In this document: positions 1-51,925 of the stretch, piece after piece
Layout: each line of letters starts with the position of its first letter
Numbering within the stretch: position 1 is the stretch's first letter
Assembly: GCA_937881735.1 (NCBI GenBank)
Contig: CALGEH010000220.1
Coordinates: 1 to 51,925 of the forward strand
Reading direction: 5' to 3'
DNA from: an uncultured Shimia sp.
GTDB taxonomy: Bacteria > Pseudomonadota > Alphaproteobacteria > Rhodobacterales > Rhodobacteraceae
DNA length: 51,925 nt
The notes under the pieces: model-generated
Databases searched by the model: none
Seen by the model: the letters and a program-made list of their open reading frames with translations, nothing else
Told to the model about the DNA's origin: nothing
Program-made: the position numbers and the translations under genes

Positions 1-1928
1 ATGATCCGGTTCAACTCGAAATCCTTGGGCGTATAGACCCGCGCCACGCCCATCGCCTTGAGGCGGGCGGCGTCCTCATCCGGGATGATGCCGCCGACGA
101 TCACGGGCGTGTCTGCGAGCCCCGCAGCGCGCATCCGCTCCATCAGTTCCTCGACCAGCGGAATGTGGCTGCCCGACAGGATAGAAAGGCCCACGACATG
201 CGCCTCATCCTCAAGGGCTGCGTTCACGATTTCTTCGGGTGTGAGGCGGATACCCTCATAGCGCATGTCCATGCCGCAATCGCGGGCGCGAAAGGCGATC
301 TGCTCGGCCCCGTTGGAATGCCCATCAAGACCCGGCTTGCCCATCAGGAACTTGAGACGGCGGCCCAAGCGGTCTGACACTGCGCTCACGGCCTCGCGGA
401 TATCGTCGAGCCCTTCGGTCATGTTCGACGGGCTGACCGAGACGCCTGTGGGGCCGCGATATTCGCCGTGCACGGCGCGCATCTGGGCGGCCCATTCGCC
501 GGTGGTGACGCCCACGCGGGCGGCATTGATCGAGGCGGGCATGATGTTGCGTCCCTCGGACGCTGCGGCGCGCAGATCGGCGAGCGCGGCTTTCACCGCA
601 GCGGCGTCGCGCGCCTCGCGCCACGCATCAAGGCGGCCGATCTGCTCGGCCTCGACCGCCGGATCGACGGTCATGATGCCGCCATCCTCGGTTTGCAGCG
701 GCGACGGCTCGCCATTGGTCCATTTGTTCACGCCGACCACGATGGTCTCGTTGCGCTCGATCCGGCCCAGCCGCTCGGCATTGCTGTCGACAAGGCGGGC
801 TTTCATGTAATCAATCGCCCCGATCGCACCCTCCATGCTGTCGAGCGTATGAAGCTCGGCGCGCGCGCCCTCTTTGAGGGCTTCGACCTTGGCCTCCACC
901 GCCGGGTTGCCATCGAAGAGGTCATCGAATTCCAGAAGGTCCGTCTCGTATGCGAGGATTTGCTGCATGCGCATCGACCATTGCTGATCCCATGGGCGCG
1001 GCAGGCCGAGCGCCTCGTTCCACGCAGGCAATTGCACGGCGCGGGCGCGGGCGTTTTTGCTGAGCGTCACGGCCAGCATCTCAATGAGGATGCGGTAGAC
1101 GTTGTTCTCGGGCTGCTGCTCGGTCAGGCCCAGAGAGTTGACCTGCACGCCATAGCGGAAGCGGCGGAATTTGGGATCCTCGACGCCATAGCGCTCTTGC
1201 AGGATTTCGTCCCAGAGGTCCACGAAGGCGCGCATCTTGCACATCTCGGTCACGAACCGGATGCCTGCATTCACGAAGAAGGAGATACGGCCCGCAAGCG
1301 CTGGGAAATCCTCGGCAGGCACGCGCGGCTTGAGCTCATCCAGCACGGCGGTGGCCGTGGCCAATGCGAAGGCAAGCTCTTGCTGCGGTGTCGCGCCGGC
1401 CTCTTGCAGGTGGTAGGAACACACGTTCATCGGGTTCCATTTCGGCACGTTGGTATAGCAGTATTCCGCCACGTCCCCGATCATCTTGAGCGAGGGCTTG
1501 GGCGGACAGATATACGTGCCGCGGCTGAGATATTCCTTGATCAGATCGTTCTGCACGGTGCCTTGCAATGCGCACACATCTGCGCCTTGCTCCTCGGCCA
1601 CGGCGATATAGAGCGACAAGAGCCATGGCGCGGTCGCGTTGATCGTCATGGAGGTGTTCATCTTCTCCAGCGGGATATCCTGAAAAAGCTGGCGCATGTC
1701 GCCCAGATGACAGACCGGAACGCCGACCTTTCCCACCTCGCCCTTGGAGAGGATATGATCGCTGTCATAGCCCGTCTGGGTGGGCAGATCGAAGGCCACG
1801 GAGAGCCCTGTCTGGCCCTTCTCTAGGTTCGAGCGGTAGAGCGCGTTGGAGGCAGACGCCGTGGAGTGGCCCGCATAGGTGCGGATCAGCCAGGGGCGGT
1901 CTTTTGCTGGCGTGTTGGTCTCGGTCAT
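1..1928 (-). CDS. ecm: Ethylmalonyl-CoA mutase (B12-dependent, MeaA/Ecm); 3' end lies outside the window
   Basis: Absent from the ORF track because it runs off the edge. Manual minus-strand translation from the ATG at 1928 gives MTETNTPAKDRPWLIRTYAGHSTASASNALYRSNLEKGQTGLSVAFDLPTQTGYDSDH, and the C-terminal B12-binding motif GKPGLDGHSNGAEQI appears near 300-340. Lies next to ccr. Confidence 0.95.
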   Translation of the reverse strand, partial: MTETNTPAKDRPWLIRTYAGHSTASASNALYRSNLEKGQTGLSVAFDLPTQTGYDSDHILSKGEVGKVGVPVCHLGDMRQLFQDIPLEKMNTSMTINATAPWLLSLYIAVAEEQGADVCALQGTVQNDLIKEYLSRGTYICPPKPSLKMIGDVAEYCYTNVPKWNPMNVCSYHLQEAGATPQQELAFALATATAVLDELKPRVPAEDFPALAGRISFFVNAGIRFVTEMCKMRAFVDLWDEILQERYGVEDPKFRRFRYGVQVNSLGLTEQQPENNVYRILIEMLAVTLSKNARARAVQLPAWNEALGLPRPWDQQWSMRMQQILAYETDLLEFDDLFDGNPAVEAKVEALKEGARAELHTLDSMEGAIGAIDYMKARLVDSNAERLGRIERNETIVVGVNKWTNGEPSPLQTEDGGIMTVDPAVEAEQIGRLDAWREARDAAAVKAALADLRAAASEGRNIMPASINAARVGVTTGEWAAQMRAVHGEYRGPTGVSVSPSNMTEGLDDIREAVSAVSDRLGRRLKFLMGKPGLDGHSNGAEQIAFRARDCGMDMRYEGIRLTPEEIVNAALEDEAHVVGLSILSGSHIPLVEELMERMRAAGLADTPVIVGGIIPDEDAARLKAMGVARVYTPKDFELNRI

Positions 1929-1948
1929 GGCAGAGCCTCCGGAATCGG

Positions 1949-1960
1949 TTGCGCAACAAT
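1949..1960 (-). promoter_or_regulatory. Candidate operator ATTGTTGCGCAA upstream of ecm (near-identical copy upstream of ccr)
   Basis: Overlaps the palindrome GTTGCGCAAC (1948-1957); 11/12 match to 3568-3579. Confidence 0.4.
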
Positions 1961-2007
1961 CGTGCGTTGCTGGGGACATATCGGGAATTTTATGCTTTTG
2001 TCAATTC

Positions 2008-2020
2008 GCTGCAACGCGGC
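2008..2020. promoter_or_regulatory. PhaR-like site GCTGC-AAC-GCGGC in the ecm/acyltransferase divergent region
   Basis: Resembles the CTGC-N3-GCAG PhaR consensus with one mismatch; short motif in GC-rich DNA. Confidence 0.3.
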
Positions 2021-2143
2021 ATGATCGCTTGGTGAGAGCGCGCGGTCAATCCCGACTGATATGGGCGCTGGGCGGCGAAGTTTTGTGGCGCGCGGATGTC
2101 TCTTGCTATAGTTAAGGAGCCGGGGGCCACGCAAGGAGCGCGC

Positions 2144-3538
2144 ATGACATCGACGGTGCAAATGCCGCTTTGGGCGCTATTGTTGCTGCTGGCCTTTGCG
2201 GCTGTGACGTTCGCGTCGCACTTCCTTTTTCCGTCCGTGCGTTGGTTCTTTCGGCGTCGGCTGGAGCGGGCGGTGGCACAGCTCAACAAAAAACTCACCC
2301 GGCCCATTGAGCCTTTCAAGCTGGCCCGGCGGCAGGACATGATCCAGCGGCTTCTCTATGATCCGGACGTGACCGAGGCCATCGTGGAATATGCGCACAA
2401 GCATAATGTGCGCGAGGACGTCGCGTTTGAAAAGGCCCGCCGATACGCTCGCGAGATCGTCCCGAGCTTCTCCGCCTTCGCCTATTTCAGCTTTGGCATC
2501 CGCCTCGCGAATTTTCTGGCGCGCTCTTTATACATCGTGCAGCGGGGCAATATGAACATGGCTGTTCTTGACAAGATTGCCCCCAATGCAACGGTGGTAT
2601 TCATCATGAACCATCGCAGCAATATGGATTATGTGCTGGTCACCACACTGGCCTCTCAGGCCTCGGCGCTCAGCTATGCGGTGGGGGAATGGGCGCGGGT
2701 CTGGCCGCTCAGCCGTCTGATCAAATCCATGGGGGCATATTTCATTCGCCGCCGCTCGCGCGGGGGTCTCTACCGGGCCGTTTTGGCGCGCTATGTACAG
2801 ATGGCGACGCAGGGCGGCGTGACGCAGGCGATCTTCCCCGAGGGGGGGCTGAGCGTCGATGGGCTGACCAAGCCGCCGAAGCTGGGCCTTTTGTCCTATG
2901 TGGTCGATGGCTGGAAACCCGGTGCGCGTGATGTGGTTTTTGTGCCCGTGGCGATCAATTACGACCGGGTGCTGGAGGACCGCGTGCTGAGCGAGGCCGG
3001 GCGGCGCGGAGATCGGCGCTTTCGGGCACGCATCTCGGTGATCATCAAATTTACCGCACGTATGATTTGGTTCCGGTTGCGTGGAAATTTTGAGCGGTTC
3101 GGGCTGGCGTCGGTGGTCTTTGCTGAGCCTGTGAAGCTCAGCGATTATGGGCCCGGGCCGGATCTGGAGGTGCTGGGTGCGGGCCTGATGAAGCGGATCG
3201 ATGCCGCGATGCCGCTGCTCTTCGTGCCGCTTCTGGCGCGGGTGATGTTGCGGGCGGATGCACCGATGGCTGATGCGGACCTGACCGAGGCTGTGCGTGC
3301 CATGGGGCAGGCGGCCTCGGGTGATGTACCGTTGATAGAGGCGGAAGCGCTGCCCGGTGCAGTGGCGCGCGCGCAACGGCAGTTGTCGCGCCGGGGGTTG
3401 ATCACTCAAAGTGAGCGAGGATGGTGTGCCAATCCCGATGAGACGCTGCTTTTGCAATTCTACGCAAATTCCATCGCACATTTCTATCCTGATGATGCTG
3501 CGCCCGCGAAAGAAATTTCTGCGACTGCTGGGTCATAA
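2144..3538 (+). CDS. Glycerolipid acyltransferase (PlsB/PlsC-like family), N-terminal membrane anchor
   Basis: HX4D motif NHRSNMD, block III FPEGG, GAYFIRR; AAGGAG RBS before the ATG at 2144. Confidence 0.85.
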   Translation: MTSTVQMPLWALLLLLAFAAVTFASHFLFPSVRWFFRRRLERAVAQLNKKLTRPIEPFKLARRQDMIQRLLYDPDVTEAIVEYAHKHNVREDVAFEKARRYAREIVPSFSAFAYFSFGIRLANFLARSLYIVQRGNMNMAVLDKIAPNATVVFIMNHRSNMDYVLVTTLASQASALSYAVGEWARVWPLSRLIKSMGAYFIRRRSRGGLYRAVLARYVQMATQGGVTQAIFPEGGLSVDGLTKPPKLGLLSYVVDGWKPGARDVVFVPVAINYDRVLEDRVLSEAGRRGDRRFRARISVIIKFTARMIWFRLRGNFERFGLASVVFAEPVKLSDYGPGPDLEVLGAGLMKRIDAAMPLLFVPLLARVMLRADAPMADADLTEAVRAMGQAASGDVPLIEAEALPGAVARAQRQLSRRGLITQSERGWCANPDETLLLQFYANSIAHFYPDDAAPAKEISATAGS

Positions 3539-3567
3539 AGTTACAAAATATAGGCTTTGGGCATTGC

Positions 3568-3579
3568 ATTATTGCGCAA
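3568..3579 (+). promoter_or_regulatory. Candidate operator ATTATTGCGCAA upstream of ccr
   Basis: Matches the ecm upstream motif in the same orientation relative to transcription. Confidence 0.4.
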
Positions 3580-3648
3580 GTCGGCCTATCCACTCGGCCA
3601 CTCCGCGCGCAAGCGTCGCGGCCAATCATATCTCGAGGGAGGCCGCTC

Positions 3649-4935
3649 ATGGCTCTGGATACGGAAAATGGCATTGCGCCCTACGACGCCCCGGAAAAGG
3701 AGCTTTATGACATCGGTGAGATGCCCCCGTTGGGCTTCGTACCGCCCAAGATGCATGCATGGGTGATCCGCCGCGAACGTCATGGCGATCCCGACAAGGC
3801 GATGGAGCTTGAGGTCATCGACACACCCACGCTCGACAGCCACGATGTGCTTGTCCTCGTGATGGCGGCTGGCGTGAATTATAACGGCGTCTGGGCATGT
3901 CTCGGGCAGCCCGGCTCGGTCTTTGATGTGCACAAGGCCCCCTATGCGGTCGTCGGATCGGACGCGGCGGGCGTGGTCTGGGCCGTGGGCGACAAGGTCA
4001 AACGCTGGAAAGTGGGCGACGAGGTGGTCATCCACTGCAACCAGGACGATGGCGACGATGAAGAGTGTAACGGCGGCGACCCGATGTTCTCCCCCAGCCA
4101 GCGGATTTGGGGCTATGAGACACCTGGCGGCTCGTTTGGGCAGTTCACGGCCGTGCAATCGCAGCAGCTTATGCCACGCCCCAAACACCTCACATGGGAA
4201 GAGAGCGCGTGCTATACGCTGACCCTCGCCACCGCCTACCGGATGCTCTTTGGCCACGAGCCGCATGACCTCAAGCCCGGCCAGAACGTGCTGGTCTGGG
4301 GCGCGTCGGGCGGGATTGGATCATTCGCGATCCAGCTGATCAACACGGCGGGCGCCAATGCAATCGGTGTGATCTCGGACGAGGACAAACGCGACTTCGT
4401 GATGGAGCTGGGCGCCAAGGGCGTGATCAACCGCAAGGATTTCTCCTGTTGGGGACAGATGCCCACAGTCAACACCGATGAATATGCCGAATGGTTCAAA
4501 GAGGCACGCCGCTTTGGCAAAGCGATCTGGGATATCACCGGCAAGGGCGTAAATGTCGACATGGTATTTGAGCATCCGGGCGAGGCGACATTCCCCGTCT
4601 CGACCTTCGTGGTGAAGCGCGGCGGCATGGTTGTGATCTGCGCGGGCACCTCGGGCTACAACTGCACCTTCGATGTCCGCCATATGTGGAGCCACCAAAA
4701 GCGGCTTCAGGGCTCGCATTTTGCGCATCTCAAACAGGCCGCGGCCGCGAACAAGCTGATGTTGGAGCGGCGGATTGATCCGTGTATGTCCGAGGTGTTC
4801 ACTTGGGCTGACCTGCCGCAGGCGCATATGAAGATGCTGCACAATGAGCACAAGCCGGGCAACATGGCCGTGCTGGTTCAGGCCCCCAAGACGGGCCTTC
4901 GGACGGTCGAAGATGTGCTGGATGCGAAACAATAA
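3649..4935 (+). CDS. ccr: Crotonyl-CoA carboxylase/reductase
   Basis: VMAAGVNYNGVW, IWGYETP, VLVWGASGGIGS, FEHPG and LQGSHFA motifs; GGGAGG RBS; adjacent to ecm. Confidence 0.97.
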   Translation: MALDTENGIAPYDAPEKELYDIGEMPPLGFVPPKMHAWVIRRERHGDPDKAMELEVIDTPTLDSHDVLVLVMAAGVNYNGVWACLGQPGSVFDVHKAPYAVVGSDAAGVVWAVGDKVKRWKVGDEVVIHCNQDDGDDEECNGGDPMFSPSQRIWGYETPGGSFGQFTAVQSQQLMPRPKHLTWEESACYTLTLATAYRMLFGHEPHDLKPGQNVLVWGASGGIGSFAIQLINTAGANAIGVISDEDKRDFVMELGAKGVINRKDFSCWGQMPTVNTDEYAEWFKEARRFGKAIWDITGKGVNVDMVFEHPGEATFPVSTFVVKRGGMVVICAGTSGYNCTFDVRHMWSHQKRLQGSHFAHLKQAAAANKLMLERRIDPCMSEVFTWADLPQAHMKMLHNEHKPGNMAVLVQAPKTGLRTVEDVLDAKQ

Positions 4936-4964
4936 ACTTCACTGCTGACGCTACGGAAACAATC

Positions 4965-4999
4965 GCCCGCGAATCGTTCACCCGGTTTGCGGGCTTTTT
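4965..4999 (+). terminator. Rho-independent terminator after ccr
   Basis: GCCCGCGAATCG-ttcacc-CGGTTTGCGGGC stem (two G-U pairs) followed by TTTTT. Confidence 0.75.
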
Positions 5000-5112
5000 C
5001 GTGCCTGCAGAGGCCACCTCAGAGAAAACAGAGGCTTATTTTTTGCCACCCCACCATTTCTGGGGGGCTGAAATACGCTAATTCATAAAAAAATATTACA
5101 TTCTAGGGTTGA

Positions 5113-5138
5113 TTAACCTTTGGTTAACCATCGTTAAA
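5113..5138 (+). promoter_or_regulatory. CtrA-binding site (TTAA-N7-TTAAC) with overlapping TTAACCAT half-site
   Basis: TTAA-CCTTTGG-TTAAC at 5113-5128 is a perfect consensus; TTAACCAT at 5124-5131; lies in an AT-rich intergenic stretch 20 nt before the ORF start at 5149. Confidence 0.8.
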
Positions 5139-5148
5139 GAGGCTAGAC

Positions 5149-5358
5149 ATGAAGAATGAATGGATACTCGACGTTCTGGCCGATCTGCGGATTTTCGCGC
5201 AAGCGAATGATCTGGGCGCTCTGGCCGAGCAGCTTGACGATGCGCGCTTGATTGCGGCAACGGAGCTGGCGTCGAAAGGGGAAGGACACGCCGCACATGA
5301 GCGCAGTGCGTCAGGCATCGATGGATGCGATATTGGAGGGGCTGGACGCGGCTTCTGA
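5149..5358 (+). CDS. Small hypothetical protein overlapping the luxR start
   Basis: GAGG RBS; helical-looking WILDVLADLRIFAQANDLGALAEQLDDA sequence, similar to small proteins I recall upstream of luxR in Rhodobacteraceae. Confidence 0.7.
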   Translation: MKNEWILDVLADLRIFAQANDLGALAEQLDDARLIAATELASKGEGHAAHERSASGIDGCDIGGAGRGF

Positions 5359-6022
5359 ACTCTCTGCTTTGCAAGAGGTTATCGAGGGTTTGCGCGATCT
5401 CTTCCGCGTCGATCACATGGTCTATCACTGGGTCAGTGCGGCGGGCGATCAATATGGCTGCGGGACCTATGCGCCTGCTTGGGTCGCGCGTTATGTGGAG
5501 CGTGATTACCTCAGGATCGATCCGGTCATCATGGGCTGTTACCAGCATTTTCACCCCGTCGACTGGAAGCGCCTTGACTGGTCCAGCAAGGCCGCTCGGG
5601 CCTTCCAGAAAGAAGCGATCGAGCATGGCGTGGGCAATCAGGGCTATTCCGTGCCCGTGCGCGGCCCCAACGGGCAGTTCGCCCTCTATACGGTCAGTCA
5701 CAATTGCGACGATGCGGCATGGGCCACCTTCACCGAGAAAAACCGCCGCAGCCTCATCCTCATCGCGCATGCGTTCAACCAAAAGGCATTGGAGTTTGAG
5801 CCCGACCGCGTGCCTGAAACCGCACAGCCCCTGTCACCGCGCGAGGTGGACGCGATGACCCTTTTGGCGATGGGCTATAGCCGCGCGCAGGTGGCGCAGA
5901 CCCTGACAATTTCCGAACATACGCTGCGGGCCTACATCGAATCGGCGCGGTTCAAGCTGGGGGCGATGAACACCGTCCATGCGGTGGCCCGCGCGCTCAG
6001 CCGGGGTTTGATCGTGATCTGA
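5297..6022 (+). CDS. luxR: LuxR-family AHL-binding transcriptional regulator
   Basis: Autoinducer-binding residues WVARY, IDPV, PVDW and GNQG; C-terminal HTH LSPRE...GYSRAQVA...ISEHT...FKLG. Start is 5297 (GAAGGA upstream) or 5321. Confidence 0.93.
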   Translation: MSAVRQASMDAILEGLDAASELSALQEVIEGLRDLFRVDHMVYHWVSAAGDQYGCGTYAPAWVARYVERDYLRIDPVIMGCYQHFHPVDWKRLDWSSKAARAFQKEAIEHGVGNQGYSVPVRGPNGQFALYTVSHNCDDAAWATFTEKNRRSLILIAHAFNQKALEFEPDRVPETAQPLSPREVDAMTLLAMGYSRAQVAQTLTISEHTLRAYIESARFKLGAMNTVHAVARALSRGLIVI

Positions 6023-6049
6023 TCTACTTGGGCCGCGTCGCGGTCTGGC

Positions 6050-6916
6050 TCAGAGCGGCTCCGACGCGGCCCAATCCCAATACATCTCGCGCACACGGCG
6101 GGTCACGGGGCCCACCTGATAACTTGTGTCGTCAAAGGCGGACACAGCCGTCACCTTGCTCATATTGCCGGACAGAAAGACCTCATCAGCCTCGGTAAAA
6201 TCGGCGAAGCTGAGCACGGTTTCATGCACCTTCACCCCATCCGCGCGCAGGTTCGCCATATGCCGCGCCCGCGTGATCCCGGCCAAAAACGTGCCATTCG
6301 CCACCGGGGTGAAAACCTCGCCGTCCCGCACCATGAACACATTGGAGGTTGCCGTCTCCGCCACATTCCCCAGCGCATCTGCCACCAGCGCGTTGACGAA
6401 CCCTTTGGAGCGTGCCTCGGCCAGCATCCTTGCGTTGTTGGGGTAAAGACAGCCTGCCTTGGCGTTCACGACCGAGCTTTCCAGCACAGGGCGGCAAAAC
6501 CGCGTGCGCGTCAGCGTGACGGACGCGCCTGCCTGTGGCATCGGAATTTCCTCCAGCGCGATGGCAAAGCCTGCGCCCTCTGCGGCTGGCACAATTGCCA
6601 TATAGTCCGAGCCGACGCCCCAATACATCGGGCGGATATAGATCGGCGTGCCAGCGGGATAGGCGCGGAGCCCCTCGCGGATGATCTCGACCATATCTTC
6701 GGTGCGCACATGCGGGGTCAGCATCAAGGCCTCTGCCGAACTGTTGACCCGCGCGCAATGCGCCTCCAGATCGGGCACCAGCCCGTTCACGCAGCGCGCC
6801 CCGTCAAAGACCGAACTACCGAGCCATGCGCCGTGATCGGCGGCGCGCATGATGAGCGCGTCGCCTTCATGCCACTGCCCTTCGAAATAGGTCCGGATGT
6901 TCGTGCCAGTGGCCAT
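6050..6916 (-). CDS. Class IV PLP aminotransferase (branched-chain amino acid aminotransferase-like)
   Basis: VFDGAR, YIRP, AKAGCLYPN (PLP Lys), ETATSN and FLAGITR motifs. Confidence 0.9.
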   Translation of the reverse strand: MATGTNIRTYFEGQWHEGDALIMRAADHGAWLGSSVFDGARCVNGLVPDLEAHCARVNSSAEALMLTPHVRTEDMVEIIREGLRAYPAGTPIYIRPMYWGVGSDYMAIVPAAEGAGFAIALEEIPMPQAGASVTLTRTRFCRPVLESSVVNAKAGCLYPNNARMLAEARSKGFVNALVADALGNVAETATSNVFMVRDGEVFTPVANGTFLAGITRARHMANLRADGVKVHETVLSFADFTEADEVFLSGNMSKVTAVSAFDDTSYQVGPVTRRVREMYWDWAASEPL

Positions 6917-6980
6917 GTGCCGCCTCCCTTGTTGTCCCCTCAGGCTAAGCGCCGCAATGCCCGCCGTCCAGCGTCAGGAC

Positions 6981-8012
6981 CTAGCTGCCGACCATGCCCA
7001 CGATCTCATAGGTCCGCTTCAGGATCGGCGCCGCGATGGCCCGCGCATCCGCCGCACCGCGCGCGAGGATCGCGTCGATCTCGCCCGTGTCCTGCATCAA
7101 GCGGCTCATCTCTTGGGATATGGGGGCCATCTTGTCCACGGCCAGATCGGCCAGCGCCGGTTTGAACTCGGAAAACGCCCGCCCGCCCATGTCGCGCATC
7201 ACGTCCTCGGCGCTCATATCGGCGAGGCCTGCGTAAATATTCACGAGGTTGCGCGCCTCCGGGCGGCCCGCAAGACCCTCCAGATCCGACGGAAGCGGCT
7301 CTGCATCCGTCTTGGCCTTACGGATCTTCTTGGCGATGGTGTCGGCATCATCGGTCATGTTGATCCGGCTCATATCCGACGGGTCCGACTTGGACATTTT
7401 CTTCGATCCGTCGCGCAGGCTCATCACCCGCGTGGCGGCCCCTTCGATCACAGGCTCGGTGATCGGGAAGAAGTCCACGCCGTAGTCATGGTTGAACTTC
7501 GCTGCGATGTCACGGGTAAGCTCCAGGTGCTGCTTTTGATCCTCGCCCACGGGTACATGGGTCGCATGGTAGATCAGGATATCGGCGGCCATGAGCGCCG
7601 GGTATCCGAAGAGACCCAGCGAGGCGTTCTCCGCATTCTTGCCCGCCTTGTCCTTGAACTGCGTCATCCGCTTCATCCAGCCCATCCGCGCCACACAGCT
7701 CAGCACCCAACCAAGCTGCGCGTGTTCGGCCACCTGGCTTTGGTTGAAGAGGATGGATTTCTCCGGGTCCAGCCCCGAGGCGATGAACCCCGCACAAAGC
7801 TCGCGCGTGGCGCGGCGCAGGTTGTCGGGGTCCTGCCAGACGGTGATCGCATGCAAATCAACCATGCAATAGAGGCTCGGTGTGCCGCTCTCTTGCATCG
7901 CCACAAAGCGTTTGATTGCGCCGAGGTAATTGCCAAGCGTCAGCCCGCCCGAGGGCTGGATGCCGGAAAATACGCGGGGGGAATGGGGCCGCGTGTCAAT
8001 CGGTGCCGTCAT
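6981..8012 (-). CDS. trpS: Tryptophanyl-tRNA synthetase
   Basis: SGIQPSG-LTLGNY (HIGH variant), [25 protein letters not shown]. Confidence 0.97.
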
Positions 8013-8086
8013 GGCCGCGTCTCCTGTCTGGATTTCTGCGTGCGCCTCGCTTACCCATGCGCCAAAGCCCCGTCAAGGAGACGCGC

Positions 8087-8773
8087 ATGGATGCCCCCGC
8101 AAACCAAAGCCCGATCAACCCGCTTCCGCCTGTTGTGGTGGTGCTTTTCTTGGCGGTTTGTATCCCGGAGCTGATCTTTTTCGCGGGCGAGGCGGGGCTG
8201 GTGGGTGGCGCGCAGGCCGTGGGCTGGCGCAGTGCGGCGCTTCAGGATTATGCCTATAACGCCGACCTGATGGGGCAGATGTTCCGCGCCTCCGTCTATC
8301 CCGCCGAGCATCTGATGCGGCTTGTGACCTATCCTTTCGTGCATGGCTCGGTAACCGAGGCGATGTTTTCGGGCGTGATCCTGCTGGCCTTGGGCAAGTT
8401 CGTGGGCGAGGTTTATCGCGGCTGGGCGGTGCTGGCCGTATTCTTCGCCTCTGCCATCGCAGGCGCGCTGGTCTATACGGCGGTCGCGGGGCCGAACCCA
8501 TGGCTTTACGGCGCGTTCCCGGGCTCTTACGGGCTGATCGGGGCGTTCACGTTCCTTCTGTGGCTCAATCTGGGGTGCGCGGGGGCCAATCAGGCGCGGG
8601 CGTTCATGCTCATCGGCTTTTTGATGGGCGCGCAACTTCTCTTCAGCCTGCTCTTTGGTGGGGGCATGAAATGGGCGGCGGATCTTACGGGGTTTGCTAC
8701 CGGCTTCGGGCTGTCGTTCTTCGTCAGCCCCGGCGGGTGGGCTGCTTTTCTGGACTGTATCCGCCAGCGGTAA
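8087..8773 (+). CDS. Rhomboid-family membrane protein, probably catalytically inactive
   Basis: RLVTYPFVHGS rhomboid L1 motif and multiple TM helices; catalytic-motif positions read GAFPG and WAADLTG. AAGGAG RBS. Confidence 0.75.
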   Translation: MDAPANQSPINPLPPVVVVLFLAVCIPELIFFAGEAGLVGGAQAVGWRSAALQDYAYNADLMGQMFRASVYPAEHLMRLVTYPFVHGSVTEAMFSGVILLALGKFVGEVYRGWAVLAVFFASAIAGALVYTAVAGPNPWLYGAFPGSYGLIGAFTFLLWLNLGCAGANQARAFMLIGFLMGAQLLFSLLFGGGMKWAADLTGFATGFGLSFFVSPGGWAAFLDCIRQR

Positions 8774-8780
8774 GGGATGC

Positions 8781-10316
8781 CTACCTGCGTCGGAACATGC
8801 CGCGCAGCTCGTCCATGCGGAACGCACCCAGAAGCCGCCCGGCGATGAAATAGCTGACCGCTCCGATGGTGATAAGCAGCAAAAGCGTCAGCCACCGCCA
8901 GCCGGGAAGCCCGAAGAACGGCCCGATGGCCAGCAAGGTCATCCAGAGCACCACGCCCATGAGCGCCGCCGCCACGCAGATGCGCCAAACCCGGCGGCGG
9001 AACCGCGTGTCAAAGCGTGCCACCTCGCCAAACTGCCGCGTGCCGCGCGCCAGAAGCCACACCATAGCCCAGCCCGCCAGCGTCGTGGCAATCGCCGCCG
9101 CGATCCAGCCGATCACGGGTGCCAGGCCAATGGCGATGGCGGCATTCACCACCATGGCCACGACCGCGTAATGGAACGGGCGCTTGGTATCCTCGCGCGC
9201 GAAATAGATGGGCTGGAGCACTTTTTGCAAGACAAACGCAGGCAGGCCGAGGCCGTAGATGCCCACCGCCAGCGCCGTGGCCGCCGTGTCATCCGGGCCG
9301 AACGCGCCGCGCTCAAAGAGGACCGAGACTAGCGGGAAAGGCACCACCATCAGCGCCACAGCCGAAGGGATGGTAAGCGCCAGAGACAGCTCGCCCGCGC
9401 GGCTCAGCGCCTCGCGCCCGCCCGCCCCGTCGCCGGATTTGAGGCGTCGCGACAGGTCCGGCAGCAGCACGATCCCCACGGCGATCCCCACAACGCCCAG
9501 AGGCAATTGATACAGCCGATCGGCGGCATAGAGCCAGCTCACCGCATTGTCGAAATTCGACGCGACCTGCTGGCCCACCAGAAGGTTGATCTGCATGACG
9601 CCGCCCGCGAGGGCCGCAGGCACGGCTATGCGGACAAGCTGAGCCATATCGGGGGTCCAGCGGGGCCGCACCAGCCGCACGTTTTGCCCAGCGCGCCTTG
9701 CCGCCACCCAGACGAGGGCGAGCTGCGCGACCCCGGCGAAGGGGATGGTCCATACGAGCGCCTCGATCACCGCGCCGCCCATGATGACCGCGCCGATCAT
9801 CGCGGCGCAGAGCATGACGTTGAGCAGCACGGGTGCGGCGGCTGCGGCCACAAACCGCCCCGTGGAGTTTAACACCCCCGACAGCAGGGCAGCCAGAGAG
9901 ATGAACAGGATATAGGGAAAGACGATTCGCCCGAAGCCCACGGTCAGATCGAACCGCGCGTCCTGCGCGAACCCGCCCGCCGTGGCCCAGACCAGCGCGG
10001 GCATGAAGATCATCGACACGCCGGTCAGCAAGAGCAACACAAGGGCCAATCCGCTCATCGCTTGGCTGGCGAACCCATCGGGGTCCTGTCCGCCCTCAAG
10101 CCGTTTGGAGAACATCGGCACGAAGGCTGCGTTGAACGCGCCCTCGGCAAAGAACCGACGGAAGAGATTGGGCAGGCGGAAGGCGGCGACAAACGCATCC
10201 ATCAAAGGCCCCGGCCCGATAAAGCCCGCAATCAGAACGTCTCGCACCATCCCAAGCACCCGGCTCAGAAGCGTCCAGACCCCTACGGTCATCACGCCGC
10301 GCATCAGGCGGCTCAT
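8781..10316 (-). CDS. murJ: Lipid II flippase MurJ (MviN)
   Basis: SRVLGMVRD, AFRLPNLFRRFFAEGA, YAADRLYQLPLG, FERGAF. Confidence 0.96.
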   Translation of the reverse strand: MSRLMRGVMTVGVWTLLSRVLGMVRDVLIAGFIGPGPLMDAFVAAFRLPNLFRRFFAEGAFNAAFVPMFSKRLEGGQDPDGFASQAMSGLALVLLLLTGVSMIFMPALVWATAGGFAQDARFDLTVGFGRIVFPYILFISLAALLSGVLNSTGRFVAAAAAPVLLNVMLCAAMIGAVIMGGAVIEALVWTIPFAGVAQLALVWVAARRAGQNVRLVRPRWTPDMAQLVRIAVPAALAGGVMQINLLVGQQVASNFDNAVSWLYAADRLYQLPLGVVGIAVGIVLLPDLSRRLKSGDGAGGREALSRAGELSLALTIPSAVALMVVPFPLVSVLFERGAFGPDDTAATALAVGIYGLGLPAFVLQKVLQPIYFAREDTKRPFHYAVVAMVVNAAIAIGLAPVIGWIAAAIATTLAGWAMVWLLARGTRQFGEVARFDTRFRRRVWRICVAAALMGVVLWMTLLAIGPFFGLPGWRWLTLLLLITIGAVSYFIAGRLLGAFRMDELRGMFRRR

Positions 10317-13021
10317 GTGCTGGCCCTTTGCGCGCCCTCTGAAATGGCGAGGCGCAGCTTTTTCTCTAGCCCTTTTTGCTTCGCGTCCGAATGGAATTTC
10401 AGCCCGAACATATCTTTGACGTAGAACGTATCGACCACCTGCTCGCCATAGGTCGCGATGACGGCGCTGGCGATATACACATGCGCCTCGGCCAAGGTGC
10501 GGGTGAGGTCATAGAGAAGGCCCGGACGGTCTCGGGTGTCGACCTCGATGATGGTGTAAATTTCCGACCCTTCATTGTCGAAGGTGATGTGGGTGGGCAC
10601 CCGGAAGGCGCGCTCGCGCTTTTTGATCTTGTCACGCGATTGCATAGCGTCGGAGGCTTTGATCTCGCCCTTGAGGGTCTTGTTGATGGACGCGCTCAGC
10701 CGTGGCAGGCGCGCGGCCTCGTAGGGGTGTCCGTCGGCATCCTGCACCCAGAAAGCGGCGGTGGCGAAGCCGTCATTGGACGTGTAGGTCCGCGCGTCCA
10801 CCACATTGGCCCCGACAAGTGCCAAGGCCCCGGCAAGGCGCGAGAAGATGCCGGGGTGGTCGGCCATGACAAAACAGGCGCGGGTCGCGTCGCGGTCCTC
10901 GTCCACATCAAGATCGATGGCGATGTCGCCATCTTTTATATCGCGCAGAAGGCGGGCAAAGACGGCGTGGGCGGTGACATGCAGCCCCTGCCAATAGGGC
11001 GGATAGTGCCGCGCTGTCTCGCTCTTGAGATCGCGTGCGTCCCACCCCTTAAGCGCCTCGCGCAGGTTGCGTTTGGCGTCCGAGCCGCGCTGTTCGCGGT
11101 TGAGGTCTTCGAGCCCCCCCTCCATGGCGCGGCGCGTCTGGCGATAAAGCGCGCGGATGAGCGAGGCTTTCCAGTTGTTCCACGTGCCCGGCCCCACGCC
11201 GCGAATGTCGCAGACCGTGAGCACGCAGAGCATATCCAGCCGCTCGCGCGTCTGCACGGCCTTGGCGAAATCGCGCACGGTGCGCGGGTCGGCGATATCG
11301 CGTTTCTGCGCCATGTCGGACATCAGAAGATGATAGCGCACCAGCCATTCGGCGGTGTCCACCTCCTTGGGTTTGAGACCCAAACGCGGAGCCACTTTGC
11401 GCGTGATCTGCGCACCCAGGATGGAGTGGTCCTCGTCCCGCCCCTTGCCGATATCATGCAGCAAAAGTGCCACGTAAAGCACACGGCGGTTGATCCCCTC
11501 TTTCAGGATCGAAGAGGCGACAGGAAGCTCCTCGATAAGCTCCTCACGCTCGATCATGGCAAGGTGACGGATGCATTGGATCGTATGCTCGTCCACGGTG
11601 TAGTGGTGATACATGTTGAACTGCATCATTGCCACGATCGGCTCAAACTCCGGGATGAAGGTGCTGAGCACGCCAAGCTCGTTCATCCGGCGCAAGGCGC
11701 GCTCGGGGTTGCCGTGTTTGAGCAAAAGACCCACAAAGAGCTTTTGCGCCACAGGGTCTGCACGCAGGTCGTCGTCGATCAGGTCCAGATTGGCCGTGAC
11801 CAGCCGCATCGCATCGGGGTGAATGAAAAGCCCCGTGCGCAGCGCCTCCTCAAAGAGGCGCAGGATGTTCATCCGGTCGGCGAGGAACTCTGCATCATCG
11901 GCGATGGCAAGGCGGCCATGCACCTCCACATAGCCGGGCTTGAGCTTCTTGCGGCGGCGAAAGAGGCGTTGCAACAAAGGCTCTGACTTGACGTGATCGG
12001 CCTCAAGCTTGGTCAGGAAGATGCGTGTGAGATCGCCCACGGCGGTGGCGTGGCGGAAGTAATCTTGCATGAACACTTCGACGCCGCGCCGCCCTGCAGT
12101 ATCGGCATAGCCCATCCGCTCGGCCACCTCGACTTGGAGATCGAAGGTCAGCTGTTCGGTCGGGTGGCGGGTGACCAGATGCAGATGGCAGCGCACGGCC
12201 CAGAGAAAAGTCTCGGCCTGGATAAAGGTCTCAAATTCATCGGCTGTGAAGACCTTGAGGCGCACAAGCTCGGCAGCATCGGTGACGCGGTAGATATATT
12301 TGGCGATCCAAAAGAGCGATTGCAGGTCGCGCAGACCACCCTTGCCCTCTTTTACATTCGGCTCGACCATATACCGCTGGCCGCCCTGCTTTTCGTGGCG
12401 CGCATCGCGCTCCTCCAGCTTGGCCTCGATAAACGCGCGCTCGGAATTTTTGAACAGATCGTTCCAGAGCCTGTGGTTCAACTGCCCGGCCAGCTTTTGA
12501 TCGCCCGTCAGATACCGGTTTTCCAAAAGGGCGGTGCGGATTGTGAAATCATCGCCAGCAAGGCGCAGGCAATCGCCGATGGTGCGGCTGGCCTGGCCCA
12601 CTTTGAGGCGCAGGTCCCACAACATATAGAGCATGGTCTCGATCACGCTCTCGGCCCAGCCGGTGATCTTGTAGGGCGTGAGAAACAGCAGATCGACATC
12701 GGATTGTGGCGCCATTTCGCCGCGTCCATAGCCGCCCACGGCCATGAGGGTCAGGCGCTCGGCCTCGGTCGGGGTGGGCAGGGGGTGCAGGCGCATTGTG
12801 GCCAGTTCATGCACGCTCAGTACAAGGCAATCCGTCAGCCATGTATAGGCACGCGTGGCCGCGCGCGCTTCGAACGGATGGGTTGCCAGCGCTGCTGCAA
12901 TAGCGTCGCGTCCGCTCTTTTGGGCCGCACCGAGGATGCGCACCGCCTCGCCGCGCAAATCTTCTGTCGCGACGTCAGCCAGAGCCAGACGCACGGCCTC
13001 TCTATCGAACACATCCTGCAC
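10313..13021 (-). CDS. glnD: PII uridylyltransferase/uridylyl-removing enzyme
   Basis: AVGGYGRGEMAPQSDVDLL, EPNVKEGKGGLRD, HHYTVDEH, LLHDIGKG, two C-terminal ACT domains (DHPGIF, DRPGLL). The true start may be further upstream (CTG at 13078). Confidence 0.96.
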   Translation of the reverse strand: MQDVFDREAVRLALADVATEDLRGEAVRILGAAQKSGRDAIAAALATHPFEARAATRAYTWLTDCLVLSVHELATMRLHPLPTPTEAERLTLMAVGGYGRGEMAPQSDVDLLFLTPYKITGWAESVIETMLYMLWDLRLKVGQASRTIGDCLRLAGDDFTIRTALLENRYLTGDQKLAGQLNHRLWNDLFKNSERAFIEAKLEERDARHEKQGGQRYMVEPNVKEGKGGLRDLQSLFWIAKYIYRVTDAAELVRLKVFTADEFETFIQAETFLWAVRCHLHLVTRHPTEQLTFDLQVEVAERMGYADTAGRRGVEVFMQDYFRHATAVGDLTRIFLTKLEADHVKSEPLLQRLFRRRKKLKPGYVEVHGRLAIADDAEFLADRMNILRLFEEALRTGLFIHPDAMRLVTANLDLIDDDLRADPVAQKLFVGLLLKHGNPERALRRMNELGVLSTFIPEFEPIVAMMQFNMYHHYTVDEHTIQCIRHLAMIEREELIEELPVASSILKEGINRRVLYVALLLHDIGKGRDEDHSILGAQITRKVAPRLGLKPKEVDTAEWLVRYHLLMSDMAQKRDIADPRTVRDFAKAVQTRERLDMLCVLTVCDIRGVGPGTWNNWKASLIRALYRQTRRAMEGGLEDLNREQRGSDAKRNLREALKGWDARDLKSETARHYPPYWQGLHVTAHAVFARLLRDIKDGDIAIDLDVDEDRDATRACFVMADHPGIFSRLAGALALVGANVVDARTYTSNDGFATAAFWVQDADGHPYEAARLPRLSASINKTLKGEIKASDAMQSRDKIKKRERAFRVPTHITFDNEGSEIYTIIEVDTRDRPGLLYDLTRTLAEAHVYIASAVIATYGEQVVDTFYVKDMFGLKFHSDAKQKGLEKKLRLAISEGAQRAST

Positions 13022-13081
13022 GGGGCAGATCAGATCGTCCGGCGGAGTGGCAATTTTAGGGGTGGCGAGGTCTTGCAGTGT

Positions 13082-14269
13082 TTAGAACCCCGCGCGGCCA
13101 AAGCTGCTGGGCGCTTGCTCCAGGATCACCAGCTTTTTGTCGCGGACCGAAGCGACGACGAGGCCACGCTCGTTCGTCCCATCGGGGCGCAGGCGGAAGA
13201 CACCATCGACGCCTTGGAACCCAGCCGACTGTGTAAGGCCCGAGCGGGTCAGAGCATCGCCTTGACCGGATTTGGCCAATGCGCCGATCGCAGCGATCCC
13301 GTCATAGGCAAGGCCAGCGATTGCGTGGGGCGTGTTGCCGTTGACCTCCTGGAAGCGTGCGGAAAAGCGGGCCGAGCGGTTTGGGTCTGGCATGGCGAAC
13401 CAGCCGTTCTGCACACCGGGCAGGTCCAAAGTCTGGGCCGGTTTGTCCCAACGCGACAGCCCGATATACTGCATATTCGCCGTGTCCAGCCCAGTCTCGG
13501 GCAGCATCTGCGAGAAAAGCGGGAGCGCGCCTGCGGTGTTTGCGGTCATAAAGATCGCATCCGTATTGGTGCTGCGGGCTGTGGCGGCGATTTGCGGCAC
13601 GGCGGCGACGACACCCTGCTGGCTGAACTCATAAGCCACTGTGCCAACCAGTGTGCCTCCCGCAGCGGCTGTGGCTTTCTGAATGGCCTGTTTGCCAAGC
13701 TCGCCCGCGAGGTTGTTGGAATGAACTGCGAGAATGCGGGGCTTGCCCTGCCGGACGGCATATTTTGCAAGACGGTCGGCTGTGTTGTCGAAGGTCTGCC
13801 CCAGAACGAAGAGGTTGCCGCCGGCGATGCTGGCATTATTGGAAAAGGCCAGCACGTTGATGTTTTTCGGTGCCATCGCCACAGCGACGGCATTGGCCGA
13901 TTCGGCGTGAAGCGGGCCCAGGATGATCTTGGCGCCGTCGGTGGCGGCATTGAGGGCGGCTTGCTGCGCCTGCCCCGCTTGGCCTGCGGTGCCGTAAACG
14001 CGCAGGTCAATCCGGACACCCTGCAGATCGGCCACGGCGAGACGGGCCGCGTTCTCCAGATCACGCGCCAATGCGGCTTCCTGCGCGCTGGAGGACCCAT
14101 GCGGGACCAACATAGCAACGGCGACAGGGGCACCGGGATCAATGCTCTGCCCGGAATTGCCACCACCGCCGCCAAGGCTCACGGGCTGACAGGCGGCCAC
14201 GATCAGAACAGTGCACAAAGCGGCCAAACGGCGCATCGCCTTGCGGGCGGACAGGAAAACAGCAAACAT
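13082..14269 (-). CDS. LppC/LpoA-type penicillin-binding protein activator lipoprotein (periplasmic binding fold)
   Basis: Lipobox VAAC, IILGPL, LAYDG, GFQGVDGVFR; divergent from rsmI-yraN as in the conserved arrangement. Confidence 0.8.
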   Translation of the reverse strand: MFAVFLSARKAMRRLAALCTVLIVAACQPVSLGGGGGNSGQSIDPGAPVAVAMLVPHGSSSAQEAALARDLENAARLAVADLQGVRIDLRVYGTAGQAGQAQQAALNAATDGAKIILGPLHAESANAVAVAMAPKNINVLAFSNNASIAGGNLFVLGQTFDNTADRLAKYAVRQGKPRILAVHSNNLAGELGKQAIQKATAAAGGTLVGTVAYEFSQQGVVAAVPQIAATARSTNTDAIFMTANTAGALPLFSQMLPETGLDTANMQYIGLSRWDKPAQTLDLPGVQNGWFAMPDPNRSARFSARFQEVNGNTPHAIAGLAYDGIAAIGALAKSGQGDALTRSGLTQSAGFQGVDGVFRLRPDGTNERGLVVASVRDKKLVILEQAPSSFGRAGF

Positions 14270-14358
14270 GGGGAACCTCTCACTCGGGTGACGGAAGGCG
14301 CGCGAAACGGCGCGCCGGGCGTTAACGGCAATCATAAACGACAGATGGGGCGGGTCCA

Positions 14359-15225
14359 GTGGCTATTGCGAATAAGCAGACCCTTGCGCCGGGGCTCTAC
14401 CTTGTGGCGACGCCGATCGGGGCTGCGCGTGATATTACGCTACGCACGCTGGACATTCTGGCCAGTGCCGATGTGCTGGCCGCCGAAGACACGCGGAGCC
14501 TGCGCAAGCTGATGGATATCCACGGCATTGCCTTGGAGGATCGGCCCCTTGTGGCCTATCACGACCACAATGGTGATCGGGCGCGGCCCCGGCTTTTGGC
14601 GGCGATGCAGGACGGGAAATCAGTGGTTTACGCCTCGGAGGCGGGCACGCCTATGGTGGCGGACCCGGGGTTTGATCTGGCGCGGGCGGCCGTGGCCGAA
14701 GGGTATGGGCTGATCTCGGCACCCGGGCCTTCGGCGGTGATCACGGCATTGACGGTGGCGGGGCTGGCCACGGACCGGTTTCTCTTTGCGGGGTTTTTGC
14801 CGAACACCGCGTCACAGCGGAAAACCGCGCTCAAGGCGCTATCGGCGGTGCCCGCAACGATTGTGTTCTACGAATCGCCCAAGCGTGTGGCGGCAATGCT
14901 GCGCGATGCGGTGGAGGTTCTGGGCGGTGCGCGCGAGGCGGCTGTGTGCCGGGAACTGACCAAGAAATTCGAGGAAGTGCAGCGCGGATGCCTCAGCGAT
15001 CTGGCGGCCGAGGCGGCGGCGAACCCGCGCAAGGGCGAGATGGTGGTGCTTATCGCGCGTGGCGATTCAGAGGATCTTAGCGAAGATGATGTTGAATCGA
15101 TGGTGAAGACGGCGCTTGAAGATATGTCGGTGCGCGACGCGGCGGATTATGTGGCGGCCAAAACGGGACAGAAACGGCGCATGGTCTACCAGATAGCGCT
15201 GCGGATGGCAGGGGATACGGAATGA
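14359..15225 (+). CDS. rsmI: 16S rRNA C1402 2'-O-methyltransferase
   Basis: LYLVATPIG, AAEDTR, SEAGTP, DPG, PGPSA, FYESPKR, RELTKKFEE. Confidence 0.95.
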   Translation: MAIANKQTLAPGLYLVATPIGAARDITLRTLDILASADVLAAEDTRSLRKLMDIHGIALEDRPLVAYHDHNGDRARPRLLAAMQDGKSVVYASEAGTPMVADPGFDLARAAVAEGYGLISAPGPSAVITALTVAGLATDRFLFAGFLPNTASQRKTALKALSAVPATIVFYESPKRVAAMLRDAVEVLGGAREAAVCRELTKKFEEVQRGCLSDLAAEAAANPRKGEMVVLIARGDSEDLSEDDVESMVKTALEDMSVRDAADYVAAKTGQKRRMVYQIALRMAGDTE

Positions 15226-15632
15226 AGCATACGGATTTCAACGAAGCTTCGGCGCAGCTGGTTCCTGCCCGCCAGCGGGCTGGGCGGCGGGCTTATCTGT
15301 CGGGCCATGCGGCCGAGGCGCGCGCGATTGATCTCTATGCAGCCCGTGGCGCGACCCTGTTGGAAAGCCAGTGGCGCGGGAAAAGCGGTGAGATTGACCT
15401 GATCTTCGAGAAAGACGGTGAGATCATTTTTGCCGAAGTGAAATCCGCGCGCAGCCATGATGCCGCTATGGCCCGTCTTGGACGCGCACAGATGCAGCGC
15501 ATCCACCGCGCGGGGTCTGAATATCTGGCACATACTCCGAAGGGGCAACTCTCGGATGTGCGGTTCGATCTCGTTGTGGTCGACGGACAAGGATGCGGCG
15601 ATATCCTTGAGGGCGCGTTCTCACATTTCTGA
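15222..15632 (+). CDS. yraN: YraN-family (UPF0102) PD-(D/E)XK nuclease
   Basis: GEIDLI...FAEVKS and RFDLV motifs; ATGA overlap with rsmI. Confidence 0.9.
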   Translation: MKHTDFNEASAQLVPARQRAGRRAYLSGHAAEARAIDLYAARGATLLESQWRGKSGEIDLIFEKDGEIIFAEVKSARSHDAAMARLGRAQMQRIHRAGSEYLAHTPKGQLSDVRFDLVVVDGQGCGDILEGAFSHF

Positions 15633-15692
15633 ATTGCGCCTGCCAGGTGCATGGCCCATGTAGGAGCGGTGTATCATCCGCGGGGGCAGGCT

Positions 15693-16628
15693 ATGAAAAT
15701 CGCATTCCAGATGGACCCGATCGGGCCGATCAATATCGACGCCGACAGCACCTTCCGCCTCGCCGAAGAGGCGCAGGCCCGCGGGCATGAGCTGTTTTAT
15801 TACACGCCGGACAAGCTGGCCTATGACGAAGGCCGTGTCACCGCGCGCGGCTGGCCTCTGACCGTGCAGAGGGTTGTGGGCGATCATGCGATCTTGGGCG
15901 ATGAGCAAACGGTCAATCTGGCGGAGTTCGATGTCGTCTGGCTCCGGCAGGACCCACCTTTTGACATGTTCTACATTACGACGACCCATCTGCTGGACCG
16001 GCTCGCGCCCGGCACTTTGGTCGTCAACGATCCGTTTTGGGTGCGCAATTTCCCCGAGAAGCTTTTGATCCTCGATTTTCCGGATTTGATGCCCCCCACC
16101 ACAATTGCGCGCGATTTGGCGACGATCCGCGCCTTTAAGGACCGGCATGGCGATGTGATCCTGAAGCCGCTTTACGGCAATGGCGGCGCGGGTGTTTTCC
16201 TTTTGCGTGAGGGCGACAGCAACCTCAGCTCGCTGCATGAGATGTTCACCGGGTTCAGCCGCGAGCCTTTGATCGTGCAGAAATTCCTCCCCGAGGTCTC
16301 GGCGGGCGACAAGCGGGTGATCTTGGTGGATGGCGTGCCGGTGGGCGCGATCAACCGGGTGCCTGCCAAGGGCGAGACCCGCTCGAACATGCATGTGGGC
16401 GGGCGACCCGAGAAGGTGGAGTTGACCGAGCGCGATCTAGAGATTTGCGCCGCTATTGGTCCCCTGCTCCGCGAAAAGGGTCAGGTTTTTGTCGGGATCG
16501 ACGTGATCGGAAGATACCTGACCGAGATCAACGTGACCTCACCCACCGGCATTCAGGAGCTTGAGCGCTTTGACGGTGTGAACATCGCCGCAAAGATTTG
16601 GGAGGCAATCGAGGCTCGGCGCGCTTGA
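15693..16628 (+). CDS. gshB: Glutathione synthetase
   Basis: [41 protein letters not shown]. Confidence 0.97.
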
Positions 16629-17503
16629 GTGTCGTCTTGCGGCTTCTGAACCCGTATCTGCGCCTGACGGAAAAGACCCATATGGCGCGGGCCGTCACAC
16701 CCGCGCTGCTCCGCCGAAGCTTCGAACGCAAGGCGCGCTTGTTTTTCCATGGCCCCCGGACCGTGCGAACAAGCGTATGGGCAGGCGGCGGCTTGGAGCT
16801 TTCGGGGCCTGAGCATGGCCCCGTGATTCTTTACCTCCATGGTGGTGGTTTTATCTTTGGCTCCCCCGAGACGCACAGAGCCATGGTTGCGCGGCTTTGC
16901 GCAATAGCAGGGATGCGGGCGATTTTGCCGCGCTACCGCCTTGCGCCGGAACACCCGTTTCCCGCCGCGCAGGAGGATGCTATGACCGCCTATCGCGCGG
17001 TTATGGACCGCCCGGGCGGCGTTTTTCTGGGTGGGGACAGTGCGGGTGGCGCGTTGGCGCTGTCACTTTTGGCGCAAATCACCGCGGAAGGATTGCCCCA
17101 ACCGCGCGGCACGTTTGCGTTCTCGCCGCTCACCGATCTGAGCTATTCCGGTGCCAGTTTCACCCAAAACGCCCGCAGGGATGTTGTGCTGCCCGCCGAG
17201 CGGGCGGGGGAGATGGGCGAAATGTTCCTGCGTGGAACCTCTGCGCGCAATCCACGGGCCTCGCCGCTCTTTGCGCAATTCAAAGGTGCTGCGCCAGTCT
17301 GGCTGACAGTTGGTGACACCGAGATATTGCTGGATGACACGCAGCGGATGGCGGCGCATTTGCGCAGCGCAGGCGTGAATGTCACTGCCATTATCAAGCC
17401 GGACCACCCGCATGTCTGGCCGATTTTCCACAATATTTTGCCCGAAGCCCGCCAGACGCTGCACGAGGTGGCGGCGTGGCTCACATCTCTCGCGCGCCAG
17501 TGA
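16625..17503 (+). CDS. Alpha/beta hydrolase, hormone-sensitive-lipase-family esterase
   Basis: HGGG oxyanion motif, [18 protein letters not shown] nucleophile, EILLDD, HVW; TTG start overlaps the gshB stop. Confidence 0.88.
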
Positions 17504-18995
17504 TGCGGTAACCCATCGCCTCTGCCACATGGGGGCGACGGACGTCCGAGGCCCCGTCCAGATCGGCGATGGTGCGCGCCACGCGGAGCACGCGGTGATA
17601 GCCACGCGCCGACAGTCCAAACCGCTCGGCTACCTTGTTCAGCAATGCGCGACCCTCCGGGTCAGGTGCTGCGATTTCGGTGAGGATCTCGCCCTCGGCA
17701 TCGGCGTTGAGAAACATGTCGGGCTGCGCGGCAAAGCGGGCCTCCTGCACCGTGCGGGCGGCTGCGACGCGGACGGCGACATCCGCTGAGGATTCCCCGT
17801 TTGCAGGCAGATCCAGATCGGTGAAGCTCACGGGCGGCACTTCGATACGCAAATCGAACCGGTCCATCAAAGGCCCGCTTATCCGGCCCATATACTCCTC
17901 CCCGCAGGTGGGTGCGCGGGAGCAGGCCCGCTCGGCATCGCTGAGATATCCGCATTTGCACGGGTTTGCCGCAGCCACCAGCATGAAGCGGCACGGGTAG
18001 CGCACATGGGCGTTGGCACGCGAGATCATCACCTCCCCCGTCTCGATGGGTTGGCGGAGTGATTCCAAAACGTTGCGGGCATATTCGGGGAATTCATCCA
18101 TGAAAAGAACGCCGTTATGCGCAAGGCTGATCTCGCCCGGTCCGGCCTTGCGCCCACCGCCTGCCACGGCGGCCATCGATGCGGTGTGATGGGGCGTGCG
18201 GTAAGGGCGGGCGAGGTTGATGCCGCCCTCGTCCAGCAGCCCTGCGAGCGAGTGGACCATCGAGGTCTCCAGTGCCTCGCGCGGGGTGAGCGGGGGTAAG
18301 AGGCCCGGCAGGCGCGCGGCCAGCATCGATTTGCCTGATCCCGGCGGACCCGCGAGCAGGATATGGTGGCGCCCTGCGGCAGCAATCTCCAGCGCGCGTT
18401 TGGCCCGCTCCTGCCCTTTGACATCGCGGAGGTCCTTGCCGCCTGTGGCGCTGTGGACCGCGCCCGGCTCGGCCGGGGTCAGGGGCGCTTGCCCTGTGTA
18501 GTGGCGCACAACATCCGTGAGGCTTGCGGCGGCCAGAACACAGGTGGCGCCGACCCAAGCAGCCTCTGCTCCGGACAGTTTGGGGCAGAGGAGCGTGCGG
18601 TCCTCCTCGGCGGCGGCCATGGCGGCGGGGAGCGCGCCCAAGACGGGCATGAGCGCGCCATCAAGCGACAACTCGCCCAGCGATGTGGTCTCCTCCACGG
18701 CGTCCTTTGGAATGATGTCGAGCGCCGCGAGAAGGGCCAGCGCGATGGGCAGGTCGAAATGGCTGCCCTCCTTGGGCAGGTCGGCCGGGCTGAGGTTGAT
18801 CGTGATCCGCTTGGAGGGCAGGGCGATGGCCATGGAGGTGAGTGCTGTGCGCACCCGGTCGCGTGCCTCGGACACGGCCTTGTCGGCCAAACCCACGATC
18901 GAGAAGGACGGCACCCCGGGCGTGATGGCGCATTGCACCTCGACCTCCCGCGCCTCGATTCCGTCGAAGGCGACCGTGTAGGCGCGCGCGATCAT
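17481..18995 (-). CDS. comM: ComM/YifB AAA+ helicase (Mg-chelatase-like)
   Basis: INLSPADLPKEGSHFDLP, Walker A GPPGSGKS, PHHTAS, GEISLAHNGVLFMDE, SGPLMDRFD, RVARTIADL. Confidence 0.93.
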   Translation of the reverse strand: MIARAYTVAFDGIEAREVEVQCAITPGVPSFSIVGLADKAVSEARDRVRTALTSMAIALPSKRITINLSPADLPKEGSHFDLPIALALLAALDIIPKDAVEETTSLGELSLDGALMPVLGALPAAMAAAEEDRTLLCPKLSGAEAAWVGATCVLAAASLTDVVRHYTGQAPLTPAEPGAVHSATGGKDLRDVKGQERAKRALEIAAAGRHHILLAGPPGSGKSMLAARLPGLLPPLTPREALETSMVHSLAGLLDEGGINLARPYRTPHHTASMAAVAGGGRKAGPGEISLAHNGVLFMDEFPEYARNVLESLRQPIETGEVMISRANAHVRYPCRFMLVAAANPCKCGYLSDAERACSRAPTCGEEYMGRISGPLMDRFDLRIEVPPVSFTDLDLPANGESSADVAVRVAAARTVQEARFAAQPDMFLNADAEGEILTEIAAPDPEGRALLNKVAERFGLSARGYHRVLRVARTIADLDGASDVRRPHVAEAMGYRITGAREM

Positions 18996-19012
18996 TGCGA
19001 TTCTCTCCATTC

Positions 19013-19059
19013 GTAAATCTTGGTTAACGATGCGAGAGGAGTGTTTAGGAATGGTTAAC
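19013..19059 (-). promoter_or_regulatory. Two tandem CtrA-like sites upstream of comM
   Basis: Plus strand GTAA-ATCTTGG-TTAAC (19013-19028) and TTTA-GGAATGG-TTAAC (19044-19059), each one mismatch from TTAA-N7-TTAAC; the second includes TTAACCAT on the minus strand. Confidence 0.7.
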
Positions 19060-19061
19060 GA

Positions 19062-19757
19062 TTATGCCGCCGCGGGGTCACCAGGCCAGTGGGTGCTTTG
19101 CAGGTCCAGCCGGTAGCGGCCAAGCTCAGGGCCGTGGCTGAGTGCCAATGCGCGCCAGCGGCGGAAGGAAGGCTCGGCCAGATGGGCGTCCACATAGGCC
19201 TGTGCGCTGGGCGAGACGTGCAGCTGATATCCGGCGATGCGGGCCGCCACGGGCGCATACATCGCGTCCACGATGCCATAGTCGCCGCAGAGCCACGGGC
19301 CGCTGGCACCGCAGGTGTCGCGGGCATGGTCCCAAAGCCTCTCGATCCGGCGCAGGTCCGCTGTGACCGCATCAGACGCCGCGAAATTTGTATAGCATTT
19401 GCGCAGGTTCATCGGGCAGGCCCCGCGCAGTGCCATGAAGCCTGCATGCATCTCGAACGCCAGCGCGCGTGCGGTAGCGCGGGCCTGAGGGGCTGCGGGC
19501 CAGAGGGGCAGCTCCGGATGCCGCGAGGCCAGTTCTTCGGCGATGGCCAGAGATTCGCCCATGAAGGTGCCGTCCGGTGTTCGGATCGCGGGCACGGTGC
19601 GGGCGGGGGCGATTTGCGGCAGAAGGTCGGGCACCGATCCGTCATCAAAACAGATCGTATGCAGATTATGAGGAATGGAGAAGCGGTCAAAAAGGAGCCA
19701 CGGCCGCATCGACCAAGTGGAGTAGGTGTAATCACCGATGAAGAGATCATATGTCAT
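19062..19757 (-). CDS. Glutathione S-transferase family protein
   Basis: YSTWSMRPWL, TVP, ESLAIAEEL, EMHAGF, DAMYAPV. Confidence 0.9.
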   Translation of the reverse strand: MTYDLFIGDYTYSTWSMRPWLLFDRFSIPHNLHTICFDDGSVPDLLPQIAPARTVPAIRTPDGTFMGESLAIAEELASRHPELPLWPAAPQARATARALAFEMHAGFMALRGACPMNLRKCYTNFAASDAVTADLRRIERLWDHARDTCGASGPWLCGDYGIVDAMYAPVAARIAGYQLHVSPSAQAYVDAHLAEPSFRRWRALALSHGPELGRYRLDLQSTHWPGDPAAA

Positions 19758-19815
19758 GGGTTCAGCCTAGCTGTGCGCAGGTGATGCGCAAAACGCTGAT
19801 TTGTGCGCGGGGTCA

Positions 19816-20388
19816 TCACGGAACCTGATTGATCCGCTCGGCGTGCCAGTGTCCGGCCTCATGGCGCAGGGTCGTGACCGACAAGTTGTCTATTTTATGG
19901 GCAAAGGCCTCATAGGCGGTCAGGCCGAGCGCGCGCTGCACTTGCGTCAGGATCGCGCCAAAATGGGCGACGATGATGATCTCACGGCCCGGATGGGTGG
20001 TGATCAGCCGCTCGGTCGCATCCGTCACACGGGCGTGGATGTCGTTCCAGCTTTCGCCGCCGGGGGCGCTCAGATCGCCGGGCTGTTCCCAAAAACGGCG
20101 CAGTCGGTCAGGCTCTACCTTGGTATCGAACGTCTCAAGTTCCCACGCGCCGAAATGCAGCTCCCGCAGGCTTGCGTCATGGGGCAGGCGGGTGCGCTGT
20201 CCCGCGATGGCGTCGGCTGTGGCCACGGCGCGGCTGAGGTCCGAGGACACCACCAGTGCCTCTTCGGGCAGGAGCGCTTGGAGCCGGGCGATCTGTGCCC
20301 GGTCGCTGAGATCGGCGGGCAGATCGGACCACCCGACCATGGATTTGGCATGGGTCGGGCCGTGGCGGACCCATGTGATACGGCTCAT
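19816..20388 (-). CDS. Histidine phosphatase family (alpha-ribazole phosphatase CobC-like)
   Basis: RHG motif, SSDLSRA, LRELHFGAWE, PGGES, AHFG; coupled to cobU. Confidence 0.82.
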   Translation of the reverse strand: MSRITWVRHGPTHAKSMVGWSDLPADLSDRAQIARLQALLPEEALVVSSDLSRAVATADAIAGQRTRLPHDASLRELHFGAWELETFDTKVEPDRLRRFWEQPGDLSAPGGESWNDIHARVTDATERLITTHPGREIIIVAHFGAILTQVQRALGLTAYEAFAHKIDNLSVTTLRHEAGHWHAERINQVP

Positions 20389-20906
20389 GGGAGGGTGCCT
20401 TTAAGCAGCTGCGGCAGGCCCGCAATGACCTGCACCACCAGAGCGGCCTCCGCCGCGAGGCGTTGGTTGAGCGCGCCTTGGGCGTTTTGAAACCGGCGGG
20501 CGAGCTTGTTGTCCGGCACGACCGAGAGGCCCACCTCGTTTGAGACCACCACCACCGGCGCCGCGCAGGCCCTGAGCGCGGCCATAAGCGCCTCTTCGGC
20601 CTGCGTCAGATCATGTTCGGCCAGCATATGATTGCTAAGCCAAAGCGTCGCGCAATCGAGCAAGACGACGTCCTCCGGGGCGGCGGCAGCAAGGGCGGGC
20701 GCAAGATCAAGCGGGGCCTCATGGGTGCGCCACCTATCACCGCGCTGCACCAGATGCGCGGCAACCTTGGCGCGCATTTCATCGTCGAAGGCTTGTGCGG
20801 TGGCTATATAGTGCCTAGGTCGAGAGGTGCGCATGGCGAGATTTTCGGCGAATGCGGATTTGCCGGAGGCCGCGCCCCCTAGAACCAAACTCAGCCGAGG
20901 CAACAT
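20385..20906 (-). CDS. cobU: Adenosylcobinamide kinase/adenosylcobinamide-phosphate guanylyltransferase
   Basis: GGAASGKS, YIATA, LLDCATLW, VSNEVG. Confidence 0.95.
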   Translation of the reverse strand: MLPRLSLVLGGAASGKSAFAENLAMRTSRPRHYIATAQAFDDEMRAKVAAHLVQRGDRWRTHEAPLDLAPALAAAAPEDVVLLDCATLWLSNHMLAEHDLTQAEEALMAALRACAAPVVVVSNEVGLSVVPDNKLARRFQNAQGALNQRLAAEAALVVQVIAGLPQLLKGTLP

Positions 20907-20922
20907 TTTTTACCCTCCTTAG

Positions 20923-20951
20923 TGATCCGCTTCGTTAGTCGTTTCGTAACA
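20923..20951 (+). promoter_or_regulatory. SigmaE (RpoE)-type promoter of rpoH2
   Basis: TGATCC-N18-TAACA with CG immediately before the -10 element; resembles the Rhodobacter sigmaE consensus TGATCC-N18-TAAGA, and rpoHII is an established sigmaE target. Confidence 0.6.
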
Positions 20952-21006
20952 CTTGATAAGACGACAAAAAAGGTCGCTATGTGCGGCCACAATCTGGGGA
21001 ATTGCT

Positions 21007-21885
21007 ATGCCTGTCGATACGCAACAATCTAGCTCGATGTCACGAAAGGCCATGAAGGCCGAACTTCTCGATGCGGAAACGGAACTCAAGCTGGCCTATG
21101 CTTGGCGCGATCATCGCGACGAAGAGGCGCTTCACCGGTTGATCACGGCCTATATGCGGCTGGCGATTTCCATGGCATCGAAATTCCGCCGCTACGGCGC
21201 ACCGATGAATGATCTGATCCAGGAGGCGGGTCTGGGCCTGATGAAGGCCGCGGACAAGTTTGACCCCGATCGCGGCGTGCGGTTTTCGACCTATGCGGTG
21301 TGGTGGATCAAGGCGAGCGTGCAGGATTACGTTATGCGCAACTGGTCTATGGTGCGCACAGGCTCCACGTCATCGCAGAAGTCGCTCTTTTTCAACATGC
21401 GCCGGGTCCAGGCACGTCTTGAGCGTGAGGCGATGGCGCAGGGCCAGGAACTTGACCGGCACCAACTGCGCGAGATGATTGCGACCGAAGTGGGCGTTCC
21501 CTTGCGTGATGTGGAGATGATGGAAGGGCGGCTTTCGGGCTCGGATTTCTCGCTCAACGCAACGCAAAGCTCCGAGGATGAGGGGCGCGAGTGGATTGAT
21601 GCGCTGGAAGATGACGGCCCGCGCGGCGACGAGATTGTCGAGCAGGGGCATGATCAAGAGGCGCTTCGCGGCTGGCTCGCCGATGCGATGGGCAAGCTCA
21701 ACGAGCGCGAAAGGTTCATCGTGCGCGAGCGCAAGCTACGCGACGATCCCCGCACGCTTGAGAGCCTCGGCAATCAGCTGAGCCTGTCAAAGGAGCGCGT
21801 GCGCCAGCTTGAGGCGGCGGCGTTTCAGAAGATGCGCAAATCGCTGGAGGCCAAAGGGTCCGAGGTTCATAACCTGCTGGCATGA
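21007..21885 (+). CDS. rpoH2: RNA polymerase sigma-32 family factor RpoHII
   Basis: DLIQEAGLGLMKAADKFDP, RFSTYAVWWI, RpoH-box variant SQKSLFFNMRR, SKERVRQLE. Confidence 0.9.
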   Translation: MPVDTQQSSSMSRKAMKAELLDAETELKLAYAWRDHRDEEALHRLITAYMRLAISMASKFRRYGAPMNDLIQEAGLGLMKAADKFDPDRGVRFSTYAVWWIKASVQDYVMRNWSMVRTGSTSSQKSLFFNMRRVQARLEREAMAQGQELDRHQLREMIATEVGVPLRDVEMMEGRLSGSDFSLNATQSSEDEGREWIDALEDDGPRGDEIVEQGHDQEALRGWLADAMGKLNERERFIVRERKLRDDPRTLESLGNQLSLSKERVRQLEAAAFQKMRKSLEAKGSEVHNLLA

Positions 21886-22682
21886 GAGTTGTGGTGGCCC
21901 TGATCGCGGCGCTTTGCGCGCCGCTTGGGGCCGCCGCGCAGATGGCAGACGCAGCATCGCTTGCGGCGGGGGCTGATGTGGTGATTCTGGGCGAGGCGCA
22001 TGACAACCCGGACCACCACGCGACACAGGCGGCCTTTGTAGCCGAGATTGCGCCGACAGCCGTTGTTTTCGAAATGCTGGATGCGGCGCAGGTGGAGGCC
22101 ATATCCCCCGCGTCTTTGACTGATGAAGCCGCATTGGAAGCGGCATTGGGCTGGGACGCATCGGGCTGGCCCGATTTCTCCATGTATTATCCGATATTTG
22201 AAGCGGCGGGGGATGCGGCGTTCTACGGCGCGGCCGTTCCGCGTGCCGAGGCGCGGGCGTCGATGAGCGCGGGAGTTGTCGACGCATTTGGGCCGGAAGC
22301 CGGGCGTTTCGGGCTGGACACGCCGTTGCCCGCGCCACAGCAGGCAGCCCGCGAGGCGATGCAGATGGCGGCGCATTGTGACGCGATGCCGGAGGGGATG
22401 TTGCCCGCGATGGTCGATATCCAACGCCTGCGCGATGCGCGGCTGGCCCAAGTGGCGCTCACGGCGCTGCGTGAGACGGGCGGGCCGGTGGTGGTGATCA
22501 CCGGCAATGGCCATGCGCGCGCAGATTGGGGTGTGCCAGTCTATATCACGCAGGCGGCACCAGAGGTGTCGGTGTTCACCTTGGGTCAGGGCGAGGACGG
22601 GCGGCGGCCGCCGGGCGCGTTTGACGTGGTCCTCAATGCACCCGCCCCGGAACGCCCCGACCCGTGTCTGGCGTTCCAATAG
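21882..22682 (+). CDS. ChaN/PhuW-family (EreA-like fold) exported protein
   Basis: Signal peptide, VILGEAHDNPDHH, FEML, QRLRDARLA, ITGNGHAR. Confidence 0.8.
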   Translation: MRVVVALIAALCAPLGAAAQMADAASLAAGADVVILGEAHDNPDHHATQAAFVAEIAPTAVVFEMLDAAQVEAISPASLTDEAALEAALGWDASGWPDFSMYYPIFEAAGDAAFYGAAVPRAEARASMSAGVVDAFGPEAGRFGLDTPLPAPQQAAREAMQMAAHCDAMPEGMLPAMVDIQRLRDARLAQVALTALRETGGPVVVITGNGHARADWGVPVYITQAAPEVSVFTLGQGEDGRRPPGAFDVVLNAPAPERPDPCLAFQ

Positions 22683-22761
22683 GACGCGGATGCCGCTCGG
22701 CCCTTGCGGGCCTCCTCGCGCGGGCCTAGGCTCTTTCGGGTCTTGGGTAGGAGCCTTTTTC

Positions 22762-23955
22762 ATGCTGGCCTCGAAATCTGTCTTGCTGATCATCGGCGGC
22801 GGTATCGCCGCGTTCAAATCGCTCGACCTCATCCGGCGCCTGCGTGAGCGGGGGGTCGAGGTCACGCCCGTTCTGACACGCGCGGGCGCGGAGTTCGTCA
22901 CGCCATTGTCGGTGTCGGCACTGGCTGGGCGCAAGGTGTTTCAGGACCTCTTTGACCTGACTGACGAGGCGGAGATGGGGCATATCGAGCTCTCGCGCAG
23001 TGCCGATCTGATTGTGGTTGCCCCCGCTACCGCTGATCTCATGGCGAAGATGGCGCAGGGCCATGCGAATGATCTGGCCTCCACCCTTTTGCTGGCCACC
23101 GATACGCCGGTGATGATCGCGCCTGCGATGAATGTGCGGATGTGGGAGCATCCCGCGACACAGCGCAATCTGGAGATTTTGCGCGGCGATGGGATCACAG
23201 TTCTTGGCCCGAATGAGGGTGGGATGGCCTGCGGTGAATATGGCCCCGGGCGGATGTCTGAGCCGATGGAGATCGTTGCGGGCATCGAAGCCGCGCTGAC
23301 CTCCGGTCCGCTGGCGGGCAAGCGGGTGCTCGTGACCTCCGGGCCAACGCATGAGCCGATTGATCCGGTGCGCTACATCGCCAATCGCTCCTCGGGCGCG
23401 CAGGGAACCGCGATTGCGCGAGCCTTGGCGGCGCTGGGCGCGGATGTGGTGTTTGTCACCGGGCCTGCGGATGTGCCGCCCCCGGGCGGTGTCGAAGTGA
23501 TCCGCGTCGAGACGGCGCTGGAGATGAAAGCGGCGGTGGAGGCGGCCTTGCCCGCCGATGCGGCCGTTTTCGCGGCGGCTGTGGCGGATTGGCGGGTGGC
23601 CTCGGCCTCGGCCGGTAAGATCAAGAAAACGGGCGGCGCGCTGCCGCAAATGGAGTTTGCCGAGAACCCCGATATCCTCGCAACCGTCGCGCAGATGGGC
23701 ACGGGGCGGCCCAAGCTGGTCGTGGGCTTTGCCGCCGAAACCGATGACGTGATCGTCCATGCTACGGCCAAGCGGGTGCGCAAGGGATGCGACTGGATTT
23801 TGGCCAATGATGTGAGCGTAGGCACCGGGATCATGGGCGGCGCGGAAAATGACATTACATTCATCCACGAGGGCGGGGCCGAGGATTGGCCGCGCATGGC
23901 AAAAGACGCGGTGGCACGCAAGCTCGCGGAGCGGATCGCGGTGGCGCTGACCTGA
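22762..23955 (+). CDS. coaBC: Phosphopantothenoylcysteine decarboxylase/ligase
   Basis: GGIAAFK, HIELSR, PAMN, MACGEYGPGRM, TSGPTHEPIDPVRYIANRSSG, GFAAET. Confidence 0.96.
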   Translation: MLASKSVLLIIGGGIAAFKSLDLIRRLRERGVEVTPVLTRAGAEFVTPLSVSALAGRKVFQDLFDLTDEAEMGHIELSRSADLIVVAPATADLMAKMAQGHANDLASTLLLATDTPVMIAPAMNVRMWEHPATQRNLEILRGDGITVLGPNEGGMACGEYGPGRMSEPMEIVAGIEAALTSGPLAGKRVLVTSGPTHEPIDPVRYIANRSSGAQGTAIARALAALGADVVFVTGPADVPPPGGVEVIRVETALEMKAAVEAALPADAAVFAAAVADWRVASASAGKIKKTGGALPQMEFAENPDILATVAQMGTGRPKLVVGFAAETDDVIVHATAKRVRKGCDWILANDVSVGTGIMGGAENDITFIHEGGAEDWPRMAKDAVARKLAERIAVALT

Positions 23956-23994
23956 GGCAACTTGGAAATTTGGACCAGAAAGAGGGCCTGACGC

Positions 23995-24450
23995 ATGGTC
24001 ACGATATCAGTGATGTGGGACACGGGCGCAGATACGTCCTTCGGGCTTCCGTCCTACGCAAGCGTGGGTGCGGCGGGCGCGGATTTGCGCGCGAATTTCG
24101 CGGATCGTGGCGGGGTTGTTATCGCACCCGGTGCGCGTGTCTTGGTGCCTTTGGGCCTGCGTGCGGCGCTGCCATCGGGGTATGAAATGCAGATCAGGCC
24201 GCGTTCGGGCTTGGCGCTGAAGCATGGCGTGACGTTACTCAACACACCTGGCACGGTGGATAGCGATTATCGCGGGCCGATTGGTGTGATCGTTGTCAAT
24301 CTGGGCGATGAAGCGTTTGAGGTGAGCCACGGAATGCGCATCGCACAGGCCGTGGTTGCACCGGTCGCTCAGGCGGTTTTCGTGAGCGCGCAGGAACTGA
24401 ACGAGACCGGGCGCGGAACGGGGGGCTTCGGCTCCACGGGGGTAGGCTGA
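23995..24450 (+). CDS. dut: dUTP diphosphatase
   Basis: [34 protein letters not shown]. Confidence 0.97.
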
Positions 24451-25505
24451 TGGTGTTTGTCTTTCTCATGGCGGGCGCGATGTGGGTGTTGGGCGCACTG
24501 CTTGGTGCGCCGTATCGGCTGCGCTGGTTGATGATCGGGCTTTTGTGGGCCGGTGTCGTGCTGGTGCATGTCGCCCTGCCCGAGGGCGCACCCTTGCGGC
24601 TCGCCACCGGGGGGAGTGCTGCACCGTGGCTTTTGTTTGGGGGCTTCGCCATGCTGGCCGCGCTCTACGGGCAGGGGGTGAAGCGCCTGCGCGGACGGGC
24701 CACCAAGAGCGAGGTGCCTGAGCAGACAGGCAGCTTTTCGGAGACAGAACTGGAGCGCTATGCGCGCCACATCGTGCTGCATGATGTGGGCGGGCCGGGG
24801 CAGAAGGCGTTGAAAAATGCGCGTGTTCTGGTGGTCGGTGCCGGGGGGCTTGGTGCACCCGCGCTGATCTATCTGGGCGCGGCTGGGGTTGGCACGATTG
24901 GCGTGATCGACGATGATGTGGTGGACCTGTCGAACCTTCAGCGGCAGGTGATCCACCGCGACGAGGATATCGGAATACCCAAAGTACATTCGGCGGCGGC
25001 AGCGGTCGTGGCGCAAAACCCGCATGTGGTGGTGCGCCCGTATCAGCGGCGGCTGACCGAAGAGATCGCGGTGGAGCTTTTTGCCGACTACGACATCATC
25101 CTTGATGGGTCGGATAATTTCGAGACCCGCTATCTGGTGAACCGCGCCGCCGTGGAGGCGGGCAAGCCCTTGATTTCGGGCGCTTTGGCGCAGTGGGAGG
25201 GGCAGATCAGCGTATTCGATCCGGCCCATGGCGCGCCCTGCTACCAGTGTATTTTTCCCCAAGCGCACGAGCCAGGGCTGGCCCCGTCCTGCGCTGAGGC
25301 GGGCGTCATGGGGCCGCTTCCGGGCGTGATCGGTGCGATGATGGCCGGGGAGGCGATCAAACTGATTACTGGCGCGGGCGTGCCTTTGCGCGGTGCGATG
25401 CTGATTTACGATTCGCTTTATGCCGAGGCGCGGCGGATCAAACTGAAACCGGCGCCTGATTGCCCCGTCTGCGCCGATGCGCAGCGTGGCGCGGATGCAG
25501 CCTGA
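24450..25505 (+). CDS. moeB: MoeB/ThiF/HesA adenylyltransferase with an N-terminal transmembrane extension
   Basis: RYARHI, VVGAGGLG, SNLQRQ, PCYQC, SCAEAGV, CPVC; first ~80 aa hydrophobic. Confidence 0.82.
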   Translation: MVFVFLMAGAMWVLGALLGAPYRLRWLMIGLLWAGVVLVHVALPEGAPLRLATGGSAAPWLLFGGFAMLAALYGQGVKRLRGRATKSEVPEQTGSFSETELERYARHIVLHDVGGPGQKALKNARVLVVGAGGLGAPALIYLGAAGVGTIGVIDDDVVDLSNLQRQVIHRDEDIGIPKVHSAAAAVVAQNPHVVVRPYQRRLTEEIAVELFADYDIILDGSDNFETRYLVNRAAVEAGKPLISGALAQWEGQISVFDPAHGAPCYQCIFPQAHEPGLAPSCAEAGVMGPLPGVIGAMMAGEAIKLITGAGVPLRGAMLIYDSLYAEARRIKLKPAPDCPVCADAQRGADAA

Positions 25506-25517
25506 GAAGGATATGAC

Positions 25518-27530
25518 ATGACGAACCCCCTGCTTGCCGAGTGGACCACACCCTTTGCCCTCGCCCCCTTTGCCGAGGTTGAGGACGCGCATTTCGCGCC
25601 CGCGTTTGAGGAGGCTTTGGCGCAAGCCCGCGCGGAGATTTTGGCCATCGCCGAGAGCACTGAGCCCCCCACTTTCGCCAACACGATCGAGGCTTTGGAG
25701 GCCGCAGGCGGCGCGCTCGACAAGGTGCTGAGCGTGTTTTTCACGCTGGCGGGGGCCGGCAGCACGGCCGCGCGGCAGGAATTGCAGCGCGCCTTTGCGC
25801 CAAAACTCGCCGCGCATTCGTCGTGGGTCTACGGGCTGAAGGGGCTTTTCGCGCGGATCGAGGCGCTTTGGGAGGCACGTGAGACGCTGGGTCTGAGCGA
25901 AGAACAGGCGCGGGTCTTGATGCTCTCGCATCGGGCTTTTCGCCGGGCGGGGGCTGCCCTTACCGGGGCGGAGGAGGTGCGTATGCGCGAGATCATGGCG
26001 CGGCTGGCGGAACTTGGGACCTCCTTCATGCAGAACCTTCTGGCGGACGAGTCGGGGTGGCATATGGCGCTGGAGGAGGGCGATCTGGAGGGACTGCCCG
26101 GTTTCGTCGTGGCCTCCGCGCGGGCGGCGGGCGCGGAGCTTGGGGCGACAGGCCCGGTCGTGACCCTCTCGCGTTCGCTCATCGTGCCCTTTTTGCAGTT
26201 CTCCCCGCGTCGCGACCTGCGCAAAAAGGCGTTCGAGGCGTGGGGCGCGCGTGGCGCAATGGGGGGCGACACGGATAACCGCGCGATTGCGACCGAGACG
26301 CTTGCCCTGCGCGCCGAACGCGCCGCCCTTCTGGGCTATGACAGCTTCGCCGCGTTCAAGCTGGAGACGGAGATGGCCAAGACGCCAGACGCCGTGCGCG
26401 ACCTCCTGATGCAGGTCTGGGAGCCCGCAAAAGCACAGGCCGATCGTGATGCAGCTACGCTCACCGCCATGCTGCGCGCGGATGGGATTAACGACGATCT
26501 CGCCCCGTGGGATTGGCGCTATTACGCGGAGAAACGGCGGCAGGCCGAGCATGATCTGGATGAGGCTGAGCTGAAGCCCTACCTGCAACTGGACCGGATG
26601 ATCGAGGCGAGTTTTGCCTGCGCAAACCGCCTTTTCGGATTGGAGTTCAAACCGCTCGACGTGCCGCTCTACCATCCCGACTGCCGGGCGTGGGAGGTGA
26701 CGCGGGGCGGCGCGCATGTGGCGGTCTTCATCGGCGACTATTTCGCGCGGGCCTCAAAACGCTCCGGCGCGTGGTGCTCGGCCATGCGCGGTCAGGCGAA
26801 ATTTCCCAAGGTGCAGGGGCCTGTGGTCATCAACGTGTGCAATTTCGCCAAGGGCGATCCCGCGCTTCTGAGCTATGATGACGCGCGAACGCTTTTCCAC
26901 GAATTCGGTCACGCGCTGCACCAGATGCTCTCGGATGTGACCTATGAAAGCGTGAGCGGCACGTCTGTGGCACGTGATTTTGTGGAGCTACCGAGCCAGC
27001 TTTACGAGCATTGGCTGGAGGTGCCCGAGGTTCTGGCCGAATTCGCCACCCATGCCGAGACGGGCGCGGCAATGCCCGAAGCGCTCCTGCACAAGGTGCT
27101 GGGCGCCGCGACTTTTGATATGGGGTTTCAGACGGTGGAATATGTCGCCTCTGCCCTCGTCGATCTCAGCTTCCATGAGGGCGCGCCACCTGCCGATGCG
27201 GTGGCGCGACAGACCGAAATCCTGGACGGGATCGGCATGCCCGCCGCCATCACCATGCGTCACGCCACGCCGCATTTCGCGCATGTCTTTGCCGGTGACG
27301 GATATTCCTCGGGCTATTACAGCTACATGTGGTCCGAGGTGATGGACGCCGATGCGTTTGCCGCCTTTGAGGAGGCGGGCGGGCCGTTTGACGCGGAGCG
27401 GGCCCGCGCGCTGGAGGCGCATATCCTGTCGCGCGGCGGATCGGCGGATGCGGAGGCGCTTTACGTGGCGTTCCGAGGCCGCTTGCCGGGACCTGAGGCG
27501 CTTCTGAAAGGGCGCGGATTGGCCGCCTGA
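25518..27530 (+). CDS. dcp: M3 metallopeptidase (peptidyl-dipeptidase Dcp-like)
   Basis: MTNPLL, KRSGAW, FHEFGH (HEXXH), DFVELPSQ, GYSSGYYSYMWSEV. Confidence 0.9.
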   Translation: MTNPLLAEWTTPFALAPFAEVEDAHFAPAFEEALAQARAEILAIAESTEPPTFANTIEALEAAGGALDKVLSVFFTLAGAGSTAARQELQRAFAPKLAAHSSWVYGLKGLFARIEALWEARETLGLSEEQARVLMLSHRAFRRAGAALTGAEEVRMREIMARLAELGTSFMQNLLADESGWHMALEEGDLEGLPGFVVASARAAGAELGATGPVVTLSRSLIVPFLQFSPRRDLRKKAFEAWGARGAMGGDTDNRAIATETLALRAERAALLGYDSFAAFKLETEMAKTPDAVRDLLMQVWEPAKAQADRDAATLTAMLRADGINDDLAPWDWRYYAEKRRQAEHDLDEAELKPYLQLDRMIEASFACANRLFGLEFKPLDVPLYHPDCRAWEVTRGGAHVAVFIGDYFARASKRSGAWCSAMRGQAKFPKVQGPVVINVCNFAKGDPALLSYDDARTLFHEFGHALHQMLSDVTYESVSGTSVARDFVELPSQLYEHWLEVPEVLAEFATHAETGAAMPEALLHKVLGAATFDMGFQTVEYVASALVDLSFHEGAPPADAVARQTEILDGIGMPAAITMRHATPHFAHVFAGDGYSSGYYSYMWSEVMDADAFAAFEEAGGPFDAERARALEAHILSRGGSADAEALYVAFRGRLPGPEALLKGRGLAA

Positions 27531-27594
27531 TCGCGGCGCTATTGCGCGATGCTTGGGCTTGCGTCATTCTCATATGCGGAATTGGGAGGCTCTT

Positions 27595-28050
27595 ATGCGC
27601 AAATTCATGGTCGTGCTGGACGATAGCCGCGAATGCCTCAACGCGATGCGTTTTGCCGCGATGCGGGCGGCACATACCCAAGGTGGCGTCACCGTTTTGT
27701 CGGTGATCTCGCCTGAGGAGTTCAACCACTGGATCGGGGTGGGCGACATCATGCGCGAGGAAAACCGCGAGCGGATCGAGGCGCATTTCGAGGTCTTCGC
27801 CAAATGGATGCGCGACAAGCAGGGCGTCGACCCCGAGCTTGTGATCCGTGAGGGAGAGCCTGTGGCCGAGATCATTGCGCAGGTGAACGAGGACCCGGAT
27901 GTGGGCGTTTTGGTTCTGGGCGCCGCGACGGACCGCAAGGGGCCAGGGCCTTTGGTCACGCAGCTTACGAAAAATGCAGGCGCGCTGCCCATTCCGATCA
28001 CGATCGTGCCCGGCGATCTGAGCAAGGAGCGGCTGGAGGCTATCACCTGA
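27595..28050 (+). CDS. Universal stress protein
   Basis: MRKFMVVLDDS, LVLGA, GPGPLV, PITIVP; GGGAGG RBS. Confidence 0.88.
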   Translation: MRKFMVVLDDSRECLNAMRFAAMRAAHTQGGVTVLSVISPEEFNHWIGVGDIMREENRERIEAHFEVFAKWMRDKQGVDPELVIREGEPVAEIIAQVNEDPDVGVLVLGAATDRKGPGPLVTQLTKNAGALPIPITIVPGDLSKERLEAIT

Positions 28051-28085
28051 GTGGCTTGGGGCGCGTTTCCTGACAGTGCCGCAGA

Positions 28086-28104
28086 GTTTAGAATCGTTCC
28101 AAAC
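28086..28104. promoter_or_regulatory. Irr/ICE box upstream of nfuA
   Basis: GTTTAGAA-TCG-TTCCAAAC, one mismatch to TTTAGAA-N3-TTCTAAA; directly before a CTTGAC -35 element. Confidence 0.7.
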
Positions 28105-28133
28105 CTTGACTCTGCGGGCCTGCATCCGCATAT
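28105..28133 (+). promoter_or_regulatory. Sigma70/RpoH-like promoter of nfuA
   Basis: CTTGAC-N17-GCATAT, resembling the alphaproteobacterial CTTGAC-N17-CTATAT consensus. Confidence 0.5.
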
Positions 28134-28162
28134 CTTGTAACAGCTATCAGGAGCGCCATCAC

Positions 28163-28726
28163 ATGTTCATCCAGACCGAATCCACGCCAAACCCCGCCAC
28201 GCTGAAGTTTTTGCCGGGCCAGTCTGTTTTGCCGATGGGCACTGCGGATTTCCCAAGCGCCGAGGGCGCGGAAAAATCTCCGCTGGCCACACGCATTTTC
28301 GCGGTTGAGGGCGTGTCGGGTGTTTTCTTTGGCACCGATTTCGTGACCGTCACTAAGGCGGATGCGGTGGAGTGGGATCACATCAAACCCGCCATTCTGG
28401 GCGCGATCATGGAGCATTTCCAATCCGGACTGCCCGTTATGGCCGAAGGCGCGGAAGCGGCCTCGGGCCACGCGGAACACACCGGGGAGGATAGCGAGAT
28501 CGTCGGCCAGATCAAAGAACTTCTCGACACGCGTGTGCGCCCAGCCGTGGCGCAAGATGGCGGTGACATTACCTTCCACGGGTTTGAGCGCGGCGTCGTT
28601 TACCTGCATATGCAAGGCGCTTGTGCGGGCTGCCCGTCCTCGACCATCACATTGAAGATGGGTATTGAGAACCTTCTGCGCCATTACATCCCCGAGGTGA
28701 CAGAGGTGCGCCCTGTTGGCGTCTGA
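28163..28726 (+). CDS. nfuA: NifU/NfuA-family Fe-S scaffold
   Basis: MFIQTESTPNPATLKF, VRPAVAQDGGD, GACAGCPSS. Confidence 0.92.
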   Translation: MFIQTESTPNPATLKFLPGQSVLPMGTADFPSAEGAEKSPLATRIFAVEGVSGVFFGTDFVTVTKADAVEWDHIKPAILGAIMEHFQSGLPVMAEGAEAASGHAEHTGEDSEIVGQIKELLDTRVRPAVAQDGGDITFHGFERGVVYLHMQGACAGCPSSTITLKMGIENLLRHYIPEVTEVRPVGV

Positions 28727-29315
28727 CGTTTACGTTCTGGCATTTGATACATCGGCCGCGCATTGCGCGGCCGCTTTGCTGTGTGGGGACCAATTGGTCG
28801 CCGCGCGGGCCGAGCCAATGAGCCGGGGGCAGGCCGAACGGCTGATCCCGCTCTGCGAGGATATTCTGGCCGAGGGTGGTACCGCTTGGGCCGACCTCAG
28901 TGCGATTGGCGTGGGCGTGGGCCCCGGCAATTTCACAGGCATACGGATCGCCGTGTCGGCGGCGCGCGGTCTGGCGCTTAGCCTTGATATCCCGGCGGTT
29001 GGGGTCACCATTTTCGACGCAATTTCCGAGGGGCATTCGGAGCCGCATCTGCCCGCCGTCGAAGCACCACGTGATCACGTCTATATCGCCGCACCGGGGG
29101 CCGAAGCCGCCTTGGTCGCGCTTGCCGATGCGGAGGCGATGGGCCTGCCCTTGGCCTTTGCACCTCCCGGTGCTGCCCTTGCAGAGGCGATTGCACGGAT
29201 TGCAATCCGCTGTGTGGGGGACGCACCCGCAGCACCCGCACCGCTCTACCTCAAGGCCGCAGATGCGGCACCTGCGCGAGACGCCCCACCGGTGATCATA
29301 GATGATCTCGCCTGA
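28716..29315 (+). CDS. tsaB: tRNA threonylcarbamoyladenosine biosynthesis protein TsaB
   Basis: LAFDTS, GVGPGNFTGIRI, PLYL. Confidence 0.92.
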   Translation: MASDVYVLAFDTSAAHCAAALLCGDQLVAARAEPMSRGQAERLIPLCEDILAEGGTAWADLSAIGVGVGPGNFTGIRIAVSAARGLALSLDIPAVGVTIFDAISEGHSEPHLPAVEAPRDHVYIAAPGAEAALVALADAEAMGLPLAFAPPGAALAEAIARIAIRCVGDAPAAPAPLYLKAADAAPARDAPPVIIDDLA

Positions 29316-29715
29316 GGCGGCGGCACGGCTTCATGGCTTGGCCTTTGCCGGGCAGGGGCGCGGTTGGCGCGTGGCGGAATTCGCCGATCTTTTCGCACAG
29401 CGCGGTGTGGTGTGTGTGGGGCGGCCCGAGGGGTTTGCCTTGACGCGCGTGATCGCGGATGAGGCGGAGCTGTTAACAATCGCCGTGGACCCCGAGGCGC
29501 AGAGGCAGGGCCACGCACGGTCATTGCTTGGCGAGATCGAGATGGCAGCGGCGGCTCAGGGTGCTGCACAGATGTTTCTGGAGGTGGCCGATGATAATCT
29601 GGCCGCGCGCGGGCTCTACACCGCTTCGGGCTATGCCGAGACGGGGCGGCGGCCGGGGTATTACGAACGCGCTACGGCGCGCGTCGATGCAATCTTGATG
29701 GTGAAAGCACTGTGA
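29302..29715 (+). CDS. rimI: RimI-like GNAT acetyltransferase
   Basis: ELLTIAV, QRQGHA, FLEVADDN, RRPGYY; follows tsaB. Confidence 0.85.
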   Translation: MISPEAAARLHGLAFAGQGRGWRVAEFADLFAQRGVVCVGRPEGFALTRVIADEAELLTIAVDPEAQRQGHARSLLGEIEMAAAAQGAAQMFLEVADDNLAARGLYTASGYAETGRRPGYYERATARVDAILMVKAL

Positions 29716-29780
29716 TAAACGCCCAGCACGGTCTAGCGTCCGCGTATAAGGATCGCTTCCCATGTCCGAGCTTGCCGCAG

Positions 29781-30029
29781 CTAAGCAATCTCGATTGTCG
29801 CGGCATCGTCGCCGGGACCAGCGGTTGCGATGCTCTTGGGCATTGCGAGCAGCAGCATCTTGCTCACTCTGAGCACGCTTTTGGGCGTTGGGCTCCTGCT
29901 GTCGCAGGCCGCATGGACGATGAGCGCGTTGCCCCTGATCGGGGCGGCCTGACTGCTCTGGCGCTTTTTTCGCTTGGCTTCGGGCTTCAGGTCACAAACC
30001 CCAAAGTAGATTGTCTTCCGGCTTGCCAT
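29781..30029 (-). CDS. Hypothetical basic protein (82 aa)
   Basis: GAGAGG RBS before the ATG at 30029 (MASRKTIYFGVCD...); fills the rimI-TauE gap; no recognisable family. Confidence 0.45.
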   Translation of the reverse strand: MASRKTIYFGVCDLKPEAKRKKRQSSQAAPIRGNALIVHAACDSRSPTPKSVLRVSKMLLLAMPKSIATAGPGDDAATIEIA

Positions 30030-30241
30030 TGCGCCTCTCAGGGCGACGGCAGGGGGCGGTGGCGGCGTGATTTTGGCCTTTGTGGCGTTCAAGCTGACCA
30101 CCTCAGAGACGTGAGCCTTTGGCCACGCGATAGGTCCAGTTCCGCACAGTTTTAGGGCCAGAGCGGAAAAATCCCCGCCTCAGGGCCTGCCGCCCGCCCT
30201 GCGCGCTTGCCAAGCCTGCGGCCATGGGCGTAGGAATCCCC

Positions 30242-31159
30242 ATGCAAATCTACCTGCCCATAGCCGAGGTTTCGGTCAACGCCTTCCTTTTGCTGGGGCT
30301 TGGTGGGATGGTCGGCGTGTTGTCAGGTATGTTCGGCGTGGGTGGCGGGTTTTTGATGACTCCGCTTCTTTTCTTCATCGGCATCCCGCCCGCGGTGGCC
30401 GTGGCCACGGAAGCGAACCAGATCGTCGCCTCGTCCTTCTCGGGGGTTCTTGCGCATTTCAGGCGCAAGACGGTCGATTTCCGCATGGGCACTGTGTTGC
30501 TCATCGGAGGTCTTGTCGGGGCCGCGATGGGGGTCGTGGTCTTCAACTATCTCAAAAGCCAGGGGCAGGTCGATCTGCTGGTGAAGCTTTGCTACGTCGT
30601 GTTCCTCGGGATCATCGGCGGGATGATGTTCATCGAGAGCCTCAGGGCGATCCGCAAGTCGCGCGCGGGCAATCCGGTGCCGACGCGCAAGAAACACAGC
30701 TGGATTCACAAGCTGCCCTTCAAGATGCGATTTCGCACATCGGGGCTTTATATCAGCGTGATCCCTCCGCTGATCGTGGGTGTTCTGGTGGGAGTTCTGG
30801 CGGCGATCATGGGCGTGGGTGGCGGGTTCATCATGGTGCCCGCGATGATTTATCTGCTGGGCATGCCGACCAAGGTCGTTGTGGGCACGTCGCTTTTTCA
30901 GATCATTTTCGTGACTGCGTTTACCACGATGCTGCACGCCACGACCAACTTCACCGTTGATGTGGTTCTGGCGGTTTTGCTGCTTGTGGGTGGTGTCTTG
31001 GGCGCACAGGTGGGGACAGTGATCGGGACCAAGATGAAGGCCGAGCAGTTGCGCATCTGGCTTGCGATCATGGTGCTGGCCGTGTGCTTCAAGCTTGCGC
31101 TTGATCTCCTGATCATGCCGGGTGAGCTTTACTCCATTGGCGCGGCGGCGGGGCATTGA
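30242..31159 (+). CDS. TauE/SafE (TSUP) family membrane protein
   Basis: MQIYLPIAE start; duplicated GVGGGF motifs; VVGTSLFQ. Confidence 0.9.
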   Translation: MQIYLPIAEVSVNAFLLLGLGGMVGVLSGMFGVGGGFLMTPLLFFIGIPPAVAVATEANQIVASSFSGVLAHFRRKTVDFRMGTVLLIGGLVGAAMGVVVFNYLKSQGQVDLLVKLCYVVFLGIIGGMMFIESLRAIRKSRAGNPVPTRKKHSWIHKLPFKMRFRTSGLYISVIPPLIVGVLVGVLAAIMGVGGGFIMVPAMIYLLGMPTKVVVGTSLFQIIFVTAFTTMLHATTNFTVDVVLAVLLLVGGVLGAQVGTVIGTKMKAEQLRIWLAIMVLAVCFKLALDLLIMPGELYSIGAAAGH

Positions 31160-31917
31160 TGCGGGTCCTCATCGCCCTTGCACTCATGCTGGCCGCCTTG
31201 CCTCTCCGGGCGGAGGAGGTCGTCCTCGGCCTCAGCAAAAATCAGATTTCGATCAACACCACGTTCGACGGGTCCGAGATTTTGCTCTTTGGTGCGATCA
31301 AACGCGATCGTGCGATCCCGGATGGCGAGCTTGGCGTGATTGTGGCCATTGCGGGCCCCTCGCAGGCGGTAAACGTGCGGCGCAAGGAGCGGCGGTTTGG
31401 TATCTGGGTCAATGTCGATGCTGTGGAAGTGGACGCGGCCCCGAGCTTTTATGCAGTAGCCACCAGCGGGCCGCTTGCTGATCTGCTGACCGAGGTCGAG
31501 GATCTGCGTCACCGAATTTCGATTCCTCGCGCGATCCGCTCCGTGGGCGCGCCGACCAGCGTCAGCGATGCGCAGACATTCACCGAAGCGGTGATCCGCA
31601 TCCGTAAGGCGAACGGCGCCTATAAGATTGAAGAAGGGGCAGTCGATCTCGCGGAGGAGACGCTCTTTCAGACGCAGATCGAGCTGCCTGCAAACCTCAC
31701 TGAGGGGGCCTATGCCACGCGGATTTTCCTGACCCGTGAGGGGCAGGTCGTCTCGCGATACGAGACGGTGATCGATGTGCGCAAAGTTGGGATGGAGCGG
31801 TGGCTCTTCGCCCTCTCGCGCGAGCAGCCTATCCTTTACGGACTGATGTCTTTGGCGATTGCTATCGCGGCCGGGTGGGGGGCGTCAGCGGCGTTCCGGC
31901 TCTTGCGGCAGGGGTGA
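31159..31917 (+). CDS. TIGR02186-like conserved membrane protein
   Basis: Signal peptide, FDGSEILLFGA, RKERRFGIWVN, PSFYAV, C-terminal TM; usual partner of the TauE gene. Confidence 0.82.
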   Translation: MRVLIALALMLAALPLRAEEVVLGLSKNQISINTTFDGSEILLFGAIKRDRAIPDGELGVIVAIAGPSQAVNVRRKERRFGIWVNVDAVEVDAAPSFYAVATSGPLADLLTEVEDLRHRISIPRAIRSVGAPTSVSDAQTFTEAVIRIRKANGAYKIEEGAVDLAEETLFQTQIELPANLTEGAYATRIFLTREGQVVSRYETVIDVRKVGMERWLFALSREQPILYGLMSLAIAIAAGWGASAAFRLLRQG

Positions 31918-31946
31918 TCTCGGGCGGTTCGTGTGCAGCGGGCGTG

Positions 31947-31981
31947 CGCCTTCGGCGAGGATATTTTCAGCAAGAAGAAGC
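31947..31981. repeat. REP-like intergenic element between convergent genes
   Basis: Hairpin CGCC-TTC-GGCG followed by AGGATATTTTCAGCAAGAAGAAG, similar to a short dispersed Rhodobacteraceae repeat as I recall it; only one clear copy in the window. Confidence 0.45.
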
Positions 31982-31987
31982 GGGGGC

Positions 31988-32698
31988 TCAGCCCCGGCCT
32001 ATATAGGGCATCTGCGTGGCCATCACGGTCATGAATTGCACATTGGCGTTGAGCGGCAGGATCGCCATATGCAGGACAGATCGGGCCGCATTTGCCACGT
32101 CCATCGTGTGCATGTCCGGCTGCGCCGCTTTCAGATTTGCCACCATTTCGGATTCCGCATTGCCGATGTCGATCTGCCCACAGGCGATGTTGAACGCGCG
32201 GCCATCGAGCGATAGCGTGCGGGTGAGCCCGGTGATGGCGTGTTTGCTGACCGTGTAGCAGACCGAGCCCGGGCGCGGCACATGGGCCGAGAGTGAGCCG
32301 TTATTGATGATGCGCCCGCCTTGTGGTGTCTGGTGGCGCATATGTTTGAAGGCGAGGCGGGCGGCGATGAACATGCCGCGCAGGTTGACGTTCATGACCT
32401 CGTCGAACGCCTCGACGGGGATCTCGTCAATGGGCGCGGAGGGGCCGAAGAGACCCGCATTGTTGAAGAGCGCGTCCAAGGGCGCATCCTTGCAGAACCG
32501 AGCGAAGGCGGCTTCCATCGCGGCGGGGTCGGTCACGTCGCAGGGCAGGGGGACGGCGTTTGGCTGCGTGTCAGCCAGCGCCTTAAGCTTGTCCGCGCGG
32601 CGCGCGATGAGCCCCACGCGCCAGCCGTTTTGCAAGAAAAGCTCCGCCGTGGCGAGGCCGATGCCGGAGCTTGCGCCGGTGATGAGGATGGATTTCAT
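31988..32698 (-). CDS. SDR-family oxidoreductase
   Basis: TGASSGIG, NNAG, NNGSLSA, YTVSK; ATGA overlap with the helicase. Confidence 0.92.
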   Translation of the reverse strand: MKSILITGASSGIGLATAELFLQNGWRVGLIARRADKLKALADTQPNAVPLPCDVTDPAAMEAAFARFCKDAPLDALFNNAGLFGPSAPIDEIPVEAFDEVMNVNLRGMFIAARLAFKHMRHQTPQGGRIINNGSLSAHVPRPGSVCYTVSKHAITGLTRTLSLDGRAFNIACGQIDIGNAESEMVANLKAAQPDMHTMDVANAARSVLHMAILPLNANVQFMTVMATQMPYIGRG

Positions 32699-34221
32699 TC
32701 GGATAGTGCCTCCAGGCTGAGGGGGGCGGGGGCGCTTTGCAGATCGTCGATGCGCAGCCCGCGTTCGGGTTTGGACAGTCGGTTGCGCACCACCCAGCAG
32801 AGCCGTTCTTCGGCGCGGGTGATGGCGACATAGGCGAGGCGTTTCCACAACGGTTGGCCCGCCTCGGAGCGGCCCATGCGGGCTGCGGCGTAAAGATCAG
32901 GCGCGAAGACCTGTACCGTGTTCCACTGGCTGCCTTGGGCCTTGTGGATGGTCACGGCGGCGCCATGCAGGAAGGTCGCGCCCATATTGGCCGCAAAAGG
33001 GATGAAGGGCTCTTCCTCGTCAGGTTTTTCGATTTTCACGATGGAGGCGGCGCTGACCTGCGGCTCCTCCGCGCCCATGACGTGCAGGCGCGAGAAGCCC
33101 GGTTTGCGGCCTGGTCCGAGATAGATGACCTGCGCGCCCTTGATCAGGCCGCGCGCCTCCAGATCGAGCCGCTTCTTGCGGTGTTTCATGGGAAGCTCGA
33201 TCCCGTCGCAGATGAGTGGCTCGCCCTCCAGCAGGGCCGTTTCCGGCGCGCCGTGGACCTTGCGAAAGGCGTGGATTAGCCGGATGCGGGTGGCGTTGCG
33301 CCAGACCAGAACGGGGCTGCGCGCCATAAGGTCCACCTCGACGCGTTCGGCCCATTGCACACGGTCATCGCGGCGGGCGGCGTCCTCGATCATGGTCCCG
33401 AAATGGTGAAATTCCAGCGCCGGATCGGCCAGCGCATGGGCCAGATCGAGGATCGGGTTGTCGGCGTCCTGGCGGTGCACGCGGCTGAGGATCAGCTTTG
33501 CTGGCTCTGGGAGGGTCTCGAACACCATCGCGCCAGATTGGTTCACTGGCGCAAGCTGCGCGGGATCACCGAACAGGATGAGCGTGGGAAATATCTCCTG
33601 CAAATCCTCCATCTGCTTTGCGTCGAGCATGCTTGCCTCATCGACGAAGCCCACGTCCAATGGTTCCTCCCGGCGCTTCCATCCGGTGATGAAATCGCTG
33701 CCCCGGAGACCGGCGGCGGCCAGCGCGCCGGGGATGGATTTGTTGTTTTGGTAGAACGCATGGGCGCGATCCAGCGCTTGCTCGGTCAGGCCTTCCACTT
33801 CGGGCCGCTCGCCATTGCCAGCCAGCCATTCGGCGATCCTCTCATACTCTGGGTCGTAAACGGGCGTATAGAGGATACGGTGGATCGTGGTTGCGGGCAC
33901 GCCGCGGTTGCGCAAAACGCTCGCGGCCTTGTTCGTCGGCGCGAGGATGGCGAGCGTGCGTTTGTCGCGCCGTTTGCGCCCCTCCCAATCGCCCGAGACC
34001 ACCTCAAGCCCGGCCTCCTCCAGCGCGTGGTAAAGCTGTGCCAGAAGCAGGGTTTTGCCTGATCCTGCCTTGCCGATGATTGCCATCACGCGGGTCTGCC
34101 CCTCGCGCGGGGGCAGGAGCGTGCCATTGTCGAGATCAATGCCCGCACCGCGCAGGGCCTCGGCGATGGCGTCATGCGCCTCGGCCTGATCGTCGGAATA
34201 TGTGAGCGCGGTGCTTGCCAT
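32695..34221 (-). CDS. ATP-dependent RecD-like SF1B helicase
   Basis: GKAGSGKT, APTNKAA, TIHRIL, VDEASM, GDPAQL, HRQ, TIHKAQGSQW, YVAITRA. Confidence 0.9.
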   Translation of the reverse strand: MASTALTYSDDQAEAHDAIAEALRGAGIDLDNGTLLPPREGQTRVMAIIGKAGSGKTLLLAQLYHALEEAGLEVVSGDWEGRKRRDKRTLAILAPTNKAASVLRNRGVPATTIHRILYTPVYDPEYERIAEWLAGNGERPEVEGLTEQALDRAHAFYQNNKSIPGALAAAGLRGSDFITGWKRREEPLDVGFVDEASMLDAKQMEDLQEIFPTLILFGDPAQLAPVNQSGAMVFETLPEPAKLILSRVHRQDADNPILDLAHALADPALEFHHFGTMIEDAARRDDRVQWAERVEVDLMARSPVLVWRNATRIRLIHAFRKVHGAPETALLEGEPLICDGIELPMKHRKKRLDLEARGLIKGAQVIYLGPGRKPGFSRLHVMGAEEPQVSAASIVKIEKPDEEEPFIPFAANMGATFLHGAAVTIHKAQGSQWNTVQVFAPDLYAAARMGRSEAGQPLWKRLAYVAITRAEERLCWVVRNRLSKPERGLRIDDLQSAPAPLSLEALSE

Positions 34222-34268
34222 GGCGCGATTCTATCTGGCGCGCGGAAAAGGTGCCAGCGAAAGCCGCG

Positions 34269-34907
34269 TCAGGCGGCCACGCGAGGACGGGCCATGGGTG
34301 CGGCAAGAGCGGCGCGGCGAAACCAAAGCTCGGAGATATCCGTGGAGAGGCGCGCACGGCGGGCGACGCGGGCGCGGTCCGCGTCCGTCAGACCCCAAAG
34401 ACCCGCGCTGACCCTGTCGCGGCCTGTGCCGTCTTGGCCCAGAACCTCGGGTGCGGACCCTATGAAACGGTAAATCCGCTCCATCCGCGCGTCGAACACG
34501 CCGATATAGTGGCGCAGGCCCAACCCGCGCAGCACCTCGCCCCCGCCCAGCATCAGGGCTGCCGCCACATGCGCCGCCGCGCCGGGTGCGAGGCAAAAGC
34601 GGGTGCATTCCCATGTGTCCCGAGCATGGACCGGACCGGAGGGCAACAGATGCTGAAAATGCTCGTTGATCATAGTGCGTCCGGCGGTGGGTAAAAGCCG
34701 CATCGAGCCGCCATGCAGCCCGTCAGGCCGCTGCCAGATCACGTAGAGCGGGTTTAGCGCGTCGTAGGCGTCACGCTCCTCGCCATTTGCGTCCACGGTG
34801 ACCTCCCAGCCAAGGCGGCGGGCGAATTGATCGGCCCGGTCGCGGTGCATGGAGTGGGCGAGATCCGGATAGTTCGAGATGTCGGTTCGGTAGATGAAGC
34901 GAAGCAT
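34269..34907 (-). CDS. luxI: Acyl-homoserine lactone synthase
   Basis: RADQFARRLGWEV, ERDAYD, SMRLLPT, WECTRFC: the conserved LuxI R/F/W/D/D/R/E/R residues are present. Confidence 0.93.
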   Translation of the reverse strand: MLRFIYRTDISNYPDLAHSMHRDRADQFARRLGWEVTVDANGEERDAYDALNPLYVIWQRPDGLHGGSMRLLPTAGRTMINEHFQHLLPSGPVHARDTWECTRFCLAPGAAAHVAAALMLGGGEVLRGLGLRHYIGVFDARMERIYRFIGSAPEVLGQDGTGRDRVSAGLWGLTDADRARVARRARLSTDISELWFRRAALAAPMARPRVAA

Positions 34908-34909
34908 TG

Positions 34910-34957
34910 CGTCCCCCTGCTTTTGCGGTGGGGACGGAAATACTTAAGGGTGGTTAA
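34910..34957 (-). promoter_or_regulatory. luxI leader: RBS-covering hairpin plus CtrA-like half-site
   Basis: CGTCCCC (34910-34916) and GGGGACG (34930-34936) form an inverted repeat covering the SD; TTAA-N6-TTAA at 34944-34957 with TTAACCAC on the minus strand. Confidence 0.4.
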
Positions 34958-34984
34958 TGCTTGACTGGAGCAGCGTGCGTTGGA

Positions 34985-36481
34985 TCAGATCGTCTGATCA
35001 TACTCGCCCACGCTGGGCTCCGTGCGGATTACCGCGTCGATATCTTTGAAGATCGCGCGCATCTCCGCCTCGCTCTCGCTGCTTTCGCAGACGACGACCA
35101 GATTGGGGGTGTTGGAACTGGCGCGCACCAGACCCCAGCTTCCGTTGTCGAGGATCACCCGCGCGCCGTTCACCGTGACGACCTGCGCGATTGTGCGGCC
35201 TGCGAGCGGCTGACCCGCCTCAAACTGCGCGACAAGCTTGGCCACAAGTCGTTCAAGAACTTGATATTTTTCGGTATCGGCGCAATGGGGCGACATGGTG
35301 GGTGTGGCGTAGGTCACCGGCAGGGCGCGGCGCAAATCGGACATGGATTTATCTGGATTGCGGTCCATCAGCTTGCAGATTTCCACCGCCACGCGCATCC
35401 CGCAATCGTATCCACGGCCCACAGGCTCGGCCAGAAAGTAGTGCCCGGATTTCTCGAAACCCGCCAGCGCGCCCAGCTCCTTGACGCGCCGTTTCATGTG
35501 GCTGTGCCCGGTTTTCCAGTAATCGGCCTTGGCGCCATGGGCCAAAAGCTCGGGATCTGAAGCAAAAAGCCCGGTGGATTTCACATCCGCCACGAAAGTG
35601 CTGCCGGGGTAGAGCTTGGCAAAGTCACGCGCCATGATAACGCCGACCTTGTCCGCGAAAATCTCCGCGCCCTCATCATCCACCACGCCGCAGCGGTCGC
35701 CATCGCCGTCGAAGCCAAGCGCGAAATCCGCGCCCGAGGCACGCACGCTTGCGCTCATATCATGGAGCATTTCCATCGCTTCGGGGTTCGGGTTGTAATG
35801 TGGAAATGTGTAGTCCAGCTCATTGTGCGAGGGGACAACCTCGACGCCCATGCGTCGGAAAAGCTCGGGCGCGAAGGCGGCGGCGGTGCCGTTGCCCGTG
35901 GCGCAGACGACCTTGAGCTTGCGGCTCATTTTGAAGTCACCCACCAGATCATCGAGATAGGCCTCGCGCACGCCGTGCACGAACTCATAAGCGCCACCGG
36001 GCCGGGCCTGCCCGCGCCCTTCGAGCACGATCGCGCGCAGCTCGTCCATCTCATCGGGGCCATGGGTCAGGGGGCGTTCAAACCCCATCTTCACCCCGGT
36101 CCAGCCGTTGGGATTATGCGAGGCCGTGACCATCGCCACGGCGGGCACATCGAGGTGAAATTGCGCGAAATAGGCCATGGGGCTGAGCGCGGGGCCAATG
36201 TCCTTCACGGTGATCCCTGCCTGCATGAGGCCAAGCATCAGCGCGTTTTTGATGCTGAGCGAATAGTCGCGGTAATCATTGGCCACGGCGATCACCGGGT
36301 CGATCCCGCGCGTGATCATCTGCGTGCCGAGGCCAAGCCCGAGTGCCGTGATGCCCGGCAGGTTGATCTCCTCGGGGTATTTCCAGCGCGCGTCATATTC
36401 GCGGAACCCTGTTGGGGTGATCATCGGGTCGCGCAGGAATTCCCAAGTATTGGGGGTGACGGTGGGGCTCGGTTTGGTCAT
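34985..36481 (-). CDS. Phosphomannomutase/phosphoglucomutase (AlgC/ExoC-like)
   Basis: FREYDAR, TASHNP, FDGDGDR, GFEKSGH, RASSNTP. Confidence 0.93.
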   Translation of the reverse strand: MTKPSPTVTPNTWEFLRDPMITPTGFREYDARWKYPEEINLPGITALGLGLGTQMITRGIDPVIAVANDYRDYSLSIKNALMLGLMQAGITVKDIGPALSPMAYFAQFHLDVPAVAMVTASHNPNGWTGVKMGFERPLTHGPDEMDELRAIVLEGRGQARPGGAYEFVHGVREAYLDDLVGDFKMSRKLKVVCATGNGTAAAFAPELFRRMGVEVVPSHNELDYTFPHYNPNPEAMEMLHDMSASVRASGADFALGFDGDGDRCGVVDDEGAEIFADKVGVIMARDFAKLYPGSTFVADVKSTGLFASDPELLAHGAKADYWKTGHSHMKRRVKELGALAGFEKSGHYFLAEPVGRGYDCGMRVAVEICKLMDRNPDKSMSDLRRALPVTYATPTMSPHCADTEKYQVLERLVAKLVAQFEAGQPLAGRTIAQVVTVNGARVILDNGSWGLVRASSNTPNLVVVCESSESEAEMRAIFKDIDAVIRTEPSVGEYDQTI

Positions 36482-36501
36482 TTTGGACTACTCTTTGCAG
36501 G

Positions 36502-37344
36502 TCAGTGGCTTTGCAGATCGATCGGGTTGGCCTTCGCCAAAACGTCTAGTTGCATCAGCATGGAAACCAAGGCGGGCATTTCGTGCAAATAGATCATGTT
36601 GGGCCCGTCACAGGGCGCATTGTCAGGGTCTTGGTGCGTTTCCATGAAAATACCCGCAACACCGATAGCCGCGGCCGCGCGCGCCATGACGGGGGCCAAC
36701 TCTCGTTGCCCTCCCGAAGACCCACCAAGCCCGCCGGGCTGCTGAACCGAATGGGTGGCGTCCATGACCACCGGGTAGCCTGTCTGAGCCATCTGCGGAA
36801 GCGAGCGCATATCTGTCACCAGAGTGTTGTAGCCGAATGACGCCCCGCGTTCGGTCAGCATGATTTTATCGTTGCCGGTGCTTGCAATTTTAGCTGCCAC
36901 ATTGGCCATGTCCCAAGGCGCCAAAAACTGTCCCTTTTTGACATTGATCACCGCGCCCGTCTCGCCCGCTGCGATCAGCAGATCGGTTTGGCGGCAAAGA
37001 TAGGCGGGAATTTGCAGCACATCTACTGCGTTTGCGGCGGGCGCGCAGTGGCTTTCCTTGTGCACATCCGTGAGGACCGGCACGCCGAGGGCTTTGCGCA
37101 GATCCGAGAGCACCGCCAGCCCCTTTTCCATACCCAGACCACGCGAGGCGTTTGCCGAGGTGCGATTGGCTTTGTCGAAAGATGCCTTGAAGATGTATTG
37201 CGCGCCAACTGCTGCACATGCCTCTTTCATAGCGCCCGCAATCATTTGCGCGTGGTCCGCGCTTTCTAACTGGCAGGGGCCTGCGATGATCGTCAGGGGG
37301 GCGTCGTTGGCGACGCGGAGCCCAGCGAAGTCCACTGATTTCAT
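36502..37344 (-). CDS. kdsA: KDO 8-phosphate synthase
   Basis: IAGPCQLES, FDKANRTS, NVKKGQF, ERGASFGY, DATHSVQQPG. Confidence 0.96.
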   Translation of the reverse strand: MKSVDFAGLRVANDAPLTIIAGPCQLESADHAQMIAGAMKEACAAVGAQYIFKASFDKANRTSANASRGLGMEKGLAVLSDLRKALGVPVLTDVHKESHCAPAANAVDVLQIPAYLCRQTDLLIAAGETGAVINVKKGQFLAPWDMANVAAKIASTGNDKIMLTERGASFGYNTLVTDMRSLPQMAQTGYPVVMDATHSVQQPGGLGGSSGGQRELAPVMARAAAAIGVAGIFMETHQDPDNAPCDGPNMIYLHEMPALVSMLMQLDVLAKANPIDLQSH

Positions 37345-37345
37345 G

Positions 37346-39028
37346 TTATGATGTCACCTGTTCGCGAAGGATGGAGGCCGTGAGCGAGAGCATCAGATAG
37401 ATGCCCGCAAAGATCAAAAAGGCCAAAATAGTGTTCTCAAACGCGCGCGGATATGAGGCATCTTGCGAGGCGACAGGGCGCACGGAAACGGTGAGATACC
37501 GCACCTGCTTGTTCGCCTCGATCGTGCTCTGGCGTTTGTTCTCAAGCGCCGATTGCAGCACGAGATCGGCGGTTGCGAGATCGGCCTGCGCCATTTGGAT
37601 ATCAGCGGTCTGCGAGGCCAGCGACGTGGTATCGCCCGCGGCTTGCGTGAGGCGCGCGTTTTGCTTGGCAAGTTCCGCACTCAACACCGTGATTTCGCTT
37701 TGCAACGCCTCCACCCGCGCCGCGTTGGGCCGCGCGTTGTTGAGTTGGATGTTCAGGCCAAGTTGCTTTTCTTGTAGCTGAAGCTCCACGTTGGAGATCA
37801 GTGAGCGGATATTGCCAATCTCGCCCTGCGGGTCCAGAACGCTGCCCTCTTGCATCTCGACCAGACGGCGCTGGGCCTCGCGGCGCTCAAACTTGGCGTC
37901 TTCCAGCCCGGCAATGGCGACCTGTACGGCATCTTGCCGCTTTTCCTGGCTGAGCTCGTCCACACGTTCCTCGGCATACTCGATCAGCTTTTCTGAGAAA
38001 TCTGCACTGACCGCCGGGTCTGCGGTGGCCACTTCCATGCGAAGTACGCCCTCGGTGGGATCATAACCAATTTTGACGTTTTTCTTGTAAAGCTTGAAGG
38101 CGTCTTCGTTGCTGGCATCTGCATCAAGGCGCTGGATCGGGTCGATCCAATCCTGGCTGAAATGATCCCGGAAGCCCACATCGGCATCCAGACGCAGCAT
38201 CGCATCCTTGGACAGAAGGTAGCTTTGCGTCGCGATCGCGTCCTGCCCGGTGGCAAACTGGCTCGGGATCAAACCACCAAGCCCGCCGCCACCCCCGCCA
38301 CCATCGGCTGACAGGATCAGGAATTCGGATTTGGTGGAGTACATCGGGGTTGCAACCACGTAGTAATACCAGCCCGCCACAAGCGTCGGCAGCATCACAA
38401 ACGCCAAAAGCCGGGTCAGAAGCAGCACAAGCTTCTTGCGCCGCCGGCTGCCGATGTCTTTTTGGATGCGGGTGATCTCTTCGCTGCGTTTTGCGGCGGG
38501 GCTCATCTCGACCGCAGGCAGGTTGGGCACGCCGAGGGGCATCGTCTGCGGAAGCTGCACAAATAACGAATCGGGCTCATTCCCGGCGGGCTGAATTGCC
38601 GGGCGTCCGTCTGTGGGCGTCACAAGCTCAAGGATCGAGGCGCGCTGAAACGGATCGATCCCCTTGGCGCGCAACAGGCGCACCGCGTCGAAATCGGAGG
38701 TGGGCGCGAGGCCATGCTTTTGCGCCACGCGCCGCGCCATGCGCAACTGGCGGCCCGTCAGGCCCTCATGGCGAATTTCGTCGATGGTGGCGCCTGCCGA
38801 CATCTCGTTGGCGGAGCTGACCTGCCCTTCGCGTGCGGTGGCAGCGGTCGCAGATGCGGGTGCCACGGGGCGGCGAGGTGGTTGGCTTGCAGGCGGCGCG
38901 GCATTGGGCGCAGGCGCGCGCAAGGCTGCCCCTTGGGATGCAGAGCCGCCCGGCACAGAATTGGCCGCTTCATCATGCGGCGCGCTGCGCTTGATGCGGA
39001 ATTTCCTAGCCTTGGGTTTCGTAGTCAT
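37346..39028 (-). CDS. kpsE: Capsule export inner-membrane protein KpsE-like, with long N-terminal extension
   Basis: TM, periplasmic coiled-coil, YPR and TM architecture; downstream of kpsT. Confidence 0.8.
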   Translation of the reverse strand: MTTKPKARKFRIKRSAPHDEAANSVPGGSASQGAALRAPAPNAAPPASQPPRRPVAPASATAATAREGQVSSANEMSAGATIDEIRHEGLTGRQLRMARRVAQKHGLAPTSDFDAVRLLRAKGIDPFQRASILELVTPTDGRPAIQPAGNEPDSLFVQLPQTMPLGVPNLPAVEMSPAAKRSEEITRIQKDIGSRRRKKLVLLLTRLLAFVMLPTLVAGWYYYVVATPMYSTKSEFLILSADGGGGGGGLGGLIPSQFATGQDAIATQSYLLSKDAMLRLDADVGFRDHFSQDWIDPIQRLDADASNEDAFKLYKKNVKIGYDPTEGVLRMEVATADPAVSADFSEKLIEYAEERVDELSQEKRQDAVQVAIAGLEDAKFERREAQRRLVEMQEGSVLDPQGEIGNIRSLISNVELQLQEKQLGLNIQLNNARPNAARVEALQSEITVLSAELAKQNARLTQAAGDTTSLASQTADIQMAQADLATADLVLQSALENKRQSTIEANKQVRYLTVSVRPVASQDASYPRAFENTILAFLIFAGIYLMLSLTASILREQVTS

Positions 39029-39665
39029 AAAGCTGCTTCGCCTCTTCCAAGGTATCAAACATATAAAACTGCCCGCCCATCAAAACAGCGGCGGAGGTCG
39101 CGAATTTTTCCAGCGTCTCGGGTTGATGCGAGACGATAATGACGGTCGTGGTCGTGAGCCGTTCGCGCAAAATCTCGCCCGCCTTGCGATTGAACTCCAC
39201 ATCGGTGGAGCTGGGCATGCCTTCGTCGATCAGGTAGATGTTGAAATCCAGCGCCAGCATCAGGGCGAAGGTGAACCGCGCCCGCATCCCCGAGCTATAG
39301 GTGCCCAAGGGTTGATCAAAATACTCGCCCAGATTACACATCCAACGGCAAAATGCCTCGACATAATCGGGGTCGAGCCCATAGAGCCTTGCGATATAGC
39401 GGCTGTTCTCCATCGCTGAAATCTTGGCGATCACCCCGCCCATGAAACCGAGAGGAAAGCTGATGCGGCAGCCGCGCCGGATCTCGCCCTCATCGGGTTT
39501 TTCCAGCCCGGCCATCATGTTGATCAATGTCGTCTTGCCGGTGCCGTTGGGCGCAAGAACGCCCATCGAACGGCCAAGCTCCACCCGGAAGGAAACCCGA
39601 TCAAGGATTACCTTATGCTGGGTGCCCGTCCAGAAGGACTTGCTGACATTATCGAACTCGAGCAT
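39006..39665 (-). CDS. kpsT: Capsular polysaccharide ABC transporter ATP-binding protein
   Basis: APNGTGKTT, YSSGMRAR, YLIDE, VSH. Confidence 0.88.
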   Translation of the reverse strand: MLEFDNVSKSFWTGTQHKVILDRVSFRVELGRSMGVLAPNGTGKTTLINMMAGLEKPDEGEIRRGCRISFPLGFMGGVIAKISAMENSRYIARLYGLDPDYVEAFCRWMCNLGEYFDQPLGTYSSGMRARFTFALMLALDFNIYLIDEGMPSSTDVEFNRKAGEILRERLTTTTVIIVSHQPETLEKFATSAAVLMGGQFYMFDTLEEAKQLYDYETQG

Positions 39666-39737
39666 TCAAAAGCTCCGAAATCTGCTCTGTGCCCTCTTTA
39701 ACGGGGCTTTCTTGACGGGAGGATAATCCTCCTGTCC

Positions 39738-39796
39738 CAGCATTATGCCGGATCACGCTCATTATATACAAGATTTCAAGGCAGAATTATGCCGAA
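39738..39796. promoter_or_regulatory. Imperfect 15-bp direct repeat upstream of kpsT
   Basis: CAGCATTATGCCGGA (39738-39752) and CAGAATTATGCCGAA (39782-39796), 44 bp apart. Confidence 0.4.
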
Positions 39797-39948
39797 ATTG
39801 GAAAAAACCGCCCCTCGTCCGGAGTTTTCGTTCTGAATTGGAAACAAACTCCTGCGGGTGGAGGCGGGTAGCGCCCTTCTTTCGCCGCAAAGGCGTTCGC
39901 TCTGGCGCTCAAATGGTCTAGCTGTGGATCAGATCAGAGGGGGATAAC

Positions 39949-40398
39949 ATGATGAGCGATATGGAAACGACGGGAGGCTGTCTTTGTCGCGCGGTCCGCT
40001 ACGCAATCACAGGCGCGCCGCTTTCGGTGATTTACTGCCATTGCGAGAGTTGCCGCAAACATGCGGGCGCGCCCGTTGTGGCGCTTGCGGGCTACAAGCG
40101 CGCACAGCTGCGCTATACGGCGGGCGCGCCACAGGTCTATGCGTCCTCGGCTGGCGTCGGGCGGGCGTCCTGTGGGGCGTGCGGCACGCCGCTTACCTGG
40201 GAGGGGGACGGGGGCGAGATCGGCCCGATGGTGGAGATGTTGGTCGGCACGCTTGACCGACCCGAGGATTTTGCGCCGAGCTGTCATATCCACTATGCAG
40301 AACGTCTGACATGGTTCGATGTGGCCGATGATTTGCCGCGTTATTCCGAGTGGCATGATGGTGGCGAGGCTCCCGCCTGCCACGGGCCTGCCCGCTGA
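39949..40398 (+). CDS. GFA (CENP-V/Mss4-like) Zn-binding protein
   Basis: GGCLC, CHCESCRK, CGACGT; start may be 39952 or 39961. Confidence 0.88.
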   Translation: MMSDMETTGGCLCRAVRYAITGAPLSVIYCHCESCRKHAGAPVVALAGYKRAQLRYTAGAPQVYASSAGVGRASCGACGTPLTWEGDGGEIGPMVEMLVGTLDRPEDFAPSCHIHYAERLTWFDVADDLPRYSEWHDGGEAPACHGPAR

Positions 40399-40399
40399 G

Positions 40400-40987
40400 A
40401 TGGGCCTGCGCGCCGAGATCGGGGCCTGTACGCTTTGCGCGGATCGGTTTGCGACGACCGCCACCGCGCACCCGCCCCGACCCGTGGTCTGGTTTCGGCC
40501 CTCCGCGCGTATTTTGATCGCGGGGCAAGCGCCCGGTGCGCAGGTCCATGCCTCGGGGCGGCCCTTTGACGACGCCTCAGGCGCGCGGTTGCGCGATTGG
40601 TTAGGGCTGAGTGAGGCTGCGTTTTATGACCAGAGTCGCGTGGCGATCGTGCCTATGGCGTTTTGCTTTCCGGGCTATGACGCCAAGGGCAGCGACCTGC
40701 CGCCCCCGCCGCTTTGCCGCGCGACATGGCACGCGCGGGTGATGGGCGCGCTGCCAGATTTGCGCCTGAAGGTCGTGATCGGGGGCTATGCCCAGCGGTT
40801 TCATTACGGCGCGCGCAGCGGCGTGACGGAGATGGTGCGTGGCTGGCGCGACCATGCGCCCGCCGGCTTCCCCTTGCCGCATCCCTCGTGGCGCAATACG
40901 GGATGGCTGAAGAAAAACCCGTGGTTTGAGGCGGAGCTGGTGCCCGCCCTGAGGGCCCGCGTGGCGGAGGTGATGCGCGATGGATGA
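40400..40987 (+). CDS. Uracil-DNA glycosylase superfamily protein
   Basis: CTLC, GQAPG, DDASGARLRDW, FCFPG, LPHPSWRN. Confidence 0.88.
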   Translation: MGLRAEIGACTLCADRFATTATAHPPRPVVWFRPSARILIAGQAPGAQVHASGRPFDDASGARLRDWLGLSEAAFYDQSRVAIVPMAFCFPGYDAKGSDLPPPPLCRATWHARVMGALPDLRLKVVIGGYAQRFHYGARSGVTEMVRGWRDHAPAGFPLPHPSWRNTGWLKKNPWFEAELVPALRARVAEVMRDG

Positions 40988-41765
40988 GACCGATCTGGAC
41001 CGCGCCCACGCACGGATGAGTGCCGCGCCAGAAGATGATACGGCACGGGTGGCGTTTTACGCGGCGTTGAGCGATGCGAGCCTCGTTCTTTTGCTCACGG
41101 GCGAGGCGGTGGGCGATGACATATCGCCCGAGATTTTCGAGGTGGACGATCAGCGGTTTGCCTTGGCCTTTGATACTGAGGAGCGGCTCGCGGATTTCAG
41201 CGGGGCGGCTTCCGCTTATGTGGCCGTGCCGGGGCGGATCGTGGCGCAGATGCTGGGCGACGCCGGGATCGGGCTGGGGCTTAACCTTGATGTCGCCCCC
41301 TCGTCTATCCTGATGCCGCCCGAGGCGCTTGCATGGCTCACTGAGACGCTGGGCGGGGAGGCACCACAGGAGGTGGCCGCGCGCCCCGAAGAGTTGCGCC
41401 CACCCGGTGCGCTGCCCGAGGGGTTATTGACGGCGCTTGATGCGAAGCTGTCGCGGACCGGCGGCTTGGTGCACTGCGCCTATCTGTCGGGTGTTAGCTA
41501 TGCGGGCGGGGGGCAGGGGCATCTCATTGCCTTCGTGGGCGCCGTGCCGGGATCGGAGGACGTTCTGGCGCGCGCGGTGTCGGAGGCGCTGATCTTTTCG
41601 GGGGTCGAGGCCGGTGCACTCGATGTGGGCTTCGTGCCTGCGGGTGGCGCCATGGAGGCGCGACTGGAGCGGGTGGCGCTCAGGGTTGATCCCGCGCGGC
41701 CGGAGGCTGTGGCGGAGCGGGGCGCTCCTGGATCAGACCCTGACGCGCCGCCGCGCTTGCGCTAA
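40980..41765 (+). CDS. SseB-family protein
   Basis: FY..L....L.LLL, FDTEERL and GLGLN pattern typical of Rhodobacterales SseB proteins. Confidence 0.7.
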   Translation: MDETDLDRAHARMSAAPEDDTARVAFYAALSDASLVLLLTGEAVGDDISPEIFEVDDQRFALAFDTEERLADFSGAASAYVAVPGRIVAQMLGDAGIGLGLNLDVAPSSILMPPEALAWLTETLGGEAPQEVAARPEELRPPGALPEGLLTALDAKLSRTGGLVHCAYLSGVSYAGGGQGHLIAFVGAVPGSEDVLARAVSEALIFSGVEAGALDVGFVPAGGAMEARLERVALRVDPARPEAVAERGAPGSDPDAPPRLR

Positions 41766-42691
41766 TACCCTTGCGCGCGGTCCACGAGATGCAGGAACGG
41801 CTCCCCCGCCTCGCCGCGCCGGATGTTCTCGACAATCACCTCTGAGGCGGTGACGGGACGGGTCTCTGACGCGATATGGGGCGTTACGGTGACGTTTGGA
41901 TGGGCCCAGTAGGGGTGATCCGTTGCCAAAGGCTCCTTTCGGAAAACATCGAGCGTGGCGTGGCCGATCTGGCCCTTGTCCAGTGCGGCCAGAAGTGCTG
42001 CATCGTCGATCAATGGGCCGCGCCCGGGATTGATCACAAACGCGCCGGGGGCCATCAGGGCGAGGCGCTCGGCGTTGATCAAATTGTCTGTCTCGGGCGT
42101 GGCGGGTAACAAAAGCACCAGACCCTCCGCCCCTGTCAGCGCATCCACGAGTCCCGCCGCGCCATTCAGACAACGGATGCCCGGCACCTCTTTGGGCGCG
42201 CGGCTCCACCCGGTCACGTCAAAGCCCAGATCACGCAGCGCGCCGGCGCAGGCGGCCCCCAACGCCCCGAGGCCCAGAACGGTCACCTTGCGATCGCTTG
42301 CCAAGGGCGGCGCATAATCGCGCCAGATCCCGTCCTGACCGTGGATATGCAGGTCCATCCCGAGATGGTGGCGCAACGTGTGGCCCGCGACCCATTCGAC
42401 TATGCCTTGGGTCAGCCCATGATCCACCATCCGCGCCAGCGGCAGCTTGAGCGTCGTGTTGCCAACGATCCCCTCCACCCCGGCCCAAAGGCTCAGAACC
42501 GCCTTGCAGCGCGTGTAGGGCGCGAAATCCTGCACCACGGAATTGGGGGCATAGACGATGTAATCCACCTCCTCCGGCGCGATATCCATGGCCAGATGCG
42601 CGTCGATCCCGGCGTTGGCGAGGGCCGTGCGCAGGGGCCCTACGTATTCGGGGAAGCGGGCGGGGCGGGCGGCGAAAAGGATGTTGAGCAT
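41762..42691 (-). CDS. ghrA: Glyoxylate/hydroxypyruvate reductase A
   Basis: WAGVE, LARMVD, GLGALG, NPGRG, LDVF..EPL, TPHIAS. Confidence 0.88.
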   Translation of the reverse strand: MLNILFAARPARFPEYVGPLRTALANAGIDAHLAMDIAPEEVDYIVYAPNSVVQDFAPYTRCKAVLSLWAGVEGIVGNTTLKLPLARMVDHGLTQGIVEWVAGHTLRHHLGMDLHIHGQDGIWRDYAPPLASDRKVTVLGLGALGAACAGALRDLGFDVTGWSRAPKEVPGIRCLNGAAGLVDALTGAEGLVLLLPATPETDNLINAERLALMAPGAFVINPGRGPLIDDAALLAALDKGQIGHATLDVFRKEPLATDHPYWAHPNVTVTPHIASETRPVTASEVIVENIRRGEAGEPFLHLVDRAQGY

Positions 42692-42700
42692 TGGATGGAA

Positions 42701-43840
42701 CTACCTTGGGCGGTGAACATGGGCGCTTTGCACGAGGCCGAAGCCGATCATCAGGATTAGCATGGCCGAGCCACCATAGCTGACCAAAGGCAGCGGCACA
42801 CCGACAACAGGTGCCAGACCCATAACCATTGACATGTTGACCGCGAAAAAGAGGAAAAACGTGGCCGCCACACCCAAAATCATCAGCGACGAAAACCTGT
42901 CGCGATTGGCCATGGCGGAGGCGACACAGAAGAGGATGATCAGCGCATAAAGGGTCAGCAGGGAGATCGCGCCGAGAAATCCAAACTCCTCGGCCAGGGT
43001 GGTGAAGATGAAATCGGTATGCTTTTCGGGCAGGAAGTTCAGGCGGCTTTGCGTGCCTTGCATGAAGCCACGCCCCGTCCAGCCACCAGAACCGAGCGCG
43101 ATCTTGGATTGTGTGATGTGATAGCCCGCGCCCAAAGGATCGGTTGAGGGATCGATAAACGTGTCGATCCGGCGATACTGGTAATCCGCGAGAAGCTGCC
43201 AATCGGTGCCGCGGCTTTGGAACACTGCCGTGATGAGGCCGATACCAGCGGCGAGAACGGCGGCGAAATAGGCCCAATGCACACCCGCCAGAAACATCAT
43301 GATGGCCCCCGCCACCAAAAGCAGGATCGACGTGCCTAGGTCAGGTTGTTTGAGCACCAAAAAGACCGGGATCATGATCAGGATCACTGGGATCAGCACG
43401 AAAGCGGGCTTGGAGGTGCGCCCGAGCGATAGCCAGTCGTAATAGGCGGCAAGCACCATCACGAGGGTGATCTTCATCAGTTCCGAAGGCTGAAGCCGCA
43501 TGAAGCCCAGATCAATCCACCGCTGCGCACCCATGCCGACCGCGCCAAAAAACTCTACCGCCACCAACAAAGCCAGCGCCACGAGATAGGCAAGGAGGGC
43601 CACGTTACGCCAGAAATAGATCGGGATCATCGCTACGAAGATCATGAGGGCGAAGCCGAGGCCGAACCGCTTCATCTGAGCCTCGCCCCAGGGCTGGAAT
43701 GAACCGCCCGCGACGGAATAGAGCATCAAGAAGCCAACGCCGGCCACAGCCGTCAGCAACAAGGCAAGGGGCCAATTGAGGTAGAGAATCTTTCTCAGGC
43801 CCGAAGGCGTAGTTTTGACGGTATATTCAAGATAGCTCAT
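42701..43840 (-). CDS. rodA: SEDS peptidoglycan glycosyltransferase RodA
   Basis: GAQRWI, QPSELMK, QPDLGT, LPEKHTDFIF, PLVSYGGS. Confidence 0.96.
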   Translation of the reverse strand: MSYLEYTVKTTPSGLRKILYLNWPLALLLTAVAGVGFLMLYSVAGGSFQPWGEAQMKRFGLGFALMIFVAMIPIYFWRNVALLAYLVALALLVAVEFFGAVGMGAQRWIDLGFMRLQPSELMKITLVMVLAAYYDWLSLGRTSKPAFVLIPVILIMIPVFLVLKQPDLGTSILLLVAGAIMMFLAGVHWAYFAAVLAAGIGLITAVFQSRGTDWQLLADYQYRRIDTFIDPSTDPLGAGYHITQSKIALGSGGWTGRGFMQGTQSRLNFLPEKHTDFIFTTLAEEFGFLGAISLLTLYALIILFCVASAMANRDRFSSLMILGVAATFFLFFAVNMSMVMGLAPVVGVPLPLVSYGGSAMLILMIGFGLVQSAHVHRPR

Positions 43841-45777
43841 GCGCGATCACGGGCCCCGGCGCGGTAATCGGGCCGCGCCTCACGCAGGCGCGCCTGAAGC
43901 TCCTTGATGCGGGCGCGGTCCTTGGTGGGGTAGGCATCAAGCGGCGGGTCCTCGCCATAAAGCGCCTGAAGCGTGACATCGCGCGCGATGGGGGCCGCCG
44001 CCGTAGAGCCCCCACCGCCATGCTCGACGATGACGGCGACGGCGATCTTGGGATTATCATAGGGCGCGTAATTCACATACAGCGCGTGGTCGCGGCGCTC
44101 CCATGGCAGGTCCTCATTGCGGCGCACACCGGCGGCGCGCTCGGCAGTGGTGATGTTGCGCACCTGACTGGTGCCGGTCTTGCCCGCCATGCGCATCCCA
44201 TCCGTGATGATCCGGCTGCCATAGGCGGTGCCGCGCCGGGTGTTGACCACGTCATACATCGCACGGCGGATCTGGCGCAGGTTGTTCTCGTTGAGGCCCA
44301 GATCCTCGCCATGGCCGGTGGGGGTCTCGACCCCGTCGATGGATTTGATCAGGCGGGGCGTCACGCTGCGCCCTGTTGCCAGCCGCGCGGTCATCACGGC
44401 CAGTTGCAAGGGCGAGCTGAGCACGTAACCCTGCCCGATGGAGGCGTTCACGCTATCGCCGATGCGCCACTCTTCGCCACGTGTCTCGCGTTTCCAATCG
44501 CGGTCGGGCACCAGCCCTCTCGCCACGGAGGTCATCGGCAGATCATGCTGCACGCCAAGGCCGAGGCGGCGGGCCATCTCGGAAATCTTCTCGATCCCTG
44601 TCCGCAGGGCCATTTCATAGTAGTAGACATCGCAGCTTTCCTGAAGCGACTTGCCCAGATCGACATTGCCATGGCCCGCGCGTTTCCAGCAGTGGAACCT
44701 GCGGTCGCTGACCTCCAGATGGCCGGGGCAATACACGGTGTCGTCCGGCACGGAGGTGCCGTTTTCCAGTGCCGCAAGCGCCGTGATCATCTTGAAGGTG
44801 GAGCCGGGCGGGTAGATGCCCTGCACCGATTTGTTTGGCAACGGGCGATATTTATTATCCAGAAGGGCTTTGTAATCCGCCACGGAGATGCCGCGCACGA
44901 AGAGGTTGGGATCGAACCCCGGCGCGGAGACGGTAGAGAGCACATCGCCCGTCTCGCAATCCATTACCACCACAGCGGCGCTTTCACCGTTCAGGCGGGC
45001 ATGGATGTAGGATTGCAGATGGCTGTCCGTGGTGATCTGGATATCCTTGCCCGGCTCGCCTTCGCGCCGGTTAAGCTCGCGGATAACGCGGCCAGCGGCG
45101 TTCTGTTCAACACGCTTGGTACCCGCCTTGCCGCGCAGCATGTCTTCGCGCCGCTGCTCAAGGCCGACCTTGCCAATCTGAAAGCGTGGGATGCGCAGAA
45201 GCTGATCCGGGGCCTCGATCCGCTCAAGATCGTAATCGCTGACCGGACCGACATAGCCGACCAGATGGGCATATTCCTCCAGCATCGGATAGCGGCGCGA
45301 AAGGCCTACCTCGGGGTGCACGCCGGGCAGGGCGGGGGCGTTGACGGCGACGCGGCTGACCTCGTCCCATGTGACGCGATCAGCCAGCGTGACCGGGTGT
45401 ATGCGTGTGCGGCGCATCTCCTCGCGGGCGCGCTCGATTTCTTCGGGGTCGAGGTTCACGATCCGGCCCAACCGCTCGATCAGGTCATCGACGTCCACGA
45501 CTTCCTCCTGCTCGATCATGATCCGATAGCTTGGCACGTTTTCGGCTACGACGAGGCCGTTGCGATCAAAAATCTGCCCGCGTGCAGGCGGGATGAGGCG
45601 GATCTTGATGCGGTTTTCTTCGGCCAGGAGGCGGAACTGATCTGCTTCTTCCACCTGAAAATGCCGCATCCGCCAGACCAAAAGCCCAACAAACCCGCCC
45701 TGCGCCGCCCCCAAGATAAGACCTCGGCGGGAGATTTTACGATGGCTCAGGGCCGTGTCGCGTGTGGGGCGTCTCAT
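43837..45777 (-). CDS. mrdA: Penicillin-binding protein 2
   Basis: RGQIFDRNG, PGSTFK (SxxK), SCD, KTGTSQ. Confidence 0.96.
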   Translation of the reverse strand: MRRPTRDTALSHRKISRRGLILGAAQGGFVGLLVWRMRHFQVEEADQFRLLAEENRIKIRLIPPARGQIFDRNGLVVAENVPSYRIMIEQEEVVDVDDLIERLGRIVNLDPEEIERAREEMRRTRIHPVTLADRVTWDEVSRVAVNAPALPGVHPEVGLSRRYPMLEEYAHLVGYVGPVSDYDLERIEAPDQLLRIPRFQIGKVGLEQRREDMLRGKAGTKRVEQNAAGRVIRELNRREGEPGKDIQITTDSHLQSYIHARLNGESAAVVVMDCETGDVLSTVSAPGFDPNLFVRGISVADYKALLDNKYRPLPNKSVQGIYPPGSTFKMITALAALENGTSVPDDTVYCPGHLEVSDRRFHCWKRAGHGNVDLGKSLQESCDVYYYEMALRTGIEKISEMARRLGLGVQHDLPMTSVARGLVPDRDWKRETRGEEWRIGDSVNASIGQGYVLSSPLQLAVMTARLATGRSVTPRLIKSIDGVETPTGHGEDLGLNENNLRQIRRAMYDVVNTRRGTAYGSRIITDGMRMAGKTGTSQVRNITTAERAAGVRRNEDLPWERRDHALYVNYAPYDNPKIAVAVIVEHGGGGSTAAAPIARDVTLQALYGEDPPLDAYPTKDRARIKELQARLREARPDYRAGARDRA

Positions 45778-46313
45778 GTGCGTTGTCCCATGCTGCTGTC
45801 ATCGCCTGGCCTGATCTTGCGCACCCGGGCCAAAAGGGCGGAAGCCATGACCACGAAAGGATAGGCCGCAATCGTGGCACCCATCTGCATGAGGTTGAGC
45901 ACCAGCGGGGCCTGATCTACCAACAAGATAGCAAGAATAAGCCGTTCGGCCAATGTCATGATCATGAGGACCGTCGCCACGGTCAGCCATTCCGGGCCAA
46001 AGCCCATGTCGCGCAGATCAGCCGAGCGGCTGCGCAAAGCCTCCGCCCCCAGTACCACCAGCGCGGCCCACAGGCCGGGTGGGCGTTGAAACAACAGATC
46101 AGCCAGCAGGACCATGAGGCCGATCAAGAGTGGCGGTGCAAATTCAGGACGGCGAAGTACCCAGGCAAAGGCAAGGGCCGCGATCAGATCAGGCCCCGCC
46201 CAGCCGCGTGGCAGCATGTCGAGCGGCAAAAGCCGCCAGAAAATGATACCAAGGCAGAGCAGGGCGAAAAGCGCGCGCATGGACCACAGATATGTGCCGC
46301 GATGCTCAACCAT
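45774..46313 (-). CDS. mreD: Rod shape-determining protein MreD
   Basis: Hydrophobic, with PDL...W.LRRP motif; between mreC and mrdA. Confidence 0.85.
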   Translation of the reverse strand: MVEHRGTYLWSMRALFALLCLGIIFWRLLPLDMLPRGWAGPDLIAALAFAWVLRRPEFAPPLLIGLMVLLADLLFQRPPGLWAALVVLGAEALRSRSADLRDMGFGPEWLTVATVLMIMTLAERLILAILLVDQAPLVLNLMQMGATIAAYPFVVMASALLARVRKIRPGDDSSMGQRT

Positions 46314-47235
46314 CGTTTGGCGCCTCCTCGGTCGCTTGCGCGCCTTCCTCGGCCACGTCCGAAGGCGGAGTGGGCGGTGCGGTCTCGATCAGCGCGCCTG
46401 GGTTTTCAATCGTCTCGCCCCCCAGATCGCGCAGCACCCGCAGAAACTCCAGCCGTTCGTAATCGGCGGCAAGGCGCAGGCGCATCCGCCCGCTCGGATC
46501 AAGTGCTATCTGCCCAACCAAAAGCCCCGGAGGGAAAACACCGCCATCGCCCGATGTGATCACGCGGTCGCCGGGCCGCACGCTCCCTGCGTTCTCAATG
46601 AAATCGACGGGCGGCGCGGCGGTATTATCACCCAGTACGAGGGCCGTTTGCCCCGACGGCTGCACGGTGACGGGGATGCGGCTGGACGTATCGGTAAGCA
46701 AAATGACCCGCGCCGAATTATCTCCCACGCCTGATATCCGTCCCACAAGGCCGAGGCCATCCATTGCGGCCCAGCCATCCTTGATGCCGTCGCGCGCGCC
46801 CACATTCAGCAGCACCGATTGCCGAAACGGCGAGCCGCTATCGGCGCGCACGCCGCCGGTGATGAACGTCATCCGCGGGTCGAGCCGCACGTTGTTGAGG
46901 TCAAGCAGCCGGGCGTTTTCCTGCTCCAGTTGCAGGGCCGCCTCTTTCCACTGGGTCATCTGCTGCAATTCGCGGCGCAGCTCACGGTTCTGATCATAGA
47001 GCCGCTCGTAGCTTTGGAAATCGCGCAGAATATTGACCGTGCCCGTCACCGGCGCCATGGCCCAATCGAAATTGGGTACGACCGTGTCGACCACTTGTGC
47101 ACGGAACCGCTCAACCCGTGGGCTGTCGATGCGCCAGAGCAGGAAAATTCCGAGCAGGCACAGCAGCACCACCCCCAAAAGCAAGCGTTTCAGAGGGCCG
47201 GTGAAATCTTCGCTCTGTCGTCGGTCACGTGCCAA
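46306..47235 (-). CDS. mreC: Rod shape-determining protein MreC
   Basis: TM, coiled coil ENARL, GLVGRI, TSGDGGVFPPGL; TTG start. Confidence 0.92.
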   Translation of the reverse strand: MARDRRQSEDFTGPLKRLLLGVVLLCLLGIFLLWRIDSPRVERFRAQVVDTVVPNFDWAMAPVTGTVNILRDFQSYERLYDQNRELRRELQQMTQWKEAALQLEQENARLLDLNNVRLDPRMTFITGGVRADSGSPFRQSVLLNVGARDGIKDGWAAMDGLGLVGRISGVGDNSARVILLTDTSSRIPVTVQPSGQTALVLGDNTAAPPVDFIENAGSVRPGDRVITSGDGGVFPPGLLVGQIALDPSGRMRLRLAADYERLEFLRVLRDLGGETIENPGALIETAPPTPPSDVAEEGAQATEEAPNDG

Positions 47236-47326
47236 AGCGTCCTCGCGGGTGGGGCGCAGGGGGCGCCCGCGTGATGTGGTCCCTGATCCTCAGATATAGG
47301 TGTGGCAGGCCAAAGCCCCAAGCACC

Positions 47327-48475
<1,149 letters not shown>

Positions 48476-48519
48476 TCACGGGCTGAGCAAGACCCTGCCG
48501 GGGTGCAAGGAGGTGCAAG

Positions 48520-48723
48520 ATGATTATTGTCGCAGGGCTGTTGATCGCCTTTGTTCTGGTGCTGCTACTATCCAACCGGCGCACGCGGATGTGCCGGTGG
48601 CGGCAAGACCGCACCCAAGATCAAGACGGACAGCGGGCATGGCGGTGCGCGGCTTGTGGCGCTGAGGACTTTACGCGCGGGACAAAACCCCCCAAAGAAT
48701 GCCGCAACACGCCGCCCGGTTGA
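48520..48723 (+). CDS. Small membrane-anchored Cys-rich hypothetical protein
   Basis: AGGAGG RBS, N-terminal TM helix, then C-R-W...CAAC...C. Confidence 0.65.
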   Translation: MIIVAGLLIAFVLVLLLSNRRTRMCRWRQDRTQDQDGQRAWRCAACGAEDFTRGTKPPKECRNTPPG

Positions 48724-48734
48724 GGAGATATGTC

Positions 48735-49586
48735 ATGAAACGCCCCAGCGACGCAGAGGCCCGCCGCGCGGTCCCACCGGTGATCTGCTATCCCAACGAG
48801 ACGCTGCCCTTTCCCGATATGGCGCTTTATGCGGCGGCGCGGGCAGGGGCCACAAAGGTCTCTGAAACGCTCGTGCCCGCGCGGGAGGCGGCGTGCTTTC
48901 GCGCCGAGGCGGGGCAGTTCTTTCGCATCTCGTCGGTGGAGGGGCCGCAGGTGGGCGATCTGAACCTTTGGAACGCACAAGACCTTTCCGAGCGGTTCTA
49001 TTCGGGTAAATCCCGCGCGTTGCATGGCACTCATCTGTCGGCGGGGGAGCGGATGTGGTCGTCGTTTCCCACCCTGCGGCCCATGGCGACGATCACGGAA
49101 GACACTCTGGGCTGGTATGGGATCGACGGGTTCGGAGGCTCGGTCCATGATGTGATCGGCACGCGCTGTGATCCCTATACGGGCAATCTTCTCTCGGGCG
49201 CGCAGTATCATCATTGCTGCCATTCCAACCTGACCCGCGCCCTGGCCGACGAGACGGGGCTGAGCCTTGGGGAGGCCGAGGGCCATGTGCATGACGTGCT
49301 CAACGTCTTCATGTGCACCGGGTTTACTCGCGACACGGGGCAGTATTTCATGAAAGCCAGTCCCGTGCGGCCCGGTGACTACCTTGAGTTTTTCGCCGAA
49401 ATCGACCTTCTTGGCGCGCTGAGCGCTTGCCCCGGTGGCGATTGCTCAACCGAGCATTCCAGCGATGTGGCCGCGTGTCATCCGCTTCTGGTGGAGGTCT
49501 TCGCACCCTCGCCCGGCGCCGTGGATGGCTGGCAGAGCCCGGCACCCAACGGATATGACCGCAGCCATGGGCGGGGTGCGCCATGA
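48735..49586 (+). CDS. DUF1989 (urea carboxylase-associated family) protein
   Basis: GPQVGDLNLW, HDVIGTRCD, CCHSNL, HDVLNVFM, SACPGGD; GAGGAG RBS. Confidence 0.85.
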   Translation: MKRPSDAEARRAVPPVICYPNETLPFPDMALYAAARAGATKVSETLVPAREAACFRAEAGQFFRISSVEGPQVGDLNLWNAQDLSERFYSGKSRALHGTHLSAGERMWSSFPTLRPMATITEDTLGWYGIDGFGGSVHDVIGTRCDPYTGNLLSGAQYHHCCHSNLTRALADETGLSLGEAEGHVHDVLNVFMCTGFTRDTGQYFMKASPVRPGDYLEFFAEIDLLGALSACPGGDCSTEHSSDVAACHPLLVEVFAPSPGAVDGWQSPAPNGYDRSHGRGAP

Positions 49587-49954
49587 TCGGATATACGCCG
49601 GGTGATGACGTGGGTGCGCTGGAGGATTGGCCCTTCGACAACGCTCTGAGTGATTACCGAATATTGGACGGCACGCCGCGCGCCTCGGGGCGACTCGATG
49701 CGGGCGGGCCGGGGGAGGCCACGCGGATGGGTATCTGGCGCTGCACGCCGGGGCGGTTCGCGTGCACCGAGCAGGGTGATGAGCTTATGATGATCCTCGC
49801 CGGGCGCTGCTGTCTGATCAATCATACCAGCGGGGAGGAGACTGACCTCGGCTCCGGTGACAGCCTTTTCGTGCGGGATGGATCGCGCGTGACGTGGGAT
49901 ATTTCGGAAGAAATCACCAAAGTGTTCTTCGGACACAAATCCGGCGGCTACTGA
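49583..49954 (+). CDS. Cupin (DUF861/EutQ-like) protein
   Basis: GIWRCTPG, E...ILAG, GDSLF, W.I.....K.F; ATGA overlap with the DUF1989 gene. Confidence 0.82.
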   Translation: MIGYTPGDDVGALEDWPFDNALSDYRILDGTPRASGRLDAGGPGEATRMGIWRCTPGRFACTEQGDELMMILAGRCCLINHTSGEETDLGSGDSLFVRDGSRVTWDISEEITKVFFGHKSGGY

Positions 49955-49974
49955 ATCGCGACGCCCCTACAACG

Positions 49975-50007
49975 CAAAAGGCCCCGGAGATGATCCGGGG
50001 CCTTTTG
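49975..50007. terminator. Bidirectional Rho-independent terminator between the cupin gene and ctaD
   Basis: Perfect inverted repeat CAAAAGGCCCCGGA-gatga-TCCGGGGCCTTTTG. Confidence 0.9.
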
Positions 50008-50022
50008 GTATTTTAGAGCGGC

Positions 50023-51696
50023 TTAGTGTGCCGGGTTCTTGTCCCAGTCTTCGCGCTTGGGCAGCTGCTCGAACGTGTGCTCGGGCGGTGGCGAAGGCAG
50101 GGTCCATTCTAGCGTATCGGCGTATTCGTTCCATGGATTGTTCTCAGTCACCCGTGCGCCGCGGAAGAGGGCATAGATGATGACCACGAAGAAGAACACG
50201 AAGCTGGCGAAGGAGATGAACGCACCGAGCGAAGACCACCAGTTCCAGTAGGCAAACGCCTCGGGGTAGTCGATGTAACGGCGCGGCATGCCCTGACGGC
50301 CCAGGAAGTGCTGCGGGAAGAAGGTCAGGTTCGAGCCAAGGAACATCGCCCAGAAGTGCAGCTTGCCGGCCCATTCGGGGATGTGACGCCCGGACATCTT
50401 GGGGAAGTAGAAATAGATCCCCGCGAAGATGGCGAACACGGCCCCGAGGCTCATCACATAGTGGAAATGCGCCACGACGTAATAGGTGTCATGATAGGCG
50501 CGATCCACGCCGGCCTGCGCAAGCACGATGCCCGTCACGCCGCCCACGGTGAAGAGGAACAGAAACCCGAACGCCCAGAGCATCGGTGTTTTGAACTCGA
50601 TCGAGCCCTGCCACATGGTTGCGATCCAGCTGAACACTTTCACACCCGTGGGCACCGCAATGACCATGGTCGCAAGCATGAAGTAGGATTGCTGCGTCAG
50701 GCTCATCCCCACGGTGTACATGTGGTGCGCCCAGACGACGAAGCCGAGCGCGCCAATGGCGATCAAGGCCCAGACCATCGGCAGATAGCCAAAGATCGGT
50801 TTGCGCGCGAAGGTCGCGATGATGTGACTGATGATGCCGAAGCCCGGCAGAATGATGATATACACTTCCGGGTGGCCGAAGAACCACAGGATGTGCTGAT
50901 AGAGCACTGGATCCCCGCCGCCTGCAGGATCAAAGAAGGTGGTCCCGAAGTTCCGGTCGGTCAAAAGCATCGTAATCGCACCCGCCAGAACCGGCAGAGC
51001 AAGAAGAATGAGCCATGCGGTGACGAAAATGGACCACGAAAAGAGCGGCACCTTGAAGATCGTCATGCCAGGCGCGCGCATGTTCAGGAATGTCGTGATC
51101 ATGTTGATCGCACCGAGGATCGAGCTCGCGCCCGACACGTGGACCGCGAAGATCGCAAGATCCATCGAGATGCCCTGCTCGTTCGTCGAGAGCGGAGGAT
51201 ACATCACCCAGCCCACGCCGGATCCAAGCTGACCACTACCGCCCGGCGCCAGAAGCGAGGCTACACCAAGCGAGGTGCCTGCAACATAAAGCCAGTAGCT
51301 GAGGTTGTTGAGGCGCGGGAAAGCCATATCTGGCGCGCCAATTTGAAGGGGCATGAAGTAGTTACCAAACCCACCGAAAAGGGCCGGAATCACCACGAAG
51401 AACATCATCAGGACGCCGTGATACGTGATCAAAACGTTCCACAAATGGCCGTTTGGCGTACACTCTCCGGCCGCCGCGGCGGTGAAACGTGCGCCTTCGA
51501 GGCACATGTACTGCACACCGGGCTCCATAAGCTCAAGGCGCATGTAGACTGTGAACGCCACCGAGATCAGGCCGACGATCGCCGAAGTGATCAGGTAAAG
51601 AATACCGATGTCTTTGTGGTTCGTGGACATGAACCAGCGCGTGAAGAAGCTGCGCTCGTCTTTGTGATCATGACCATGAATGGCTGCATCTGCCAT
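50023..51696 (-). CDS. ctaD: aa3-type cytochrome c oxidase subunit I (A1 type)
   Basis: [51 protein letters not shown]. Confidence 0.98.
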
Positions 51697-51925
51697 TAGG
51701 TGCCTCCTAAATTTTCAGTCCTGAGGCCGTGCATGGCCCCCTTGGCAGGAGGACGGCGACCTGTTTCCCCTCTTGTTCTAGTGCGCCAATGCATGCTGAG
51801 CAATGGTTCAAAGGCTTCGGCACAAGAAAAATTTGTCGCAGCATCTTGAAACTACATCAGGGTACCTCTGTAAATTGCGCGGATCTTTGCGCTGCGGTAT
51901 GATTGAGCATTGAACCGGCACAGGG

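Follow-up and report, generated by a model that had tools for sequence, protein, structure and literature searches.

Genes for LuxR-type regulators and LuxI-type signal synthases lie side by side in most roseobacters. The layout ccr-luxR-luxI-helicase, which the first-pass annotation had cited, is the B/B1 topology in the relevant passages of Cude and Buchan (2013, PMC3824088), with Dinoroseobacter shibae Dshi_2852/2851, P. inhibens PGA1_c03880/03890, Ruegeria KLH11 ssbRI and R. pomeroyi SPO0371/0372 as examples; a split B form appears neither in those passages nor in Table A1 of the same paper. Related arrangements are the LuxR solo 'group 2' of Subramoni et al. (2015, PMC4338825), which occurs in Roseovarius, among others, and has the order CR - luxR solo - helicase, and the orphan luxI genes (KLH11 sscI, the H, I and J topologies and the sphingomonad luxI solos), which the passages concerned ascribe to duplication or describe beside histidine kinases or truncated luxR (PMC3907830, PMC3824088, PMC4288048).

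The window, the whole stretch of 51,925 nucleotides analysed here, resembles the B/B1 topology as given in those passages in that ccr precedes luxR, a helicase and then a short-chain dehydrogenase (SDR) follow luxI and a CtrA-type site stands before luxR, and its proteins are orthologous, by synteny and in trees, to those of intact cassettes. Unlike in that topology, luxR and luxI are 28.2 kb apart on opposite strands, and the window is therefore a derived split form and not a B1 member. With 'group 2' it shares a ccr-linked luxR without adjacent luxI, but the helicase has moved away together with luxI and luxI survives on the same contig, so that the window luxR is not a solo by loss; a LuxR solo has no orthologous luxI in its genome, and here one is present. 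Like the orphan luxI of roseobacters and sphingomonads, the window luxI lacks a neighbouring luxR; unlike them, it is a native, single-copy B-type gene that moved together with its flanking genes and upstream element, and its partner is intact. The window shows a known system in a new layout, and the split implies no new biochemistry. In open PMC and bioRxiv no paper was found on a split B-type pair in Roseovarius, although supplements may name cases (PMC3907830 Table S1, unlinked luxI).

Gene content of the window and orthology of the two halves

The features are as follows.

3649..4935, +, ccr, crotonyl-CoA carboxylase/reductase (TIGR01751, 599 bits, cut-off 379)
4965..4994, +, terminator-like hairpin and T-run 3' of ccr (consensus match only)
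5113..5128, +, TTAA-N7-TTAAC, predicted full site of CtrA type, 5' of luxR
5297..6022, +, luxR, AHL-type regulator, intact and orthologous to the B-topology LuxR (Autoind_bind and GerE domains)
6023..6049 (27 nt), no strand, junction 1 between the 3' ends of luxR and aminotransferase, ancestral site of luxI
6050..6916, -, class IV aminotransferase, convergent to luxR (NF009896, above cut-off)
6050..27530, block C: aminotransferase, trpS, rhomboid, murJ, glnD ... rpoH-type sigma factor, coaBC, dut, thiF, dcp
27531..27594, no strand, junction 2, dcp/usp (in the ancestral order dcp lay opposite pmm, and usp opposite the aminotransferase)
27595..34982, -, block B, moved and inverted: luxI-helicase-SDR, TM-tauE, rimI-tsaB-nifU-usp (~7.4 kb)
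31988..32698, -, SDR, the B1-defining gene past the helicase
32695..34221, -, SF1B (RecD-like) helicase, next gene downstream of luxI in the ancestral order
34269..34907, -, luxI, intact, putative AHL synthase, orthologue of the B-topology LuxI (PF00765)
34902..34945, -, predicted 5'-leader hairpin pairing the luxI ribosome-binding site (-20.7 kcal/mol, z -3.9)
34952..34982, -, luxI upstream element, CAACGCACG box then TTAACC, ~50 nt before the ATG, predicted promoter
34985..39665, -, core cluster kpsT-kpsE-kdsA-pmm, now next to luxI on its upstream side (junction 3)

Coordinates and domain matches agree with the first-pass annotation on an intact luxR 3' of ccr with no luxI behind it, on the 27 nt to the convergent 3' end of the aminotransferase, on an intact minus-strand luxI without adjacent luxR and followed by a RecD-like helicase, and on the start of luxI 77 nt past the pmm stop, downstream of the co-directional kpsT-kpsE-kdsA-pmm genes. 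The ancestral upstream neighbour of luxR is ccr, its 5' neighbour in 70 of 75 genus loci, and luxR begins 361 nt past it with the terminator-like hairpin in between. LuxR combines an autoinducer-binding domain with a C-terminal HTH and, aligned to QscR (3szt), has the W, Y, D, P, W and G which we take to be invariant in AHL-type LuxR proteins. LuxI is an open reading frame without stops, matches PF00765 at 71 bits against a cut-off of 24 (and NCBIfam TraI models, all under their cut-offs) and, aligned to the AHL synthases 3p2f and 1ro5, keeps the N-terminal R, F, W, an acidic cluster, a second R and E-x-x-R-F, presumably the active-site residues; it probably encodes an AHL-making synthase. The top NCBIfam match of the helicase is RecD2, at 67.5 bits far under the cut-off of 500. 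In the 93%-complete genome the window luxI is the only PF00765 match, and a second autoinducer-binding domain is present in two pieces at contig ends (C24/C240). No tRNA was found in the window, and its GC content is flat (0.55-0.68).

On sequence grounds, the window luxR and luxI are the two halves of one ccr-luxR-luxI-helicase-SDR B1 cassette. Both proteins are 55-82% identical to the adjacent pairs, from intact cassettes, of the genus, ccr stayed with luxR, and the helicase and SDR stayed with luxI. The luxR-side and luxI-side trees give the window genome (G000) the same nearest relatives, G120/G062/G168 and then G098/G124, and the rpoB tree, in which G032 had no match, recovers the same clade; the intact cassettes in the half-trees are those of the genus and not the named model proteins of the B1 topology, and 15 loci were left out as likely duplicates. 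Orphan luxI and solo luxR are frequent in roseobacters, according to passages of PMC3824088 and PMC3907830, and in the luxR-side FastTree the clade of the window genome is separated from the bulk of the genus, which would suit two unrelated genes of different lux clades, or horizontal replacement of one half. With both halves retaining their own B1 flanking genes, both 55-82% identical to adjacent pairs of the genus, and three trees agreeing on the nearest relatives, such an origin is largely refuted and highly improbable. The proposal that a rearrangement separated a cognate pair thus stands as regards orthology, congruent trees, kept flanks and the placement of both proteins in the ccr-linked clade, and by orthology the window LuxR would be expected to respond to the AHL of the window LuxI.

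Ancestral order, the rearrangement and its recurrence

The ancestral order is A (ccr luxR), B (luxI helicase ... usp), C (aminotransferase ... dcp) and E (pmm kps), complete in Marimonas G173, and A-B-C is present also in G177 and G179. Furthermore, dcp and pmm face each other at 14 of the 28 pmm loci, and kpsE-(kdsA)-pmm is a conserved core cluster in 27 of the 28. The window has the order A C B' E, in which block C keeps its outgroup order and its orientation relative to ccr-luxR, and a simple 29-kb inversion is therefore rejected. The 7.4-kb luxI block has moved, inverted, across a 21.5-kb block of kept orientation and has landed between dcp and pmm. The inverted split put forward earlier is thus correct for the luxI block, but not as a plain inversion, as the intervening DNA is mostly not inverted against the ancestral order. 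The split probably arose in the ancestor of one Roseovarius clade, either through a single inverted transposition or through two inversions, one nested in the other. Among the genomes compared, none showed an intermediate between the ancestral and window orders, and in G075 and G005 A-B is inverted relative to C, an order which allows a different sequence of events within the clade. Breakpoints mediated by repeats or insertion sequences were not apparent, none of the repeats listed (20 of the 53 direct families, 25 of the 60 inverted pairs) being present at the three junctions.

Since the genome assembly is fragmented (277 contigs), the layout might be a misassembly, a possibility which the first-pass annotation had raised and to which a single loose end at 27549 in run X5 could be added. 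Its probability is negligible, as the junctions are spanned by contigs of four metagenome runs from four other studies and are shared by independently assembled sister genomes. The luxR/aminotransferase junction is spanned in all four runs, pmm/luxI with an intact luxI in three, and dcp/usp in three of four, among the pieces listed; in the fourth run at pmm/luxI (X4), a contig of the same species joins pmm to a luxI allele with an apparent 120-nt deletion, from which the luxI start is absent. The named isolate records L095-L097 also carry pmm-luxI-helicase.

The layout is old and shared. Its luxR/aminotransferase and pmm/luxI junctions are common to G062, G120 and G168, and pmm/luxI is kept in five genomes including that of the window. 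G147 is collinear with window positions 1-40000 at 90-95% identity, except for 1.2 kb replaced by an insertion sequence at luxR and a contig break in luxI. Since dS between relatives sharing the layout is ~1-1.7, a recent or private event is not supported. G098/G124 derive from the window arrangement, luxI having then moved to metZ, and G098 shares the dcp/usp junction; the flanks left of block A are covered in four genomes only, which makes the sequence of steps linking the pmm and metZ layouts less certain.

Splits have also recurred. The pair is split in 21 of the 65 other genus genomes holding both genes, in five layouts with at least four origins; in the other layouts luxI follows trmD or metZ, or it points away from a divergent neighbour, motB or a parA-like gene. 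Split status changes four times on the luxI-side tree and on the rpoB tree, and a single origin is rejected (p-AU 3.6e-6, Seohaeicola rpoB left out). G025, with both genes at contig ends, was assigned neither split nor adjacent, and four of 43 adjacent genomes (G127, G135, G161, G162) were left out of the long-region comparison. The convergent junction past SDR shows 20 neighbour states in 57 genus loci, and the region is therefore generally fluid. The break would be near-neutral and tolerated, falling in a gap that separates two transcription units; however, only 3 of 149 from other genera are split among the family luxI matches listed (149 of 173 scored, 24 unlisted), so that the two genes mostly stay linked and to call the break strictly neutral may overstate the case.

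Predicted upstream elements and the capsule neighbourhood

The motif TTAA-N7-TTAA is found upstream of luxR in 18 of 21 split, 38 of 39 adjacent and 56 of 62 outgroup regions, and at only 14 sites in the 2.47-Mb genome. The CtrA consensus and the D. shibae luxR2 sites are those of PMC4046655, and by analogy with luxR2I2 of D. shibae, CtrA would activate the window luxR. The luxI upstream element begins 2 nt past the pmm stop and lies wholly within the 77-nt gap. Its TTAA[CG], ~50 nt before luxI, is conserved in 22 of the 23 split genomes, in 35 of 39 with an adjacent pair and in 45 of 65 from the outgroup, against 15 of 585 background genes, and is kept in all three splits outside the genus; this conservation suggests a promoter. 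A full CtrA site at luxI was considered and rejected, as TTAA-N6-TTAA is shared with G147 only among split genomes, the TTAAC half alone being general; a sigma-70 scan, which suits alphaproteobacteria poorly, found no luxI promoter. Pairing of the luxI Shine-Dalgarno sequence is predicted for 21 of the 23 split leaders, 36 of 38 adjacent and 50 of 57 outgroup ones, versus 305 of 663 in the background. The comparison thereby delimits a minimal luxI upstream module of box, TTAAC and leader hairpin, of which the literature passages covered hold no description.

It is probable, with good confidence, that a roseobacter cassette was split by the inverted 7.4-kb move across 21.5 kb and that the pair likely still works, because each gene retains a predicted promoter of its own and the signal can diffuse. 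luxI would be transcribed from its own element, and its product would make an AHL sensed in trans by the window LuxR. Splits are likely tolerated for the same reason of separate predicted promoters. In passages of PMC3907830 SsbR does not activate ssbI and the effect of PgaR on pgaI is minor, so that in these studied orthologues linkage does not form an autoinduction unit; in D. shibae papers (including PMC4046655) luxR2I2 is termed an operon.

The first-pass annotation had suggested that luxI was newly coupled to capsule gene transcription. luxI is indeed co-directional with kpsT-kpsE-kdsA-pmm, no terminator is predicted in the 77-nt gap, G147 and G168 have a gap of 77-79 nt as well, the junction has been retained in the five genomes above, and pmm transcripts may read through into luxI. 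That the relocation placed AHL synthesis under the capsule export transcript is nevertheless unlikely, and the suggestion is unsupported: the gap is occupied by the conserved element of luxI itself and measures 152-184 nt in G120 and G062, the other three split origins place luxI by different, unrelated genes (two of them divergent), and among descendants of the window arrangement G098/G124 moved luxI away from pmm while G072, G112 and G119 deleted it. Also unlikely, and speculative, is a broader proposal, in which Roseovarius uncoupled this luxR-luxI pair, the most widespread of the family, at least four times at a gap of a few tens of bases, luxI being a self-contained module with a genus-enriched box; this would offer a route to orphan luxI and solo luxR, and the new addresses (kps-pmm, trmD, metZ, motB) would rewire output to capsule, translation, methionine or flagellar status through read-through or shared regulation.

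Selection, loss of luxI and adjacency surveys

Purifying selection on luxI is similar in both arrangements (dN/dS 0.06-0.20 in 11 split pairs versus 0.07-0.21 in 10 adjacent pairs), and relaxation after the split was not seen by this crude pairwise NG86 estimate, in which dS is often close to saturation. Genomes in which luxI was not found, leaving a true solo luxR, occur in four of the five split layouts. One explanation is that the split is a step in circuit decay, the genes being uncoupled, luxI leaving and luxR becoming a solo that senses foreign signals. The site taken up by luxI after the split is cleanly empty of it in G072, G112 and G119, which have pmm-helicase, and in G078 and G144, which have metZ-helicase, and luxI was not found in G007 and G019; the luxR of G078/G144 forms a long branch (45-47% identity), pairs lacking luxI show a higher dN/dS for luxR (0.16, 0.18), G147 has both genes broken (luxR cut after codon 26 by an IS6-type element, luxI with a stop at codon 99), and run X4 holds the deletion allele. 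However, lineages that never split have also lost luxI, giving the 'group 2' deletion form luxR-helicase (G099, G110, G137, G139, G164, G156), while 21 other split genomes retain both genes under purifying selection much as in adjacent pairs (over saturating dS), with the predicted luxR and luxI promoter elements in place. Decay thus has a minor though appreciable chance, and a pair that still works remains the preferred reading.

LuxI2 represses the gene transfer agent (PMC5786225), which prompted the idea that splits accompany loss of that agent; no link emerged, PF13547 being present in 73 of 80 genomes and in 21 of 25 split-type or contig-end genomes searched.

As predicted in the first-pass annotation, pipelines that rely on adjacency would score a solo LuxR and an orphan LuxI here, although the partners lie on one contig. 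Such surveys, which treat the two as separate biology, would miscount about one third of the genus genomes with the pair (the 21 of 65 and the window genome), although these have both partners in conserved form. A series from joined to split, to luxI lost, to divergent luxR can be followed across extant genomes, of which several have named cultured records, and it makes both the functional importance of luxR-luxI linkage and the origin of solos testable.

Layout, kinship and reality of the split cassette

Genome G000 (2.47 Mb, 93% complete) encodes on its contig C220 both an AHL-type regulator and an AHL synthase, intact and alignable with solved LuxR proteins and solved AHL synthases, respectively. 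All gene positions in the first-pass annotation were confirmed:

3649-4935, + strand, ccr
5297-6022, + strand, luxR
6050-6916, - strand, aminotransferase
34269-34907, - strand, luxI

The gap between luxR and the aminotransferase is 27 nt, while luxI, the only PF00765 match in the genome, is adjoined by the SDR and helicase genes and, on its other side after 77 nt, by pmm-kdsA-kpsE-kpsT. Two complementary pieces of a second autoinducer-binding domain sit at the ends of two contigs (L003 and L004, on C24 and C240) and are probably one further luxR cut by the assembly.

In the available text of Cude and Buchan (PMC3824088), topology B is ccr-luxR-luxI-helicase, and B1 adds the SDR; like B1, the window has ccr beside luxR and helicase-SDR beside luxI. 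FastTree half-trees of plsB-ccr-luxR (126 rows) and luxI-helicase-SDR (78 rows) both place G120, G062 and G168 nearest to G000, followed by G098 and G124, and this clade is also found in an rpoB DNA tree (SH-aLRT 98). The flanking genes and matching half-trees thus bear out the proposal that the two genes are halves of one ccr-linked cassette, the known roseobacter B/B1 pair, and the concern that pipelines would score a solo LuxR and an orphan LuxI was justified.

The window was compared with contigs from four metagenome runs, each from a different study and none marked as its source. The luxR-aminotransferase junction is bridged in all four, pmm-luxI (with luxI intact) in three, and dcp-usp in three among the pieces listed, run X5 showing one loose end at 27549. 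The first two junctions are common to G062, G120 and G168, and the named records L095-L097 give the order kps-kdsA-pmm-luxI-helicase. Misassembly is thereby discounted and the junctions are real. Genome G147 is collinear with window positions 1-40000 at 90-95% identity, except where an IS has replaced sequence at luxR and where a contig ends within luxI. The feature, a split form of a known quorum-sensing cassette, is genuine and old, is shared with relatives and has recurred. No report of a split B-type form was found in a search of open-access papers (PMC and bioRxiv).

Block movement and recurrence of splitting

The rearrangement can be described by four blocks:

Block A: plsB ccr luxR
Block B, 7.4 kb: luxI helicase TM tauE ... 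rimI tsaB nifU usp
Block C, 21.5 kb: aminotransferase trpS ... dcp
Block E: pmm kps

The complete order A-B-C-E is carried by Marimonas G173 and A-B-C also by G177 and G179; usp comes after the aminotransferase in seven of eight matched outgroup genomes, and at 14/28 loci dcp and pmm face each other. Set against this ancestral order, the window order A C B' E indicates that block B crossed block C in inverted form, the orientation of block C remaining unchanged. Relocation would have required one inverted transposition or two nested inversions; no repeats were found at the joints among the listed repeats of the window. G098 has the same dcp-usp junction and TM beside pmm, with luxI-helicase-SDR now at metZ and block A inverted, so that a single origin accounts for the pmm and the metZ layout, both of the luxR-luxI edges having been broken twice; outgroup orientation is the basis for the polarity of these layouts. 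Since A-B is inverted against C in G075 and G005, another order of events is possible.

A private or novel event is not what the genus (called Roseovarius here) reveals, the arrangement being old, present in close relatives and recurrent. Among 146 other genomes, 65 hold both orthologues (43 adjacent, 22 non-adjacent), 15 luxR only and two luxI only. Leaving out G025, where both genes lie at contig ends, the 21 resolved splits sort into five layouts according to the gene that luxI lies behind: pmm (3), a parA-like gene near parE (7), trmD (2), metZ (2) and motB (7). Split status needs four changes on the luxI-side and rpoB trees alike. A single origin of the splits was rejected (58 rows, p-AU 3.6e-6). 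In a family scan of one genome per genus, with 149 of 173 luxI-bearing genomes scored, 140 were adjacent, three had small inserts, two contig-end breaks, one no luxR match, and three were split; splits therefore look commoner in the genus, on counts without tree-length normalisation. Gene order around the cassette is generally fluid: at the junction beyond the SDR, 20 neighbour states were counted across 57 genus loci vs nine across 38 outgroup loci. In five genomes (G014, G021, G061, G113, G026; L239, L241, L245, L264, L243) the ccr-luxR edge is broken instead, and luxR and luxI are still together. In G015 and G022 (L179-L180, L183-L184) the two genes share a strand, 37-45 kb apart, and the housekeeping genes seen in the flanks examined (type I secretion, mlaA, PBP, rpsP-rimM-trmD) suggest that the block is native and not a foreign island.

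Upstream elements and the capsule neighbourhood

Three predicted elements accompany the separated genes:

5113-5128, CtrA-type site TTAA-N7-TTAAC before luxR
34902-34945, - strand, luxI leader hairpin pairing the ribosome-binding site
34974-34982, - strand, CAACGC.CG-type box ahead of the luxI TTAA[CG]

The luxR site, one of 14 such sites in the G000 genome, is kept in 18/21 split, 38/39 adjacent and 56/62 outgroup regions. An ORF on contig C155 is presumably CtrA-like, judged by a motif. According to the available text of PMC4046655 and PMC6473078, CtrA sites are present at the D. shibae orthologue luxR2, and luxR2I2 is CtrA-dependent. About 50 nt upstream of luxI, TTAA[CG] occurs in 22/23 split, 35/39 adjacent and 45/65 outgroup cases (background genes, 15/585), and in all three splits outside the genus. 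The box preceding it is common in the genus (44/62; 15/23 split, 29/39 adjacent) and rare outside (8/65), and the strict two-part pattern occurs at two places in the G000 genome, upstream of luxI and inside the SDR gene. The leader hairpin, predicted across the family (107/118 scored vs 305/663 background), may be a translational control element.

As luxR and luxI each keep their own predicted upstream site, their separation would be tolerated. In the available text of PMC3907830, the orthologue SsbR does not activate ssbI and the effect of PgaR is minor; such slight control of luxI by LuxR in the studied orthologues would be in line with this tolerance. Split and adjacent pairs have similar pairwise dN/dS (luxI, 0.06-0.20 vs 0.07-0.21; luxR, 0.02-0.17 vs 0.02-0.11), values which are crude and often near saturation.

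Relocation had also been proposed to couple luxI newly to capsule transcription. No terminator was predicted in the pmm-to-luxI direction in the window, G120 or G062, so read-through may occur, yet such coupling is improbable. Divergence from G120 and G168 (dS 1-1.7) marks the arrangement as old, the kps-pmm cluster belongs to the core (27/28 loci), other split origins have other luxI neighbours, and descendants of the arrangement have moved or deleted luxI. Moreover, the pmm-luxI gap is luxI's own module: about 78 nt of the luxR-luxI gap in adjacent genomes (median 97 nt, 38 loci) belong to it, and in the window 2 nt separate the element from the pmm stop, which puts the break right at the element's border.

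Loss and decay of luxI

Against a stable working pair stand the deletion of luxI at the post-split site in five genomes (G072, G112, G119, G078, G144), four of which retain non-orthologous luxI homologues, and the state of G147, the nearest relative, where luxR is truncated by an IS6-type element after codon 26 and codon 99 of luxI is a stop. On G147 contig C329 (L398:2281-3100) the transposase (PF13610) replaces the rest of luxR together with the aminotransferase 3' portion, and luxI ends at a contig break. No luxI was found in G007 or G019. In run X4, a contig of depth ~6, with at least 255 nt to either side of the gap, is missing the 120 nt at 34787-34906, which lie between 8-nt direct repeats; the start codon and the first 40 codons of luxI are gone with them, and the contig likely represents a natural luxI-null allele of the G000 species. 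Loss is not specific to splits, as luxI has also been lost in never-split lineages, and ccr-luxR-helicase solos are already listed for Roseovarius in the available text of Subramoni et al. (PMC4338825). Decayed luxI genes are common across the genus. Among adjacent-type genomes, luxI is interrupted by ~1.2 kb in G162 (C43:305641-307396), and in-frame stops occur in the luxI genes of G075 and G094 (L055, L058).

No tie between splitting and GTA presence was found across the genus genomes. GTA_TIM, present in 73/80 genus genomes, had no match in G000 or G147, nor HK97 capsid in G000, both assemblies being fragmented; the GTA cluster may have been lost in this species pair. The ccr-linked LuxR of G078 and G144 (L225, L232) is sharply diverged after luxI loss (45-47% identity, long branch), making these proteins candidate solos with a changed ligand, judged from sequence. 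A sigma-70-like match (CTGGCA-18-TAGAAT, 34228-34257, - strand) lies just before the helicase, which fits the helicase outliving luxI deletions.
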